Positions 1-56,195 of a DNA stretch of 56,195 nucleotides are shown piece after piece. A program made the position numbers and the translations under genes. The stretch is from a virus (lineage: Duplodnaviria; Caudoviricetes). The stretch's first letter is position 1. Every line of letters starts with the position of its first letter. The notes under the pieces are model-generated. The model made no database searches. It worked only from the letters and a program-made list of their open reading frames with translations, and was not told the origin of the DNA. Location of the stretch: positions 1 through 56,195 of the IMG/VR virus record IMGVR_UViG_3300030060_000209. One strand, given 5' to 3'.

Positions 1-440
1 CTAGTTTTGAATATATGGCAGGAAACAAGATTGTCATGGAGACTGGGCATAGTTTGATTGTACAGAGTGACACGGCAAATAGCTTGGACACAGTAGCGAG
101 TATAATGGAGATCACCTAATGCCACTTCTTGGAAACACATTAGTATCCAGTTTCAAGGCTAGGCCTACTCGGCAGGAGTTTAGTGGTGATGGGTCTACCA
201 CCACCTTTACCTTGAATCAGACAGTTCGTGCAGAGGATATTGTGGTTTCTGTAGACGGTGTGGTTCAAGAGCCGACAGGTGCTTATACAGTGCCAGATGG
301 GACTACCCTTACCTTTACTGCTGCGCCATCCAGCAATTCAGGTAATAACATCTTTGTGATTTACATGGGTGTGACCAGTGGCTCTATTTCTCCTGCTGTA
401 GAAAATCGAGGTAACTTCAAGTCTGGCGGTATTTTTCGCA
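1..440. repeat. Left copy of 440-bp imperfect terminal direct repeat
   Basis: Matches 55756-56195 base for base except 15 substitutions (manual alignment). Confidence 0.97.
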
Positions 441-571
441 CAAACAATCAAAGCCTGACAACAGATACAACCATCCTAGCCACAGAGAACGCCAACGTAA
501 CTGGTCCGTTTACTGTGGCTTCTGGTGTAACGCTAACCGTTGAAAGCGGTGGGACATTGGTGACGCTATGA
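119..571 (+). CDS. Tail-fibre adaptor/proximal protein, module A
   Basis: GDGSTTTFTL..VSVDGVVQEP motif typical of phage fibre/baseplate proteins; C-terminus paralogous to 3427-3888; SD GGAG at 107 with TAATG coupling. Confidence 0.65.
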   Translation: MPLLGNTLVSSFKARPTRQEFSGDGSTTTFTLNQTVRAEDIVVSVDGVVQEPTGAYTVPDGTTLTFTAAPSSNSGNNIFVIYMGVTSGSISPAVENRGNFKSGGIFRTNNQSLTTDTTILATENANVTGPFTVASGVTLTVESGGTLVTL

Positions 572-963
572 GTACATTAAAAGCAGATACCATACAAAGC
601 ACAGGCGGTGGTGCGGCTACGCTAACTAATCAAGAGGCAGCAAAAGTTTTAGCTCTATATGACCAAGATACTCCACAAGTTCGTGGTTCTACTAACGTAT
701 CTAGTGTGACAGATACATCAACAGGCATATTTAAAGTAAATCTTACAAACGCCATGAGTTCTACTTCTGATACATACATTTCAGGAGTATCTAATCATAC
801 TACTGGATTGAGTTTTGCGAGAACATTAACTTTTGCACACGATAACACTAGTGGATACACAACCGGTGTTATACCCATGGAAACTTCTTACACAACTACG
901 AGTGCAAATAATGTTAGTGACCAAGAGTGGACTAGTGTAATCATACATGGAGACCTAGCATGA
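568..963 (+). CDS. Small tail-fibre/receptor-binding paralogue A1 (GDLA family)
   Basis: LKADTI N-terminus, AK-x-x..NVSSVTD.TG core, ends HGDLA; ATGA overlap. Confidence 0.7.
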   Translation: MSTLKADTIQSTGGGAATLTNQEAAKVLALYDQDTPQVRGSTNVSSVTDTSTGIFKVNLTNAMSSTSDTYISGVSNHTTGLSFARTLTFAHDNTSGYTTGVIPMETSYTTTSANNVSDQEWTSVIIHGDLA

Positions 964-1358
964 GTGAGATAAAAACAGACAAACTCACTGGCGTAGGCAC
1001 TGCTGGGTCTATTGTAGTCACAGGTGAAGGTAATAGCACGACCACTAACTTGCAGCAGGGTCTGGCGAAGGTTTGGTCGCATATTCAAGGGTCAGATGCC
1101 GCTATACAAGATAGTTTTAACGTATCTTCCTCTACTGATGTAGGAACTGGAAGAGAAACGATAACTTTTTCTAACAATATGAATAATGATGACTATTCAG
1201 GACACATTAGTTCTTCTGGTGCTGGGAGTCCTGCTTTGTTTTATTCTCGTATCAGGGTACTTTCTACGTCACAGTTTGGTGATGATGCTGTAAATAGTGG
1301 TGGAGCATATACTGATGCAGCGGATATTTGTTACAGCATTAACGGAGACCTAGCATAA
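960..1358 (+). CDS. Small tail-fibre/receptor-binding paralogue A2
   Basis: QQGLAKVW..DSFNVSSSTD.GTG..NGDLA. Confidence 0.7.
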   Translation: MSEIKTDKLTGVGTAGSIVVTGEGNSTTTNLQQGLAKVWSHIQGSDAAIQDSFNVSSSTDVGTGRETITFSNNMNNDDYSGHISSSGAGSPALFYSRIRVLSTSQFGDDAVNSGGAYTDAADICYSINGDLA

Positions 1359-1771
1359 TGGCACTAGGAAAAATAAAAGCAGATACCCTAGAACACAGCA
1401 CCGCTGGGTCACTTGATACATCTTATGTTGTTAATGGTAGTGCAAAGGTGTGGGTGAACTTTAATGGAACTAGTACTGTTGCAATTCGTGGAAGCAATAA
1501 CGTAACAAGTATTACGGATAATGGTACTGGTGATTACACGGCAAACTTTACGACTGCAATAACTGATGCAAATTATGCAGTTACAAATGGCTTTACGCCC
1601 TATACATCTACAAACTTTACAACATATGGAGCCATTCATGGAAGCGCAGCAAGTGGTGCAACTACAAAGACAACATCTACTATTCGTGTTGAGTACAAGA
1701 ACGTGGCAAACGACAGTAATTTTTATGATGCCGCAGAAATCAATGTAGTAATTCATGGAGACCTAACATAA
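1358..1771 (+). CDS. Small tail-fibre/receptor-binding paralogue A3
   Basis: AKVWVNFNGTSTVAIRGSNNVTSITDNGTGDYT..HGDLT. Confidence 0.72.
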   Translation: MALGKIKADTLEHSTAGSLDTSYVVNGSAKVWVNFNGTSTVAIRGSNNVTSITDNGTGDYTANFTTAITDANYAVTNGFTPYTSTNFTTYGAIHGSAASGATTKTTSTIRVEYKNVANDSNFYDAAEINVVIHGDLT

Positions 1772-2247
1772 TGCAGACACCAGAATTTCAAGGCACACAC
1801 CTATTTGACAGACTATGCTGGGCAAAGGAAAACCTTGAGCCGCATCAGTCAGACTATCGTGTGGTCTATGAGGACAGCGTTGATGAGTGTGCAAAGATAC
1901 TTGTGCCTGATCCAAACTGGATGGCTTGCGCTTTGCAGGGCGGTATTCTGCCACCTGTGCAGGTATACTGGGAACTAGCTAAAGATGAGGCACAGCCCGA
2001 CTTTGTAAAGCACACAAGGGGTTATTTGCTCCATAATACTGAGCCTGTCGAGGCGATGACAGAAGAGCAAGCAATCGAGTATTTAATTATGAAAGACTGC
2101 CCACAGCACGTTTGGCGTGAGTGGGATAGCGGAAATAAACCAAAACTGGTAATATGCCGCAAAGAACAGCTTCCAGCGACAAGAGAGTGGCGCAATGCTT
2201 GGAAGATTAGTGAAGAGTTAGCCACTGATGAAACCGTAGCCGCATAG
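1771..2247 (+). CDS. Hypothetical protein of tail-fibre cluster (probable fibre chaperone partner)
   Basis: 158-aa ORF coupled by TAATG; ends LPATREWRNAWK; paired with 2258-2632. Confidence 0.55.
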   Translation: MQTPEFQGTHLFDRLCWAKENLEPHQSDYRVVYEDSVDECAKILVPDPNWMACALQGGILPPVQVYWELAKDEAQPDFVKHTRGYLLHNTEPVEAMTEEQAIEYLIMKDCPQHVWREWDSGNKPKLVICRKEQLPATREWRNAWKISEELATDETVAA

Positions 2248-2257
2248 GAGAAACCTC

Positions 2258-2632
2258 ATGGCACCAACAACATATATCGTAGATAAGGACGGTAATCAGA
2301 TTGATGCTTCAACCGCTACCGTTCCATCTGATCGTCATTTCCGTGGAGCATGGACTTTGAGTGGTAAAGTTATCTCTGAGGACATGACAGAAGCAAAAAA
2401 GATCTTTCAGGATAAAATCCGTGAAGTTCGCGCACCGCTACTTGATGCAGAGGATGTCGTGTACATGAAAGCTCTTGAAGCTGATGATGCGACTGCAAAG
2501 ACTAATTCTGTGAACAAGAAAAAGGCATTGCGTGACGCACCTGCCGCTTCAGCAATTAGCGATGCAGATACAATCGCAAAGCTAAAGGCAGCTTGGGATA
2601 CATCTGTGTTGGGTGATAGCCCTTACGCATAA
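2258..2632 (+). CDS. Tail-fibre assembly chaperone-like protein
   Basis: IREVRAPLLDAEDVVYMKALE...KKALRDAP..W resembles fibre assembly chaperones; SD GGAG. Confidence 0.6.
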   Translation: MAPTTYIVDKDGNQIDASTATVPSDRHFRGAWTLSGKVISEDMTEAKKIFQDKIREVRAPLLDAEDVVYMKALEADDATAKTNSVNKKKALRDAPAASAISDADTIAKLKAAWDTSVLGDSPYA

Positions 2633-2642
2633 GGATAAGTAG

Positions 2643-3167
2643 ATGGCTCTGACCACAATTTTAAATGATGGATTGGCTATTGGTAGTCAAGGGTTTACAG
2701 AAAGTTCAAAGATTACTCTTGACTCCGCATCTCACTCTGTAACAGGCATACCCGATGGGGTGCGTGAAGTTCATCTTCTTTGGAACGGATTTAGCACCAG
2801 TAGTGGTGGCCCTGGTACAACTATTCGTGTTGGCACTAGTTCTGGTTTGGTAACTTCTGGCTATAATTGTCAATACGCATATATCTATGACAGCAGTGCG
2901 CTAGGAAGAAGCGCATCATCTGCTGGAATAGAAATTGGAAATTGGGGTGCTGGTATAGTCATGTATGGTTATGCGTCTTTATATAGAACTAACGGGACAG
3001 ATGACCTTTGGAATTTCCATTATTTTACCTCTATGTTTACTGACTATGCAGGACAAATATTTGGAACAGGCAATATAGATTTGTCTGCACCATTAGACAG
3101 AATTGCTATGGTTTGCGTTAGCGCAGGAACATTTGATGCTGGTACAATGCAAGTTTTATTTAGGTAA
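2643..3167 (+). CDS. Putative tail-fibre distal/receptor-binding protein
   Basis: 174 aa, S/T/G and beta-rich, ends TFDAGTMQVLFR; followed by chaperone. Confidence 0.55.
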   Translation: MALTTILNDGLAIGSQGFTESSKITLDSASHSVTGIPDGVREVHLLWNGFSTSSGGPGTTIRVGTSSGLVTSGYNCQYAYIYDSSALGRSASSAGIEIGNWGAGIVMYGYASLYRTNGTDDLWNFHYFTSMFTDYAGQIFGTGNIDLSAPLDRIAMVCVSAGTFDAGTMQVLFR

Positions 3168-3172
3168 AAATT

Positions 3173-3427
3173 ATGGCAAAAGCAAAACAACATAACATAG
3201 TTACTGGTGAAGTTACTGAAATAGATTTCACGCAAACTGACTATAGTGCATCTGAAAAGTTGGATATTCTCCGTGAAAAACGTGATGCCAAACTTGCAGA
3301 AACTGATTGGTGGGCATCTAGTGACCTTACCATAACAGACGCACAAAAGAAATATCGTCAAGACCTACGAGACATTACTAAGACAGCCACATCCCTAGAC
3401 GATGTTACTTGGCCGGAGAAACCATAA
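3173..3427 (+). CDS. Phage tail assembly chaperone
   Basis: LREKRDAKLAETDWWASSD...YRQDLRDIT...VTWPEKP signature. Confidence 0.8.
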   Translation: MAKAKQHNIVTGEVTEIDFTQTDYSASEKLDILREKRDAKLAETDWWASSDLTITDAQKKYRQDLRDITKTATSLDDVTWPEKP

Positions 3428-3888
3428 TGCCATACATAGGTAAATCCCCAGAGTTCGGTGTTCGCAACCGCTTCGTGTATCAGGCAACCGCTGGTCAAAC
3501 CAGCTTTTCTGGATCTGATGGTGATGCGAAAACACTGAAATATACGGATAGTCTGTATATGGACGTTTATCAAAACGGTGTGCTTCTCAAGCCCGGAACT
3601 GACTATGCCGCTACGACAGGTACAACGGTTGTACTAGTTACAGGCGCATCACTCAATGACGTAGTTGAGATGGTGGTTTATGACACCTTTGCTATATCGA
3701 GTAGTTACACCAAGACAGAGGCAGATACACGTTACCCATTCAAGGGCAACAACAGCATCATCCGCTTGAATGGTCAGACCATCAGCGCGGACATTACGAT
3801 TGACAGCGATGAGAATGGCGTATCGGCTGGGCCTATTACACAGGACAATGCCACTGTCACTGTTAACGGATATTGGAGTATCGTATGA
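3427..3888 (+). CDS. Tail-fibre adaptor/proximal protein, module B
   Basis: MPYIGKSP..ATAGQTSFSG..DVYQNGVLL; C-terminus similar to 119-571; start moved to ATG 3427 (TAATG). Confidence 0.65.
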   Translation: MPYIGKSPEFGVRNRFVYQATAGQTSFSGSDGDAKTLKYTDSLYMDVYQNGVLLKPGTDYAATTGTTVVLVTGASLNDVVEMVVYDTFAISSSYTKTEADTRYPFKGNNSIIRLNGQTISADITIDSDENGVSAGPITQDNATVTVNGYWSIV

Positions 3889-4313
3889 CCAGTCAGTTAA
3901 ATGTAGATACCATTGTAGATAAGGCTGGCTCTGGCGGTTCCAATGTCAAGATGGCTAATACATCTACCTATGTGTCAGATGGTGGCAGTGCTACGCAGAA
4001 TACTGTGCAGGGGCTGTGTAAAGCATTTGTTGTTTATGGAGAAGATACAGTCATTGATGCTGGTAGTTTTAATATGGCATCTCTTACTGATTCAAACACA
4101 GGACAAACACACCACAATTTTACGAATAGTTTTGTAGGTGCTGAAAGTTACACTGTTGCTATTTCTTGTATTCCCGGCACTGATGTAGCAGAAAGACCTA
4201 GATTGTCATCATGTCTAGCTGGCAGCACTATAACACAAAATGAAGAAGTTGATACTAGCACTGACAGAGATGCTGACCAATTTCATTTCTCAGCACACGG
4301 AGACCTTGCATAA
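3885..4313 (+). CDS. GDLA-family paralogue B1
   Basis: LNVDTI..QGLCKAF..SFNMASLTD.TG..HGDLA; start at ATG 3885 (ATGA overlap). Confidence 0.7.
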   Translation: MTSQLNVDTIVDKAGSGGSNVKMANTSTYVSDGGSATQNTVQGLCKAFVVYGEDTVIDAGSFNMASLTDSNTGQTHHNFTNSFVGAESYTVAISCIPGTDVAERPRLSSCLAGSTITQNEEVDTSTDRDADQFHFSAHGDLA

Positions 4314-4744
4314 TGGCTAGTATTCTAAAAGTAGATACCCTGACAGGTGTAACCACCGCTGGCTCTATCTCAGTTACTGGCGAGGGCAACTCAACCACGA
4401 CTAATCTTCAGCAGGGTTTGGCAAAGGCTTGGTGCAGTTATAACGGTTCTGGAACAACTTTTGCCGACAGTTTTAATATGACATCTGCAACAGACAATGG
4501 AACAGGAAACTATACTTTTACCATTGCTAATGACATGAGTAACGCTAATTATGCAGCATCAACAATTGTTCATCCCGGCACTTCTACTTCTACTGCCATA
4601 CATACTTGTGAGGCAGATTGTAGCAGCGGATATTTAGCGGGTAGCTTGCGAGTGGAAGTTGCTTTTGGAAACGCAGCGTCTTCGGATAGGGCTGAATTTG
4701 ACCCAACAAAGTGTGCAGTAACATTTCACGGAGACCTAGCATAA
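4313..4744 (+). CDS. GDLA-family paralogue B2
   Basis: N-terminal ~38 aa closely match A2 (TGEGNSTTTNLQQGLAK.W); ends HGDLA. Confidence 0.72.
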   Translation: MASILKVDTLTGVTTAGSISVTGEGNSTTTNLQQGLAKAWCSYNGSGTTFADSFNMTSATDNGTGNYTFTIANDMSNANYAASTIVHPGTSTSTAIHTCEADCSSGYLAGSLRVEVAFGNAASSDRAEFDPTKCAVTFHGDLA

Positions 4745-5139
4745 TGGCAAGCGAACTTAGAGTTAACACCCTTAAGGATGCCAGCGGTAATAACAGCGTG
4801 GCTACAAGTGTTGTATTTAATGGTAGCGCAAAGGCTTGGATTAATTTTAACCAAACAGGCACTCAAGCAATTAGAGATTCATATAATATTTCAAGCATAA
4901 CAGATGCAGCAACAGGACAAACAAGTCCGATAGCTTTTACTAGCAGTATGTCTGATGCTAACTTCAGTCCTACCCATTTCAATAATGCTAACACAGGTAA
5001 TAATCACACAGCGTTTGGTAATAATTTTGCTGGGGGATGCGGTGGTTTAGCAACAGGTTCTTTTGGTACATCATCGTATAATACGGGGTATGTTGATGCA
5101 GAGTTAAATTATAATTCTATCAATGGAGACCTAGCATGA
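4744..5139 (+). CDS. GDLA-family paralogue B3
   Basis: NGSAKAWINFN.T.T.AIRDSYNISSITD, like A3; ends NGDLA. Confidence 0.72.
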   Translation: MASELRVNTLKDASGNNSVATSVVFNGSAKAWINFNQTGTQAIRDSYNISSITDAATGQTSPIAFTSSMSDANFSPTHFNNANTGNNHTAFGNNFAGGCGGLATGSFGTSSYNTGYVDAELNYNSINGDLA

Positions 5140-6239
5140 GTAAAGCAGCAGAACTAGCCGCATTGATTGGTTCAGGTCAGGCGCAGACTGCGTCCAATCT
5201 TATAATTAATGGTTCTAATCAAATTGCACAAAGGTCCACAAGTTCTACATCAAGCGGTTATCAAACTGTAGATAGAACAAGGGCAGAGTTTAGTGGTGCT
5301 TCCGTTACACAATCGCAACAAGCATTGACTTCTGGCGGTCCGTATAATGATGGTCATAGGTTTTTCTTTAGATGTGCTAATACAAGTACATCGTCAGCTA
5401 CAAGTGCTTACCTACAGATAAACCAAGAGATTGAAGCACAAAACGTAGCCACTTCAGGTTGGGATGCTACCTCCAGTAGTTCATTTATCACAATGTCATT
5501 TTGGGCAAGGTCTAGTTTAGCTGGAACCTATAATATACATTTACGAACCCATGATGGAACAGCAAGAAGTTTTAGCACCACATTTACTTTAGTAGCTGAT
5601 ACATGGAAAAAAGTAACTGCGACAATTCCCGGCAACTCTGGAATTACGGTAACTAATGACAACGGAATTGGATTACGCTGTTATATAATAGTTCATTATG
5701 GAACAAATTATACAAGTTCAGGACACACAAGTGACGCTTGGCAAACTGTGGACACAGCCGATTTGACAGCCGATTTTGCACAAAACTGGTCTAATACAGC
5801 TAGTGCTACATTTGACATGACGGGCTGGCAGCTTGAGGTTGGACAAGTTAGCACCCCTTATCCGCATGAGGACATAGAAACTACGTTAGCTAAGTGTCAG
5901 CGGTACTTTGAAACTGTGGAATGGAACTCTTATGTTATAACAGGAAATTCCTATTCAACAGCACAAGCGAATCTGGGTCCGATTGTTTGGAAGGTAAATA
6001 AAAGAGCCAATCCAACATTAACTTTTCCAACAATAGGAACTTCGTCTGGCACTATTGGAGTGACAAGTGCAAACGGAAACTTTATTACTCAGGGCAGTGC
6101 GTTTTTGGCAACTACTACAGTAACAAGCGCACAGATGTACAATGCCGCTGATGCTGGGTTTTCTGGATACACTGATGATGGAGTTTGTATGTTGTTTTCT
6201 TATGGGGGTACAACCCTTAAAGTTGATTCGGAGCTATAG
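5136..6239 (+). CDS. Tail fibre/receptor-binding protein with putative carbohydrate-binding-like domain
   Basis: NLIING..IAQR..D R, QLEVG..TPYPHE....LAKCQRYF motifs common in phage fibre proteins. Confidence 0.7.
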   Translation: MSKAAELAALIGSGQAQTASNLIINGSNQIAQRSTSSTSSGYQTVDRTRAEFSGASVTQSQQALTSGGPYNDGHRFFFRCANTSTSSATSAYLQINQEIEAQNVATSGWDATSSSSFITMSFWARSSLAGTYNIHLRTHDGTARSFSTTFTLVADTWKKVTATIPGNSGITVTNDNGIGLRCYIIVHYGTNYTSSGHTSDAWQTVDTADLTADFAQNWSNTASATFDMTGWQLEVGQVSTPYPHEDIETTLAKCQRYFETVEWNSYVITGNSYSTAQANLGPIVWKVNKRANPTLTFPTIGTSSGTIGVTSANGNFITQGSAFLATTTVTSAQMYNAADAGFSGYTDDGVCMLFSYGGTTLKVDSEL

Positions 6240-6425
6240 ATGATTATTAAAGATGCAAAATGGCAAAAAGGTCCACCTCCGATACAGAGTGATGTTGTAA
6301 TATGTTTTACTGCAACGATTAATGACGAAAAAGTAGTAGTACCAAAAGTTGTTGGAAACAGCCATTACGATGAGGCTATGCGCCAAGTAGAGGCTGGTGA
6401 GCTAACTATAGCAGACGCGGATTGA
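6240..6425 (+). CDS. Small fibre-associated protein/chaperone
   Basis: VP...GNSHY....VEAGELTIADAD motif, typically downstream of the above fibre type. Confidence 0.55.
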   Translation: MIIKDAKWQKGPPPIQSDVVICFTATINDEKVVVPKVVGNSHYDEAMRQVEAGELTIADAD

Positions 6426-6428
6426 TGA

Positions 6429-8297
6429 ATGCCTCTAAGCAAATTACAGTTCAAACCCGGAATCAACAGAGAGGGTACAAATTACTCTAATGAAGGCGGT
6501 TGGTTTGATGGTGATAAAATCAGGTTTCGTAACGGTCTACCAGAGCGCATAGGCGGTTGGGTTCGTGTATCCAACACACAAGTAACTGGCACTCCTCGTA
6601 AAATCTTTGACTTCGTGACGTTGTCTTCTCAAAACCTGTTGTTTATAGGCACCGAACAAAAAGTATTTTTAGAAAATGCAGGTACGTTCAACGATATTAC
6701 ACCTATTAGATCCACAGTTAGTCTTGGTGCTAATCCAGTAAATACTAGCGGAGGCGCAGGTAGTGGTGTTGTAACGATTAGCACGCAATCCGCGCATAAT
6801 GCCATAGCTGGAGATTTTGTTACATTAGCCAGTCTTACGGCTACGGACGGTATAACAACCGCACAGCTTAACAAAGAACAAACAATTCTTTCGGTTCCAA
6901 CTACAACTACTTTTACCATTGATACAGGTGGTTCTGCAACTTCTGGTAGCACCGCAGGTGGCGGTTCTAGTGGAACAGCAGCATTTCAAATAAACATAGG
7001 AATAAACACCACGGTTCTTGGTGCAGGTTGGGGTGCAGGTACATGGGGTCGTTTTACTTGGGGTTCCGCGTCAGGATCATTAGCAGGTCAAACCTTACGA
7101 TTGTGGTCAGCAGACAACTTTGGCGAGGATTTAATTTTTAACATTGCGGATAGCACCATTTACTATTGGGACGCGACTAACGGAACAAACACTAGAGCAA
7201 TTGAACTATCTAGTTTAACAGGCGCAAGTGATGTTCCTGCTAAAGCTCGTAAGATACTCGTTTCAGATGTTGATCGACATTGTATAGCTTTTGGAACAAC
7301 TCCAATAGGAAGCGCTGTTCTTGATCCTCTGTTAATTCGTTTTTCAAGCCAAGAAGAGCCTCAAAATTGGACTCCATCTGCTACTAACACTGCTGGTGAT
7401 TTACGTTTATCAAAGGGCAGCGAGATTATTACGGCTGTACAAACCAGTCGTCAGATATTGGTCTGGACAGATCAATCTCTGTACTCAATGCAGTTCCTTG
7501 GACCGCCATTTACTTTTGGTGTGTCAATGCTTGGTGATAACATACGAATAGCTGGTCCCAACACCGCATTAGCAGTCAATGATGTGGTATTCTGGATGGG
7601 ACAGGAAAACTTCTATCTGTATGATGGACGTATTCAAGCCATACCATGCAGTGTTCGTGACTATGTGTTTGGAGACATGAACAATCAACAATCATTTAAG
7701 TTTCATGCTGGTTCAATTGGTAGTCAGACTGAAATATGGTGGTTCTATTGTTCTTCTAGTGCAACAGAAGTGGATCGTTATGTAGTCTATAACTACGGAC
7801 AAAAGGTTTGGTATTACGGTACACTTGTTCGTACTGCATGGAACGACAGAGCCTCTGGCCTTCGTAGCTTCCCGCAAGCCACAGGTGCAGATTTTTATCT
7901 ATATGATCATGAAAATGGTTTAGATGATTTTAGCACGGGCAGCGCTGTTGCAATCAATGCGTTTGTTGAGTCCTCTGATTTTGACATAGGCGATGGGCAA
8001 CAATTTATGCTAGTTCGTAGAATATTGCCAGATTTAAGCTTTAGTGGCTCTTCTGCTAGTAGTCCTGCCGCCTTATTTACTGTAAAAAGTCGTGATTTTG
8101 GTGGTGACAACTTTACCGAATCTCCGTCTGGCAGCGCCGTTAGAACAGCCACAAGTCCTGTTGAGCAATACACTGACAAGATTGATCTTCGCGCTCGTGG
8201 TAGACAAATGGCTATTCGTGTAGAGAATACAGCAGTTGGCGTTAACTGGAGACTTGGCGCTCCTAGACTTGATGCGAGGGCAGATGGTAGGCGATGA
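6429..8297 (+). CDS. Tail tubular/nozzle (head-closure, P22 gp10/T7 gp12-like) protein
   Basis: 622 aa beta-rich; FKPGINREGT..GGWFDGDKIRFR N-terminus, RARGRQ..WRLG C-terminus; precedes ejection genes. Confidence 0.7.
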   Translation: MPLSKLQFKPGINREGTNYSNEGGWFDGDKIRFRNGLPERIGGWVRVSNTQVTGTPRKIFDFVTLSSQNLLFIGTEQKVFLENAGTFNDITPIRSTVSLGANPVNTSGGAGSGVVTISTQSAHNAIAGDFVTLASLTATDGITTAQLNKEQTILSVPTTTTFTIDTGGSATSGSTAGGGSSGTAAFQINIGINTTVLGAGWGAGTWGRFTWGSASGSLAGQTLRLWSADNFGEDLIFNIADSTIYYWDATNGTNTRAIELSSLTGASDVPAKARKILVSDVDRHCIAFGTTPIGSAVLDPLLIRFSSQEEPQNWTPSATNTAGDLRLSKGSEIITAVQTSRQILVWTDQSLYSMQFLGPPFTFGVSMLGDNIRIAGPNTALAVNDVVFWMGQENFYLYDGRIQAIPCSVRDYVFGDMNNQQSFKFHAGSIGSQTEIWWFYCSSSATEVDRYVVYNYGQKVWYYGTLVRTAWNDRASGLRSFPQATGADFYLYDHENGLDDFSTGSAVAINAFVESSDFDIGDGQQFMLVRRILPDLSFSGSSASSPAALFTVKSRDFGGDNFTESPSGSAVRTATSPVEQYTDKIDLRARGRQMAIRVENTAVGVNWRLGAPRLDARADGRR

Positions 8298-8581
8298 CAA
8301 AAAAAATTGTAAGACCTATATTACCAATAGCGCCATCAGAATATGACGCAGTTTTTGTAAATCAACTTGCAAGAACATTAGAACAGTTAATAGACGAGGT
8401 AAGATCAGCAGACGTTAACTTTCAAGGTATATCTAGTTCAGGTGCTGCAAACGTATTAGAGGCTGGTGATTTTTATGTTGGAGAGGCTGGGTTTTTACGA
8501 ATAGTAGAGAAGAATGAAATTTATTCAGGGAGCGTTGAAGGAACCACATCTTTGGGAACTGTCACCGTAACAGTGTCATAA
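8294..8581 (+). CDS. Hypothetical tail-associated protein
   Basis: 95 aa, ATGA overlap with nozzle gene. Confidence 0.55.
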   Translation: MTKKIVRPILPIAPSEYDAVFVNQLARTLEQLIDEVRSADVNFQGISSSGAANVLEAGDFYVGEAGFLRIVEKNEIYSGSVEGTTSLGTVTVTVS

Positions 8582-8659
8582 TTGACGATACTTGTAGAGA
8601 AAGCGTAATGATGTTAAAGTCTAAACACGAACAATTGTTCTTAATTAAAGGATCCAGTT

Positions 8660-9547
8660 ATGGGATTTCTTGATGATCTTGTAAAAGTTGCTCTTCCTGC
8701 TGTTGCTGGTACTTTTCTTGGCCCCGTTGCTGGCAAAGCTTTGGGTGCTAGTGGCATAATGGGAAGCCCATTTATACAAAGCGCTTTAACATCTGGTGCC
8801 ATAGGTTTGTTAACAGGACAAAAGCCTAAAGATGCTCTTAAATCAGCGTTACTTGGTGGACTAGGACAATCAGTTTTTGGCGGCATGGGGCAAGCTGGAA
8901 ACATAGCTGATCAAGCTACAACTTCTACAAGTCTTCCTAATTTAATGGGAACTGGACAAGATCTTCAATTTATGGGTCAGGGAAATAAGGCATTAGACAC
9001 TGCTCAAAAAATAGCAGCAGCAACAGGCGGTGGCGGCGCAATAGAACCCACTGCTGCAAAAACAATGTCTGCTGAATTATTACAGGGTCTTGGATTTGCA
9101 GGTGATCCAGGTAAAGAAAATTTATTATTTAGACTCGCTAATACAAAAGTTGGAGAAGGTATTCTCGCGGGATTAGCAGCGCAAGCTGCGGATTCTTTAT
9201 TTGGTGGTGATGAAGATGAAGACACTAGAGGGGCATTTGAACGCCGACCCTATGCCGCTGGAGGCCCGGGCGGAAAGCTTGGCGGTATAAATTACAATCA
9301 AGGCGGTGTGGTTCAGTATTTCAATCAAGGTGGTGCGATGGATAATTATCCAGCAAATCCTCCTAGAAGAGATGGCCCTATTAATCCGTATGAGGGATCT
9401 GGAACTAAAGATGATGTGCCAGCACTATTAACGGCTGGTGAATTTGTCATGACTCGTGATGCTGTTGAAGGCGCGGGTGGAGGTGATGTAAATCGAGGTC
9501 TTAATCGAATGTACAGTATGATGGATAAATTTGAGGGGATGGCATAA
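8660..9547 (+). CDS. Putative DNA ejection/pilot protein
   Basis: G/A-rich hydrophobic N-terminus; GSGTKDDVPALLTAGEFVMT motif as seen in tape-measure/pilot proteins; YNQGGVV/FNQGGAM motifs. Confidence 0.6.
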   Translation: MGFLDDLVKVALPAVAGTFLGPVAGKALGASGIMGSPFIQSALTSGAIGLLTGQKPKDALKSALLGGLGQSVFGGMGQAGNIADQATTSTSLPNLMGTGQDLQFMGQGNKALDTAQKIAAATGGGGAIEPTAAKTMSAELLQGLGFAGDPGKENLLFRLANTKVGEGILAGLAAQAADSLFGGDEDEDTRGAFERRPYAAGGPGGKLGGINYNQGGVVQYFNQGGAMDNYPANPPRRDGPINPYEGSGTKDDVPALLTAGEFVMTRDAVEGAGGGDVNRGLNRMYSMMDKFEGMA

Positions 9548-10449
9548 TGTCTACACAAACAGTAGAATCAGTACAACGTCTAGCCCCTTATCTTGAGGGA
9601 CTTGAGCAAAGATTGCTTGGCACAGCATTTGGTGAGTTTAGTGGTGCAACGCAAACCAGTCCCGGTCTTCTTGATACGCCTCTTGCTCTTCCCACTCAAA
9701 AAGTAGCTGGCCTTGATCCCTTACAGCAACAAGCCTTTTCTATGGCACCCGGTATGGTTGGCTCATACGCTCCTTTTGTTGCGGGAGCATCTGGTCAGAC
9801 CCTTGGTGGACAAGCTGCTTTAGGCGGCGGTCTTGGGCTTCTATCAAGTCCTGCGGCGGCTGTTCAGCAGTACATGAACCCATACGAAAACTTTGTGATT
9901 GACGAGATTAACCGTCAGGCACAAATAGGTAAACAGAAAAGAGCGGCACAGGCTGTTCGATCTGGTGCTTTTGGTGGTTCAAGACAGGGTATCATGGAAG
10001 GAGAGGCAGAAGGGCGTAGATTAGCTGCTATAGGTGATGCACGACGTAAGGGCTTTGGTGACGCTTTAACAGCTTCTCAGAGGGCTGCACAGCTTATGGG
10101 CGGTATCGGACAGGCATTTGGCGGTCTTGCCAGTACAACGGCTGATTTAGGGCGTGTGCAGTCCGAGCTTGGTCGTGCTGATCTTGGTATGCTTTCACAG
10201 CTAGGCGAAACAGGACGTAACTTTCAGTCGCAGGTTCTTGAGGCACAACGTCAAAATCAAGTGCAAGCTGCTCAAGAGCCATTTACACGGTTGGAGATTG
10301 GTCAGAACCTTCTTAAAGGCATTCCTAGCGCGGGGTTATCTTCTACATTTAAAACTTCAACCACTCCAGCTACCAACCCGTTCTTGGCTGGAATTGGTGC
10401 ATACACTGCGCTTCAGGGTATTAAGCCTTCTGGCCCTGTAGGGAATTAG
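9547..10449 (+). CDS. Putative DNA ejection (internal virion) protein
   Basis: Q/A/G-rich, YMNPY..VID, GAFGGSRQGI motif, hydrophobic C-terminus. Confidence 0.65.
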   Translation: MSTQTVESVQRLAPYLEGLEQRLLGTAFGEFSGATQTSPGLLDTPLALPTQKVAGLDPLQQQAFSMAPGMVGSYAPFVAGASGQTLGGQAALGGGLGLLSSPAAAVQQYMNPYENFVIDEINRQAQIGKQKRAAQAVRSGAFGGSRQGIMEGEAEGRRLAAIGDARRKGFGDALTASQRAAQLMGGIGQAFGGLASTTADLGRVQSELGRADLGMLSQLGETGRNFQSQVLEAQRQNQVQAAQEPFTRLEIGQNLLKGIPSAGLSSTFKTSTTPATNPFLAGIGAYTALQGIKPSGPVGN

Positions 10450-10459
10450 GAGAGCGTAA

Positions 10460-12361
10460 ATGGCTATTGGAGATCCAATTAACGCTGGAATAGGCAGTTA
10501 TGATCCAACGAAAAATTATTTTGCACAACCTCAAAGACGAGGCGCTGGTTTATTAAGTCCTAGCGATCTAAATCTATCTACAGTTCCCGGTCAAAGTCAG
10601 ATGGATGCTTTAAACGCTATCCGTGAAAGATTGGGAATGCGACCTTTAGATCAAGGTTTAGGTTCTAAATTTTCTATAGCCCCTACAGGCATGACAAAGG
10701 GGCAAGCAAAACAACAACAGATGACTGTTGGTGAATATGACATTGGTAGAAAATTAGCTGCGTTAGACAGGCCAAACACAATGACGCAAGTGACTTCTGC
10801 GTTGCAAGATGATCCAGGAGATAGATTTCCTTTAGCTGATATTTTTGATGTTGAAGGTGGTGGCGGTCTTGGTGGAAGTAATGAAAACCAACCTCTCGTG
10901 TTTTCTGAAAGAGATCCGAACCTAGATGTTGATATTGGAGCCGCTGGTCTTGGCGTAGAGCCTCCTGCTGACAGTGGAGGATCTACTCCGTCCACGGCAA
11001 CCACTGGCGGCGCTGGTAGCGGCGAAGAGGCTGGTGGGCTTGGTGAGGCTAATGCAGATCAAGCTCTTGTGTTTAGTGGTACGTCTGAAGACGACAAGAA
11101 AAAAACTTCTACAGATCCGTTTGAAGCAGCTTTAGTGGAAGCTATGAAAGATTATGAAGACGCTAAAGCTGGAGAAGACACTGGCATTAAAGACATTGAT
11201 TACTATAAACAAAAATTTTCAGAGGCCACTGGCATAGACACATCTGGAAAAGTAGATAAATCACAAGCTCTGATGGCTTTTGGTTTAGCCCTTATGCAAA
11301 ACAAAGCTGGCAAAGGGTTTGATGTTGGTAATATATTAGGGGCAGTTGGAGCGGCTGGTGAAAAAGCTATGCCAGAACTTACGAGAGCGCGATCAGAAGC
11401 TCGTGCTGCTCAATTAGCTGGTGGTAAATATGCTCTTAATCAAATTGCAAAAGATAAAGCTGCGGAGGCGGCTATTCTGGCTGAAAAACGATCAAATATA
11501 CAAGAAATTAGAAAATTAAAAATGAGCGCTTTAGCAGATTCTGCTCTTAAACAACAAGAACATGAAAACAATATGAGAGTAAAAAGACTTGAAATTTCAG
11601 GAAAAATTGCAGAATCTGCTGCTAAAAGTAGAGAAGATTTAAATAAACTTTCAAATGAGTTCACTGGAGAAAAGGATTACAATCCAGTAGACACAAAGAA
11701 AAATATTAAAGTGCATGTTGCGAACAGAAAAAGTGATGGTGCTGAAATATTTACAAAGCCTTTAGCAGATGTTCCGTTAATAGCTAAAGGATATGCTGAT
11801 TCACTTGATGGATCTGCTTCAATAGATAAAATGATTAACTTGATAACAGAGGCTTCACAAGCTTCTGCAACTGGTGGTTTGGCAGGACAACAATTGTTTG
11901 AATTTATTAATAATAGGTCTGCTGCTTTTGGTTTAAATTTACTAGAAGACGAGAGTGGTAAAAAAGTCGGACCTGTGACCGAAGCAAATGCTATTAGAGA
12001 AAGACTTATTGCTCAATATAAAAGATTTTTAACACAAGAAACTGGAAACGGAATATCTAACACCGACGTTGAGAGATTAGCCAGATCTTTAGGAAGTATT
12101 GATTTCCTTACTAATCCGAATGAAGCCATAACAAAATTAAGAGAAACAAGAAGAATATTTGAATCTTCAACTAAAGCTTTTCAAACTGCTCTTATAGAAT
12201 TTTCTGATAAAGATAGATTTTTTAATGAAGAAATTTATGAAAAAACTCAACGAAAATTACAAGAAGCAGCTACAGGGGCGCTTTATGAAGGTCTTGGAAC
12301 AGAGTCTGCTAATATAACCACAGACCCAGACACTGGCGTAACAACCATAAAGCTTTCTTAG
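10460..12361 (+). CDS. Putative internal virion/ejection protein
   Basis: 633 aa, ALMAFGLALM segment, predicted coiled coil; podovirus ejectosome position. Confidence 0.55.
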   Translation: MAIGDPINAGIGSYDPTKNYFAQPQRRGAGLLSPSDLNLSTVPGQSQMDALNAIRERLGMRPLDQGLGSKFSIAPTGMTKGQAKQQQMTVGEYDIGRKLAALDRPNTMTQVTSALQDDPGDRFPLADIFDVEGGGGLGGSNENQPLVFSERDPNLDVDIGAAGLGVEPPADSGGSTPSTATTGGAGSGEEAGGLGEANADQALVFSGTSEDDKKKTSTDPFEAALVEAMKDYEDAKAGEDTGIKDIDYYKQKFSEATGIDTSGKVDKSQALMAFGLALMQNKAGKGFDVGNILGAVGAAGEKAMPELTRARSEARAAQLAGGKYALNQIAKDKAAEAAILAEKRSNIQEIRKLKMSALADSALKQQEHENNMRVKRLEISGKIAESAAKSREDLNKLSNEFTGEKDYNPVDTKKNIKVHVANRKSDGAEIFTKPLADVPLIAKGYADSLDGSASIDKMINLITEASQASATGGLAGQQLFEFINNRSAAFGLNLLEDESGKKVGPVTEANAIRERLIAQYKRFLTQETGNGISNTDVERLARSLGSIDFLTNPNEAITKLRETRRIFESSTKAFQTALIEFSDKDRFFNEEIYEKTQRKLQEAATGALYEGLGTESANITTDPDTGVTTIKLS

Positions 12362-12369
12362 GGGTCGTT

Positions 12370-15324
12370 ATGGGTGAAATAAACATACAACTTCCAAACG
12401 AAACTTTAAAATTTGAATTTGCTGGTGATAAGCCAACCATTGAAGAGCAATTTAAAATTTCCAATATCATTCGTGAAAAAAGAAGACAACTCAAAGTACA
12501 AGAGTCTGCTGGAAGATCTGCTAAACAAGAACAATTGTTTGATACTAAATCTGGTATTAAGGATGCTGGATTTCGTGCTGCTTTATCTGTCGCTGAAACT
12601 AATGAAGAGCAAGATGCTATCCTTAAAGAGAGATATGGTTTTGGAGAAGGTGATTTTACTCGTGATAAACGTGGTAGACTTGCGATCACTCAATCTGGCG
12701 GTCAAAAATTAGGTATTGATTTAGAAAAAGATACGCTTGTAGATGAAACAGGTTTCTCTCGTTATGATTTTGCTGATTTAGCTGGTATAGCTCCAGAAGT
12801 TATTGGAGGTGTTGGCGGTGCTATAGCTGGCATACCGCTTGGACCTGCTGGTATCATTGGTGGTTCTGTTCTTGGAGCTATGGGAGGCGCAGGGGCTGAA
12901 GAAGCTGGTGAAGCGTTACTTGGAGTTTCCAAACAAACTGGATCGGAAATAGCAAAGGACATAGCTGTTGAAGGCGCTATCACGCTTGCTGGAGAACTCA
13001 CATTTGGTTTAGCTGGAGTGGCTTTTAGAGCGGGTCGCAAAGGGCTTTCTGTGAAAAAATTACCAGATGAAGATGTAACGGCAATTGGTGAAGCTCTCAC
13101 ATACAAAATAAAAGATCCAACCACTGGCGAATTAATTGATGTTCCTATAACTCCAGAGCTTGGTGCTGTTGGCGCACCCGGACTTATTGCAAGACAAACA
13201 AAAATCATGGAGAGAGTTATTGGCTCTTCTGACCGTCTAAAAAACAATTATGATAATATGGGAAAAATTTTAGATGATTTTAGAGGTAGATCTAACGCCG
13301 CTAAAGCCTCAACAACAGAAGATACTGGTGAGGCAGTCCTTGACTCTGTTTTCAACGCAAATCAGGCGTTAGTTGCTAGTGAAAAAGCCGCAAGGGAGGC
13401 CGTAGTAAAAACTTTATCTGGAGCAACAGATCAATTCATGACAGCAGCTTCAAAAGGAGTTGATGTTGATGAGGAGGCGTTCAAAATACTTGCTGATGCT
13501 AGTAAAGGTTTTGATGACATTGCTGCAACTAAATTTAGTCAAATAGAAGATTTAGTTGGCTCCGCTACAGGAACAAAAAAATTTATTAATACATCAGCAT
13601 TAAAGGACATATCTAAACGTCTTGAGGATGAATATGGAGCCTCTATAGCCGCATCAAGATCTACGTCAGAATCAGTTAGAGAGAGCGTAGCTGGTGATGT
13701 CTCTGCCATCATTAACGGTATTAATGGTCTTGGTGACAAAACAGGTTTTCTACAGCTTTACAATTTACGCAAAGCATTAAACGATGGAAAAATGGCAACT
13801 AACTCAACCACTGGAGTTAGAGAGATACAGAAAGCCATTGATGAAATTGACCGAATGCTCGAACCTAAAATGTTAGAGTATTATGCAAAAGCATCGGCTG
13901 GCGCTCTTGATGGTCAAGCGTTAGACACTTTGCAATCAGCGGCTTCTAGTTTAGGAGCGGCTCGTGGATTTTTCAAAGATGGACAAACAGCCATTGACAA
14001 CTTGCAAGATGCAATAAGAATTAAAGATTTAGCTCAACGTGCTAGAGATGGAACTATACCACCAAATGTTGATTTTCTGTCTACCCTTGTTAAAAATGGA
14101 AAACCCGAATCATTGAAAAGAGCCATTAAAGTTGTTGAAGATTTTAGTGGAGCGGGACAAGCCGAACAATTGCGCGGTTTGGTTGCGACTCGTTGGTTGC
14201 AAGAAGCATTGAAAAGAACGATGCCTGATGGTGTTGACGCAGCTTCATTCTCTGGTAAGTCTTTTGCCAAATCAATTGATGATTTAGGCAATACCGCTGA
14301 TGTATTATTTGGTAGTCAAGTTGGACAAGTTCGTGCTTTAGCCAAACAAATAGAGAAAGCATCTTCATCAAACATGACAGAAGAAGCCATCCTTAGAGCC
14401 GTTCAAGAAGGAGGAGGTGAAGCTGGTGGAGTGGCAGGAATATTAAGATCTGTTAAAGAACAGCAAGATGCCTTGAATCAGTTCACGACTGATAGAACAT
14501 TAAGAAAATTATCTTCTGGTAACATCACTGCAATTGAAGCAGCAGAGTATGTTGCAAGTCCTAAATCACAACCAGAAACAATTCGTTCTGTTTTAAGTTT
14601 ATTAAGAAAACAGGGAGATGATGAAGCGGTTGATAAGATTCAATCTTTTTACATGAATAATATTCTTAAAGATTTTGGCGCAGATACTTTTGTTGATGGA
14701 AACGCAATCAAGACATTTGCAAAGAACTTTAATGAGGCTGGCAAGAGCGGTAAATTTAGAATAATTTTTGGACAAGAGATGGGTAAAGACATGGAAAAAT
14801 TTGGTCGTGTCCTTGCTGTTAATGCTAAAACAGCACAAGGCGGTGATCTCGTAGCTGCTAACATTGCTGCCAGTCCTTTGAATAACCTTGGGAAAATTGC
14901 AAAATATGGTTTGTTTACAAGGTTTTTAACTTCGGCTCCTTATTATAGACAAGTTTTAAATCAGTATGAGGCCTTATCAGGAAACTTGCCGCCAAAGAAA
15001 AAGTCAGAAATACTCGGCAAAATAATGAGTCAATTGTTTGTGCAAACACCCGGACAAATTACACAAGAGGCTGTCGATGAAGGCAACAGACAAATTGATG
15101 CTTTAATGAAAAACACTCAAGTCGGTCAACAATTGTCCGCAATCCGAAGTCAGATGACTCCACCAAACGTAGCATCTAGTCTTGGAGGCATAAACGTAAC
15201 ACAACCAACGGCTCCAGCAGGAACCAGTACAATTCGACAACAGGCAGCAGCGAACCCCGGTGTAGCTCAAACCTTGGGCATTAGAGGTCCAACGGCAGGT
15301 CTGTTAGGAACAGGGAACCCGTAA
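12370..15324 (+). CDS. Large internal virion/ejection protein
   Basis: 984 aa, Gly/Ala hydrophobic stretch (GGVGGAIAGIPLGPAGIIGG) then helical body; last of ejection cluster. Confidence 0.6.
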   Translation: MGEINIQLPNETLKFEFAGDKPTIEEQFKISNIIREKRRQLKVQESAGRSAKQEQLFDTKSGIKDAGFRAALSVAETNEEQDAILKERYGFGEGDFTRDKRGRLAITQSGGQKLGIDLEKDTLVDETGFSRYDFADLAGIAPEVIGGVGGAIAGIPLGPAGIIGGSVLGAMGGAGAEEAGEALLGVSKQTGSEIAKDIAVEGAITLAGELTFGLAGVAFRAGRKGLSVKKLPDEDVTAIGEALTYKIKDPTTGELIDVPITPELGAVGAPGLIARQTKIMERVIGSSDRLKNNYDNMGKILDDFRGRSNAAKASTTEDTGEAVLDSVFNANQALVASEKAAREAVVKTLSGATDQFMTAASKGVDVDEEAFKILADASKGFDDIAATKFSQIEDLVGSATGTKKFINTSALKDISKRLEDEYGASIAASRSTSESVRESVAGDVSAIINGINGLGDKTGFLQLYNLRKALNDGKMATNSTTGVREIQKAIDEIDRMLEPKMLEYYAKASAGALDGQALDTLQSAASSLGAARGFFKDGQTAIDNLQDAIRIKDLAQRARDGTIPPNVDFLSTLVKNGKPESLKRAIKVVEDFSGAGQAEQLRGLVATRWLQEALKRTMPDGVDAASFSGKSFAKSIDDLGNTADVLFGSQVGQVRALAKQIEKASSSNMTEEAILRAVQEGGGEAGGVAGILRSVKEQQDALNQFTTDRTLRKLSSGNITAIEAAEYVASPKSQPETIRSVLSLLRKQGDDEAVDKIQSFYMNNILKDFGADTFVDGNAIKTFAKNFNEAGKSGKFRIIFGQEMGKDMEKFGRVLAVNAKTAQGGDLVAANIAASPLNNLGKIAKYGLFTRFLTSAPYYRQVLNQYEALSGNLPPKKKSEILGKIMSQLFVQTPGQITQEAVDEGNRQIDALMKNTQVGQQLSAIRSQMTPPNVASSLGGINVTQPTAPAGTSTIRQQAAANPGVAQTLGIRGPTAGLLGTGNP

Positions 15325-15325
15325 A

Positions 15326-15772
15326 ATGAATAAAGATGTATTACGCGAAGAAATAGCCGCTGATGAGGGCTGTAAGTATGAGGTGTATTTAGACCATCTT
15401 GGCTTACCCACCTGCGGCATAGGACATTTGATAACTGAAAATGACGAAGAACACGGCAAACCCGTGGGTACGGTGGTTGAACAAGAACGTGTTAAGAAAT
15501 TGTTCGCATTGGATATGTCTGTAACTATTGACGAGTGCAAAGTATTGTACCCGGATTTTGATGACTTACCCGAAGAGGCACAGCATATCATTTGCAATAT
15601 GATGTTTAATATGGGCCGTCCGCGCCTCTCCAAATTCAAGGGTATGAAGGCTGGTGTAGACGCTAGAGACTGGGACAAGGCCGCAGATGAAATGGTTGAT
15701 TCCAGGTGGTACACACAAGTTCCGAACCGTGCAAGACGCTTGGTTGACCGCATGAGAGCGCTGGCTGACTAA
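15326..15772 (+). CDS. T4-type lysozyme (GH24) endolysin
   Basis: DEG....YLDHLGLPTCGIGHLI catalytic E-D-T motif; SRWYTQVPNRARRL. Confidence 0.92.
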   Translation: MNKDVLREEIAADEGCKYEVYLDHLGLPTCGIGHLITENDEEHGKPVGTVVEQERVKKLFALDMSVTIDECKVLYPDFDDLPEEAQHIICNMMFNMGRPRLSKFKGMKAGVDARDWDKAADEMVDSRWYTQVPNRARRLVDRMRALAD

Positions 15773-15948
15773 GCATTAACAGCCGCAGACCCTATCCCAC
15801 CCTGTCCGTATTTCTTATCAAAAGCATCAGCAGTTAGCTTGGCTATTTGCTGGCGCACATTCCTGTGTTCATCTGCACAAAGCTTTTGAAGCTTGTTATA
15901 AGTAGAAATATCTACAGCAACAGACTTGTATTGTGTTGTGTCTGGCAT
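15769..15948 (-). CDS. Small putative DNA-binding regulator (ribbon-helix-helix-like)
   Basis: YKSVAVDISTYNKLQKLC...RNVRQQIAKL fits beta-helix-helix pattern; start could be 15963 or 15948. Confidence 0.6.
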   Translation of the reverse strand: MPDTTQYKSVAVDISTYNKLQKLCADEHRNVRQQIAKLTADAFDKKYGQGGIGSAAVNA

Positions 15949-15992
15949 TATACTAATTCCCATTGTTAACCATTAATGTCCATATTTATACC

Positions 15993-16373
15993 ATGTACAA
16001 CTATAAACGCAAGACAAACAAGTATGGTGCCAGAAAGACAACTTTCATGGGAATCAAGTTTGATTCCAAGTGGGAGGCAGAGCGTTGGGGCGAACTCACA
16101 GCTATGGAAAAGGCTGGTTACATAACAGACCTACAAAGACAAATCTCATATGAGATTGTGGTCAACGATCAAAAGATTTGTAAATATGTGGCTGACTTTC
16201 GATATAATAAAGTAGATGAATACGGTAGTCTTGAAGAGGTTGTTGAAGATGCCAAGGGCGTGGAAACCGCTGAATTTAAACTCAAAAAGAAACTCATGAA
16301 AGCCGTTCATGGAGTTGAGATTTACCTCTCTAAAAATAATAATAACAATTTTCTCAAAATTCCCTTGACTTGA
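15993..16373 (+). CDS. DUF1064-type PD-(D/E)XK endonuclease (resolvase-like)
   Basis: NKYGARKT..GIKFDSKWEA..YVADFRY..VEDAKGVET. Confidence 0.85.
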   Translation: MYNYKRKTNKYGARKTTFMGIKFDSKWEAERWGELTAMEKAGYITDLQRQISYEIVVNDQKICKYVADFRYNKVDEYGSLEEVVEDAKGVETAEFKLKKKLMKAVHGVEIYLSKNNNNNFLKIPLT

Positions 16374-16393
16374 AAAGATTGCATGCTTACCTT
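16365..16393 (+). promoter_or_regulatory. sigma70-type promoter of replication operon
   Basis: TTGACT-N17-TACCTT; spacer carries TGAAAAGATTGCA palindrome variant. Confidence 0.55.
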
Positions 16394-16434
16394 TCAGTTG
16401 TATCTAGCGATATTCAACTCTGAAAGGAAAAGCA

Positions 16435-16866
16435 ATGAACGCTATTACTTTGAATAATGATCTAACTGCTTTGTTTGACAAGCGTGAAGATCTCAAATCT
16501 CAAATTGACGATCTGCAAAAAGAATTGAAGATCGTTAACAATTCTCTCAAAGACCAGTTTGAGGAAACTGCCAAGATGCAACTTGCCCAACAAGGCAAGG
16601 ATTTTGGTCAGACTTCTATGAACAGTGGTGATTTCAAAGTCACTGTTGATTTTCGTAAGAAGGTCTTATGGGATGAAACTATTCTGTTGCGTGTTCTTAA
16701 CTCTTTGGATGAGGACACGGCTAGGCATCTTGCCACTGTGAAATACAGTGTGCCGGAAGCAAAGTTTCAGAATGCCACACCAGATCTCAAAGCAGCATTG
16801 TCTGAGGCTCGTACCGTTGAGTTGCAGGGCATTTCTGTTGATCTAAAAAGAAGGGAGGAAAGTTAA
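16435..16866 (+). CDS. Hypothetical coiled-coil protein of recombination module
   Basis: SD AAGGA; typical neighbour of Sak4-like genes. Confidence 0.6.
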   Translation: MNAITLNNDLTALFDKREDLKSQIDDLQKELKIVNNSLKDQFEETAKMQLAQQGKDFGQTSMNSGDFKVTVDFRKKVLWDETILLRVLNSLDEDTARHLATVKYSVPEAKFQNATPDLKAALSEARTVELQGISVDLKRREES

Positions 16867-17729
16867 TGCTAAAAATAATTAGCGCAGAAGAGCGGTTGGC
16901 TGAAAAACGCGGACATAAGATCGTGATTGGCGGACCGTCAGGTGTGGGGAAGACATCACTAGTGCGTACCTTGGACATGGACAAAACATTGTTCATGGAC
17001 TTGGAAGCTGGTGATGCCGCTATCGAAGGGTGTAAAGTTGACGTTATCAGGCCGCGTACATGGCCTGAGTGCCGAGACTTTGCATGCTTCCTTGGTGGGG
17101 GCAACCCTGCACTAAATGAGGACTCACCGTATAGCATGGCGCATTATGAATATGTGTGTCAGACCTATGGTGATCCAGAAAAGCTGTTGAGCAAATACGA
17201 TACAATCTTCATTGATAGTATTACTGTAGCTGGTCGGCTTTGCTTTTCATATAATCAAAATCAACCAGAAGCCAGATCAGATCGAACAGGCAAGCTAGAC
17301 ACTCGTGCAGTTTATGGCGCTCAAGGTCGTGAGATGATGCAATGGTTGACACACCTTCAACATATTCGTGAGAAGAACGTGATCTTTGTCGGCATCCTTG
17401 ATGAAAAGACGGATGACTATGGACGCATCACTTACGACTTGCAGATTGAAGGTGCAAAGACTGGGCGTGAATTGCCGGGGATCGTTGATGAACTAATCAC
17501 AATGACAACGCTGACTGCTGACGATGGCACTAAATTCAGAGCCTTTGTTTGTGATACGCTTAATCAGTGGGGCTATCCTGCTAAAGACAGAAGCGGCAGA
17601 CTTGACGCTGTTGAAGAGCCGCATCTTAATAAGTTGCTTGAGAAAATGTCTGGTCCAAGGCCAGAAGCAATGAACTTTGTAAATCCAAAAACGGTCAATA
17701 ATAAAGAAGAGGAAAACGTAGATGCTTGA
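16866..17729 (+). CDS. AAA_24/Sak4-like ATPase (ssDNA annealing)
   Basis: Walker A GPSGVGKT, DLEAG, FIDSIT, PAKDRSGRL. Confidence 0.85.
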   Translation: MLKIISAEERLAEKRGHKIVIGGPSGVGKTSLVRTLDMDKTLFMDLEAGDAAIEGCKVDVIRPRTWPECRDFACFLGGGNPALNEDSPYSMAHYEYVCQTYGDPEKLLSKYDTIFIDSITVAGRLCFSYNQNQPEARSDRTGKLDTRAVYGAQGREMMQWLTHLQHIREKNVIFVGILDEKTDDYGRITYDLQIEGAKTGRELPGIVDELITMTTLTADDGTKFRAFVCDTLNQWGYPAKDRSGRLDAVEEPHLNKLLEKMSGPRPEAMNFVNPKTVNNKEEENVDA

Positions 17730-18354
17730 CCTAAACAATGTACCGCCAATGGAAGGCGGAAGTGGAGACTTTGAACTCATCCCTGATGGTACTGTAGTTA
17801 GCGCCATCATCAAGCTTGAAGGTGGCGACACTGAGATTCCTGAGTATGGTGCTGGCACCTACTTCAAGCAATCTCAAACCACTAGCGCAAAATGGTTGCC
17901 GATTGAGTTGACAATTATGGGCGGTAACTTTGACAAGCGTAAAGTCTGGCAGAACATCTTTGTTGATGGCGATGCCAAGGATGAGAATGGTATGTCTAAA
18001 GCCCGAAAGATTGGTTTGAACACCATCAAGCAGATGGTTGATAGTGGTTTTGGTATCTCTCCAAAAGACGAGAGTGATGACGCTAGGGCAAAACGTGCGT
18101 CTATCCAAGGTATCCATATGATCAATGGTATGACTATATGTTGCACTTTAGGAATTGAAAAAGGCAATAATGGTTACGCTGATCGCAACAAGATCAAGAC
18201 AGTCTTGACACCAGACTCGCCTAATTATATTCAAAGTACAGGACAGGCTGCACCTGTCGCGCAAGCGCCAGTTGCACAAGCACCAGTGGCTCAGTCTCCT
18301 GCACCGCAACCGACTACAGCAACAGCGGGGGTAGCACCATCATGGGCGCGTTAG
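17722..18354 (+). CDS. Putative single-stranded DNA-binding protein
   Basis: Follows Sak4; DFELIPDGT..KVWQN..NKIK with P/A/Q linker (APVAQ x3) and PSWAR tail. Confidence 0.7.
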   Translation: MLDLNNVPPMEGGSGDFELIPDGTVVSAIIKLEGGDTEIPEYGAGTYFKQSQTTSAKWLPIELTIMGGNFDKRKVWQNIFVDGDAKDENGMSKARKIGLNTIKQMVDSGFGISPKDESDDARAKRASIQGIHMINGMTICCTLGIEKGNNGYADRNKIKTVLTPDSPNYIQSTGQAAPVAQAPVAQAPVAQSPAPQPTTATAGVAPSWAR

Positions 18355-18692
18355 AGACACTGTGGGCATATATTAGCGGCAAACCTTCAGAGGTCGCTAG
18401 ATCCAGTAAGGGGGGCGCTGGAGCCGTAAAGCCCCCCACTTTCGACATCAAGTTTGAAGATGGTGTTCCGCCATACATGACTCATTCTGTTGATGACATT
18501 CCTAAACTTGCAAAGAAAACATTCAAGATGATTTCGCGTAAGAAGGGAGCAACAATTGATGAGGTGCATGCTGTTGTTGGAAAGAAGCGATCATCTGTCT
18601 ACAATCATATCTACCTGATTAAAAAGGCTGGCTATGAGATTGTGAAGACCTACGATAAAAAGTCAGGTACTCACAGGTACAGACTAGGCTAG
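18342..18692 (+). CDS. Winged-helix DNA-binding protein
   Basis: GATIDEVHAVVGKKRSSVYNHIYLIKKAGYEI...YRL. Confidence 0.7.
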   Translation: MGALETLWAYISGKPSEVARSSKGGAGAVKPPTFDIKFEDGVPPYMTHSVDDIPKLAKKTFKMISRKKGATIDEVHAVVGKKRSSVYNHIYLIKKAGYEIVKTYDKKSGTHRYRLG

Positions 18693-18696
18693 TACG

Positions 18697-20376
18697 ATGA
18701 TTCTCCGTGAGTATCAGGAAGTCGCTGTAAACGATGCTTCTGATGCACTGGATAAGCACAACAATACTTTAGTCGTTGCACCAACTGGGGCTGGAAAGAC
18801 AATCATGCTTTCCGCCTTGGTTGGCAAACGCTACAAAAGTTCACAAAATGTGCTTGTGCTACAGCATCGTGACGAACTCGTTTCACAGAACTCCAATAAA
18901 TTTCACCTTGTAAATCCATCCTTGAGGACCAGTGAAGTAAACGCTGCACAAAAGGATTGGTCAGGTGACGCTGTATTTGCAATGGTGCAAACACTTTGCC
19001 GCGAGAAAAACTTGGACAAAATGCCCAAGATTGACCTTATCGTGGTTGATGAAGCGCATCATACCATTGCGGATACATATCAACGCATCATTAACGCCGC
19101 AAAGAAGGCCAATGAGGGGGTTCAAATCGTTGGCTTTACCGCCACCCCTAACCGTGGCGATAAGAAGGGCTTACGGGACGTATTTACAAACTGTAGCCAC
19201 CAGATAGAAATTTCCACGTTAATTCGTGAAGGGTTCCTTGTACCGCCAAAGACATATGTAATTGATGTTGGTGTGCGGAGTGAGTTGAACGAAGTACGCA
19301 AAACTATATCAGACTTTGACATGGCGCAGGTTGAGCGGATCATGAATCGCCGCGCCATTAACAAGCGTGTGGTTGAAGAGTGGGAGGATAAAGCTGGTGA
19401 TCGCCAGACGATTGTATTCTGCTCAACTGTGCAGCATGCCGAAGATCTGTGTGAAGAGTTTGTGGCTTACGGTGTTGATGCTGAAACAGTTACGGGCGAA
19501 ACGCCAAAAGATGAACGTGAGCAAATCTTACATGATCTAAGCACTGGAGACATTCAGGTTGTTGTCAACGTGGCTGTGTTGACAGAGGGCTTTGATGCTC
19601 CGCCTGTGTCCTGCATCGTATTGACCAGACCATGCTCATACAAAGCAACTATGGTTCAGATGATTGGTCGTGGTCTGCGTACAGTAGATCAGGAAGAATT
19701 TCCCGGTGTTGTTAAATCTGATTGCATTGTCATGGATTTTGGTACGTCTGTATTAACACATGGATCGCTTGACGATGCTGTTAATCTGGATGGCGCTCAG
19801 AGTGATGTAGATGGCGAGGCTCCGTTAAAAATATGCCCTAACTGCGATGGCGAGATACCGTTGAATGCACGAGAATGTCCTATGTGCGGTCATGAAGGGC
19901 AGCGTCCAGAACCAGAAATATTAGAAGATTTTGTTCTGACCGAAGTAGATCTCATGGAACGATCTCCGTTTCGATGGATGGATTTGTTCGGTAATGGGGT
20001 GTGCATGTCTGCATCTGGATTTAACGGTTTTGCAATGATTGCCGATGTTGATGGGCTTTGTATTGCCGTTGTTAAAAAGAAAGAGGGCAAGACACGAGTG
20101 ATCTCTATTGGAACTAAGAGACAAGTTATGGCGGCTGCTGATGACTTTATGAGACAGAATGAGACTGGAGATAGCGCGAAAAAGACCAAGCGTTGGCTGA
20201 ATGATGCAGTTAGCCCTAAACAACGGGAATTGTTAGCAAAAAATGGTGTTCATGTAAGTCCTATTGATTTTTCATGGACTAAGTATAGAGCCGCTTGTAT
20301 GTTGAATTATGTCTGGAACAAGACGTTTATTGATAATTTAGTCAATAATGTAGTGTCAGAAAAGAGAAGTGCATGA
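18697..20376 (+). CDS. SF2 DEAD/DEAH-box helicase with Zn ribbon
   Basis: APTGAGKT, DEAHH, TATP, QMIGRGLR, CPNC...CPMC. Confidence 0.95.
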   Translation: MILREYQEVAVNDASDALDKHNNTLVVAPTGAGKTIMLSALVGKRYKSSQNVLVLQHRDELVSQNSNKFHLVNPSLRTSEVNAAQKDWSGDAVFAMVQTLCREKNLDKMPKIDLIVVDEAHHTIADTYQRIINAAKKANEGVQIVGFTATPNRGDKKGLRDVFTNCSHQIEISTLIREGFLVPPKTYVIDVGVRSELNEVRKTISDFDMAQVERIMNRRAINKRVVEEWEDKAGDRQTIVFCSTVQHAEDLCEEFVAYGVDAETVTGETPKDEREQILHDLSTGDIQVVVNVAVLTEGFDAPPVSCIVLTRPCSYKATMVQMIGRGLRTVDQEEFPGVVKSDCIVMDFGTSVLTHGSLDDAVNLDGAQSDVDGEAPLKICPNCDGEIPLNARECPMCGHEGQRPEPEILEDFVLTEVDLMERSPFRWMDLFGNGVCMSASGFNGFAMIADVDGLCIAVVKKKEGKTRVISIGTKRQVMAAADDFMRQNETGDSAKKTKRWLNDAVSPKQRELLAKNGVHVSPIDFSWTKYRAACMLNYVWNKTFIDNLVNNVVSEKRSA

Positions 20377-20657
20377 ACAGGGGTGAGATAAAATTAAAGA
20401 TATTGTTTGAGGATGATGTATGCGTTGAAGCGACATACTTCATGTTGTTCAATGATCCTAATGACAGAGACGAATTGCAAACTGCGATTACAAACATGTT
20501 GTACAAATTTATTGAGGGCAAAGAAGAAACTTTTGAGGGTGCGGTGGCAGAAGTCGATGTTCAGGATGTAGAGGATGTTTATGTCTGCACATACGGACCG
20601 TTGTCAAAGGAGGTTATAGAATGGATACGGGAGGAGGAGTACGAGACTCTTCATTAA
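20373..20657 (+). CDS. Acidic hypothetical protein
   Basis: 94-aa ORF, ATGA overlap. Confidence 0.6.
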   Translation: MNRGEIKLKILFEDDVCVEATYFMLFNDPNDRDELQTAITNMLYKFIEGKEETFEGAVAEVDVQDVEDVYVCTYGPLSKEVIEWIREEEYETLH

Positions 20658-20863
20658 AACAAGTAGGAGAATTGTTCGGGAATATTGGCTGGGAAAAACG
20701 ATTATGTGATTTAAATGAGGAAGAGGTGTTAGCTATAACACTAATCCTAAAACGAATATCAGAAGGGCTTGATGATGAATACTCTAGCACAGACCTTACA
20801 GAAATTTACTTCCGATACGGAGGCGGCAGAATCGGCCTCACAGACTCGGACATCCCTTTCTGA
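20621..20863 (+). CDS. Hypothetical protein
   Basis: 80 aa ending DSDIPF; SD GGAGG upstream. Confidence 0.55.
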   Translation: MDTGGGVRDSSLKQVGELFGNIGWEKRLCDLNEEEVLAITLILKRISEGLDDEYSSTDLTEIYFRYGGGRIGLTDSDIPF

Positions 20864-21575
20864 TGCAGAAAATATAATTAAAGAGCTTGATCGGGCGATT
20901 GTAGAAAAAGAACGCAAGCAACCAAAGCGCAGGTATCTTGGTGCCTCAAGCCTTGGTGATCCCTGCTCACGAAAGCTCCAGTACCGTTACATGAACCAAG
21001 AAGTTGATGAAGGTAAAGGGTTTCCTGCGAAGACATTACGCATATTTGGACTCGGGCATACCATCGAAGATATGATGATTATGTACTTCCGTGACGCTGG
21101 CTTTGACCTGCGGACAGAGAAAAAAGGCGAACAATTTGGTTTTGAGACTGCTGGCGGCGAAGTCAGAGGTCATATTGATGGGGTCATATGTGGTGGTCCG
21201 CTGCACCTTTCATACCCTATGTTGTGGGAATGTAAGTCAGCATCTGAAAAGAAGTTTAATGAATTTGTTCGTAAAGGTGTAGCCGAAGCCAACCCGGTGT
21301 ACGCAGCGCAGGTTGCACTGTATCAAGCCTACATGGATCTTACTGAAAATCCTTGTGTATTCACGGTGTTAAACAAAAACACAAGCGAGATATACATTGA
21401 AATGGTTCCGTTCAACAGTGAGCTTGCACAAGCCACCAGTGACAAAGCAGTACAAATCCTGAAAGCTACAGAAGCTAACGACATGCTGCCGCGTGTCGCA
21501 CAAAATGATGATTATTTTGTTTGTAAGTGGTGCGAGTTCCGCAACACTTGCTGGCAAAAAGAAGGGGCGGTATGA
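20772..21575 (+). CDS. Cas4-like PD-(D/E)XK exonuclease
   Basis: RYLGASSLGDPC, GHIDG, WECKS, QVALYQ, CKWCEFRNTC (1+3 Cys); start uncertain. Confidence 0.85.
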   Translation: MMNTLAQTLQKFTSDTEAAESASQTRTSLSDAENIIKELDRAIVEKERKQPKRRYLGASSLGDPCSRKLQYRYMNQEVDEGKGFPAKTLRIFGLGHTIEDMMIMYFRDAGFDLRTEKKGEQFGFETAGGEVRGHIDGVICGGPLHLSYPMLWECKSASEKKFNEFVRKGVAEANPVYAAQVALYQAYMDLTENPCVFTVLNKNTSEIYIEMVPFNSELAQATSDKAVQILKATEANDMLPRVAQNDDYFVCKWCEFRNTCWQKEGAV

Positions 21576-21583
21576 GCCGCCCC
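21563..21583 (+). terminator. GC hairpin over exonuclease stop codon
   Basis: GGGGCGG-TATGAG-CCGCCCC; no U-tract, so role uncertain. Confidence 0.3.
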
Positions 21584-21618
21584 TAGTTGGAAAACAATAC
21601 TTAACGAGGATCAATATA

Positions 21619-23781
21619 ATGAGTGTGGTAAGGTTTGGCAATACTATATCTAGTAGTAATGACATAGTTGAGGAGATTTCCCGTAAAGTCCCCAAAAGCG
21701 AACAAATTAGGATTTTGCAGGATACGTTTCCTGCCGGGCGTGTTCACGGCAAAACATTTTATATCGGTTCATTGCTTGGTGATCCGGGGCAATCGTTAAA
21801 AATAAACATTGATACTGCCTCGCAGCACTTCATGCAGGGTCAGGATTTCAACGGCGGTGTTGGCATCGGGGGCATTGTAAAGATTTTAATGGAAGCTCGT
21901 GGCATGAAGTTTCCAGAAATAAAAGAGATGTTTGCCAGTTACCTCGACAGCACTGGTCCTGAAATTGTTCGGGATAATGCGCCGATAGAAAATCCTATTA
22001 GGCCGCAGTACAACGCTAATTCACCGTATGATGCAGAATATGTGTACACCAATGCTGATGGTGAGGTGCTTGTCACAGTCCGTAGATACAATGTAAAGGA
22101 TATTGCTGGCAATCCCATGTTGAATACCAAGGGCAAGCCAAAGAAAGAGTTTAGGCCGTTTGTCGAAGGCTCACCATATTCCAAGTTCCCAGATATACGC
22201 CCGTTGTATAACATTCCGAATGTATTAGCATCTGATCGTGTTATATGGGTTGAGGGCGAAAAGTGTGCTGATGCTCTAAACCATGCTGGATACACAGCTA
22301 CCTGTACAATTGGTGGGGCTGGTGCGCTAACAAAGAAGACTGCTCCTCAGTTTGACTTTTCTCCATTACAGAACAAAGAGCTTATTTTGTGGCCTGATAA
22401 TGATCCTGCTGGCAAAAAACTAGCTGATCTCATACAGGACTTTGCTTTGGCTGCTGGCGCTAGGTCGGTCACAATGCTTACGCCGCCAATGGGTAAACCC
22501 GAAGGTTGGGATGCTTCAGATGCTTTATCTGAGGGCTATAACATTGAAGAATTTGTTAACACTAAAGCAAAGATAACCAAAACAAATATTAACCTTCTTG
22601 ATGATTCTTTTCTTGTCAGTCGGTTTGCCGGGGCTGCACCCGAACAAAAGTTCTTGATTGATGGCACGTTTCCGCTCGGAGTTCCTATTCTTTTTGCTGC
22701 GGCAGGTGATGCTGGTAAGGGCATGATGACACTGGATATGGGCATGAAGGTGGCATCTGGAAAGCCAATGACAAACACGTTTGGCGGTCTGGTCAAGGAG
22801 TTCGGAAACGTGGTTATCTTTACTGCTGAAGATGATGAAGCTGAGATGCACAGGCGCGTTGAGCGGCTTGATCCGTTTGAAGAGCGGCGTGGTTATCCGC
22901 ATGATTTAAAGATTGTGTCGCTTCCAAATGTGGGCGGTGTGTTTGCAATTATGAACGAGTCCAACGGCGAGTTCAGCACAACAGCAGAGTTTGAAAAGAT
23001 ATACGAACAAATCTTACAGATGAGTAATTTGAAATTGATCGTGTTTGATCCGCTGGCATCATTTGTTCATGCAGATGTCAACGCTGATCCTGCGGCTGGT
23101 GCTGCTTTAACAGGTCTGCTGGCTCGTATGGCAACAGAAACAGGTGCATCTGTATTGGTTTGCCACCATATGACCAAGATCAAAGACGATGCAGTTGTTA
23201 AAACACCAGAACAAGCTCGTAACCTGATCAGGGGTACAACGGCTTTGGTTGATGGTGTCAGGTCTTCATTCGCCATGTGGCAGGTCGATACGGCTCGTGG
23301 CAAAAAGACATGTGAGCGGTTGGGTTTGCCATATCAACGCAACAGTTGTTTTGATGGTGCTGTAGTCAAGTCTAACGGGCCAGCCAGTAGAAATGTTCGG
23401 CATTTTGTCCGGGATCCAATGACTGGGCTGCTAAATGATCGCACTGAAGAAATTAAATCACTAAGCAGTGGCACGATGCTTGAGATGAAACTAGATGCCA
23501 TGTTTGATTGGATCATCCATTGTGAGCGCGAAGGTGTGGCTCTAACTCATATGAGTGGCAACAACGGGGTTCATAAGCGGTCAGAAGATGCTGATGCTCC
23601 TGAGATACTGCAAGGCATCGGGAAGCAGACGTTAGAGGGATATGTTCGGACATTGCAGCAGGATGGTCGGATTGATAAGTTTCAGTTGACCGCAACAGGC
23701 GGCAGGGTATGGCTAGGAGCAGTTGATGGTCCTATGAGTCGGGGTGAATATGAAGCTGTTACAGCGAGGGATAACGTATAA
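21619..23781 (+). CDS. Primase (TOPRIM)-helicase (AAA_25/RepA-like) fusion
   Basis: VEGEKCADAL, WPDNDPAG, GWDASD; AAGDAGKG Walker A, IVFDPL, VCHHMTK, IRGTTALVDGVR; SD GAGGA. Confidence 0.9.
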   Translation: MSVVRFGNTISSSNDIVEEISRKVPKSEQIRILQDTFPAGRVHGKTFYIGSLLGDPGQSLKINIDTASQHFMQGQDFNGGVGIGGIVKILMEARGMKFPEIKEMFASYLDSTGPEIVRDNAPIENPIRPQYNANSPYDAEYVYTNADGEVLVTVRRYNVKDIAGNPMLNTKGKPKKEFRPFVEGSPYSKFPDIRPLYNIPNVLASDRVIWVEGEKCADALNHAGYTATCTIGGAGALTKKTAPQFDFSPLQNKELILWPDNDPAGKKLADLIQDFALAAGARSVTMLTPPMGKPEGWDASDALSEGYNIEEFVNTKAKITKTNINLLDDSFLVSRFAGAAPEQKFLIDGTFPLGVPILFAAAGDAGKGMMTLDMGMKVASGKPMTNTFGGLVKEFGNVVIFTAEDDEAEMHRRVERLDPFEERRGYPHDLKIVSLPNVGGVFAIMNESNGEFSTTAEFEKIYEQILQMSNLKLIVFDPLASFVHADVNADPAAGAALTGLLARMATETGASVLVCHHMTKIKDDAVVKTPEQARNLIRGTTALVDGVRSSFAMWQVDTARGKKTCERLGLPYQRNSCFDGAVVKSNGPASRNVRHFVRDPMTGLLNDRTEEIKSLSSGTMLEMKLDAMFDWIIHCEREGVALTHMSGNNGVHKRSEDADAPEILQGIGKQTLEGYVRTLQQDGRIDKFQLTATGGRVWLGAVDGPMSRGEYEAVTARDNV

Positions 23782-24563
23782 TGATCATATCTTGGTGGTC
23801 GGCTGGCGTTACCAGTGCGGTGGCAACAAAGCTGGCGATAGATAAACATGGTAAGGAAAACGTACTGCCAATCTATTTTCATATAGACACGGCGCACGAT
23901 GATAATGAGAGATTTATTCGGGAATGCGAAGAGTGGTATGATCGGGACATTATGGTGACCAAATCGCATAAGCACAACAATCAGTTTGAGGTCATTACTA
24001 AGGATAAATATGTTAATGGCCCCGGAGGTGCGCGGTGTACTCTTGTGTTGAAAAAACGAGTCCGGCAGCGGCTGGAGAAAGAAATGAGTTATGACGCACA
24101 AGTGTTCGGGTTTGAGTATTCCAAAAAGGAGGTCAATCGCGCTATTCGATTTAAGGAACAATATCCAGATGCCAAGCCCATCTTCCCGCTAATTGAAAAG
24201 AAACTAACCAAGCCAGAGTGTTTGTTCTACCTTGAACAAGCTGGCATTAAACGTCCTACAATGTACACGTTGGGTTATGGCAACAATAACTGCATTGGAT
24301 GTGTAAAAGGCGGTAAAGGATACTGGAATAAAATACGAAAAGATTTTCCCGAACAATTTGATCGTATGGCTGCGGCAGAACGTGAAGTGGGTAACTCCTG
24401 TATTCGCGGAGTTTATCTGGACGAGTTGCATCCAAGAGAGGGTGTTGAGCAAAAATTTGTCATGGCTGATTGTGGTAACTTTTGTGATATTGAATTTACA
24501 GAAATTATGCACAAAGACATTGATTTAATTATGCGTGAACCAGAACAATTAAGTTTATTTTGA
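23781..24563 (+). CDS. PAPS-reductase-like / PP-loop adenine nucleotide alpha-hydrolase
   Basis: WSAGVTSAVA PP-loop variant, CTLVLK, GYGNNNCIGCVKGGKGYW, C-terminal CGNFC. Confidence 0.75.
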   Translation: MIISWWSAGVTSAVATKLAIDKHGKENVLPIYFHIDTAHDDNERFIRECEEWYDRDIMVTKSHKHNNQFEVITKDKYVNGPGGARCTLVLKKRVRQRLEKEMSYDAQVFGFEYSKKEVNRAIRFKEQYPDAKPIFPLIEKKLTKPECLFYLEQAGIKRPTMYTLGYGNNNCIGCVKGGKGYWNKIRKDFPEQFDRMAAAEREVGNSCIRGVYLDELHPREGVEQKFVMADCGNFCDIEFTEIMHKDIDLIMREPEQLSLF

Positions 24564-24573
24564 GGGGCATAAG

Positions 24574-24840
24574 ATGAAAAGGGCTGAAGTGCTGGACACA
24601 GCGAAGAAGTATGTAACGAAGGACAGAGCAGCAGACCACGGGGCGATGGAGGATAATTTCCGAACAATTGCTCGTTACTGGTCAATTCACCTGGGAACGA
24701 ATGTTACTCCAGGTGATGTGGGTGTAATGATGAGTCTGCTCAAAATTGCTCGTATTAAAAGCAACGTGAGTCACGAAGATAACTATGTTGATGGATGTGG
24801 TTATCTTGCATGCGCGGCGGAATGTGAAAAAAATACTTAG
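24574..24840 (+). CDS. DUF6378-like protein
   Basis: DRAADHG...NF..IARYWS..LLKIAR....HEDNYVDGCGY. Confidence 0.75.
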   Translation: MKRAEVLDTAKKYVTKDRAADHGAMEDNFRTIARYWSIHLGTNVTPGDVGVMMSLLKIARIKSNVSHEDNYVDGCGYLACAAECEKNT

Positions 24841-24848
24841 TTTTTTTG

Positions 24849-24877
24849 TTGACAAGTATGCAATCACTTCTTATATC
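24849..24877 (+). promoter_or_regulatory. sigma70-type promoter
   Basis: TTGACA-N17-TATATC preceded by A/T tract. Confidence 0.6.
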
Positions 24878-24907
24878 TGTTATCAGCGACTATCAATGGA
24901 GGTTTAT

Positions 24908-25096
24908 ATGCAAAGATCAACAAATTATCTGGAGGCACAGGCGTTGCTCAATCAAACGATCAACGCTGTGCATGGATTGGTGACAAGCGATGCTACTGAA
25001 GCTGAAGTTGAGTTGTTGCTTGGCGCGGCAGGTGGATTGCAGGAAGCGCAGTCAATGTTAATTAAAGCTAGGTTGAGGGTGGAAAACGATGGCTGA
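24908..25096 (+). CDS. Hypothetical protein (62 aa)
   Basis: SD GGAGG before ATG 24908. Confidence 0.6.
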   Translation: MQRSTNYLEAQALLNQTINAVHGLVTSDATEAEVELLLGAAGGLQEAQSMLIKARLRVENDG

Positions 25097-26267
25097 GACA
25101 AATACATGGAATGGCGTTGAGCGTATGGCTGATGACATGAAAAAGCGCAAATTGGGCGTTGAGGAAGACGGTCCTGTTTTAGCGAACATGGTGCAAGCGG
25201 CTTTGGCTGAACCAAAGAAGGGTTTTGCTATGTATACTGGCGGCAGTGTCGCTGAAGCTATGAGACGCAATATGCAAGCTGATATGGCAACGATGCAAAA
25301 ATTTATGGTGGACAATACGCTTCTGGACGAGATTGTTAAAGCGTCTTTTGTTAAGCCACAAACATTGCTTGCAATGTTGCATAGGGCTATGCCGTGCTTT
25401 GATAGCATGTGGGTAGAGTGGGATGAACATGCACGTTTGGAATCAAGAAAAAAGGCGCATGATAAATATACCCCAGATATGTATATCCAGTTTAATGATA
25501 GGTTTATTGATGGTTCACGAGTTGGGTATCACATCCGCAAAGTAAACGACAAAATCATTTACGCTAAATATCAAATAACAACACAAAACGGTGTGGAGCA
25601 AATTGGAGCCTATCCATTAGGTTTTTCGATTTCTAATAGTGACAGAATGTTCTCTGATCAAAATGAGATGCTTGCGTCAAATTATAATCAAGTAACTTCT
25701 GATATTATTTTCGCGCCTTGGTATTACGCAAAGCATAGTAAAGATCCTGTTCAAAGAGAGTATTTGGACGATATTATGTTTAAATGTGGCATCGTTCAAA
25801 CAGCGGCTATGCACTGGTCTATACCTGCACAAAAGTTCAAAATGGGCTGGGAAAAAGATGAAATGTCTGAATTAGTCAGGCGTAACTTTTTGCCCGGTCA
25901 TGGTGATGAGCAAGGTTTTGGAATGGGCGATGTCAGGTTTTTAATCGCGCTACTTAGTACGCTTAATTACGATCAGGTTATTCATCTAAGCACAACACCG
26001 CCAAAGAAAATTGATCATATGCGTTTTGGTCGTGTGGTGCCGAAGAACGAATACAAGCTGGTGACAATTCAGTTGCCCAAGCCTCGTGGTGTAAAGATCT
26101 ATGAACAGATGTTTACAGGTCATGGAACGCCTAAGAGAGAGCATTGGGTAAGAGGACACCATAGACGTATCAGAGGGCGTAGTGAGCCAACGTGGATACC
26201 GCCTCACATAAGAGGCAATCCAGAGTTGGGCACTATCGTTCATGATTATAAGTTAGAAGCTAAATAA
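25089..26267 (+). CDS. Phage hypothetical protein
   Basis: 392 aa; C-terminal REHWVRGHHRR..WIPPHIRG His-rich motif common in phage proteins. Confidence 0.7.
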   Translation: MAETNTWNGVERMADDMKKRKLGVEEDGPVLANMVQAALAEPKKGFAMYTGGSVAEAMRRNMQADMATMQKFMVDNTLLDEIVKASFVKPQTLLAMLHRAMPCFDSMWVEWDEHARLESRKKAHDKYTPDMYIQFNDRFIDGSRVGYHIRKVNDKIIYAKYQITTQNGVEQIGAYPLGFSISNSDRMFSDQNEMLASNYNQVTSDIIFAPWYYAKHSKDPVQREYLDDIMFKCGIVQTAAMHWSIPAQKFKMGWEKDEMSELVRRNFLPGHGDEQGFGMGDVRFLIALLSTLNYDQVIHLSTTPPKKIDHMRFGRVVPKNEYKLVTIQLPKPRGVKIYEQMFTGHGTPKREHWVRGHHRRIRGRSEPTWIPPHIRGNPELGTIVHDYKLEAK

Positions 26268-26285
26268 GGGCAAAAGGAGGGATCA

Positions 26286-26960
26286 ATGCCATATTACGCA
26301 TTAGTGAATGAACGTCACGCAACGATGGGACTGGAGAGCGTTGAAGAGGTCAAAAAATTTGTGGCGATGGGTTTGAAAAATCGCCATTGGCCTCAAGGCG
26401 ACTCTGGTTCTGATGGAACGTGGGACATGGTGGAGATTTATGACATGGAGGTAAAGCCTAATGGTAGGCATGATCTTGTGACAAAATATTTTCACAAAGA
26501 TGGTAAAATAGATGAGGCTGATAAATCAACTTCACTGATCCATACCCATACAAAGGATGACATAAACAAAATGTTGGGATTGAGTAATGTGCATGATCGT
26601 ATGCAAAATCCAGACAAATTGTTCGTGGATATTACGATGATCGTAGATCCAACGACTTTTTCAGATGATGGCTCGTTTGCCATGAATTTTGAAAAAAACT
26701 ACCTTGATGACAATGGCAGCGAAGACGCTGAAGAAAAAACAATATCACGCATTCTGGATCACAGGATGTTTGATATTATCATTGATGTTGTCAGTAAGGA
26801 CTTTGTTGATAATCACCTTGATGGCAAAAATATTCTGAAAATAGAATATGGTGTAAAGGGTAAGTCATTCATTGATGAGGATACATACGTTAAAGGATGG
26901 ATCTACAACAAGCAGGGCAAGCTTATTGAACAACATGGATACCCTAGAAAGGGGTTTTAA
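26286..26960 (+). CDS. Hypothetical protein
   Basis: 224 aa, SD AGGAGG. Confidence 0.7.
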   Translation: MPYYALVNERHATMGLESVEEVKKFVAMGLKNRHWPQGDSGSDGTWDMVEIYDMEVKPNGRHDLVTKYFHKDGKIDEADKSTSLIHTHTKDDINKMLGLSNVHDRMQNPDKLFVDITMIVDPTTFSDDGSFAMNFEKNYLDDNGSEDAEEKTISRILDHRMFDIIIDVVSKDFVDNHLDGKNILKIEYGVKGKSFIDEDTYVKGWIYNKQGKLIEQHGYPRKGF

Positions 26961-27182
26961 ATGACTAATTACGCAAGACATGGAGATGATGAATTTTGGC
27001 AAGAATATTATGGTCAATTGGTAGGAGGAAAAATACTACAGTTCTGGATGAATGATGACGGTTATCCAAGTTTTGAAATAGCACATCCAAGATATGGATT
27101 GTTGACCATTGAGGTTAGTCGTGACCCAGAAGGCAATGATCCGGGGTTTCTGTTTATTAACGATCAAAAGGATGGCGAGTGA
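26961..27182 (+). CDS. Hypothetical protein
   Basis: 73 aa, VSRDPEGNDPGFL motif. Confidence 0.65.
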   Translation: MTNYARHGDDEFWQEYYGQLVGGKILQFWMNDDGYPSFEIAHPRYGLLTIEVSRDPEGNDPGFLFINDQKDGE

Positions 27183-27358
27183 TGGGATTTAAAACAGGAA
27201 ATTATGTTACTGGCGCAGGATTTGTTCTTGTGTTGCTGATGTCAGCAGTCGAGCCTATGCCGCACAGCTTTGAATTGTTCTGGTTACATGTCGGAACGCT
27301 AATGATCGGAGCGGTGTTAATGGTGTCTGGTACATATCTTACATGGAAAGGAAAATAG
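27182..27358 (+). CDS. Small two-TM membrane protein (58 aa; absent from ORF track)
   Basis: TGATG coupling; MGFKTGNYVTGAGFVLVLLMSAVEPMPHSFELFWLHVGTLMIGAVLMVSGTYLTWKGK fills the gap exactly. Confidence 0.65.
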   Translation: MGFKTGNYVTGAGFVLVLLMSAVEPMPHSFELFWLHVGTLMIGAVLMVSGTYLTWKGK

Positions 27359-27359
27359 G

Positions 27360-27575
27360 ATGAAGGTGCCTACAGTAGAAGAAATCAAGGATGCTCTTAG
27401 ATTGGTGAGTGACAATCCATCGTATAAGCAAAAGATCAGTCGTGATAAAGCCAAAGAACAGGGATTAAAAACATTCTTTACTGGTAATGCCTGTGTACAT
27501 GGACATGTTTCAGATCGTCTGGTTTCAAACGGCAATTGCGTAGATTGTTATTATGTAAATGGGGGGTGTTCTTGA
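27360..27575 (+). CDS. Small Cys/His Zn-binding protein
   Basis: FFTGNACVHGHVSDRLVSNGNCVDC. Confidence 0.65.
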   Translation: MKVPTVEEIKDALRLVSDNPSYKQKISRDKAKEQGLKTFFTGNACVHGHVSDRLVSNGNCVDCYYVNGGCS

Positions 27576-27822
27576 TACGTTCTTGTTTGGGTTTAGAAGT
27601 TTAGAAACCCAAAGTTGGTACCCCAAAGTTCATAAAGTTGTTATGTATCAATGGGTTAAGAGGTTTTGGTTTGGGTTTGCAATGATAGCACAAACAAAGC
27701 AAAATAGGGGTGTTAAGTCATTGAAAAGGCTCAAAGTTTAAGGTTTGGGTTTTTCTCCCTATTACATAGGGGTATAGGTATAAACAAACCTATACCCTGT
27801 AACGTGTGGTTGCTGCACCAGT
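27576..27822. other. Repeat-rich non-coding region, candidate replication origin
   Basis: Repeated GGTTT/GGGTTT and AAAGTT motifs, TTTGGGTTT..AAACCCAAA inverted repeat, hairpin GGGTATAGGT-N8-ACCTATACCC. Confidence 0.4.
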
Positions 27823-27856
27823 AACCAGAAGAATTGTTCTACTTAGGAGGGGCGTA

Positions 27857-28384
27857 ATGCCGAATGTCGGAGAAGATCTACCAAAGGAACAGCGGTTAGC
27901 TGGACACAAAAGATTAACACCACAACAGCAACAGTTTCTGGATATGTATCTGCACAAGGATATGACACAGACTGAAGCGGCTCGTCAGGCAGGGTACAAA
28001 AACCCCACAGTGCAAGCTGTAAGGCTACTGCGTAATCCAGTTGTAGCGGAACGCCTACAGGAGATGAGACTGGAGACACAGGCTCGTTTCGGGGTAACAA
28101 TCGACAAATCTATTCGGGATCTAAAAAAGATCAGAGACCAGGCTTGGGAGATGGGTAAATTTAGCGATGCGTTAAGGGCAGAGGAACTGCGGCTGAAGGC
28201 TGCGGGACTACTTATCAACAAGCAGCACGTTGTCAAAGAGGAGATCACAGCGAACACAAAGCAGGATATTGCGAACAAATTGGCTGAGTACAAGCGTTTA
28301 GCTGAGTCGCGGATGAGGAACGTAACACCAGATATGGACATAATAGAACATGAGCCACAAGATATAGTCAAAGATAGCGTATAG
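27857..28384 (+). CDS. terS: Terminase small subunit
   Basis: LTPQQQQFLDMY...TEAARQAGY....QAVRLLRNP HTH, ALRAEELRLKAAGL; SD AGGAGG before ATG 27857. Confidence 0.85.
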   Translation: MPNVGEDLPKEQRLAGHKRLTPQQQQFLDMYLHKDMTQTEAARQAGYKNPTVQAVRLLRNPVVAERLQEMRLETQARFGVTIDKSIRDLKKIRDQAWEMGKFSDALRAEELRLKAAGLLINKQHVVKEEITANTKQDIANKLAEYKRLAESRMRNVTPDMDIIEHEPQDIVKDSV

Positions 28385-28466
28385 CCCAGATATTCCCATA
28401 AAACACCCCGCGCGGGGGGAGGGAACGGCGACCATCGGGCTTTCCGGGCCTGTACCAGTAGAATTG

Positions 28467-28563
28467 TTCGGGTTCGGGGTCTTCGGGGTCTTCGGGCTGC
28501 TGCTCGGGGCATCGGGATCGGGGTTTGATCGGGATCGGGCTTGACATCGGGGCTGAATCGGGG
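28467..28563 (+). repeat. TCGGG(G) tandem-like repeat tract
   Basis: About 11 TCGGG units in 97 bp. Confidence 0.9.
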
Positions 28564-28570
28564 TCATCCT
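28541..28570 (+). promoter_or_regulatory. Candidate promoter for short RNA
   Basis: (C)TTGACA-N18-CATCCT. Confidence 0.4.
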
Positions 28571-28575
28571 GTCCT

Positions 28576-28628
28576 CTCCTCCCTTAGAAGAAACTCCTCG
28601 GTGGCCCCGTGCTGCCGGGGTTTTTTCT
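28576..28628 (+). ncRNA. Candidate ~50-nt sRNA with anti-Shine-Dalgarno motifs
   Basis: Between candidate promoter and terminator, no ORF; contains CTCCTCCC and ACTCCTC. Confidence 0.35.
28604..28628 (+). terminator. Rho-independent terminator
   Basis: GCCCCG-TGCTGC-CGGGGT followed by T tract. Confidence 0.7.
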
Positions 28629-28823
28629 TCGGAACCCGTACAATTGTTCGGGATCGGGGTACTGGTCCCTGGCGACTCCCCCTAGATCTAGTTGAACGCC
28701 TGGCGAATCCCCCAGGCGCAGCCTCCCAGTAACCAGTACAATTGTTCGTATTGTTTTCTCCGTCCCAGTTGTCAGCGGTTTTGTACCAAATGATACTTTT
28801 TTTATTTTTTTGTTCTTTTTATG

Positions 28824-28857
28824 CTTGACCCTGGTCGCAATGATTGCTATATATAAT
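28824..28857 (+). promoter_or_regulatory. Strong host-type early promoter
   Basis: CTTGAC-N17-CTATAT (alphaproteobacterial sigma70 consensus) with upstream T-rich tract. Confidence 0.8.
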
Positions 28858-28969
28858 AAGTAAGCCAAAAGTATAATGCCGTTAGGTGATTATAATCGTG
28901 GCTAGGCCAGTGAGATGGGTTAATGGGTTATCCCGCTCACTGGCTGCACTTAAACAGGAGGGTTGCACA

Positions 28970-29146
28970 ATGACATACGATGAATACGTCAAAACTTATG
29001 AAGCAATGCTTTCCATCTATCTTGATGGTTACAAACCAACCAACATACCATCCGAAGTTAAGGCGTTGGCTGCAGCGGCTGATAAGTTAGTTGATTTTGA
29101 AGAGACTCACCCAGCGCATGCTGCAAAATATGAGGCGCAATTCTAA
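28970..29146 (+). CDS. Small early hypothetical protein (58 aa)
   Basis: SD CAGGAGG before ATG 28970; flanked by promoter and terminator. Confidence 0.7.
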   Translation: MTYDEYVKTYEAMLSIYLDGYKPTNIPSEVKALAAAADKLVDFEETHPAHAAKYEAQF

Positions 29147-29182
29147 ACACGACTAGAGGGGAGAAACATTTTCATTACCTGA

Positions 29183-29208
29183 CCCGGCGAGAGCCGGGTA
29201 TTTTTTTG
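29183..29208 (+). terminator. Rho-independent terminator
   Basis: ACCCGGC-GAGA-GCCGGGT-ATTTTTTT (GNRA loop). Confidence 0.85.
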
Positions 29209-29315
29209 TCCCAGCGGCTGCGTCCCGGCGCTAACCAGTACAATTGTTCTGGTTGTTCCCCGGCGCTGCTGACTGGCACCCGTTGAAAAAAAATTCTTTT
29301 TTTCTTTCTTTTCCT

Positions 29316-29348
29316 GTTGACAGTGTGTGCAATGATTGCTATATATAA
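29316..29348 (+). promoter_or_regulatory. Strong host-type early promoter
   Basis: GTTGAC-N17-CTATAT; shares GCAATGATTGCTATATATAA with the 28824 promoter. Confidence 0.8.
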
Positions 29349-29370
29349 GTACAGAAGGAGGGCAAAAGCC

Positions 29371-29676
29371 ATGTATTACAAGTACGACGAAATCAAAGAA
29401 CACTTTGTAGACTGGATGAAAGAGCAGGACGCGGAGTGGCTAAAAGACAACAAAGACGATTGGCACCACCACGCATTCAATATGGACTATTACATTATTG
29501 GAACGCAAAAAGCGATTGAGTGGATGGGTGATCAAGTATTCAAAATCATAGAAACTATCAAAGAATATGAGCAAGACAACTTTGGTGAGGTAACAACTGA
29601 CCTGTCCAGCCCTGAAAAGCTGGTGAATATGTACGCTTACATCGTAGGTGAACAGGTTGTTAATGAATGGAGGTAG
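29371..29676 (+). CDS. Acidic early protein, possibly Ocr-like anti-restriction DNA mimic
   Basis: 101 aa, 22 D/E vs 10 K/R; DDWHHHAFNMDYYIIG..YEQDNFGE..PEKLVNMYAYIVGE; first gene behind strong promoter. Confidence 0.45.
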   Translation: MYYKYDEIKEHFVDWMKEQDAEWLKDNKDDWHHHAFNMDYYIIGTQKAIEWMGDQVFKIIETIKEYEQDNFGEVTTDLSSPEKLVNMYAYIVGEQVVNEWR

Positions 29677-29680
29677 ACAA

Positions 29681-30106
29681 ATGAGTAAACTATATTTCGC
29701 CTATGGCTCTAACTTGAACAAGAGCCAGATGGCATTGCGTAGCCCCACCGCCAAGGCGTTGGGGTCTGCGTACTTTCCAAACTGGCGGCTTGTCTTTCGG
29801 GGCGTAGCCGACATAGAAGAAGGGGACGAGCAGGACTTGTTGCCTGTCGGGATCTGGAGCATTGAAGAAGCAGACGAGGCGGCACTTGATCGGTATGAAG
29901 GCGTGAGTTCGGGACTCTATCGCAAGGTAGAGATCAACGGGATGCTAACGTATCGGATGAATCACGCGGGATATTACGGGCCGAGTCATCATTACTTCAG
30001 AACAATTTTAGATGGCTATCGGGACTTTGAACTCGATACTTCTGAACTCTATAATGCACGGGACAATGCAAGGTTCGGTGAGCAGGAGAATCGGATATGG
30101 ATGTAA
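29681..30106 (+). CDS. Gamma-glutamylcyclotransferase (AIG2/GGCT family)
   Basis: LYFAYGSNLN..QM..R.P, LDRYEG...LY. Confidence 0.9.
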   Translation: MSKLYFAYGSNLNKSQMALRSPTAKALGSAYFPNWRLVFRGVADIEEGDEQDLLPVGIWSIEEADEAALDRYEGVSSGLYRKVEINGMLTYRMNHAGYYGPSHHYFRTILDGYRDFELDTSELYNARDNARFGEQENRIWM

Positions 30107-30123
30107 ATTGTTCGGGTTCTACC

Positions 30124-30158
30124 GGGCTGCAGCCAGGCGCTGCGGCCCATTTTTTTTG
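30124..30158 (+). terminator. Rho-independent terminator
   Basis: GGGCTGCAGC..GCTGCGGCCC-ATTTTTTTT. Confidence 0.8.
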
Positions 30159-30237
30159 CCCAGTCCCAGGCTGCAACAGGTCATAACCCGAACAATTGTT
30201 CTGGTTTTACCGAGATCAGCCAGGCAGCACCAGTGAA

Positions 30238-30277
30238 TCGGGCTTCGGGTCGGGCTTCGGGCTTCGGGGTCGGGGTT
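30238..30277 (+). repeat. Second TCGGG repeat tract
   Basis: TCGGGCTTCGGGTCGGGCTTCGGGCTTCGGGGTCGGGG (6 units). Confidence 0.9.
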
Positions 30278-30454
30278 CGCTGCCGCTGCCAGTTACTGGA
30301 TCTCCTTTCTTTCACGCGCACATGCACCCGCCCTCCCGATCAATAATAAAAAAAATACGAACAATTGCACTTTTTTGTTTGTTTATGCAGTGTTTGCATG
30401 GTATAGAATAAGACAAGAGGCCGGAGGTAGGCCCACAACACTAGAAAAAAGGTA

Positions 30455-31648
30455 ATGAAAACAATGACTTATTTAACAAACACAAGCTGGTTACTCGCTG
30501 GCGTTGAGCTAGAATTCCACAATAAGCGCGGTTTATATCGTTCTGTTGACCAATGGCGCACACTTTTGAGTGATGCCGGTTTTGATTGGATACAGGTTAA
30601 ATATGACGCTTCCGCTAATGTAGATGTGGAAATAGTCTTTCCACCAATGCCAGCGCATGGTGCCGGTGGCGCATTGGAAGATATAAACGCGGTTATGCAG
30701 TTTATTGAAACCAATGGTGGCAAGGTATCAAAAAAAGGTTGCGGCTTGCATGTTCATATTGGCAATCGTGCGGTAAAAGATATATCACCGGCTTACTATT
30801 GGACGCATTCCAAAGCTAGCATTGCATCAGGTAACGGTTATTTTATGCCTACTGATGATCAATGTCATGATGTAATGCCAATGGCATTAGTGAAAGACGT
30901 TCTTATCAGATACGCTAACCAACAAAACGATGTTGATTTATTGCTAGCACCGTCGCGGCGCGAGAATGGTTGCCAAGCTAGGTTTTGCCATTCTATCCGA
31001 CGCATTGGTGACAGTGGACGCAATCAAAACGAATTCAACAACGCGACTAGCGCGAATGAATTAAACCAAATACTAGGCAGAAAATTTGCTAGCGTTTCAC
31101 TTGATACATGGGCAAGGGTTGGCACCATTGAGTTTAGACAACATCAAGCTACATTAGAGATTGCCAAGCTTGAGGCATGGTGCTTACTTATTGATGCCAT
31201 GTTTAGGCATAGCGACGCTAACCGTATTGACTACACCGCGTCGCGCACTGTTGAAACATCTACACCGGAACAACCCTACCGCAACGGTTCTCGCATTGGC
31301 ATTTTGTGGGAAACAATCCGACGCGACGGTGGCGCGACGGTTTCAGAAATATCCAATGTAACAGGATGGGATGCTAGCACCATTCGCGCTAGGGTTTCAG
31401 AAATGCGTCAACAACATGGTGACGATGCTATCATTTGCCATAATCAGCAAGCTTATGGTCATTCGTATGGTACTAGCCAAGGCAATCACGATTTAAATGG
31501 TTATGAGGCAATCCAATCTGTCACTCGCACCATTGAAGGCGAGGCGGCATTGTTACCAGAAAATAGGCTAGGCATTGCTTCAATCTTTGCTGGATTGAAT
31601 GACCAAACATTTGAATATCTCAATTCAAGACGTAATGCGCTAAACTAG
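30455..31648 (+). CDS. Putative amidoligase (COOH-NH2 ligase) with C-terminal winged-HTH domain
   Basis: GVELEF, VKYDAS, EIVFPP, GCGLHVHIG, GTIEFRQHQAT; C-terminal RRDGGATVSEISNVTGWDASTIRARVS. Confidence 0.8.
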   Translation: MKTMTYLTNTSWLLAGVELEFHNKRGLYRSVDQWRTLLSDAGFDWIQVKYDASANVDVEIVFPPMPAHGAGGALEDINAVMQFIETNGGKVSKKGCGLHVHIGNRAVKDISPAYYWTHSKASIASGNGYFMPTDDQCHDVMPMALVKDVLIRYANQQNDVDLLLAPSRRENGCQARFCHSIRRIGDSGRNQNEFNNATSANELNQILGRKFASVSLDTWARVGTIEFRQHQATLEIAKLEAWCLLIDAMFRHSDANRIDYTASRTVETSTPEQPYRNGSRIGILWETIRRDGGATVSEISNVTGWDASTIRARVSEMRQQHGDDAIICHNQQAYGHSYGTSQGNHDLNGYEAIQSVTRTIEGEAALLPENRLGIASIFAGLNDQTFEYLNSRRNALN

Positions 31649-31670
31649 CGCATTACACAACAACGCGACT

Positions 31671-31699
31671 GGGGCGCTTTACAGCGCCTCTTTTTTTTT
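31671..31699 (+). terminator. Rho-independent terminator
   Basis: GGGGCGCT-TTAC-AGCGCCTC-T9; additional hairpin GTAATGCGCTA-AAC-TAGCGCATTAC over the stop codon. Confidence 0.8.
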
Positions 31700-31933
31700 G
31701 CGGTAGGTTACCAGTACCCGAACAATTGTACGGCATAGGCGCGGCTCTATGGGCGACTAATGCAGTCTTTGCATCTAAGGTACTCTATAGACATTTGACA
31801 AAATACAAAATCGGGATGCGGGACGGTATGGCACCCCCCGCAAAATAAATCTTGACAGGGCGACACGTTGCGCCAACTTCCCCACAAACAACTCCCAAAA
31901 AATTTTAAAAAAAAATTTTATATCATATTTCCC

Positions 31934-31962
31934 TTGATTGTTTGCAATCTTTGCACTATGTT
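31934..31962 (+). promoter_or_regulatory. sigma70-type promoter with operator-like palindrome
   Basis: TTGATT-N17-TATGTT; spacer TGCAATCTTTGCA. Confidence 0.6.
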
Positions 31963-31988
31963 ATGTGAAACAACTGAAGGAGGGGTAA

Positions 31989-32240
31989 ATGCCTAAGTAT
32001 TTATTAAAGATCAGCGAGGATCCTATTGAGTTTGAGGCTCCTACTGCTGAAGCGTTCTTGGAAGCATGGAAGGGCGTGTTTCCGTGGGAATATGACAATG
32101 ACAACACATTCATGCGTATGGCAGCGAGGTCTGCATGCGACTGGAGCGGCAAGCCTATTAGGTTTGATAACATCTCCAGTTTTACAGCCGACATGATTGA
32201 CGCTGGTATGCTGGAGGAGGTGGGGAATGTACAAAGCTAA
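31989..32240 (+). CDS. Small acidic hypothetical protein
   Basis: 83 aa; SD AGGAGG. Confidence 0.7.
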   Translation: MPKYLLKISEDPIEFEAPTAEAFLEAWKGVFPWEYDNDNTFMRMAARSACDWSGKPIRFDNISSFTADMIDAGMLEEVGNVQS

Positions 32241-32592
32241 AGACTCTTACAGCATGTGGAACGGAGATGTTCTACTAGAAAAACGCAAGTACCTTGATAG
32301 AACGCAGATGTCGATGGCTCGTGATTTAGGCATTAGCCATCGCATGTACTGTTACTATGAGAGTGGTGAGCAGGAGATACCGCGTTCAATAGAGTTGTCT
32401 GTGCGTTACATGGAGAACACGAAGGGCAGTGACGTTTTGATGCCGACAGGTACGTTGAGTAACTTTGACAAGGATCGTATTGCTCGTTTGTGTAGTGCGT
32501 TGAATGGAATGGAGGGTACAGATGCTCATATAGACAAGGTTTTGAGGCAGTCTAAGACCGAATTAGAGTATCTGTTGTCAAAGTTTGAATAA
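32227..32592 (+). CDS. XRE/Cro-family HTH transcriptional regulator
   Basis: KRKYLDRTQMSMARDLGISHRMYCYYESGEQEIPRSIEL; SD GGAGG before ATG 32227. Confidence 0.8.
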   Translation: MYKAKDSYSMWNGDVLLEKRKYLDRTQMSMARDLGISHRMYCYYESGEQEIPRSIELSVRYMENTKGSDVLMPTGTLSNFDKDRIARLCSALNGMEGTDAHIDKVLRQSKTELEYLLSKFE

Positions 32593-32636
32593 TAAACTAT
32601 CATTGGCCCTGTGTATTCTTCATAGAGGGTTATAGC

Positions 32637-35285
32637 ATGACAAGTTTCATGGGGCCAATGGCACCTCCGCCGCCAGCACAGCCGCAGCCACAGGCGTTAG
32701 ATATTCGTACAGATCCTAACCAGAGGCAACAATTCAAACAGTTTATGAGGCAGCGCATGATGCCGATGACATCTGCGCCGATAGCACAGCCCCCTATGCA
32801 GCCCATGATGCAGTCTCCAGCTATGTTTAACATGGGTGGTGGAGTTGATATTTTTGATCCCATGTATTCAGCGCCGATGATGGCACCTCCAGCCCCTATG
32901 GGTTTTGATGATGGCGGTGCAGTTCCATCTACTTTACCTAGATCAAAAAGAGATGCCATAGCACAAAAGGTAGCCGAAATGATGGCTATTAGTGCTGAAA
33001 GAGTTAGGGCGGCTCAACAGAATGCTGAGTACAATCGTCTTTTGAGAGACCAAGATGCAATAGATCGACAAGTGGCGCTTGATAGGTTAAAGGCGGATCA
33101 AGCAGAGTCTCGACAAAATATGACGTTAGACTCGATTCTTTCTGATATTGATTACGAAAGAAGAGGTTTATTAAGAAAAGAAGACGGCGGTGCAGTTCCA
33201 CCGCGTCGTGCTGACATTGGTGGTCAGGATCACATGTTGTCGTATATCACGCCAGATGAAGCTGATATTCTAAAAGCTTTAGGTGGATCTGGCGAAGCTG
33301 GTCCTATGGGCATTCCTGCTTTTAGGGCTGATCCCGGTCAAATGGCTGAAGCTCAAGAAAGTCTTGGTCAGACTGATTATGGCGGCGGTGATGACGGTGG
33401 CGATAGCGGTGACACTTATTCAGACATGGGCATGTCTCCGGGTCGTTCACAGGCACAGTTTGGCACAACTGAATTTGCAGGAAAGTCTGAGCAAGAAGCG
33501 CAAAACATAGTAGATTCAGGTGGTGGTTCTGATGAGGCGCAAGCTGTTCAGCAATCAATAGCCACGCAACAGAGAGCAGACGCACAAAGGGCGGCGGCGG
33601 CAGAGGCAGCGCGGCAAACACAAATCAGAAACCAGCAAATTGCTCAAGACAATATAAACAGGACTCGTGACAGGGTTCAGGCTGGTCTTGCACAGAGGAA
33701 CGTAGGTGTAGGTACGACTCCAGAGGTCAATTTAACTGTTACTAGAAATCCCACGCCCACAACTTTTAATGTTGCAGATACGTTAGGCACTGGCATTGCG
33801 CCTACTGTACAAGCTGGTCCTCGTGGGCCTACGGATGGAGATGTTGATAGCCTTGATCTTCTTGATTTAGATAATTTGTTAGATCTGCAAGGCCCACCAT
33901 CATACTCTCAAATACAAAGAGTAAAAGCTGGCCCAGGTAGATCAGGTGTAACTGCGGCACTGGATTATCCTGGTGTTAATAGAGATACGTTAGCTACGGG
34001 AGTTATTCCTCGTGATCAAAGCCAAGTTCTTTTAAGTGATTTGACTGCGGATCCATCAGGCACTGAAAGATTTGGTGCAGACTATTTACCTGATTTAGCA
34101 GCGTCTGATATGGCTCGTATGGCTACGGCTGATGCAGGCATGATTACGGATGCGTCTCCAAGGAGCAATCAAGTAGTTCTTGGTGGCGGCACAGATGATA
34201 TGGGTTCAGGCGTTCCTCTTGGTGGGTCTTATGATCGTTTTGCACCTGCCGCACCAACAGGCACAACAACCACAACGACTCCTGCACAAGACGTTTTTGG
34301 CATGGAAGATGAGTATCTTGATGAGGATATTGCTGCTGGCTTTGGTCAGTATGATGGCGGCTATCGTGATTCGGAAGGGCGGAGTCGGTCATTTGGTGAT
34401 ATAAGCGGTCCCGGTGGCGGTCCCGGACGTAGTGGTTTAAGTACATTTGCTGACAGACAGCAACGAGCGCAAGATTACGCCAAAGAAATGGGTTATGACC
34501 TTACTGATCGCTCCATGTACAAAGAGGGTGCGGAGCGTGGCTTTAGTGGCATTACACAAGAGCAGTTAGATGAATTAAAAGATCGTGCCGCAGGGTCAAT
34601 ATTTGGTGATACGTTTATGAATACTCCAAGAAACATTAGTAACATATTAGAAGATAAGAGAGCCACGGGTATTTATACGAATCCTGATGGTACGGTTCGC
34701 GGTGTAACAGGTTTACCGGATCCTGACGCTTTTGGCGGTTTGATGCAGAGCGCAGTTAATTTCCTTGGTGGATTTATGCCCAACTTTATTGGTGAGACAT
34801 ACACTGGAACAGGTCCAAATCCTTTTGATCGTGGTCAAGATCCGGGCGGCGGTGGTGAAGATCGGCCTGTGAAAGCTCCAACAGATCCATGTCCAGATGG
34901 ATTTGTAATGAAGAACGGTGCTTGCACACCTATAGATACTGGTAGCGGTGTTCCTGATCAGATAGGCGGAATAGGCACAGGACAGCCTCCGCCACCTCCT
35001 GCTCCAGTTATTGTTCCGTCACCGCGTCAACCTGTTCAGACTAATTTGCAGGGTCCAGTTGGTTATGGTAGCCCGATAGCTGGGCAGATGGCACCGTCTG
35101 TGGCTAGTAATGCTGCTTTGTATCAGCAGATGTTAAATCAACAGGCCATGAACGCAGGCAGAAACATGCCTGTTGGTACTATGCCTTTACCAGCGCCTAC
35201 GAGGTTACAACAGGGCGGACCTGTATCCTCTAATCTGGATAGAGCAGCGGATAACTTTCTAAAGGCATTGATGCCAGCGGCTTAG
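32637..35285 (+). CDS. Large low-complexity putative internal virion protein
   Basis: 882 aa P/G/D/Q-rich; DHMLSYITPDEADILKALGGSG..GIPAF motif; four xxxGGxV motifs. Confidence 0.6.
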   Translation: MTSFMGPMAPPPPAQPQPQALDIRTDPNQRQQFKQFMRQRMMPMTSAPIAQPPMQPMMQSPAMFNMGGGVDIFDPMYSAPMMAPPAPMGFDDGGAVPSTLPRSKRDAIAQKVAEMMAISAERVRAAQQNAEYNRLLRDQDAIDRQVALDRLKADQAESRQNMTLDSILSDIDYERRGLLRKEDGGAVPPRRADIGGQDHMLSYITPDEADILKALGGSGEAGPMGIPAFRADPGQMAEAQESLGQTDYGGGDDGGDSGDTYSDMGMSPGRSQAQFGTTEFAGKSEQEAQNIVDSGGGSDEAQAVQQSIATQQRADAQRAAAAEAARQTQIRNQQIAQDNINRTRDRVQAGLAQRNVGVGTTPEVNLTVTRNPTPTTFNVADTLGTGIAPTVQAGPRGPTDGDVDSLDLLDLDNLLDLQGPPSYSQIQRVKAGPGRSGVTAALDYPGVNRDTLATGVIPRDQSQVLLSDLTADPSGTERFGADYLPDLAASDMARMATADAGMITDASPRSNQVVLGGGTDDMGSGVPLGGSYDRFAPAAPTGTTTTTTPAQDVFGMEDEYLDEDIAAGFGQYDGGYRDSEGRSRSFGDISGPGGGPGRSGLSTFADRQQRAQDYAKEMGYDLTDRSMYKEGAERGFSGITQEQLDELKDRAAGSIFGDTFMNTPRNISNILEDKRATGIYTNPDGTVRGVTGLPDPDAFGGLMQSAVNFLGGFMPNFIGETYTGTGPNPFDRGQDPGGGGEDRPVKAPTDPCPDGFVMKNGACTPIDTGSGVPDQIGGIGTGQPPPPPAPVIVPSPRQPVQTNLQGPVGYGSPIAGQMAPSVASNAALYQQMLNQQAMNAGRNMPVGTMPLPAPTRLQQGGPVSSNLDRAADNFLKALMPAA

Positions 35286-35288
35286 TAA

Positions 35289-36773
35289 ATGGATGATGTC
35301 CTTGATATAGCTACCGAGTTTCTGACTGATGCAGAGCTTGAGTCTCTTGGCAAGCATTTAGACAAGTACAAAGAGTTGCATGAGCGAGAAGAGCTTCAGA
35401 CAAGCTTTCTTGATTTTGTAAGGCATGTCTGGCCTTCATTCATAGCTGGTAGTCATCACAAGATTTTTGGTGAAAAGCTGGAGCGTGTGGCAAGGGGCGA
35501 GTTAAAGCGTCTGATTGTCAACATGCCGCCAAGACATACGAAGTCCGAGTTTGCGAGTTATCTGTTTCCTGCTTGGGTCATGGGACAGAGGCCAGAAACA
35601 AAGATTATTCAGGCAACGCACACGGCGGAGTTGGCTGTAGGTTTTGGTCGAAAGGTCAAGAACCTGCTTGATAGTGAGATCTATCGTGATGTTTTTCCTG
35701 ACATACAATTAGCTAGAGATGCGAAGGCCAGTGGTCGTTGGTCTACGGATATGGGTGGAGAGTATTACGCTGTTGGTGTAGGCGGTGCGCTTGCTGGTCG
35801 TGGTGCTGATCTGTGTATTATTGACGATCCTGTATCAGAACAGGATGCGTTATCACCAGCCGCGCTGGATAATATTTACGAATGGTACACATCAGGACCG
35901 AGACAGCGACTACAACCGGGCGGATCAATAATCATCGTGATGACACGATGGAGCATCCGCGATTTGACAGCGAAGGTTTTGCAGAAGCAAGCCGAGGGCG
36001 GAGCGGATCAATGGGAGGTTGTGGAGTTTCCAGCGATATTTCCCGATACAGACAACGTGTTGTGGCCCGAGTTCTGGAGCAGGGACGAGCTAGAAGGCGT
36101 TAGGGCTTCCATACCTGTAGCCAAGTGGAACGCACAGTATCTTCAGAATCCTACTGCTGAAGAGGGTGCGATTATTAAAAGGGAGTGGTGGAATGTTTGG
36201 GATCATGATGATCCACCTGTCGTTGATTACGTCATCCAGTCGTATGACACCGCCTTCACCAAATCCGAAAGGGCCGATTACTCGGCTATTACGACTTGGG
36301 GCGTGTTTTATCCTGACGAGGGTGATGAGGCTGCGATCATATTGCTGGATTCAGAAAAAGGTCGATGGGAGTTTCCAGAGCTTAAAGACGCGGCAATGCG
36401 CTTGTATGAAGAATTTGAACCAGACATGGTGTTGATAGAGCAAAAGGCATCTGGAACACCGTTAACGCAGGATTTGCGTAAGATGGGTATTCCTGTGTCT
36501 GGTTTTACGCCGGGTCGTGGAGCAGATAAGTTTTCTCGTATGAACGCCTGTGCGCCTGTGTTTGAGTCAGGTATGGTCTGGTGTCCAGAGACTAGATGGG
36601 CAGAAGAGGTTATTGAGGAATGTGCGTCATTTCCCAATGGAGAGCATGATGACTTGGCGGATAGCATGACACAGGCTATACTGCGTTTTAGGCAGGGCAG
36701 TTTTATACGCACTCGTTCTGATTACGAAGACGATGATTTAGCAACTTACAGGCGTAGCAGGGAGTATTACTGA
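35289..36773 (+). CDS. terL: Terminase large subunit
   Basis: NMPPRHTKS, IIDDP, VMTRW, QSYDTA, IEQKASG, FPNGEHDDLADS. Confidence 0.97.
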   Translation: MDDVLDIATEFLTDAELESLGKHLDKYKELHEREELQTSFLDFVRHVWPSFIAGSHHKIFGEKLERVARGELKRLIVNMPPRHTKSEFASYLFPAWVMGQRPETKIIQATHTAELAVGFGRKVKNLLDSEIYRDVFPDIQLARDAKASGRWSTDMGGEYYAVGVGGALAGRGADLCIIDDPVSEQDALSPAALDNIYEWYTSGPRQRLQPGGSIIIVMTRWSIRDLTAKVLQKQAEGGADQWEVVEFPAIFPDTDNVLWPEFWSRDELEGVRASIPVAKWNAQYLQNPTAEEGAIIKREWWNVWDHDDPPVVDYVIQSYDTAFTKSERADYSAITTWGVFYPDEGDEAAIILLDSEKGRWEFPELKDAAMRLYEEFEPDMVLIEQKASGTPLTQDLRKMGIPVSGFTPGRGADKFSRMNACAPVFESGMVWCPETRWAEEVIEECASFPNGEHDDLADSMTQAILRFRQGSFIRTRSDYEDDDLATYRRSREYY

Positions 36774-37078
36774 TGGCTGACGAGGACAAAAAATTCAGGC
36801 ACCCAGCAGGTGTGGCTATACGGAAAGGCTTGGATGCTATTCGTTATAAGCGTTCTGATGAGGGCAAGGCAGAGAAAAAAGCTCGTAAGGAGCATAATAA
36901 AAAATTTGGTCCTACCGATAAAAAGACTAAAAGAAAGCTTCGTAGTGACGCTAAGAAGTCTGATGCTGCAAAGGGTAAGACAATGCGAGAAAGAGGCTCT
37001 TATTCTTATTATGAAGAGATGAATCATGGCGGCGCTGTTATGAAGGGCCGTGGCGGTAAGTTTAAGGGGATTAGCTAA
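36773..37078 (+). CDS. Small basic GG-motif protein
   Basis: K-rich; ends MNHGGAVMKGRGGKFKGIS. Confidence 0.65.
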   Translation: MADEDKKFRHPAGVAIRKGLDAIRYKRSDEGKAEKKARKEHNKKFGPTDKKTKRKLRSDAKKSDAAKGKTMRERGSYSYYEEMNHGGAVMKGRGGKFKGIS

Positions 37079-37521
37079 TGGCACCTCGCATGGGAAAAAA
37101 ATTACCTCCTAGTCTTAAAAAGACTAAGCAGACTGGCAAACGGAAACAGCCTCGTATGGTTCCTGGTGGTAAGCTTGGTGCAACTCCAAAGGCTCAAAAG
37201 TCCACTGCTCAAATACGCAGACTGACCGTTGACGGTAAGGCTGTAACTGACGCTCCTTTTGTTCCTGATACTCGTAAAGGTAAATTTAAAAACATTGAGA
37301 TTGGCATGAAGGATATGCCAGCAGGTTATAATGGGGGCGGCAAAGTAATTGGTAAGAAAAAAGTCATTATTGGCCCTAATTCAAATTTAACAGATGAAGA
37401 GCTTGATCGTTATATTGCACAGCTTAGAGGTGAAGTAAAACCTGTTAAGAAGAACAGGGGCGGAGCGATTAAAGGCTTCAGCCCCATAGCCCGTCCACAA
37501 CGATTTAAAGGAGTATTCTAA
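37078..37521 (+). CDS. Small basic GG-motif protein
   Basis: YNGGGKV, KNRGGAI, ends RFKGVF. Confidence 0.65.
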   Translation: MAPRMGKKLPPSLKKTKQTGKRKQPRMVPGGKLGATPKAQKSTAQIRRLTVDGKAVTDAPFVPDTRKGKFKNIEIGMKDMPAGYNGGGKVIGKKKVIIGPNSNLTDEELDRYIAQLRGEVKPVKKNRGGAIKGFSPIARPQRFKGVF

Positions 37522-38138
37522 TGGAAGGCGGATTTTCACGGAAAAGAAAGCTTGGTAAAGCTTTGTCTGGCGGTTTGTTAGGTCAATTGTTGGGAGAGGC
37601 TGGCAATACTATATCAGACGCTGACAGAGCTAGGTTGCAAGCGATGATGGGTTCCGCAGGTGCGGGGGCTGGAGCAGCCGCAGCTTTAGGAGAAACTGGA
37701 AAGTCTATATCAAATGCTGATAGGGCTAGGCTTCAAGAACTTTTAGGCTCTATGACAAGTCCACGGCGTAAAACTGACAGACAGCTTATGCAGTTTGAAA
37801 AAGGCGGCAAAGTCAAGAAACCTAAAACACTTCCAAAGCCAAAGCCAAAGATTGGTGATCGTAACGAAATGGGTCCAATCTACACAGACACTAAAACTGG
37901 TAAGAAAGTTAAGCGCCTCAATAAAGGCGGTGGCCTTAATGCTGCAATTAATAGAGTTAAAAAGGCACAAGGCATGGAAAAAGGCGGCGCGGCATTTCCT
38001 GATCTGACAGGTGACGGTAAGGTTACGCAGAAGGATATTCTTAAAGGCCGTGGTGTTGATCTTAAACAAGATGGCGGCGCAGTTCGTGGTATGGGCAGGG
38101 CTTATATGGGTGCGCCTAGAAAAGTTAAGATAAGGTGA
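37521..38138 (+). CDS. Basic GG-motif protein with EF-hand-like loop
   Basis: FEKGGKV, LNKGGGL, MEKGGAA, KQDGGAV; DLTGDGKVTQKD; internal IS(D/N)ADRARLQ repeat. Confidence 0.65.
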   Translation: MEGGFSRKRKLGKALSGGLLGQLLGEAGNTISDADRARLQAMMGSAGAGAGAAAALGETGKSISNADRARLQELLGSMTSPRRKTDRQLMQFEKGGKVKKPKTLPKPKPKIGDRNEMGPIYTDTKTGKKVKRLNKGGGLNAAINRVKKAQGMEKGGAAFPDLTGDGKVTQKDILKGRGVDLKQDGGAVRGMGRAYMGAPRKVKIR

Positions 38139-38258
38139 TGTTATTTAACTTTGGTGTTATAGTGCGAGAGAGGCTGGCTTATGGCTTTGCGGTCATGCTT
38201 GATGCCCTTCTCGTGACTGCGCCGAAGTCAGTCTCACCTAAATCGGAAAGGACCAGAC

Positions 38259-40697
38259 ATGGCTGTTGAAAAAGGAATAGGGGCTGGCAATCCAGAAATG
38301 GTTGCCCAAGAACAGGCCGAGATTGATATTATAGAATTTCCTGCCCAGCCCGGTGTTATGGAAATGGATGATGGTTCTGCCATTGTTGGTGAAATCGTTG
38401 AAGAACAAATTGTTCAAGATATTCCTTTTGATGCAAATCTGGCTGAATTTGTCGATGATGGTGATTTAGGTGTTATTGCATCTGATCTATCTGGAGACAT
38501 TGAAGATGATTTGTCCTCCCGTCAGGATTGGGAGGACACATATAAACGCGGTATTGAGCTTCTGGGCATGAACTACGAAGAGCGTAGCCAGCCGTTTGAG
38601 GGTGCTACTGGTGTTGTTCATCCGCTTCTTGCCGAGTCAGTGACGCAGTTTCAAGCACAAGCTTACCGTGAGATGTTACCATCTGGTGGCCCTGTTCGCA
38701 CACAGACTATGGGCGCAGAGACACCCCAGCTTGTACAGCAAGCTCAACGTGTTAAAGATTACATGAACTATATGATTACCTACGAGATGGAAGAGTATGA
38801 TCCTGAAACAGATCAGATGCTATTTTATCTACCGATTGTAGGTTCAACATTTAAAAAGGTTTATTTTGACCCACTGTTACAGAGAGCGGTTAGCAAATTT
38901 GTACATGCTGAAGATGTTGTTGTTCCTTATGGCGCAACTGATTTGCTTACTACGCCGCGTATTACGCATATTATTCGCATGGATAAGAACGAAATTCTGA
39001 AGTTACAACTTGCAGGGTTTTACAAAGCCATTGATCTGCCAGGTGGATCTCCTAACACAGAGGATTATAGTGGCGTAAAAGAAGCTTTAAATGAAGCTCA
39101 AGGCGTACAATTGTCCGGCTCTGGATCTGAAGAGCTTATTCTTCATGAGGTTCATACGTCTTTGGATTTAACTGGCTTTGAAGATATGGATATGGCGGGT
39201 GAACCTACTGGTTTGAAAATGCCATATGTAGTTACCATCCTAGAGGCCACCAACGAGATATTGTCCATTCGCAGGAATTATAGCGAAATGGATCCGCTAA
39301 TGCGTAGACAGCAGTATTTTGTGCATTATAAGTTTTTGCCCGGTCTAGGCTTCTATGGTTTTGGACTTACACACATGATTGGCGGTCTATCTCAAGCTTC
39401 TACAAGCATTTTAAGGCAATTAATTGACGCTGGCACGTTATCTAACCTACCTGCTGGCTTTAAAGCCCGTGGCGCTCGTATTCGTGATGAAGATGAGCCG
39501 CTGCGCCCCGGTGAGTTCCGCGATATAGACTCCGCTGGCATGGATATTCGTCAATCTATCATGACATTGCCGTTTAAAGAGCCTTCACAGACGCTATACA
39601 GCCTCTTAGGAGGGCTTGTAGAGGCTGGTAGGCGGTTTGCGTCTATGGCAGACATGAAAATAGGTGAAATGGGCGGAGAAACGCCTGTAGGGACTACAAT
39701 GGCGATTATGGAGCGTGGCACAAAGGTCATGTCAGCCATTCATAAGCGTCTTCATTACTCTCAAAAGCAGGAATTTAAGATTTTAGCCAATATTTTTGCC
39801 AGAAACATGGCTCCTGTGTATCCATATTCTGTTCCAGGTGCGCCTCCAGAGATAAAACAGGCTGATTTTGATGATCGTATTGATGTTTTGCCTGTTTCTG
39901 ACCCAAATATCTTCTCTATGTCGCAACGTATCGCCTTGGCACAGACAGAATTGCAGTTAGTCCAGTCTAATCCAGAAATACATGGCGCAGAACAAGGCTT
40001 GTATCAGGCATATAGGAAGATGTACGAGGCGCTTGGCGTTACCAATATTGACGCTATTTTGCCCATTCCACCACAGCCACAGCCAGCTAATCCAGCCAAG
40101 GAAAATCAAGAAGCTATGCGTGGTCAGCGTTTGCAAGCGTTCCCTGATCAAAACCATGAGGCTCATATTGAGGCTCACCTTGCCATTTTATCAACGCCAG
40201 TAGCGCAAGCAAACGCAACGATTGTTATGACCTTGCAGGGTCATATTCAGGAACACATTGGCATGATGGCAGAAATCCAAGCACAGCAGGAAATCATGTC
40301 TCAACTTGATCCAGAGGCTGGAATGGTATTGCAGGAAAACCCACAAATGGCTCAACAGCTACAAGGGCAAATAGCTAACAAAGCTGCGGAGCTAATTGGT
40401 GAACTGACTGAGCAATATGCACAAGCTGTTGCACCTGCCGACTCAGCCCAGACAGATCCACTTGTTCAAATTAGGCAACAGGAACTGTCCTTGAGAGGCG
40501 CAGAGATTCAAGAAAAAGCTCGACAATTTGAAGAAAGACAAGAGCTTGAAAAACAAAAAGAGCGCAATGATGTTTTGTTGGCTCAACAAAGACTTGATTT
40601 AACCGAGGAGGCTACTGCGGAGAAAACCCGTGTGGCTGAAGAGAGAATCCAGACCCAGCGAGATATTGCTGCGGCAAACTTACAAAGGAAAATGTGA
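38259..40697 (+). CDS. Portal protein (P22-like podoviral)
   Basis: 812 aa after terL; HPLLAESVTQFQAQAY, PGLGFYGFGL, RQLIDAGTLSNLPAGFK; Q/E-rich C-terminal barrel. Confidence 0.9.
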   Translation: MAVEKGIGAGNPEMVAQEQAEIDIIEFPAQPGVMEMDDGSAIVGEIVEEQIVQDIPFDANLAEFVDDGDLGVIASDLSGDIEDDLSSRQDWEDTYKRGIELLGMNYEERSQPFEGATGVVHPLLAESVTQFQAQAYREMLPSGGPVRTQTMGAETPQLVQQAQRVKDYMNYMITYEMEEYDPETDQMLFYLPIVGSTFKKVYFDPLLQRAVSKFVHAEDVVVPYGATDLLTTPRITHIIRMDKNEILKLQLAGFYKAIDLPGGSPNTEDYSGVKEALNEAQGVQLSGSGSEELILHEVHTSLDLTGFEDMDMAGEPTGLKMPYVVTILEATNEILSIRRNYSEMDPLMRRQQYFVHYKFLPGLGFYGFGLTHMIGGLSQASTSILRQLIDAGTLSNLPAGFKARGARIRDEDEPLRPGEFRDIDSAGMDIRQSIMTLPFKEPSQTLYSLLGGLVEAGRRFASMADMKIGEMGGETPVGTTMAIMERGTKVMSAIHKRLHYSQKQEFKILANIFARNMAPVYPYSVPGAPPEIKQADFDDRIDVLPVSDPNIFSMSQRIALAQTELQLVQSNPEIHGAEQGLYQAYRKMYEALGVTNIDAILPIPPQPQPANPAKENQEAMRGQRLQAFPDQNHEAHIEAHLAILSTPVAQANATIVMTLQGHIQEHIGMMAEIQAQQEIMSQLDPEAGMVLQENPQMAQQLQGQIANKAAELIGELTEQYAQAVAPADSAQTDPLVQIRQQELSLRGAEIQEKARQFEERQELEKQKERNDVLLAQQRLDLTEEATAEKTRVAEERIQTQRDIAAANLQRKM

Positions 40698-40951
40698 TGT
40701 CTGCAAGTTCTGTACGTTCAAAATTTATGGAAGTTGAAAAAGAAAAAAAGCGTCAAACTCGTTTGAAGGAAGCTGGTGTTGTTGCTGCTCCTGTTAAGGA
40801 AGAAGCTCCAAAACCTTTTAAGCCTGTTCGTGCTAGAAATGAAGATGGCACATTGAAGTCTGATGACAAATCAACTCCTAATGTGAATGAGGCTTGGGTA
40901 GGCGGAAAAGCACCCAAGAAAAAAGCTTCATCTAAAAAGAAGAAGTCATGA
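40694..40951 (+). CDS. Small basic hypothetical protein
   Basis: RARNEDGTLKSDDKSTPNVNEAW motif. Confidence 0.65.
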   Translation: MMSASSVRSKFMEVEKEKKRQTRLKEAGVVAAPVKEEAPKPFKPVRARNEDGTLKSDDKSTPNVNEAWVGGKAPKKKASSKKKKS

Positions 40952-41163
40952 CTGACAAAAAAGATACACCTCCGTTGAAAGATCTAATGCTGGGTCTTAG
41001 CGATGAGCAGATAAAGATAATCAAGGAGGCTATAGAAGCGGGTAAGAAAGGCTTTAAGTATGATACGAAGACTGGTCAACGCGATTTTGGATTTAGTAAA
41101 GGCGGTGGTGTCTGCCGTGGGCAAGGTCGTGTCTCGCGTAAAAGAGAGTTTAAAATCTATTAA
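40948..41163 (+). CDS. Small basic GG-motif protein
   Basis: FSKGGGVCRGQGRVSRKREFKIY. Confidence 0.6.
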   Translation: MTDKKDTPPLKDLMLGLSDEQIKIIKEAIEAGKKGFKYDTKTGQRDFGFSKGGGVCRGQGRVSRKREFKIY

Positions 41164-41480
41164 TGGTTAAAAAGCTTTCAGAAAACTCTAGGTTTGCACA
41201 GTTTGACCTAGATGATGATGGAACCGTGACGGATGAGGAAATCGCTCACGCAAAGGATATGCTTGAGTTAGAGCTTCGTGAGGAAAAAGCGGACGCACAA
41301 AAGCGCATGGCTTGGATTGCTGTGGCTAGTATGGTTGGCTTTGCCTTATTGCCGTTGGTTCCAATGATACCAGAAAGCAGATTGCAGTTTTTAGCAAGTT
41401 TAAGTGATATGTTATTTTTAAGTCAGGCATCTATTGTGGGATTTTATTTTGGCGCACAGGCTTATATGGCTAAAAAATGA
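41163..41480 (+). CDS. Two-TM membrane protein with EF-hand-like loop (holin-like)
   Basis: DLDDDGTVTDEE followed by two hydrophobic helices. Confidence 0.6.
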   Translation: MVKKLSENSRFAQFDLDDDGTVTDEEIAHAKDMLELELREEKADAQKRMAWIAVASMVGFALLPLVPMIPESRLQFLASLSDMLFLSQASIVGFYFGAQAYMAKK

Positions 41481-41689
41481 TACACGCATTTCTATTGGTT
41501 GTGGTGTTAGGAGGGAAAATCCAGAGCCAAGATATGTACTTCAGGTCCGTTGTTGATTGTAATTTTTTTGCATCACAAGTGACCAAAAGGTACGGAAACT
41601 ACCAACATTATAATAGCGTTCCCTCAGAGCATAAAGTTACGGCATATTGCAAACCAGTTAAAGTGAGTCCAAATAAAGAGTTATATTAA
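41477..41689 (+). CDS. Small Cys-containing hypothetical protein
   Basis: Hydrophobic N-terminus, C...AYCKP. Confidence 0.6.
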   Translation: MIHAFLLVVVLGGKIQSQDMYFRSVVDCNFFASQVTKRYGNYQHYNSVPSEHKVTAYCKPVKVSPNKELY

Positions 41690-41910
41690 TGGCCTTGAGA
41701 GAGTACATTTTGGTAATTTCAATGTGGGGAAATGATGGATCCATTGATCATTATATTGGGCAAATGTCACTTCAGCAACCTATGAGTCAAAAACAATGTC
41801 ACTGGATGTTGGAAGATGAAAGATGGTCAGCCGCTTACGATAATAAGCATTATAAAATGGCTATGCACTGTTTTCCAAAAGATTGCGCGGGGAAATCAAC
41901 TTGTGAGTGA
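41689..41910 (+). CDS. Small Cys-containing hypothetical protein
   Basis: 73 aa, TAATG coupling. Confidence 0.55.
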   Translation: MALREYILVISMWGNDGSIDHYIGQMSLQQPMSQKQCHWMLEDERWSAAYDNKHYKMAMHCFPKDCAGKSTCE

Positions 41911-42115
41911 AGAAAAGAAAAAACCAGTATCTATAGCGGTTGGCGAAAACAGTTTTGAACTTGTTTTGCGTATATTGGGCAACGAATTTGTGGCTATAAA
42001 GATAGGATCCACTAATTTTAGCGGTAAGCTAATCGCTGGTGGTATTTTGTTGTTGTTTTTTACATTTATGCTTATGGAGGTTTTTGGTCTATCACGAATT
42101 ATGGGTGTTGAGTGA
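41903..42115 (+). CDS. Small membrane protein
   Basis: GTG start at 41903 in frame with the tracked ORF; C-terminal TM helix. Confidence 0.55.
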   Translation: MSEEKKKPVSIAVGENSFELVLRILGNEFVAIKIGSTNFSGKLIAGGILLLFFTFMLMEVFGLSRIMGVE

Positions 42116-42177
42116 TGTTTTATTTATTGCCAGTTTTATGGCTTTTGGGATTTGTTGGCGGGTATTATTTAGGATAA
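42115..42177 (+). CDS. 20-aa hydrophobic microprotein
   Basis: TGATG coupling; MFYLLPVLWLLGFVGGYYLG; fills gap exactly to next start. Confidence 0.45.
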   Translation: MFYLLPVLWLLGFVGGYYLG

Positions 42178-42585
42178 GTGATGGCTACCAAGTTAAGCGA
42201 AAACACTGAATTAGCCATGCCTATCCGCAATTTGATTGCATTGCTTATCGCTGCAACCGTTGGCACTTGGGCGTATTTTGGTGTTATTGAACGCCTTAAC
42301 ACTATAGAGAATAAAATTCTGTTGATGGAGACAGATTTAGGCATGAATACAGAGTTTCGCATCAAATGGCCTAGAGGTGAAATGGGGAGCTTACCCGCTG
42401 ATTCTGAACAGTTTATGCTAATAGAGCATCTGTCAGATCAGCTTGCAAAACTACAAGAACAGATAGACGAAGGTCGCGCCCCACATGATCAGCAGCAAAA
42501 ACTGACTTTAGATTTTTTTGAAAAACGGTTAACGAATATAGAAGGACAAATCGAAAAATTAAGGAACGGGCAACGTGGTAACTGA
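42178..42585 (+). CDS. TM plus coiled-coil hypothetical protein
   Basis: LSENTELAMPIRNLIALLIAA..EFRIKWPRG. Confidence 0.65.
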   Translation: MMATKLSENTELAMPIRNLIALLIAATVGTWAYFGVIERLNTIENKILLMETDLGMNTEFRIKWPRGEMGSLPADSEQFMLIEHLSDQLAKLQEQIDEGRAPHDQQQKLTLDFFEKRLTNIEGQIEKLRNGQRGN

Positions 42586-42793
42586 AACAATAACATTGAT
42601 ACTCTACATGGGCGGTGATATTGCAGAGCATACAGCGTTTGAAAAAATATCCAAATGCCTTAAAACCAAGCGCAAAATCGAGCGCAACTTGTACAAGAAA
42701 TCAACAGCGGTTCGCTACGCTTGCGAAAACAAAACCGTTGTGATTGAAAAAAATGATGATGGTTCAAATTATATCGTGAGGATAGTTGAATGA
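42575..42793 (+). CDS. Small Cys-containing hypothetical protein
   Basis: SKCLKTKRKIER...YAC. Confidence 0.6.
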   Translation: MVTETITLILYMGGDIAEHTAFEKISKCLKTKRKIERNLYKKSTAVRYACENKTVVIEKNDDGSNYIVRIVE

Positions 42794-43176
42794 TACAAGC
42801 ATTGATTGGTCCTATATCCTCTCTAGCTGGTACATGGCTAGAAGGTAAGGTTGAAAAGACAAAGGCTGAAGCTGGTGCAAAAGTAGCAAAAGCCAAAGCT
42901 GAAGCAGTGATAATGGAAAAGAAAGCCACAGGCGAGATTGATTGGGATCTCAAGATGGCTGATGCTTCTGCACATAGCTGGAAAGATGAATGGATTACAA
43001 TTTTGTTTAGTATCCCGCTTATCCTAGCCTTCTGTGGTGATTGGGGTAGGCAAATAGTGTCAGAGGGTTTTGCGGCTCTTGAGGCCATGCCGCAGTACTA
43101 TCAATATACGCTTGGAGTTATCGTGAGCGCGAGTTTTGGAACACGGGCGGCAACAAAGTTTTTTGGTAAGAAATAA
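42790..43176 (+). CDS. Putative holin (3-TM type)
   Basis: SWKDEWITILFSIP...YQYTLGVIVSASFG.R; basic C-terminus. Confidence 0.65.
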   Translation: MIQALIGPISSLAGTWLEGKVEKTKAEAGAKVAKAKAEAVIMEKKATGEIDWDLKMADASAHSWKDEWITILFSIPLILAFCGDWGRQIVSEGFAALEAMPQYYQYTLGVIVSASFGTRAATKFFGKK

Positions 43177-43373
43177 TGGACGCAATTACACTTGCGGAAT
43201 ATTTGTTAAAGAACATACGTCAAGACAAAGCTGATTATACACAGCGTCTTGCGGATGGTGCGATAGAGGATCACTCCGACTATCGGTTCATGGTGGGTCA
43301 AATACGCGGCTTGACTCAATGTGAGGAACATATAAAGACCGCGATGAAAGGCATAGAGCTAGAAGATGGCTAA
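43176..43373 (+). CDS. Hypothetical protein preceding GroES
   Basis: YRFMVGQIRGL motif. Confidence 0.65.
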   Translation: MDAITLAEYLLKNIRQDKADYTQRLADGAIEDHSDYRFMVGQIRGLTQCEEHIKTAMKGIELEDG

Positions 43374-43854
43374 AAAACTATTCGTACCAGACAGGTACGC
43401 GAATAAACAAAAATCAAAACCTCCAGTTTCAGAAGTACCAAAAGCAATATCAAAGGGTTTTGAGTCTCCAGAAGAAAACAAACAAAATACAGAAGACCCA
43501 TCTAAGATGGAGGCTTCTGCTATTGATAGGTTGCCTAATCCTGTGGGTTATAGGCTGCTTGTTATTCCCTATTACATGAAACAGAAGACTGCTGGGGGTA
43601 TTATTATTCCTGAAACTATCCGTGAGCGTGAAAATCATGCAACTGTTGCAGCTTATGTTGTGAAGATGGGGCCAGATGCTTACTGTGATGCCAATAAATT
43701 CCCAACAGGAGCTTGGTGTGATGAGAAATCATGGGTATTAATGGGCAGATATGCTGGAAATAGGTTTAAAGTGGACGGTTTAGAAGTTAGGCTTATAAAT
43801 GACGATAATGTTATAGCCACGATACTTGACCCCGCTGATATTTCTTATGTATAG
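43366..43854 (+). CDS. groES: Co-chaperonin GroES (Cpn10)-like protein
   Basis: PVGYRLLV...KTAGGIIIP..VVKMGPD..RYAG..EVRLINDDNVIA. Confidence 0.88.
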   Translation: MAKKLFVPDRYANKQKSKPPVSEVPKAISKGFESPEENKQNTEDPSKMEASAIDRLPNPVGYRLLVIPYYMKQKTAGGIIIPETIRERENHATVAAYVVKMGPDAYCDANKFPTGAWCDEKSWVLMGRYAGNRFKVDGLEVRLINDDNVIATILDPADISYV

Positions 43855-43873
43855 TCCAGAACAGGAGCATATA

Positions 43874-44803
43874 ATGCAACAGGAAGAATTAGTGAAAAAC
43901 GAAGCCGAACAAGAAACTGTTTCCTTTGAAATAGAGGATGATCAGCCTCAACAAGTTGAAGTTTCTGAAAAAGTTGAAGCTGCTCAAGAGGAGCCTGAAG
44001 AAAAAACCAGTACAATTGTACAGGAAGAAGATTCTTCAGAGCTTGAAAACTACAGTGAAAATGTTCAGAAAAGAATTAATCAGTTAACTGCAAAGCGTAA
44101 ACAGGCTCTTGAAGAGGCAGAGGCTGCATATACTTACGCACAGCAAGTGCAACAACAAAACGAAGAGATGAAACAGCGTATAGCTCAGTTAGATCAGGGT
44201 TATATTGCTGAATATGATGGTCGTGTCGAAAGTCAAACTGCTGCGGCAAAAAGAATGCTTCAGGAGGCTTATGATAATGGCGACATGGAAAAAATGGCAC
44301 AAGCTCAAGAAGTTATTTCTGGTTTGGCTATTGAAAAAGAACGACTTCGTATTCAAAAAAATCGCCAACAAAGACAGGCACAGGCTCCTGCTCAACAACA
44401 GGCACCTCAACAAGTTGCTCAACCACAACAACAGGAACTTGATCCAAAGCTTAAAAGCTGGATGAGTAAAAATTCGTGGTTTGGCACTGATATGTTTATG
44501 ACTCGTGGAGCCACAGCGCTGCACGAACAATTAGTGGCTCAAGAGGGATTTGATCCTTCGTCTGACGAGTATTACGCAGAGATTGACAGGCGTATGCGTC
44601 AAGAGATGCCTCACAAGTTTCAGGAGCAAAGGCAAAGCGCTCAAGCCGTTGCCCCTGCGTCTAATGGACGGTCATCAAGTAAAACTGGGCGGAAAAAGAC
44701 GGTGGAGTTAACACCGGGTCAAGTAGCTTTTGCTACTAAAATGAAAATACCTCTTGAGAGGTATGCAAAAGAGGTTGCAAAACTAGAGAGGAAGGTCAAA
44801 TGA
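43874..44803 (+). CDS. Putative scaffolding protein
   Basis: Acidic N-terminus, coiled coil (YSENVQKRINQLT), upstream of capsid; SD GGAG. Confidence 0.7.
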   Translation: MQQEELVKNEAEQETVSFEIEDDQPQQVEVSEKVEAAQEEPEEKTSTIVQEEDSSELENYSENVQKRINQLTAKRKQALEEAEAAYTYAQQVQQQNEEMKQRIAQLDQGYIAEYDGRVESQTAAAKRMLQEAYDNGDMEKMAQAQEVISGLAIEKERLRIQKNRQQRQAQAPAQQQAPQQVAQPQQQELDPKLKSWMSKNSWFGTDMFMTRGATALHEQLVAQEGFDPSSDEYYAEIDRRMRQEMPHKFQEQRQSAQAVAPASNGRSSSKTGRKKTVELTPGQVAFATKMKIPLERYAKEVAKLERKVK

Positions 44804-45261
44804 CTGATCGCGCAAGTAGGGATTCGCAAACCCGTGAAAAAACAGCGAGAGTTGCAGATTGGCGACCACCTTCAACTTTGGAGGCACCTGAAGCCCCGGT
44901 AGGCTACAAACACCGTTGGATCCGTGAGTCCGTAATGGGCTACGATGACAAGAATAACGTACATAAGAGGCGTAGAGAAGGATGGGAGCTTGTAAGAGCG
45001 GAAGAATACCCTGATTTTGATGCCCCTGTTTTGGATGAAGGAAAAAACGCTGGCGTGATTGGCGTAGGAGGTTTGGTTTTAGCCAGAATCCCTGAAGAGA
45101 TCGTGGATCAAAGAACTGCTCACTATCAAAATGTGACGCAAAATCAAATGGAAGCTGTGGATCGTGATTGGATGCGTGAAAACAATCCAAACATGCCAAA
45201 GCAAAAACCTCAACGCTCCTCTTCCGTATCCTTTGGTGGACCAAAGGGAGGGGACAGTTAG
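44800..45261 (+). CDS. Head-module hypothetical protein
   Basis: WRPPSTLEAP..GYKHRWIR..REGWELVR..GVGGLVLARIP. Confidence 0.7.
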   Translation: MTDRASRDSQTREKTARVADWRPPSTLEAPEAPVGYKHRWIRESVMGYDDKNNVHKRRREGWELVRAEEYPDFDAPVLDEGKNAGVIGVGGLVLARIPEEIVDQRTAHYQNVTQNQMEAVDRDWMRENNPNMPKQKPQRSSSVSFGGPKGGDS

Positions 45262-45277
45262 TCAAGGAGACTAGATC

Positions 45278-45862
45278 ATGGCGAATAATGATGCCGCATT
45301 TGGCATGCGCCCTGTCAAAAGAATAGGGGGAACTCCCTATACTGGTGGGCAAAGCCGTTATCGTATCGCCGCTAACTACGGAACAGCCATTTTCCAAGGA
45401 GACATGGTTGCTCAAGTTACTGGTGGTGGAATTGAAGTTCACGCTGATGGTGGCACTGTGCCAATCGTTGGTGTGTTCAATGGATGTATGTACACTGATC
45501 CAACAACAAAGGAGCAGAAGTTTTCAAATTTCTATCCTGCAAGCACTAATGCTTCTGACATTATTGCTTTTGTCATTGATGATCCTATGGTCATTTTTGA
45601 AATTCAGTGTAATGCTGCATTCCCTGTTGCCGACTTGTTTGGCAACTTTGACATTGTTTACACTTCCGCTGGAAGCACAACAACTGGCATCTCTGGTGCA
45701 GAGTTGAATGTGTCTGACGGTGCGACAACTGCAAACTTGTCACTCAAGGTGATAGACATCTCTGAAGATCCAGAGAATAGCGATGTATCTTCTGATGCAA
45801 CGAATGTCTATTGTGTCATTCAAAATCATGTCTTCGGCCAGAAGGCCGCTGGCTTGGCATAA
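45278..45862 (+). CDS. Putative capsid decoration/cement protein
   Basis: Directly upstream of MCP; FGMRP..IFQGD.V..GVFNGC. Confidence 0.6.
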   Translation: MANNDAAFGMRPVKRIGGTPYTGGQSRYRIAANYGTAIFQGDMVAQVTGGGIEVHADGGTVPIVGVFNGCMYTDPTTKEQKFSNFYPASTNASDIIAFVIDDPMVIFEIQCNAAFPVADLFGNFDIVYTSAGSTTTGISGAELNVSDGATTANLSLKVIDISEDPENSDVSSDATNVYCVIQNHVFGQKAAGLA

Positions 45863-45874
45863 GGAGGCTGAAAA

Positions 45875-46783
45875 ATGGCTATTTCTCGCGCCCAACTAGC
45901 GAAAGAGCTAGAACCCGGCCTAAACGCTCTGTTCGGAATGGAATATGATCGTTATGATGCCGAGCATGCTGAAATCTATGACACCGAAGCTTCAGATCGT
46001 GCATTTGAAGAAGAAGTGATGATCACTGGTTTTGGTAACGCAAACACTAAAACAGAGGGATCTGGAGTCGTTTTTGATTCTGCCTCTGAAGCATACACAG
46101 CACGTTATACGCATGAGACAATTGCTCTCGCATTCGCGTTGACGGAAGAAGCGATGGAAGACAACCTTTATGATCGCCTTGGCGCTCGTTACACAAAGGC
46201 TCTTGCTCGTTCAATGGCTCATACAAAGCAAGTTAAAGCTGCCGCAGTTCTTAACAATGCTTTTGATAGCAGCTTTACAGGTGGTGACGGTAAGGAGCTT
46301 TGCGCTACTGACCATCCTCTGTCTGGTGGCGGAACTTTCCGTAATGAGCCTTCAACTGCTGCTGACCTCAACGAAACTTCACTTGAGAATGCCTTAATTG
46401 ACATCTCAACATTCGTTGATGAGCGGAACATGATTATTGCGCTTCGTGGCGTAAAATTGATTGTTCCACCACAGCTTCAGTTCATTGCTGATCGTTTGCT
46501 TGAGTCAACACTTCGTCCAGGCACAGCCGACAACGATGTGAACGCTCATAGAAACATGGGCATGCTCCCAGAGGGCTATGTCGTTAACCATTTCCTGACT
46601 GATACAGATGCTTTCTTTATCAAGACGGATACACCTAACGGCTTCAAGCACTTTGAGCGCACACCAATGTCAACTGGTATGGAAGCTGACTTCGATACTG
46701 GTAACATGCGTTTCAAGGCTCGTGAGCGTTACAGCTTTGGATTTAGTGATCCTCGCGCAGTGTTCGGTTCACCGGGCGCATAA
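45875..46783 (+). CDS. Major capsid protein
   Basis: MAISRAQLAKELEPGLNALFG..LIVPPQL..KARERYSFGFSDPR; strong SD; downstream terminator. Confidence 0.92.
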   Translation: MAISRAQLAKELEPGLNALFGMEYDRYDAEHAEIYDTEASDRAFEEEVMITGFGNANTKTEGSGVVFDSASEAYTARYTHETIALAFALTEEAMEDNLYDRLGARYTKALARSMAHTKQVKAAAVLNNAFDSSFTGGDGKELCATDHPLSGGGTFRNEPSTAADLNETSLENALIDISTFVDERNMIIALRGVKLIVPPQLQFIADRLLESTLRPGTADNDVNAHRNMGMLPEGYVVNHFLTDTDAFFIKTDTPNGFKHFERTPMSTGMEADFDTGNMRFKARERYSFGFSDPRAVFGSPGA

Positions 46784-46803
46784 CGCACAATTGTACTTGT
46801 TTG

Positions 46804-46836
46804 GAGAGGGCGGCAGTTGCCGCCCTTTCTTTTTTC
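46804..46836 (+). terminator. Rho-independent terminator after capsid gene
   Basis: GAGAGGGCGGC-AGTT-GCCGCCCTTTC-TTTTTT. Confidence 0.85.
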
Positions 46837-46903
46837 ATGTATAGTTTTTTTATCCCTGACAGATTCAAGGTGGATCTGACACTAGCCACGACAGGAGATC
46901 AAA

Positions 46904-47533
46904 ATGGCTACAACTACTTTTACTGGACCAGTCCGTTCCGAGGGCGGTTTCCAAGTAACCAATAAAAATGGCACCACTGGTGCAATCACTCAAACAGGCT
47001 ATTCTGTAAATGCAACAGGTCAGCTTATTTCTTTAGGAACCCGCAAGATTCAAACATTCGCAGTTAGTTTAGCTGATACTAATGCAGCATCAGTAACTTA
47101 CACAGATGATGATGTTCTTGTTGAATTGGGTGCGTTAAATACAGATCATCCAGATGCTCTAGTGACAGCTAGTAAGTTTTTCATTCACAAAGTCGTGCTT
47201 GGAATTACAACAGCCGCTGCTAGTGATGCTAATTCTATCGCAAACTTACAGTTGAGCGCTACTTCTGGCACAGCTACAAACGCAGCTATATCTTCTGGTA
47301 CAGAAATTGTAGGCGCTGGCGTTGCTTCGTTTAACCCACGCATTTCGGCTACCGATTCTGTAACTGAGATTGACATTGATCTTGATGCTACTGCTGGCAC
47401 TTTTCATGTGTTTGAGCCAAATATTAGTGCAGCGATTGCAAGTAATAATTTGTACATGTGTGCAGGAGATGCTTGTGACACGGCTTTGACAGCTTTCCGT
47501 GCCACTCTTGAAATAGAATATTCTGTTTACTAG
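46904..47533 (+). CDS. Putative virion structural protein
   Basis: MATTTFTGPVRSEGGF N-terminus; beta-rich. Confidence 0.6.
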   Translation: MATTTFTGPVRSEGGFQVTNKNGTTGAITQTGYSVNATGQLISLGTRKIQTFAVSLADTNAASVTYTDDDVLVELGALNTDHPDALVTASKFFIHKVVLGITTAAASDANSIANLQLSATSGTATNAAISSGTEIVGAGVASFNPRISATDSVTEIDIDLDATAGTFHVFEPNISAAIASNNLYMCAGDACDTALTAFRATLEIEYSVY

Positions 47534-47545
47534 AGGGAGATTAAC

Positions 47546-47947
47546 ATGGCGGATGCTGTAACATCACAGACGCTTGTTGATGGTGAAAAAACTGCTGTAT
47601 TGAAGTTCACCAATATTTCTGATGGCTCTGGAGAAAGCGCTGTTAAAAAAGTAGATGTATCTGCTTTATCTAACAATGCCGTAGGCCAAGCTTGCGCTAG
47701 AGCGACTATAGAAAAGATTTGGTGGCAGTGTAATGGCATGAAGGTCAAAATTTTATTTGATGCTTCAACTGATGATTTTTGTATTGAGTTAGGTGAAAAT
47801 CAAAGTGGTCATCACGATTACACCAGTTTTGGTGGTTTGACTAATCCAGCTAGTTCTGGTGTTACAGGTGACATCATGTTCACAACTGTAGGTCATTCTT
47901 CTGCTGATACATATACCATCATTATGCAAGTAAGAAAGAGCTATTAA
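47546..47947 (+). CDS. Putative virion structural protein
   Basis: TNISDGSGESAVKKVDVSAL motif. Confidence 0.6.
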   Translation: MADAVTSQTLVDGEKTAVLKFTNISDGSGESAVKKVDVSALSNNAVGQACARATIEKIWWQCNGMKVKILFDASTDDFCIELGENQSGHHDYTSFGGLTNPASSGVTGDIMFTTVGHSSADTYTIIMQVRKSY

Positions 47948-47948
47948 A

Positions 47949-48233
47949 ATGGCTCGTGCGAGGGATAAACAACCTCCTAAAACAAAAAAGTATTTCCGCT
48001 CCACTAAGTCTGGAGCGGGAATGACTAAAGCTGGTGTCGCTCGATATAGACGCGAAAATCCGGGTAGTAAGTTAAAAACTGCTGTTACTGGCAAAGTTAA
48101 AAAGGGTAGTAAAGCAGCAAAAAGGCGTAAATCATTTTGCGCTAGATCTGCTGGTCAGATGAAAAAATTTCCAAAGGCGGCAAAGAATCCAAATTCACGT
48201 TTGCGTCAGGCAAGGAGAAGGTGGAAATGTTAA
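47949..48233 (+). CDS. Small very basic protein (DUF6321-like)
   Basis: AKRRKSFCARSAGQMKKFP.AAK.PNSRLRQARRRWKC. Confidence 0.65.
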   Translation: MARARDKQPPKTKKYFRSTKSGAGMTKAGVARYRRENPGSKLKTAVTGKVKKGSKAAKRRKSFCARSAGQMKKFPKAAKNPNSRLRQARRRWKC

Positions 48234-48502
48234 GTGCTAACTTTGTAGCAGGAACGATCTTTGTTGCTTTTATAGGTGTATGTGTAACTGGTCTTACATG
48301 GATTTCTTCAACTCTTATCACAGTTGATAAAAACGTAGCTGTTATGGCGGCAAAAATTGATGCTAATAATGAAAAGATAGATCAGCTTCATGACATGATC
48401 AGACCCATGTGGGAAGATTTTACAGGGAGAACATATGATGGCAATCTCGCGCAGTTCAATTCCCAAACAAATTTCAAACCCACCGTCAAAAAGGAGTTCT
48501 AA
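48227..48502 (+). CDS. TM plus coiled-coil hypothetical protein
   Basis: Hydrophobic N-terminus. Confidence 0.55.
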   Translation: MLSANFVAGTIFVAFIGVCVTGLTWISSTLITVDKNVAVMAAKIDANNEKIDQLHDMIRPMWEDFTGRTYDGNLAQFNSQTNFKPTVKKEF

Positions 48503-48785
48503 GGTGCCAAAAGACGCTTGTTATAGAAAGGTAAAAGCCCGATACAGGGTTTTTCCAAGCGCTTATGCTTCAGGCGCTATCGCAAAATGCAGAAAGGTTG
48601 GTGCCGCTAATTATGGCACTGGCGGCAAGAAGAAAAAAGCCAAGAAAAAAGCTCTTGGTGGTGCAGTTACAATGAATAATGGAGGGGCAGTTACAAGGGC
48701 AAAACGGCCTTCTAGCAATCCAAATGTTGCTAGAGGTTGCGGTGTTGTCATGAGTAACAAAAGAAAAGCAACTAAATACTCGTAG
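48435..48785 (+). CDS. Small basic GG-motif protein
   Basis: KDACYRKVKARYRVFPSAYASGAIAKCRK; ALGGAV, MNNGGAV, ARGCG. Confidence 0.65.
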   Translation: MMAISRSSIPKQISNPPSKRSSKVPKDACYRKVKARYRVFPSAYASGAIAKCRKVGAANYGTGGKKKKAKKKALGGAVTMNNGGAVTRAKRPSSNPNVARGCGVVMSNKRKATKYS

Positions 48786-48791
48786 GAAAAA

Positions 48792-49286
48792 ATGGAACCA
48801 ATTTCGACTGCTCTAGCAGGATTCGCATTATTTAAAAGTGCAGTCGATGGCATTAAGGGTGTCATTGGAACGGCTAATGATGTATCTGAAATCGCTGGAT
48901 ATATTGATAACCTTTTTGAAGGCGAAAAGCAGGTTCAGCAAAAACGTAACAAAAAGTCTGGTGTAGGAGTAGGAGATCAATTTGGAGTCGGCAATGTTGC
49001 CAGAGAGATTATAGATGCTAAATTAGCTCAAGAGCAAATGCAGGAGATAGCCACTATGGTGGACATGCGTTTTGGTCCTGGAACTTGGAGAAGTATAGTG
49101 GATGAGAGAGCAAAACGTATTCAGGAGGCCAGAGAGCAAGCTGCCATAGCTAGAAGAGAGCAAATGAGAAAAGCGCGAGAGACAGAGGAAAATGTAAAAA
49201 CTGCGCTTTTGATTGTAGGGGTAATTATAGTTTCAGCAGGTTTGTTTTTTTTAATGATGATTTCTATTGCAAAAGGGGCAAGGTAG
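48792..49286 (+). CDS. Membrane-anchored coiled-coil protein
   Basis: MEPISTALAG..; C-terminal TM. Confidence 0.65.
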   Translation: MEPISTALAGFALFKSAVDGIKGVIGTANDVSEIAGYIDNLFEGEKQVQQKRNKKSGVGVGDQFGVGNVAREIIDAKLAQEQMQEIATMVDMRFGPGTWRSIVDERAKRIQEAREQAAIARREQMRKARETEENVKTALLIVGVIIVSAGLFFLMMISIAKGAR

Positions 49287-49289
49287 TAG

Positions 49290-49568
49290 ATGGCGGTGAG
49301 GAAAACCAAAAGTGGGTTGGCACTCAAGAGATGGTTTAAGGAAGACTGGAAGGACGTTTCCACGGGGAAACCGTGTGGGCGTCGCAAAGGTGAAAAACGG
49401 GGTACTCCATATTGCCGCCCCACCAAACGTGTCTCTTCTAAGACCCCAAAAACCACCAAAGAAATGACAGCCGCTGAAAAGCGCAGTAGGGTATCGCAAA
49501 AAAAGAGGCTTGGGCAACCAGCAGGTAAACCAAGAAGGGTGAAGGCATTAAAGAGAAAGAAGAAATAA
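49290..49568 (+). CDS. Small basic protein (DUF5872-like)
   Basis: LKRWFKEDWKDV..GKPCGR..PYCRP. Confidence 0.65.
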   Translation: MAVRKTKSGLALKRWFKEDWKDVSTGKPCGRRKGEKRGTPYCRPTKRVSSKTPKTTKEMTAAEKRSRVSQKKRLGQPAGKPRRVKALKRKKK

Positions 49569-49591
49569 AAGACATTATTGAAAACTGGATA

Positions 49592-50047
49592 ATGACAGAT
49601 TTAAGTGTGGTAGATCCTGATTTGGGTTTTGCTCCTTGTCCTTATGCAAAAAAAGCATTTATAGATAAAAAACTGTTGGTTATTGAGTGTCTTGATAGAG
49701 AGGATTTGTGGAAAACTATATCAGGTCGATGCAAAAATTTTAGCGACAAACATTCTGTTATAATTTGTTTTGAAGAGGAGCCATCACAGACATATGAAGA
49801 AGTTGAAGCAGCTTGTATAGCCATGAATGAATGGTTTGCTTACAATAAAATGGATGTTTGGTTGCTTGCTTTTCAAACAAATTTTACGATGGTATTTATA
49901 CAAAGACTGTCAGAATTAGATGATGCTAGTCAAAGGCTAGAAAAAATGGGATACTATAAAAACTATAATACAGAAGACTATGTTAATCTAATCTTAAACC
50001 GTAGATACAGGAGACATGAAAATGCCAGGTGCGAAAAAACAAGCTAG
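49592..50047 (+). CDS. Hypothetical protein
   Basis: PCPYAKKA..FIQRLSELDDAS..LEKMGYY; true start may lie slightly upstream. Confidence 0.6.
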   Translation: MTDLSVVDPDLGFAPCPYAKKAFIDKKLLVIECLDREDLWKTISGRCKNFSDKHSVIICFEEEPSQTYEEVEAACIAMNEWFAYNKMDVWLLAFQTNFTMVFIQRLSELDDASQRLEKMGYYKNYNTEDYVNLILNRRYRRHENARCEKTS

Positions 50048-50240
50048 ACGTATGCGTGGCGGTGGTGCAACAGCCCCTAAAAAAATGATGGGTGGCGGCG
50101 CAGCTAAAAAAGCCAGACGTATGCGTGGCGGTGGGAAAGTTGCCCCTAAAAAGATGATGGGCGGCGGTGCTACAAAAGCAGTATCTCCTCGTAAACGCAT
50201 GGCTATGGGCATGATGCGTGGCGGTAAGGTCAAGAAATAA
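50016..50240 (+). CDS. K/R/M/G-rich microprotein built of GG-motif repeats
   Basis: 69-nt tandem duplication (50041-50109, 50110-50178); SD GGAG. Confidence 0.65.
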   Translation: MKMPGAKKQARRMRGGGATAPKKMMGGGAAKKARRMRGGGKVAPKKMMGGGATKAVSPRKRMAMGMMRGGKVKK

Positions 50241-50908
50241 TGGCTGTTTCTGGGTCAACTGATTTTGAGCTAGATGTAAGTGATTACATTGAGGAGGCTT
50301 TTGAGCGTTGTGGCTTGGAAGTCAAAACAGGTTATGACCTAAAAACTGCAAAGCGTTCCTTGAATTTAATGTTTGCTGATTGGGCTAATCGTGGTTTGAA
50401 TCAATGGACCATAACTCAAAGAACGCAAGCGTTAACATCAGGAACATCAAGTTATAATCTGGATGCGGACGTTATAGATGTTTTGTCAATGGTGGTGAGG
50501 CGCAGTGGATCTGACTTATCCATGAGTCGAATAAGCAGGGACACTTATCTTTCCATTAATTCAAAAACTACTGAGGGTAGGCCATCTCAATTTTTTGTTG
50601 ATAGGCAAATTACACCTGCAATAAAAATATGGCCTACTCCTGAAAACAGTACGGATGTACTGGTTTATGACTGTTTAACAAGGATTGATGACGCTGATAC
50701 TTTTACTAATACAGTAGAAGTGCCTTTTCGTTTTTACCCATGTTTAGCGGCTGGGTTGGCTTATTACCTTGCAATTAAGAAAGCCCCAGACAGAATACAG
50801 TTGTTAAAAACAATATATGATGAGGAGTTTGATAAGGCTCAAGCAGAAGATCGTGATAGAGCTTCGTTCAGTGTGAGTCCTAATCTGCAATTCTACAGGA
50901 TAGCGTAA
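50240..50908 (+). CDS. Head-tail adaptor / tail tubular A-like protein
   Basis: IEEAFERCG..AKRSLNLMFADWANRGLNQW..GRPSQF..WPTP. Confidence 0.7.
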   Translation: MAVSGSTDFELDVSDYIEEAFERCGLEVKTGYDLKTAKRSLNLMFADWANRGLNQWTITQRTQALTSGTSSYNLDADVIDVLSMVVRRSGSDLSMSRISRDTYLSINSKTTEGRPSQFFVDRQITPAIKIWPTPENSTDVLVYDCLTRIDDADTFTNTVEVPFRFYPCLAAGLAYYLAIKKAPDRIQLLKTIYDEEFDKAQAEDRDRASFSVSPNLQFYRIA

Positions 50909-51648
50909 TGAGTAAATTTGCTGTTGGAAAAGATGCTTATGGTATTTCTGACAGATCTGGTTTCCGATACAGATTGCGTGATATGCGTAAAGAATGGAAC
51001 GGATTGCTTGTAGGAAAGGATGAGTACGAAGAAAAACATCCTCAAATACAACCTGTCCGCCGCGCCATAGATGCCGAGGCTTTAAGAGATCCTCGTCCAG
51101 ATACTAATAACATAGTTAGTGTCACGGTTTCTTTTCCAACATTTGATGTAATAACATTGTTGTTTCAATCTTCAATTCCTGCAATGCAGGGGCAAATTGG
51201 TACTGTTACTTTTGGCGGTAGTGTCATTACGCCAACTAGCGCAACAATTATAGGGGTTACAGGAACAGGGTCTGTTGGCACTGTTACGGCTTCTGGTACT
51301 GGTGGAGTAACGATAGCAGCGACATACACTGTTACAGTCCAGTCTTACTTGGGAGCTAATAAGTATTACATTAATGGAGTTAGGCAAGACACGGTTAGTT
51401 TAACAGAAGGTAGCACATTTAGATTTGATCAGTCAGACAGTAGTAACTCTGGTCATCCTTTAAGGTTCTCTACAACTTCTGGTGGCACTCATAGTGGTGG
51501 ATCACAGTACACAACTGGTGTGACTACAAGCGGAACTCCCGGCTCTTCTGGAGCCTATACTCAAATAACAGTAGCCTCTGGCGCACCAACACTGTATTAC
51601 TATTGTACTAATCATAGCGGCATGGGCGGACAGGCGAACACACCATGA
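50908..51648 (+). CDS. Virion protein with C-terminal cupredoxin-like module
   Basis: SDRSGFRY..EWNG..KHPQ..LRDPRPD N-domain; C-terminal GHPLRFS..LYYYCTNHSGMGG. Confidence 0.6.
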   Translation: MSKFAVGKDAYGISDRSGFRYRLRDMRKEWNGLLVGKDEYEEKHPQIQPVRRAIDAEALRDPRPDTNNIVSVTVSFPTFDVITLLFQSSIPAMQGQIGTVTFGGSVITPTSATIIGVTGTGSVGTVTASGTGGVTIAATYTVTVQSYLGANKYYINGVRQDTVSLTEGSTFRFDQSDSSNSGHPLRFSTTSGGTHSGGSQYTTGVTTSGTPGSSGAYTQITVASGAPTLYYYCTNHSGMGGQANTP

Positions 51649-52496
51649 GTTATACATACACGACATTAAAAACTGCTATTCAAGATTGGACAGAAAACAC
51701 TGAGTCTACGTTTAAAAACAATTTAAGTGTTTTTATTGATAATGCAGAAGAAAAAATTCTTAAAGAAGTTGATTTAGATTATTTTCGTAAAAATGTTACT
51801 GGAACAACTACCTCTGGTAATCAATTCCTAGCAGTGCCAACTGATTATTTAGCTTCTTTTAGTTTAAGCATGACTAATTCTGGTACTAAGGAATTTTTGT
51901 TACTAAAAGATGTTAATTTCATACAAGAGTTCAATCCTACAGGAGCAACTGGTTTTCCAAAATATTATGCTCTTTATGATTTCCAAAACTTCATTCTTGC
52001 ACCAGTCCCTAATGCAGCTATTTCGTCTGAATTACATTATTTCTACAGACCAGACAGTTTAACCGTAAGCACATTTACACTTACTGTTAGTAGTGTTAGC
52101 GGAACATTTGTTGCTGGAGAAACAATTACTGGAGGCACCAGTGGCACAAGCACAACTGTAAACTCAGTGCCAAGTGGCACCACTATGATCATTGTTATAC
52201 CAAGCAATGATTTAACAGTTGGCGAGACTGTTACAGGAGGGACAAGCGGAGCTACAGGAACCGTTGTTTCCACAAGTGCAGATACAACCACGACTTGGTT
52301 AAGCGAAAACGCTCCTAATACGTTGTTATACGGCTCTTTGATTGAAGCATACACCTTCATGAAAGGTGAGACTGATATGCTTCAACTTTATATTGCTAGA
52401 TACACTGAATCCATTGGCAGATTGAAAAACTACGCTAGTGGCGTTGAGAACACAGACGCATATCGTGAAGGGTTAGTAAGGGCAAACAAAACATGA
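51645..52496 (+). CDS. Neck/adaptor protein with inserted beta-repeat domain
   Basis: YTTLKTAIQDW..PKYYA..LAPVP..ELHYFYRP and TWLSENAP..LLYGSL flank a duplicated GET(I/V)TGGTSG insert. Confidence 0.65.
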   Translation: MSYTYTTLKTAIQDWTENTESTFKNNLSVFIDNAEEKILKEVDLDYFRKNVTGTTTSGNQFLAVPTDYLASFSLSMTNSGTKEFLLLKDVNFIQEFNPTGATGFPKYYALYDFQNFILAPVPNAAISSELHYFYRPDSLTVSTFTLTVSSVSGTFVAGETITGGTSGTSTTVNSVPSGTTMIIVIPSNDLTVGETVTGGTSGATGTVVSTSADTTTTWLSENAPNTLLYGSLIEAYTFMKGETDMLQLYIARYTESIGRLKNYASGVENTDAYREGLVRANKT

Positions 52497-53185
52497 AAAT
52501 AGCCATTGTTGGGCTTGGTGGCAGCTACGCTGATTACATATCTGCGCGTATTGCCTCTCAAGATTTTGATGAGGTGTGGGGTATAAATTGCATAGGTGCA
52601 ATACTTCATGTTGATAGAACATTTATGATGGATCCTGTGTCTCGATTTATAGACACAGAAAACGCAGGATCTCAAACTGGTGTGGCGCGAGAATTTCTTG
52701 CAAAGAATGAAGCCCCAATTTATTCCTGTATTGAGCATAAAGATTATCCATCCATAGAGCTATATCCATTAGAAAAAGTGGTGAAAGATACAGGCATTTG
52801 CTATTTTAATAATACAGTTGCATACGCTATTGCTTACGCTGTATGGAAAAAAGTTAAAAAAATTTGTTTGTATGGGATAGATTTTACATACAAAAATGTG
52901 AATATGGCTGAGTCAGGCAGAGCTTGTGTTGAATTTTGGTGTGCCACAGCCATAGCTAAAGGAATAAAAATAGAGGTGGCTCATCGTTCAGGTTTGTTGG
53001 ATACAAATGTTCCAGATAATGAAAAGCTGTATGGTTATCACAGATTAGATGATCCTTTGATTCAAACAGTTCAAGAGGGTAATCTTTTAATTACAAAACA
53101 ATCACAATTTGATCCCCCAGAGCCAGTTGATGGCGCTTTGGGGGAGTCTGAACCTATAATATTTGGAAGGCATGATCATGTTTGA
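52493..53185 (+). CDS. Sialyltransferase/Maf-like (GT29/GT42/MptE-like fold) protein
   Basis: IAIVGLGGS, EVWGINC, DRTFMMD, NNTVAYAIAYA...ICLYGIDF. Confidence 0.5.
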   Translation: MKIAIVGLGGSYADYISARIASQDFDEVWGINCIGAILHVDRTFMMDPVSRFIDTENAGSQTGVAREFLAKNEAPIYSCIEHKDYPSIELYPLEKVVKDTGICYFNNTVAYAIAYAVWKKVKKICLYGIDFTYKNVNMAESGRACVEFWCATAIAKGIKIEVAHRSGLLDTNVPDNEKLYGYHRLDDPLIQTVQEGNLLITKQSQFDPPEPVDGALGESEPIIFGRHDHV

Positions 53186-53465
53186 AGTTAATGTTGGATC
53201 AGTGGGATCAGTTAATGTTGTTTCGTCTGATAACGGCGGCTTATCCAACGATCAAATAGCTGATATGGCAGCAAATAAGATAATGTACATATCTGATGAA
53301 GCTCCAGAGCCTATTCGATTACAGGCAGAAGCTTTTAAAGATAAAGTAAGAAATTTAGTGCAATATTATGTAGAGTTGGCTAGAAGAGAAGAACGTGCTA
53401 CAATTTGCGCGAAGGTCCGTGAGGCGGGTCAACATCAACTAGCTGACGCTATAGGGAGACTGTAA
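53172..53465 (+). CDS. Hypothetical protein
   Basis: PIRLQAEAFK motif; start at 53172 or 53178. Confidence 0.6.
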   Translation: MIMFEVNVGSVGSVNVVSSDNGGLSNDQIADMAANKIMYISDEAPEPIRLQAEAFKDKVRNLVQYYVELARREERATICAKVREAGQHQLADAIGRL

Positions 53466-53917
53466 TGGCAATAGCACAAGCAATGTGTACCGCATTCAAG
53501 CAAGAATTGATGTTGGGTACGCACAATTTCGCAACAAACGGTAACGCTTTTAAACTTGCCCTGTACGCAGAAAGCAGCGGTGGAAAGTCTAGCACAACTG
53601 CGACTTTAGGTGCTGCTACCACAGCTTTTGTTACAACAGGTGAAGTGGCCTCTAGCGGTACATATGCAACAGGCGGTGGAACACTTACCAAAGTGGCTCC
53701 AACGACATCTGGAACCACCGCTTTCACTGATTTTGCGGATCTTAGTTTTACAACAGCCACCATCACAGCGATGGGTGCTTTGATTTATAATAGTACCAAC
53801 AGTAATAAAGCTGTCGCGGTGTTAGACTTTTCTTCAAACAAAACGTCTACGTCTGGGACATTCACTATTCAGTTTCCAACAGCCGATGCAAGTAACGCTA
53901 TTATTCGTATAGCGTAA
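53465..53917 (+). CDS. Putative tail structural protein
   Basis: MAIAQAMCTAFKQELMLGTHNF..FKLALY..AVAVLDF..FTIQFP..AIIRIA. Confidence 0.65.
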   Translation: MAIAQAMCTAFKQELMLGTHNFATNGNAFKLALYAESSGGKSSTTATLGAATTAFVTTGEVASSGTYATGGGTLTKVAPTTSGTTAFTDFADLSFTTATITAMGALIYNSTNSNKAVAVLDFSSNKTSTSGTFTIQFPTADASNAIIRIA

Positions 53918-53929
53918 CGGAGTGATACG

Positions 53930-54550
53930 GTGACTGTATCTGGATGGGGTCGAGGCACCTGGGGCCAAGGAGCTTGGAACCAAGCCATACCTGTTACTGT
54001 CACGGGTGTTGCCGCAACAACTGCGGTTGGTAATGTAATTGTCATACCCTCCATCGCTGGCGTTGCCACAGGCGTTGTTGCTTCAGGTCTTATAAATTCC
54101 GTTACCGTTACAGGCACAGGTCTTATATCGCCCACAGGTGTTGTTGGCACAAGTGCCGTAGGTGACGAGACAACCAATTGTTCTGCAAATGTTGCGGGTG
54201 TTGGCGTTACAGCCACTGTCAGCTTTGGTGATGAGTCAGTCGCAGCAGGCGCGAAGGCCACAGCCACAGGTAATGTAGGCACTAGCGCATTAGGCACATC
54301 CACACAAATAGGAACTTCTGTTCTGTCTGTGACAGGAAATGTTGCAACCAGTGCATTAGGAACAGCAACACAAAACACTAAGTACCCAGTTACGGGGGTT
54401 ACAGCCACAGGAAATAGTGGTATAGTTCTCGTGTACACGGATATAATTTCAACTCAGAACCCAAATTGGGTGTCTGTGAGTGGAGTTTCTACAACTTGGA
54501 CGCAGACAACTCCATCTCAAACTCCAAATTGGACCGATATAGCGGCGTAG
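53930..54550 (+). CDS. Putative tail fibre shaft protein
   Basis: GWGRGTWGQGAW then VTGV.AT..VG repeats. Confidence 0.6.
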   Translation: MTVSGWGRGTWGQGAWNQAIPVTVTGVAATTAVGNVIVIPSIAGVATGVVASGLINSVTVTGTGLISPTGVVGTSAVGDETTNCSANVAGVGVTATVSFGDESVAAGAKATATGNVGTSALGTSTQIGTSVLSVTGNVATSALGTATQNTKYPVTGVTATGNSGIVLVYTDIISTQNPNWVSVSGVSTTWTQTTPSQTPNWTDIAA

Positions 54551-54559
54551 GAGCAATAT

Positions 54560-55072
54560 ATGGCTAGTTCGTTTAGTACAAACCTTGGCATAGAAAAGCC
54601 AGCCACGGGCGAACTGTCTGGTAGTTGGGGTGATGTTACCAATTTTAACTTTGACATATTTGACAGAGTGTTAGGTGCTTCAGACCTTACCGCTTCTGAT
54701 CTTACTACAGACCTTACAATAAGAGCCGCCTCTCCCACCTCTGGACAAAGTAATGTGCAGACTGGAATGTTTGCGGTTATCAATCTTAAAGATAGCGGAT
54801 CTGATCTAGGCGGCGTAAATGTCGTGACTATTGCACCAAATACCGCTACTAAGTTCTTTATTATTAAAAATTCTTTGACTGGTAGCAGGGCAGCTACCAT
54901 AACACAAGGAACAGGAGCCACAGTGTCTATACCAAATGGAACAACAGACATTGTGTTTTGTGATGGGGCTGGGTCTGGAGCCGCTGTTACGGGGGTTGCG
55001 GCCTCACTGAATATTGCAGATAACACAGAGGTCGCTGGCACAGCGACCGCATTAGCAATCGCGCTTGGTTGA
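54560..55072 (+). CDS. Putative tail/fibre protein
   Basis: SS.STNLGIEK.ATGE.SGSWG; ends ALAIALG. Confidence 0.6.
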   Translation: MASSFSTNLGIEKPATGELSGSWGDVTNFNFDIFDRVLGASDLTASDLTTDLTIRAASPTSGQSNVQTGMFAVINLKDSGSDLGGVNVVTIAPNTATKFFIIKNSLTGSRAATITQGTGATVSIPNGTTDIVFCDGAGSGAAVTGVAASLNIADNTEVAGTATALAIALG

Positions 55073-55084
55073 TAGGAGTATAAG

Positions 55085-55534
55085 ATGGCAAATGATGCTC
55101 AAGTGACAATGCAAGTGACAGTTTTGCCAGATGAGATCGCAAAGACTTTTTCGGCAAGCATGACTGTTACCCCTGATGATGCCAACGATAAGTGGTATTA
55201 CAAAAAGACTAGCGTATCTAACTCTAGCACAGATTTAATTGCTGGAAATTTTCTTGATTATACAGCCGTTGATGATGACACTGCACCAACTGCTGTAGCT
55301 ACAGGCGATAAGGTAAAGTTCTTGTTTATTAAGAATGTAGATACCAACAGCCGTAGCATTTATATAGTTTTGGATGCTGGCACAGCCTCATCTAGCGCAA
55401 CAGACGGCATTACCATAGGTCCAAGCGAGTCTTTTGCAGCGAGATTACCTAACACAACAGTAGCAGATATACATGCTATATCGTCTGCATCAACCGCAGA
55501 GGTCATCGTATGCGCTTTGCTTGATGATGTATAA
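55085..55534 (+). CDS. Putative virion structural protein
   Basis: 149 aa beta-rich; SD GGAG. Confidence 0.6.
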   Translation: MANDAQVTMQVTVLPDEIAKTFSASMTVTPDDANDKWYYKKTSVSNSSTDLIAGNFLDYTAVDDDTAPTAVATGDKVKFLFIKNVDTNSRSIYIVLDAGTASSSATDGITIGPSESFAARLPNTTVADIHAISSASTAEVIVCALLDDV

Positions 55535-55544
55535 GGAGTAGGAC

Positions 55545-55874
55545 ATGGCTAATACCTTTAAAAATAAGGTGTTTAACGGTGATAGCAGCCTAGCTAATTC
55601 AGATATGGCTGTTTACACCGTGCCAAGTTCTACCACTACAGTTGTAATTGGTTTAACGCTGGCAAACACTTCCACCGCTCAAATCACTGCCGACATTAAG
55701 CTAAACGCTGGTGACATGGTGTTTTTAGCAAAGGACATCCCGATTCCTGCCGCATCTAGTTTTGAATATATGGCAGGAAACAAGATTGTCATGGAAACTG
55801 GGCATAGCCTGATTGTACAGAGCGACACGGCAAACAGCCTGGATACAGTAGCGAGTATAATGGAGATCACTTAA
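55545..55874 (+). CDS. Putative virion structural protein
   Basis: MANTFKN..YTVPSSTTTVVIGL..SIMEIT; its 3' end is also present at 1-119. Confidence 0.65.
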   Translation: MANTFKNKVFNGDSSLANSDMAVYTVPSSTTTVVIGLTLANTSTAQITADIKLNAGDMVFLAKDIPIPAASSFEYMAGNKIVMETGHSLIVQSDTANSLDTVASIMEIT

Positions 55875-56195
55875 TGCCACTTCTTGGAAACACATTAGTA
55901 TCCAGTTTCAAGGCTAGACCTACTCGGCAGGAGTTTAGTGGTGATGGATCTACCACCACCTTTACCTTGAATCAGACAGTTCGTGCAGAGGATATCGTGG
56001 TTTCTGTAGATGGTGTGGTTCAAGAGCCGACAGGTGCTTATACAGTGCCAGATGGAACTACCCTTACCTTTACTGCTGCGCCATCTAGCAATTCAGGTAA
56101 TAACATCTTTGTGATTTTCATGGGTGTGACCAGTGGCTCTATTTCTCCTGCTGTAGAAAATCGAGGTAACTTCAAGTCTGGCGGTATTTTTCGCA
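55756..56195. repeat. Right copy of 440-bp imperfect terminal repeat
   Basis: See 1-440. Confidence 0.97.
55874..56195 (+). CDS. Partial second copy of 119-571 gene (truncated by window end)
   Basis: Same translation except Y82F. Confidence 0.9.
   Translation, partial: MPLLGNTLVSSFKARPTRQEFSGDGSTTTFTLNQTVRAEDIVVSVDGVVQEPTGAYTVPDGTTLTFTAAPSSNSGNNIFVIFMGVTSGSISPAVENRGNFKSGGIFR

What the first reader, a model, noticed from the sequence alone, without database searches (positions are those of the whole stretch)
8660..50240. Shared [FYLMK]-x-x-G-G-x-[VIAL] peptide tag on about eight unrelated proteins
Seen: YNQGGVV and FNQGGAM (8660); FNMGGGV, FDDGGAV, KEDGGAV and LQQGGPV (32637); MNHGGAV (36773); YNGGGKV and KNRGGAI (37078); FEKGGKV, LNKGGGL, MEKGGAA and KQDGGAV (37521); FSKGGGV (40948); KALGGAV and MNNGGAV (48435); five M(R/M)GG copies making up most of 50016. 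Several carriers also share an RGxG motif and/or an aromatic-containing basic tail (RGQG..FKIY, RGCG..TKYS, FKGVF, FKGIS). Carriers are predicted ejection proteins or disordered basic proteins near terminase/portal/head genes; I did not notice the motif in the replication enzymes. Inference: a capsid-targeting/scaffold-docking signal or a double-glycine protease site that routes cargo into the prohead, i.e. a virion cargo-loading system. No prohead protease was recognised.
Basis: partly seen in the sequence, partly recalled or inferred. Interest (0 to 1): 0.75.

Follow-up and report, generated by a model that had tools for sequence, protein, structure and literature searches.

The report
Shared C-terminal tails on phage proteins
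A marine phage of the HTVC023P type gives a set of fast-evolving, mostly small and very basic head-region proteins the same short glycine-glycine motif and a few conserved end-pieces, which most likely serve as docking tags for loading them into the virus particle, though this is not yet shown.

Summary
All listed peptides are at the stated places. The window is a complete 56-kb HTVC023P-type marine podophage. In relatives the motif sharpens to Φ-x-x-G-G-x-V (Val 57% two residues after GG), often two copies 9 residues apart. It sits just before a few conserved, basic C-terminal tails (…RGxG…KFxGxx-end). These tails are the only conserved part of hypervariable small proteins in the terminase–portal gap, after the portal and before the adaptor gene. 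One tail class sits on at least 32 unrelated bodies, and 147 of 148 database representatives end with it. The carriers are therefore not fully "unrelated": they share homologous end modules. No protease was found with Pfam, PHROGs, NCBIfam or two folds. The best reading (about 0.45) is a docking tag for virion-internal proteins, like the T4 capsid-targeting sequence but C-terminal. Virion presence, binding and cleavage are untested; the complex prediction never got a queue slot.

The parts
8660..9547 (+). 295-aa acidic (pI 4.7), Gly-rich protein at the head of the ejection-protein-like gene row. It has two motif copies 9 residues apart (YNQGGVV at aa 212, FNQGGAM at aa 221), followed by a PPRR…DDVPALLTAGEFV end region.
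   Evidence: The end region hits PHROG 5448 'tape measure' at E 4.7e-5. It is conserved at 69-100% identity in the 120 listed of 1887 database proteins. The DSL-LC04 homologue has the same layout.
32637..35285 (+). 882-aa acidic (pI 4.5) protein just upstream of the large terminase. It has three N-terminal motif copies (aa 64, 90, 181) and a C-terminal LQQGGPV followed by the tail …NLDRAADNFLKALMPAA (tail class F).
   Evidence: The motif copies and the class F tail are kept in homologues of 683-1704 aa. No Pfam, PHROG or NCBIfam family matched.
36773..37078 (+). 101-aa basic protein (pI 10.2), the first gene of the terminase-portal gap. It ends …MNHGGAVMKGRGGKFKGIS (tail class A).
   Evidence: Across 16 family members the last 25 aa keep 0.61 identity to the window residue against 0.17 for the rest. 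The exact class A pattern occurs in 97 IMG/VR stretches, and 77 of the 79 loci examined lie next to the terminase and/or portal gene.
37078..37521 (+). 147-aa basic protein (pI 10.9). It has YNGGGKV (aa 84) and KNRGGAI (aa 125), then the tail KGFSPIARPQRFKGVF (tail class B).
   Evidence: Conservation of the last 25 aa is 0.69 against 0.33 for the rest (n = 22). In relatives with under 85% portal identity the same tail sits on a different body encoded just after the portal.
37521..38138 (+). 205-aa basic protein (pI 10.7) with four motif copies and an EF-hand-like loop (DLTGDGKVTQKD). It ends …KQDGGAVRGMGRAYMGAPRKVKIR (tail class C).
   Evidence: Conservation of the last 25 aa is 0.69 against 0.30 for the rest (n = 15). 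The protein is only 57% identical in relative L008, whose portal is 98% identical. Its internal modules recur with tail class G in other relatives.
40948..41163 (+). 71-aa protein two genes after the portal. It ends …FSKGGGVCRGQGRVSRKREFKIY (tail class D).
   Evidence: Class D was found 22 times, always within 1.2 kb after the portal and only in relatives with at least 85% portal identity.
48435..48785 (+). 116-aa basic protein (pI 11.2). It has an N-terminal 'PSAYA'-type small domain, then KALGGAV and MNNGGAV, and the tail …ARGCGVVMSNKRKATKYS (tail class E). The start codon is uncertain, because some relatives begin at residue 24.
   Evidence: PHROGs 727, 38880 and 3477 match the N-terminal domain only.
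50016..50240 (+). 74-aa protein (pI 12.0, 22% Gly) made mostly of five M(R/M)GG units. It lies directly upstream of the SU10-type adaptor gene.
   Evidence: Counterparts in the same position with repeated …GG… units occur in DSL-LC04 and in IMG/VR relatives.

Best explanation
Φ-x-x-G-G-x-V (Φ = Met, Tyr, Phe or Leu; Lys is also common) is a short linear motif. It occurs in one to several copies, often 9 residues apart, and leads into one of a few conserved, basic C-terminal tails (…RGxG…K-F-x-G-x-x-end and variants). Together they form a docking module. The module belongs to a fast-evolving set of small, very basic proteins that look disordered from their composition and lack of family matches. 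These are encoded in the terminase-portal gap, just after the portal and just before the adaptor gene. Two large acidic proteins of the ejection-protein type carry the motif as well.

Inferred mechanism: the module binds a conserved acidic component of the procapsid, so the carriers are built into the head before DNA packaging and leave with the DNA at infection. Candidate partners are the N-terminal part of the scaffold-like protein, the N-terminus of the portal, or the inner face of the very conserved capsid protein. The variable bodies would then be free to change. This is the logic of the T4 internal proteins and their capsid-targeting sequence, but here the tag is at the C-terminus and comes in several classes.

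Shown: the existence, enrichment, terminal position and conservation of the module, and its attachment to many different bodies. Inferred: presence in the virion, the binding partner, and ejection. Cleavage at GG is not required by this model and is unsupported.
For: - Enrichment beyond Gly content in this phage.
- Among 845 unique ORFs from 80 related contigs, 121 fall into 7 tail classes, and 117 of the 121 have GGx[VILMA] in the last 45 aa.
- The tail is conserved while the body diverges: 0.61 vs 0.17, 0.69 vs 0.33 and 0.69 vs 0.30 identity to the window residue in three families. In L008, the terminase and portal are 98-99.6% identical but the 37521 homologue is only 57% identical.
- One tail class sits on many bodies: 81 unique class A proteins have bodies in 32 BLASTP clusters.
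- Internal modules are exchanged between tail classes C and G.
- The position is strictly terminal: 147 of 148 representatives among 1.84 billion proteins match within 2 residues of their C-terminus. Their lengths are 27-267 aa.
- The genomic place is fixed. 77 of 79 loci with the exact class A pattern hold the terminase and/or portal gene within 4 kb. 71 of 118 ORFs of at least 50 aa in the terminase-portal gap carry a recognised tail, and 5 of the 32 unique remaining ORFs carry tail variants that my patterns missed.
- Motif logo from 324 unique GG contexts: Val 57% at +2, Met/Tyr/Phe 52% at -3. The commonest spacing between copies is 9 residues (80 cases).
- Six of the eight carriers are among the ten most basic of the 89 proteins. 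The scaffold-like protein has net charge -19 in its first 100 aa, and the portal -23 in its first 100 aa.
- The motif also occurs in acidic contexts on the large proteins. This argues that the motif itself contacts protein rather than DNA.
- The T4 precedent: about 300 copies each of small basic internal proteins, a 10-residue targeting sequence, and poor conservation of the bodies among relatives (PMC9026906, passages read).
Against: - There is no proteomic or structural evidence that any carrier is in the virion. No proteomics is mentioned for HTVC023P-type phages in the passages I read.
- The tail was found only on small proteins without known domains. This held for all of the 120 listed of 172 hits and for all 148 representatives, whose longest is 267 aa. 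It does not behave like a general cargo tag.
- Several different tail classes exist, which one shared receptor does not require.
- The motif also occurs internally and at N-termini.
CRP-902 and Caulobacter phage RW, which have related portals, show no such tails in the parts I read.
- Hypervariable small genes inside structural modules can also be non-structural 'morons'.
Confidence: 0.45

Rival explanations
1. Gly-Gly is a processing site. A protease cuts after GG (or next to it) and releases the tails or chops the small proteins into peptides, in the way adenovirus core-protein precursors or T4 internal proteins are trimmed.
For: - GG is nearly invariant in front of every tail class.
- The carriers are mosaics of short modules bounded by the motif, and the modules are reshuffled between proteins.
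- The 50016 protein is a string of five M(R/M)GG units.
- Some proteins in the terminase-portal gap of relatives end two residues after GG (…VVIEGGKD-end).
- From memory: adenovirus, African swine fever virus and ubiquitin-like proteases cut after Gly-Gly.
Against: - No protease family was found in any of the 89 proteins with PHROGs, in 81 of 89 with Pfam or in 20 with NCBIfam.
- The 325-aa gene before the capsid genes looks like a scaffold: it is Gln-rich and helical in appearance, and has no invariant Ser or Cys among 29 sequences.
- The 194-aa protein resembles capsid decoration proteins, though weakly.
- The capsid protein has no motif copy.
- The most conserved position is Val two residues after GG, while the residue right after GG is free (A, K, E, S, V…). 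This is not typical of enzymes that cut after GG.
Confidence: 0.12
2. The small basic carriers are DNA-condensing or charge-neutralising head proteins ('phage protamines'). The tails and RGxG elements bind DNA rather than a capsid component, and the motif is only a flexible hinge.
For: - The small carriers are extremely basic. Nine small head-region proteins together carry net charge +198.
- RG/RGG-like elements are present in the tails.
- The T4 internal proteins were long thought to interact with DNA (PMC9026906 passages).
Against: - The same motif occurs in acidic surroundings on the two large proteins and in DSL-LC04.
- Exact conservation of the extreme C-terminus in distinct classes is more than charge neutralisation needs.
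- Proteins must still be placed in the procapsid before DNA enters (established knowledge of tailed-phage assembly), so a docking step is needed anyway.
Confidence: 0.15
3. The carriers are not virion proteins. They are hypervariable accessory ('moron') proteins made during infection, and their constant tail binds a conserved host or phage target such as a chaperonin.
For: - The locus is hypervariable and lies inside a conserved module.
- The phage's own GroES-like protein carries KTAGGII in what should be its mobile loop, so the motif class resembles a chaperonin-binding loop. That this loop binds the chaperonin is recalled knowledge.
- No evidence places the carriers in particles.
Against: - The gene positions are fixed next to the portal and adaptor genes across relatives.
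- The motif is shared with large proteins of the ejection-protein row.
- The hydrophobic content after GG (mostly A-V or K-V) is low for a chaperonin-binding loop.
- By position and composition the carriers parallel T7 gp6.7 and gp7.3, which the T7 record annotates as injected and tail-associated.
Confidence: 0.12
4. There is no specific function. The pattern reflects recent duplication of small low-complexity genes plus Gly/Lys-rich composition.
For: - Tail classes A and G can be aligned, so some carriers are paralogues.
- The motif was defined after looking at the data.
Against: - Within-protein shuffles rule out composition.
- The tails stay conserved where the bodies have diverged beyond recognition, which requires selection on the tails.
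- The pattern holds in relatives down to 65% portal identity and in part in Planktothrix phage Pag-Yong1 at 39%.
Confidence: 0.04

Closest known systems
T4 internal proteins (IPI, IPII, IPIII, Alt) with their capsid-targeting sequence
   Same: Both are sets of small, basic head-associated proteins whose bodies are poorly conserved among relatives and which share a short terminal peptide. In T4 this peptide is necessary and sufficient for loading into the prohead (PMC9026906, passages read). Here a shared terminal module sits on at least 32 different bodies.
   Different: The T4 tag is N-terminal, about 10 residues long, targets the scaffolding core and is removed by the prohead protease gp21. 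Here the module is C-terminal, comes in about seven classes, contains a Gly-Gly motif and has no recognisable protease. Loading into the head has not been demonstrated. There is no sequence relationship.
T7 gp6.7 and gp7.3
   Same: Both are small Lys-rich proteins encoded just upstream of the portal gene. The T7 record annotates gp6.7 as injected from the virion and gp7.3 as needed for infectivity. Both contain GG near the C-terminus.
   Different: No homology was tested or seen. T7 lacks the Φ-x-x-GG-x-V plus RGxG…KFxG tail and the hypervariability seen here.
Encapsulin cargo-loading peptides
   Same: Both are short C-terminal peptides shared by different proteins, and the encapsulin peptide docks onto the inside of an HK97-fold shell. 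The capsid protein here is of the HK97 type (Pfam Phage_capsid_4, E 1.3e-12).
   Different: Encapsulin cargo proteins are folded enzymes. Here the carriers are small proteins without domains. Binding to the shell could not be tested.
Adenovirus core-protein precursors and their protease
   Same: Both involve very basic small DNA-associated proteins with Gly-Gly sites. The M-R-G-G units of the 50016 protein resemble such sites.
   Different: No cysteine protease of that kind is recognisable in the phage. In the other carriers the hydrophobic residue lies one position further from GG than in those sites, and Val after GG is the main conserved residue.

Membership tests
Capsid-targeting-sequence system of T4-type internal proteins | A short terminal peptide shared by otherwise divergent small basic proteins of the head module | tested here: met
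   Seven tail classes cover 121 of 845 unique ORFs. Class A sits on 32 body clusters. The tail is conserved far better than the body. However, the module is C-terminal, not N-terminal.
Capsid-targeting-sequence system of T4-type internal proteins | Carriers are present in the prohead and virion and are ejected | not testable with these tools
   No virion proteomics for this phage group was found in the passages read. The metatranscriptome contigs did not cover the genes.
Capsid-targeting-sequence system of T4-type internal proteins | The tag is removed by a phage prohead protease | tested here: inconclusive
   No protease family was found by PHROGs (89 proteins), Pfam (81 of 89) or NCBIfam (20 proteins). 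Two folds were made: one looks like a decoration protein and one is unusable. A divergent or host protease cannot be excluded.
Capsid-targeting-sequence system of T4-type internal proteins | The tag is sufficient to load a foreign protein | not testable with these tools
   This needs a fusion experiment.
Double-glycine protease sites (adenain, Ulp or C39 type) | A cognate cysteine protease encoded with the substrates | tested here: inconclusive
   No such family was hit in any library. Absence from HMM scans does not exclude a remote homologue.
Double-glycine protease sites (adenain, Ulp or C39 type) | Specificity residues lie mainly before the cut, with a small or free residue after it | tested here: not met
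   The strongest conserved position is Val two residues after GG (57%, 12.4 times background). The hydrophobic residue lies three positions before the first Gly.
Encapsulin-type cargo-loading peptide | A C-terminal peptide on folded enzyme cargo | tested here: not met
   All of the 120 listed of 172 hits (71-241 aa) lack Pfam domains. The 148 representatives are 27-267 aa long.
Encapsulin-type cargo-loading peptide | The peptide binds the inner face of the HK97-fold shell protein | not tested
   The complex prediction of the capsid protein (alignment A5) with the tail (alignment A2) never got a queue slot.

The most novel reading that the evidence does not exclude
The tails are a C-terminal sorting code. 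About seven tail classes would act as addresses, each placing a fast-changing repertoire of small basic proteins at a particular site of the procapsid (scaffold core, portal or shell) in the ocean's most abundant phage group. The Φ-x-x-GG-x-V element would be the common hinge or handle, possibly trimmed by a protease of an unrecognised kind. This would be the first C-terminal, multi-class capsid-targeting system in short-tailed phages. It would also let the set of proteins injected into SAR11-type hosts be read directly from metagenomes.
Probability: 0.15. Interest if true: 0.8.

Novelty: new variant of a known kind. Interest (0 to 1): 0.55.

Why it matters
- The phage group is ecologically dominant. 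A preprint reports HTVC023P-type phages as the most abundant known marine viral group (10.1101/2019.12.14.876532, abstract and passages). The capsid protein of its uncultured member vSAG 37-F6 belongs to the cluster that dominates Tara Oceans viral metaproteomes (PMC5490008, passages). Almost none of the group's structural proteins are characterised.
- If the tails are loading tags, a simple sequence rule would pick out the proteins these phages carry into their hosts. It would also explain a hypervariable locus beside the portal gene.
- The tag could be used to load foreign proteins into such capsids.
- The claim is testable because cultured relatives exist (HTVC023P, HTVC027P).
- My literature searches found no description of the motif or the tails.

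Tried and rejected
- Complex prediction of the capsid protein (alignment A5) with the class A/G tail (alignment A2). There is no result of any kind.
- Megablast of 32637-40697 against named phages found no match. tblastn of the 37521 protein against named phages found no match.
- ESM Atlas search with the 36773 protein gave only viral hypothetical clusters with scores around 0.90.
- PDB sequence searches with the 43826, 44800 and 45278 proteins, the portal and the capsid protein gave nothing significant.
- The fold of the 44800 protein has pLDDT 44 and is unusable.
- Link to the amidoligase. An AIG2-like protein and an amidoligase lie upstream and could in principle modify Lys-rich or GG-bearing proteins. 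However, the close relative L008 has identical class A and D tails and no amidoligase at that place, and none is annotated in HTVC023P, so I dropped the link. The paper that defined these amidoligases is not held. I recall only its general thesis.
- RNA evidence. Two metatranscriptome runs and one uncertain run hold contigs 90-95% alike over parts of the terminase and portal genes only. The small genes are not covered, so this says nothing on expression.
- DNA-level element. The GG codons of the motif prefer GGC (23 of 42, against 27% of all Gly codons), but the flanking codons vary. I found no evidence of a nucleotide signal.
- Earlier findings of this scan held nothing on this genome or these sequences.

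Full report
**What the window is**

The window is a whole IMG/VR virus record of 56,195 bases, rated 100% complete. All plausible genes lie on the + strand. PHROGs, Pfam and NCBIfam give a podophage layout:

- Tail-fibre-like genes at 119-6239.
- A virion structural protein at 6429.
- A row of large unknown proteins at 8660-15324, followed by a lysozyme at 15326.
- Replication and recombination genes: a Sak4-like protein, a helicase, a Cas4-like nuclease and a primase-helicase.
- The small terminase at 27806.
- An AIG2-like protein (29648) and an amidoligase (30455).
- An 882-aa unknown protein at 32637.
- The large terminase at 35289, followed by three small genes (36773, 37078, 37521).
- The portal at 38259, followed by small genes.
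- A GroES-like protein at 43366, then a 325-aa, a 153-aa and a 194-aa protein.
- The major capsid protein at 45875.
- More small genes, then two SU10-type adaptor-like genes (50240, 51645).

The portal is 46-52% identical to those of Pelagibacter phages HTVC023P and HTVC027P, phage 023Pt_psg01 and lake phage DSL-LC04. The window is therefore an HTVC023P-type phage. There is no nucleotide-level match to any named phage.

**Checking the observation**

I shuffled each of the 89 proteins within itself, which keeps each protein's glycine content.

| Measure | Observed | Shuffles | Call |
|---|---|---|---|

Val two residues after any GG is 2.6 times over background (29 of 179), and this measure does not depend on how the motif was defined. 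The carriers were picked after the fact, so the whole-proteome figure is the fair one.

**What relatives show**

A scan of IMG/VR with the portal protein found 604 related stretches. The best 80 were kept: 24 with 87-99% portal identity and 56 with 65-69%.

The small proteins flanking the portal diverge very fast. In L008 the terminase and portal are 98-99.6% identical to the window's, but the 37521 homologue is only 57% identical. Their last 20-25 residues nevertheless stay the same. Identity to the window residue in the last 25 aa against the rest of the protein is as follows:

| Family | Members | Last 25 aa | Rest |
|---|---|---|---|
| 36773 | 16 | 0.61 | 0.17 |
| 37078 | 22 | 0.69 | 0.33 |
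| 37521 | 15 | 0.69 | 0.30 |

Among 845 unique ORFs from these loci, 121 fall into seven C-terminal tail classes:

| Class | Tail (C-terminal end) | Unique ORFs |
|---|---|---|
| A | …GGAVMxGRGxKFKGxx | 28 |
| G | …RGGGAAxxGTKFxGxx | 28 |
| B | …FSxIARPQRFxGVF | 19 |
| C | …RGMGRAYxGxPRKVKIR | 13 |
| D | …RGQGRVSRKRxFKxY | 13 |
| E | …GCGxVMSNRRKxTKxS | 8 |
| F | …GGxV…NLDxAADNFLKAL…, on homologues of the 882-aa protein | 12 |

117 of the 121 have GGx[VILMA] within the last 45 residues. Classes A and G align as one family.

Each class has its own place in the genome:

- A, G and C lie in the terminase-portal gap.
- D lies just after the portal in the closer relatives, and B takes that place in the more distant ones.
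- E lies further downstream.
- F lies upstream of the terminase.

**The motif itself**

I collected 324 unique GG contexts from 235 unique tail-bearing small proteins. Val stands two residues after GG in 57% of them (12.4 times background). Ala or Lys comes directly after GG. Met, Tyr or Phe (52% together) or Lys stands three residues before GG. The commonest distance between successive copies is 9 residues (80 cases). Copy number per protein ranges from 0 to 6.

**Same tail, many bodies**

- The exact back-translated class A pattern occurs in 97 IMG/VR stretches. Of the 79 newly fetched loci, 77 hold a terminase and/or portal homologue within 4 kb.
- 81 unique class A proteins have bodies that fall into 32 BLASTP clusters.
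- Internal modules are reshuffled between tail classes. An EF-hand-like loop …DLTGDGKVT..DIL… and a …KGFSKLPE.VQ..M… segment each occur with tail C or with tail G, joined at the motif.
- A profile of the A/G tail found 148 representatives among 1.84 billion proteins. They are 27-267 aa long, and 147 of them match within 2 residues of their C-terminus.
- A word-indexed search restricted to longer proteins found 172 hits. The 120 listed are 71-241 aa long, have no Pfam domain and carry no informative name.

The module is therefore strictly terminal and sits on small proteins without domains, not on enzymes.

**Breadth and limits**

- DSL-LC04 shows the motif on its counterparts of the window's carriers. 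It is enriched there (15 vs 6.8; 1 of 300 shuffles reach it).
- Planktothrix phage Pag-Yong1 (portal 39% identical) has two proteins between the capsid and adaptor genes with the motif plus a basic tail.
- Roseobacter phage CRP-902 and Caulobacter phage RW show no such tails in the parts I read.

**Is there a protease?**

I found none.

- No protease family appeared in any library.
- The 325-aa protein before the capsid genes has the look of a scaffold. Its first 100 residues are acidic (net -19), the middle is Gln-rich and the end is basic. No Ser or Cys is invariant among 29 sequences.
- The 194-aa protein folds at modest confidence (pLDDT 66). Its weak matches are almost all to phage capsid decoration or cement proteins: Foldseek best E 8.6e-3 to the TW1 stabilising protein, and VIA-align best Z 5.5, with 13 of the top 14 rows being capsid accessory proteins.
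- The 153-aa protein gave an unusable model.
- The capsid protein carries no motif copy.

**Interpretation**

The data fit a docking module on virion-internal proteins. The module is terminal and under strong selection. It is attached to bodies that change freely. Its genes lie at fixed places beside the portal and adaptor genes. It is shared with two large proteins of the ejection-protein type.

Six of the eight carriers are among the ten most basic proteins of the phage. The scaffold-like protein and the portal have strongly acidic N-terminal parts, and the capsid protein is 84-99% identical across relatives. Because the motif also occurs in acidic surroundings, I take the motif to contact protein rather than DNA.

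The closest precedent is the T4 internal-protein system: small basic proteins at about 300 copies each, a 10-residue targeting sequence, and bodies poorly conserved among relatives (PMC9026906, passages). T7 gp6.7 and gp7.3 are a looser parallel by position and composition.

Three things are missing: any evidence that the carriers are in particles, the identity of the receptor, and any evidence for or against cleavage. I put the docking reading at about 0.45. The rivals are processing sites (0.12), DNA-condensing proteins whose tails bind DNA (0.15), non-virion accessory proteins (0.12) and no function (0.04).

**Novelty and importance**

My searches of the held literature found no description of this motif or these tails. 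The concept of terminal targeting tags on phage internal proteins is known. A C-terminal, multi-class version with a Gly-Gly motif in short-tailed marine phages would be a new variant of it. [quoted passage not shown]

Noticed in passing
L054:12433-12805 (and other relatives with under 85% portal identity, such as L051 and L036): The gene for the class B tail protein has a TTG start at 12467 with AAGGAG 8 nt upstream. It overlaps almost the whole homologue of the window's 40694 gene (12433-12741) in another reading frame. Both frames encode sequences that are conserved elsewhere, so this looks like a real overlapping gene pair.
   Followed up: partly
window 29648-31648: An AIG2/gamma-glutamyl-cyclotransferase-like gene is followed by an Amidoligase_2 gene with a C-terminal winged-helix part. 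This pair has been proposed, as I recall, to modify proteins or make peptide-like products. It is absent from the same place in the close relative L008.
   Followed up: partly
window 119-5139: There is an array of about a dozen small (84-174 aa) genes, most of them tail-fibre-like. Six of them hit PHROG 11355. This looks like a cassette of alternative or stacked fibre parts.
   Followed up: no
window 15963-27741: No DNA polymerase was recognised in this complete genome, although HTVC023P and DSL-LC04 each annotate one. The 392-aa (25089) and 224-aa (26286) proteins in the replication region have no family.
   Followed up: no
window 37974-38050 and 41163-41480: EF-hand-like or dockerin-like calcium-binding loops occur in the 37521 protein (DLTGDGKVTQKD) and the 41163 protein (DLDDDGTVTDEE; Pfam EF-hand_5 at E 0.0026, below the cut-off). 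A similar loop (DKNKDGKISGEDF) recurs in relatives' tail-bearing proteins.
   Followed up: partly
terminase-portal gap of relatives, e.g. L038:2523-2942 and L008:9087-9998: The same gap also holds two other conserved families. One is acidic, about 139 aa long, and ends …AYEAGGPMTDYDDIDEMEPLEGGSKDIF (16 unique sequences). The other is about 305 aa long and ends …VVIEGGKD (6 unique sequences). Both have GG close to the C-terminus, and neither is in the window.
   Followed up: no
window, the 21 motif instances in the eight carriers: The two Gly codons of the motif prefer GGC (23 of 42), against 27% GGC among all Gly codons of the phage.
   Followed up: no
window 43366-43854: The GroES-like protein has a 55-residue N-terminal extension.
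   Followed up: no
window 47949-48233 and 49290-49568: Two further very basic small proteins lie among the carriers but lack the motif: one with DUF6321 (pI 12.0, net +31) and one with DUF5872 (pI 11.6, net +28). In other phages these domains occur fused in large proteins (PHROGs 727 and 3477).
   Followed up: no
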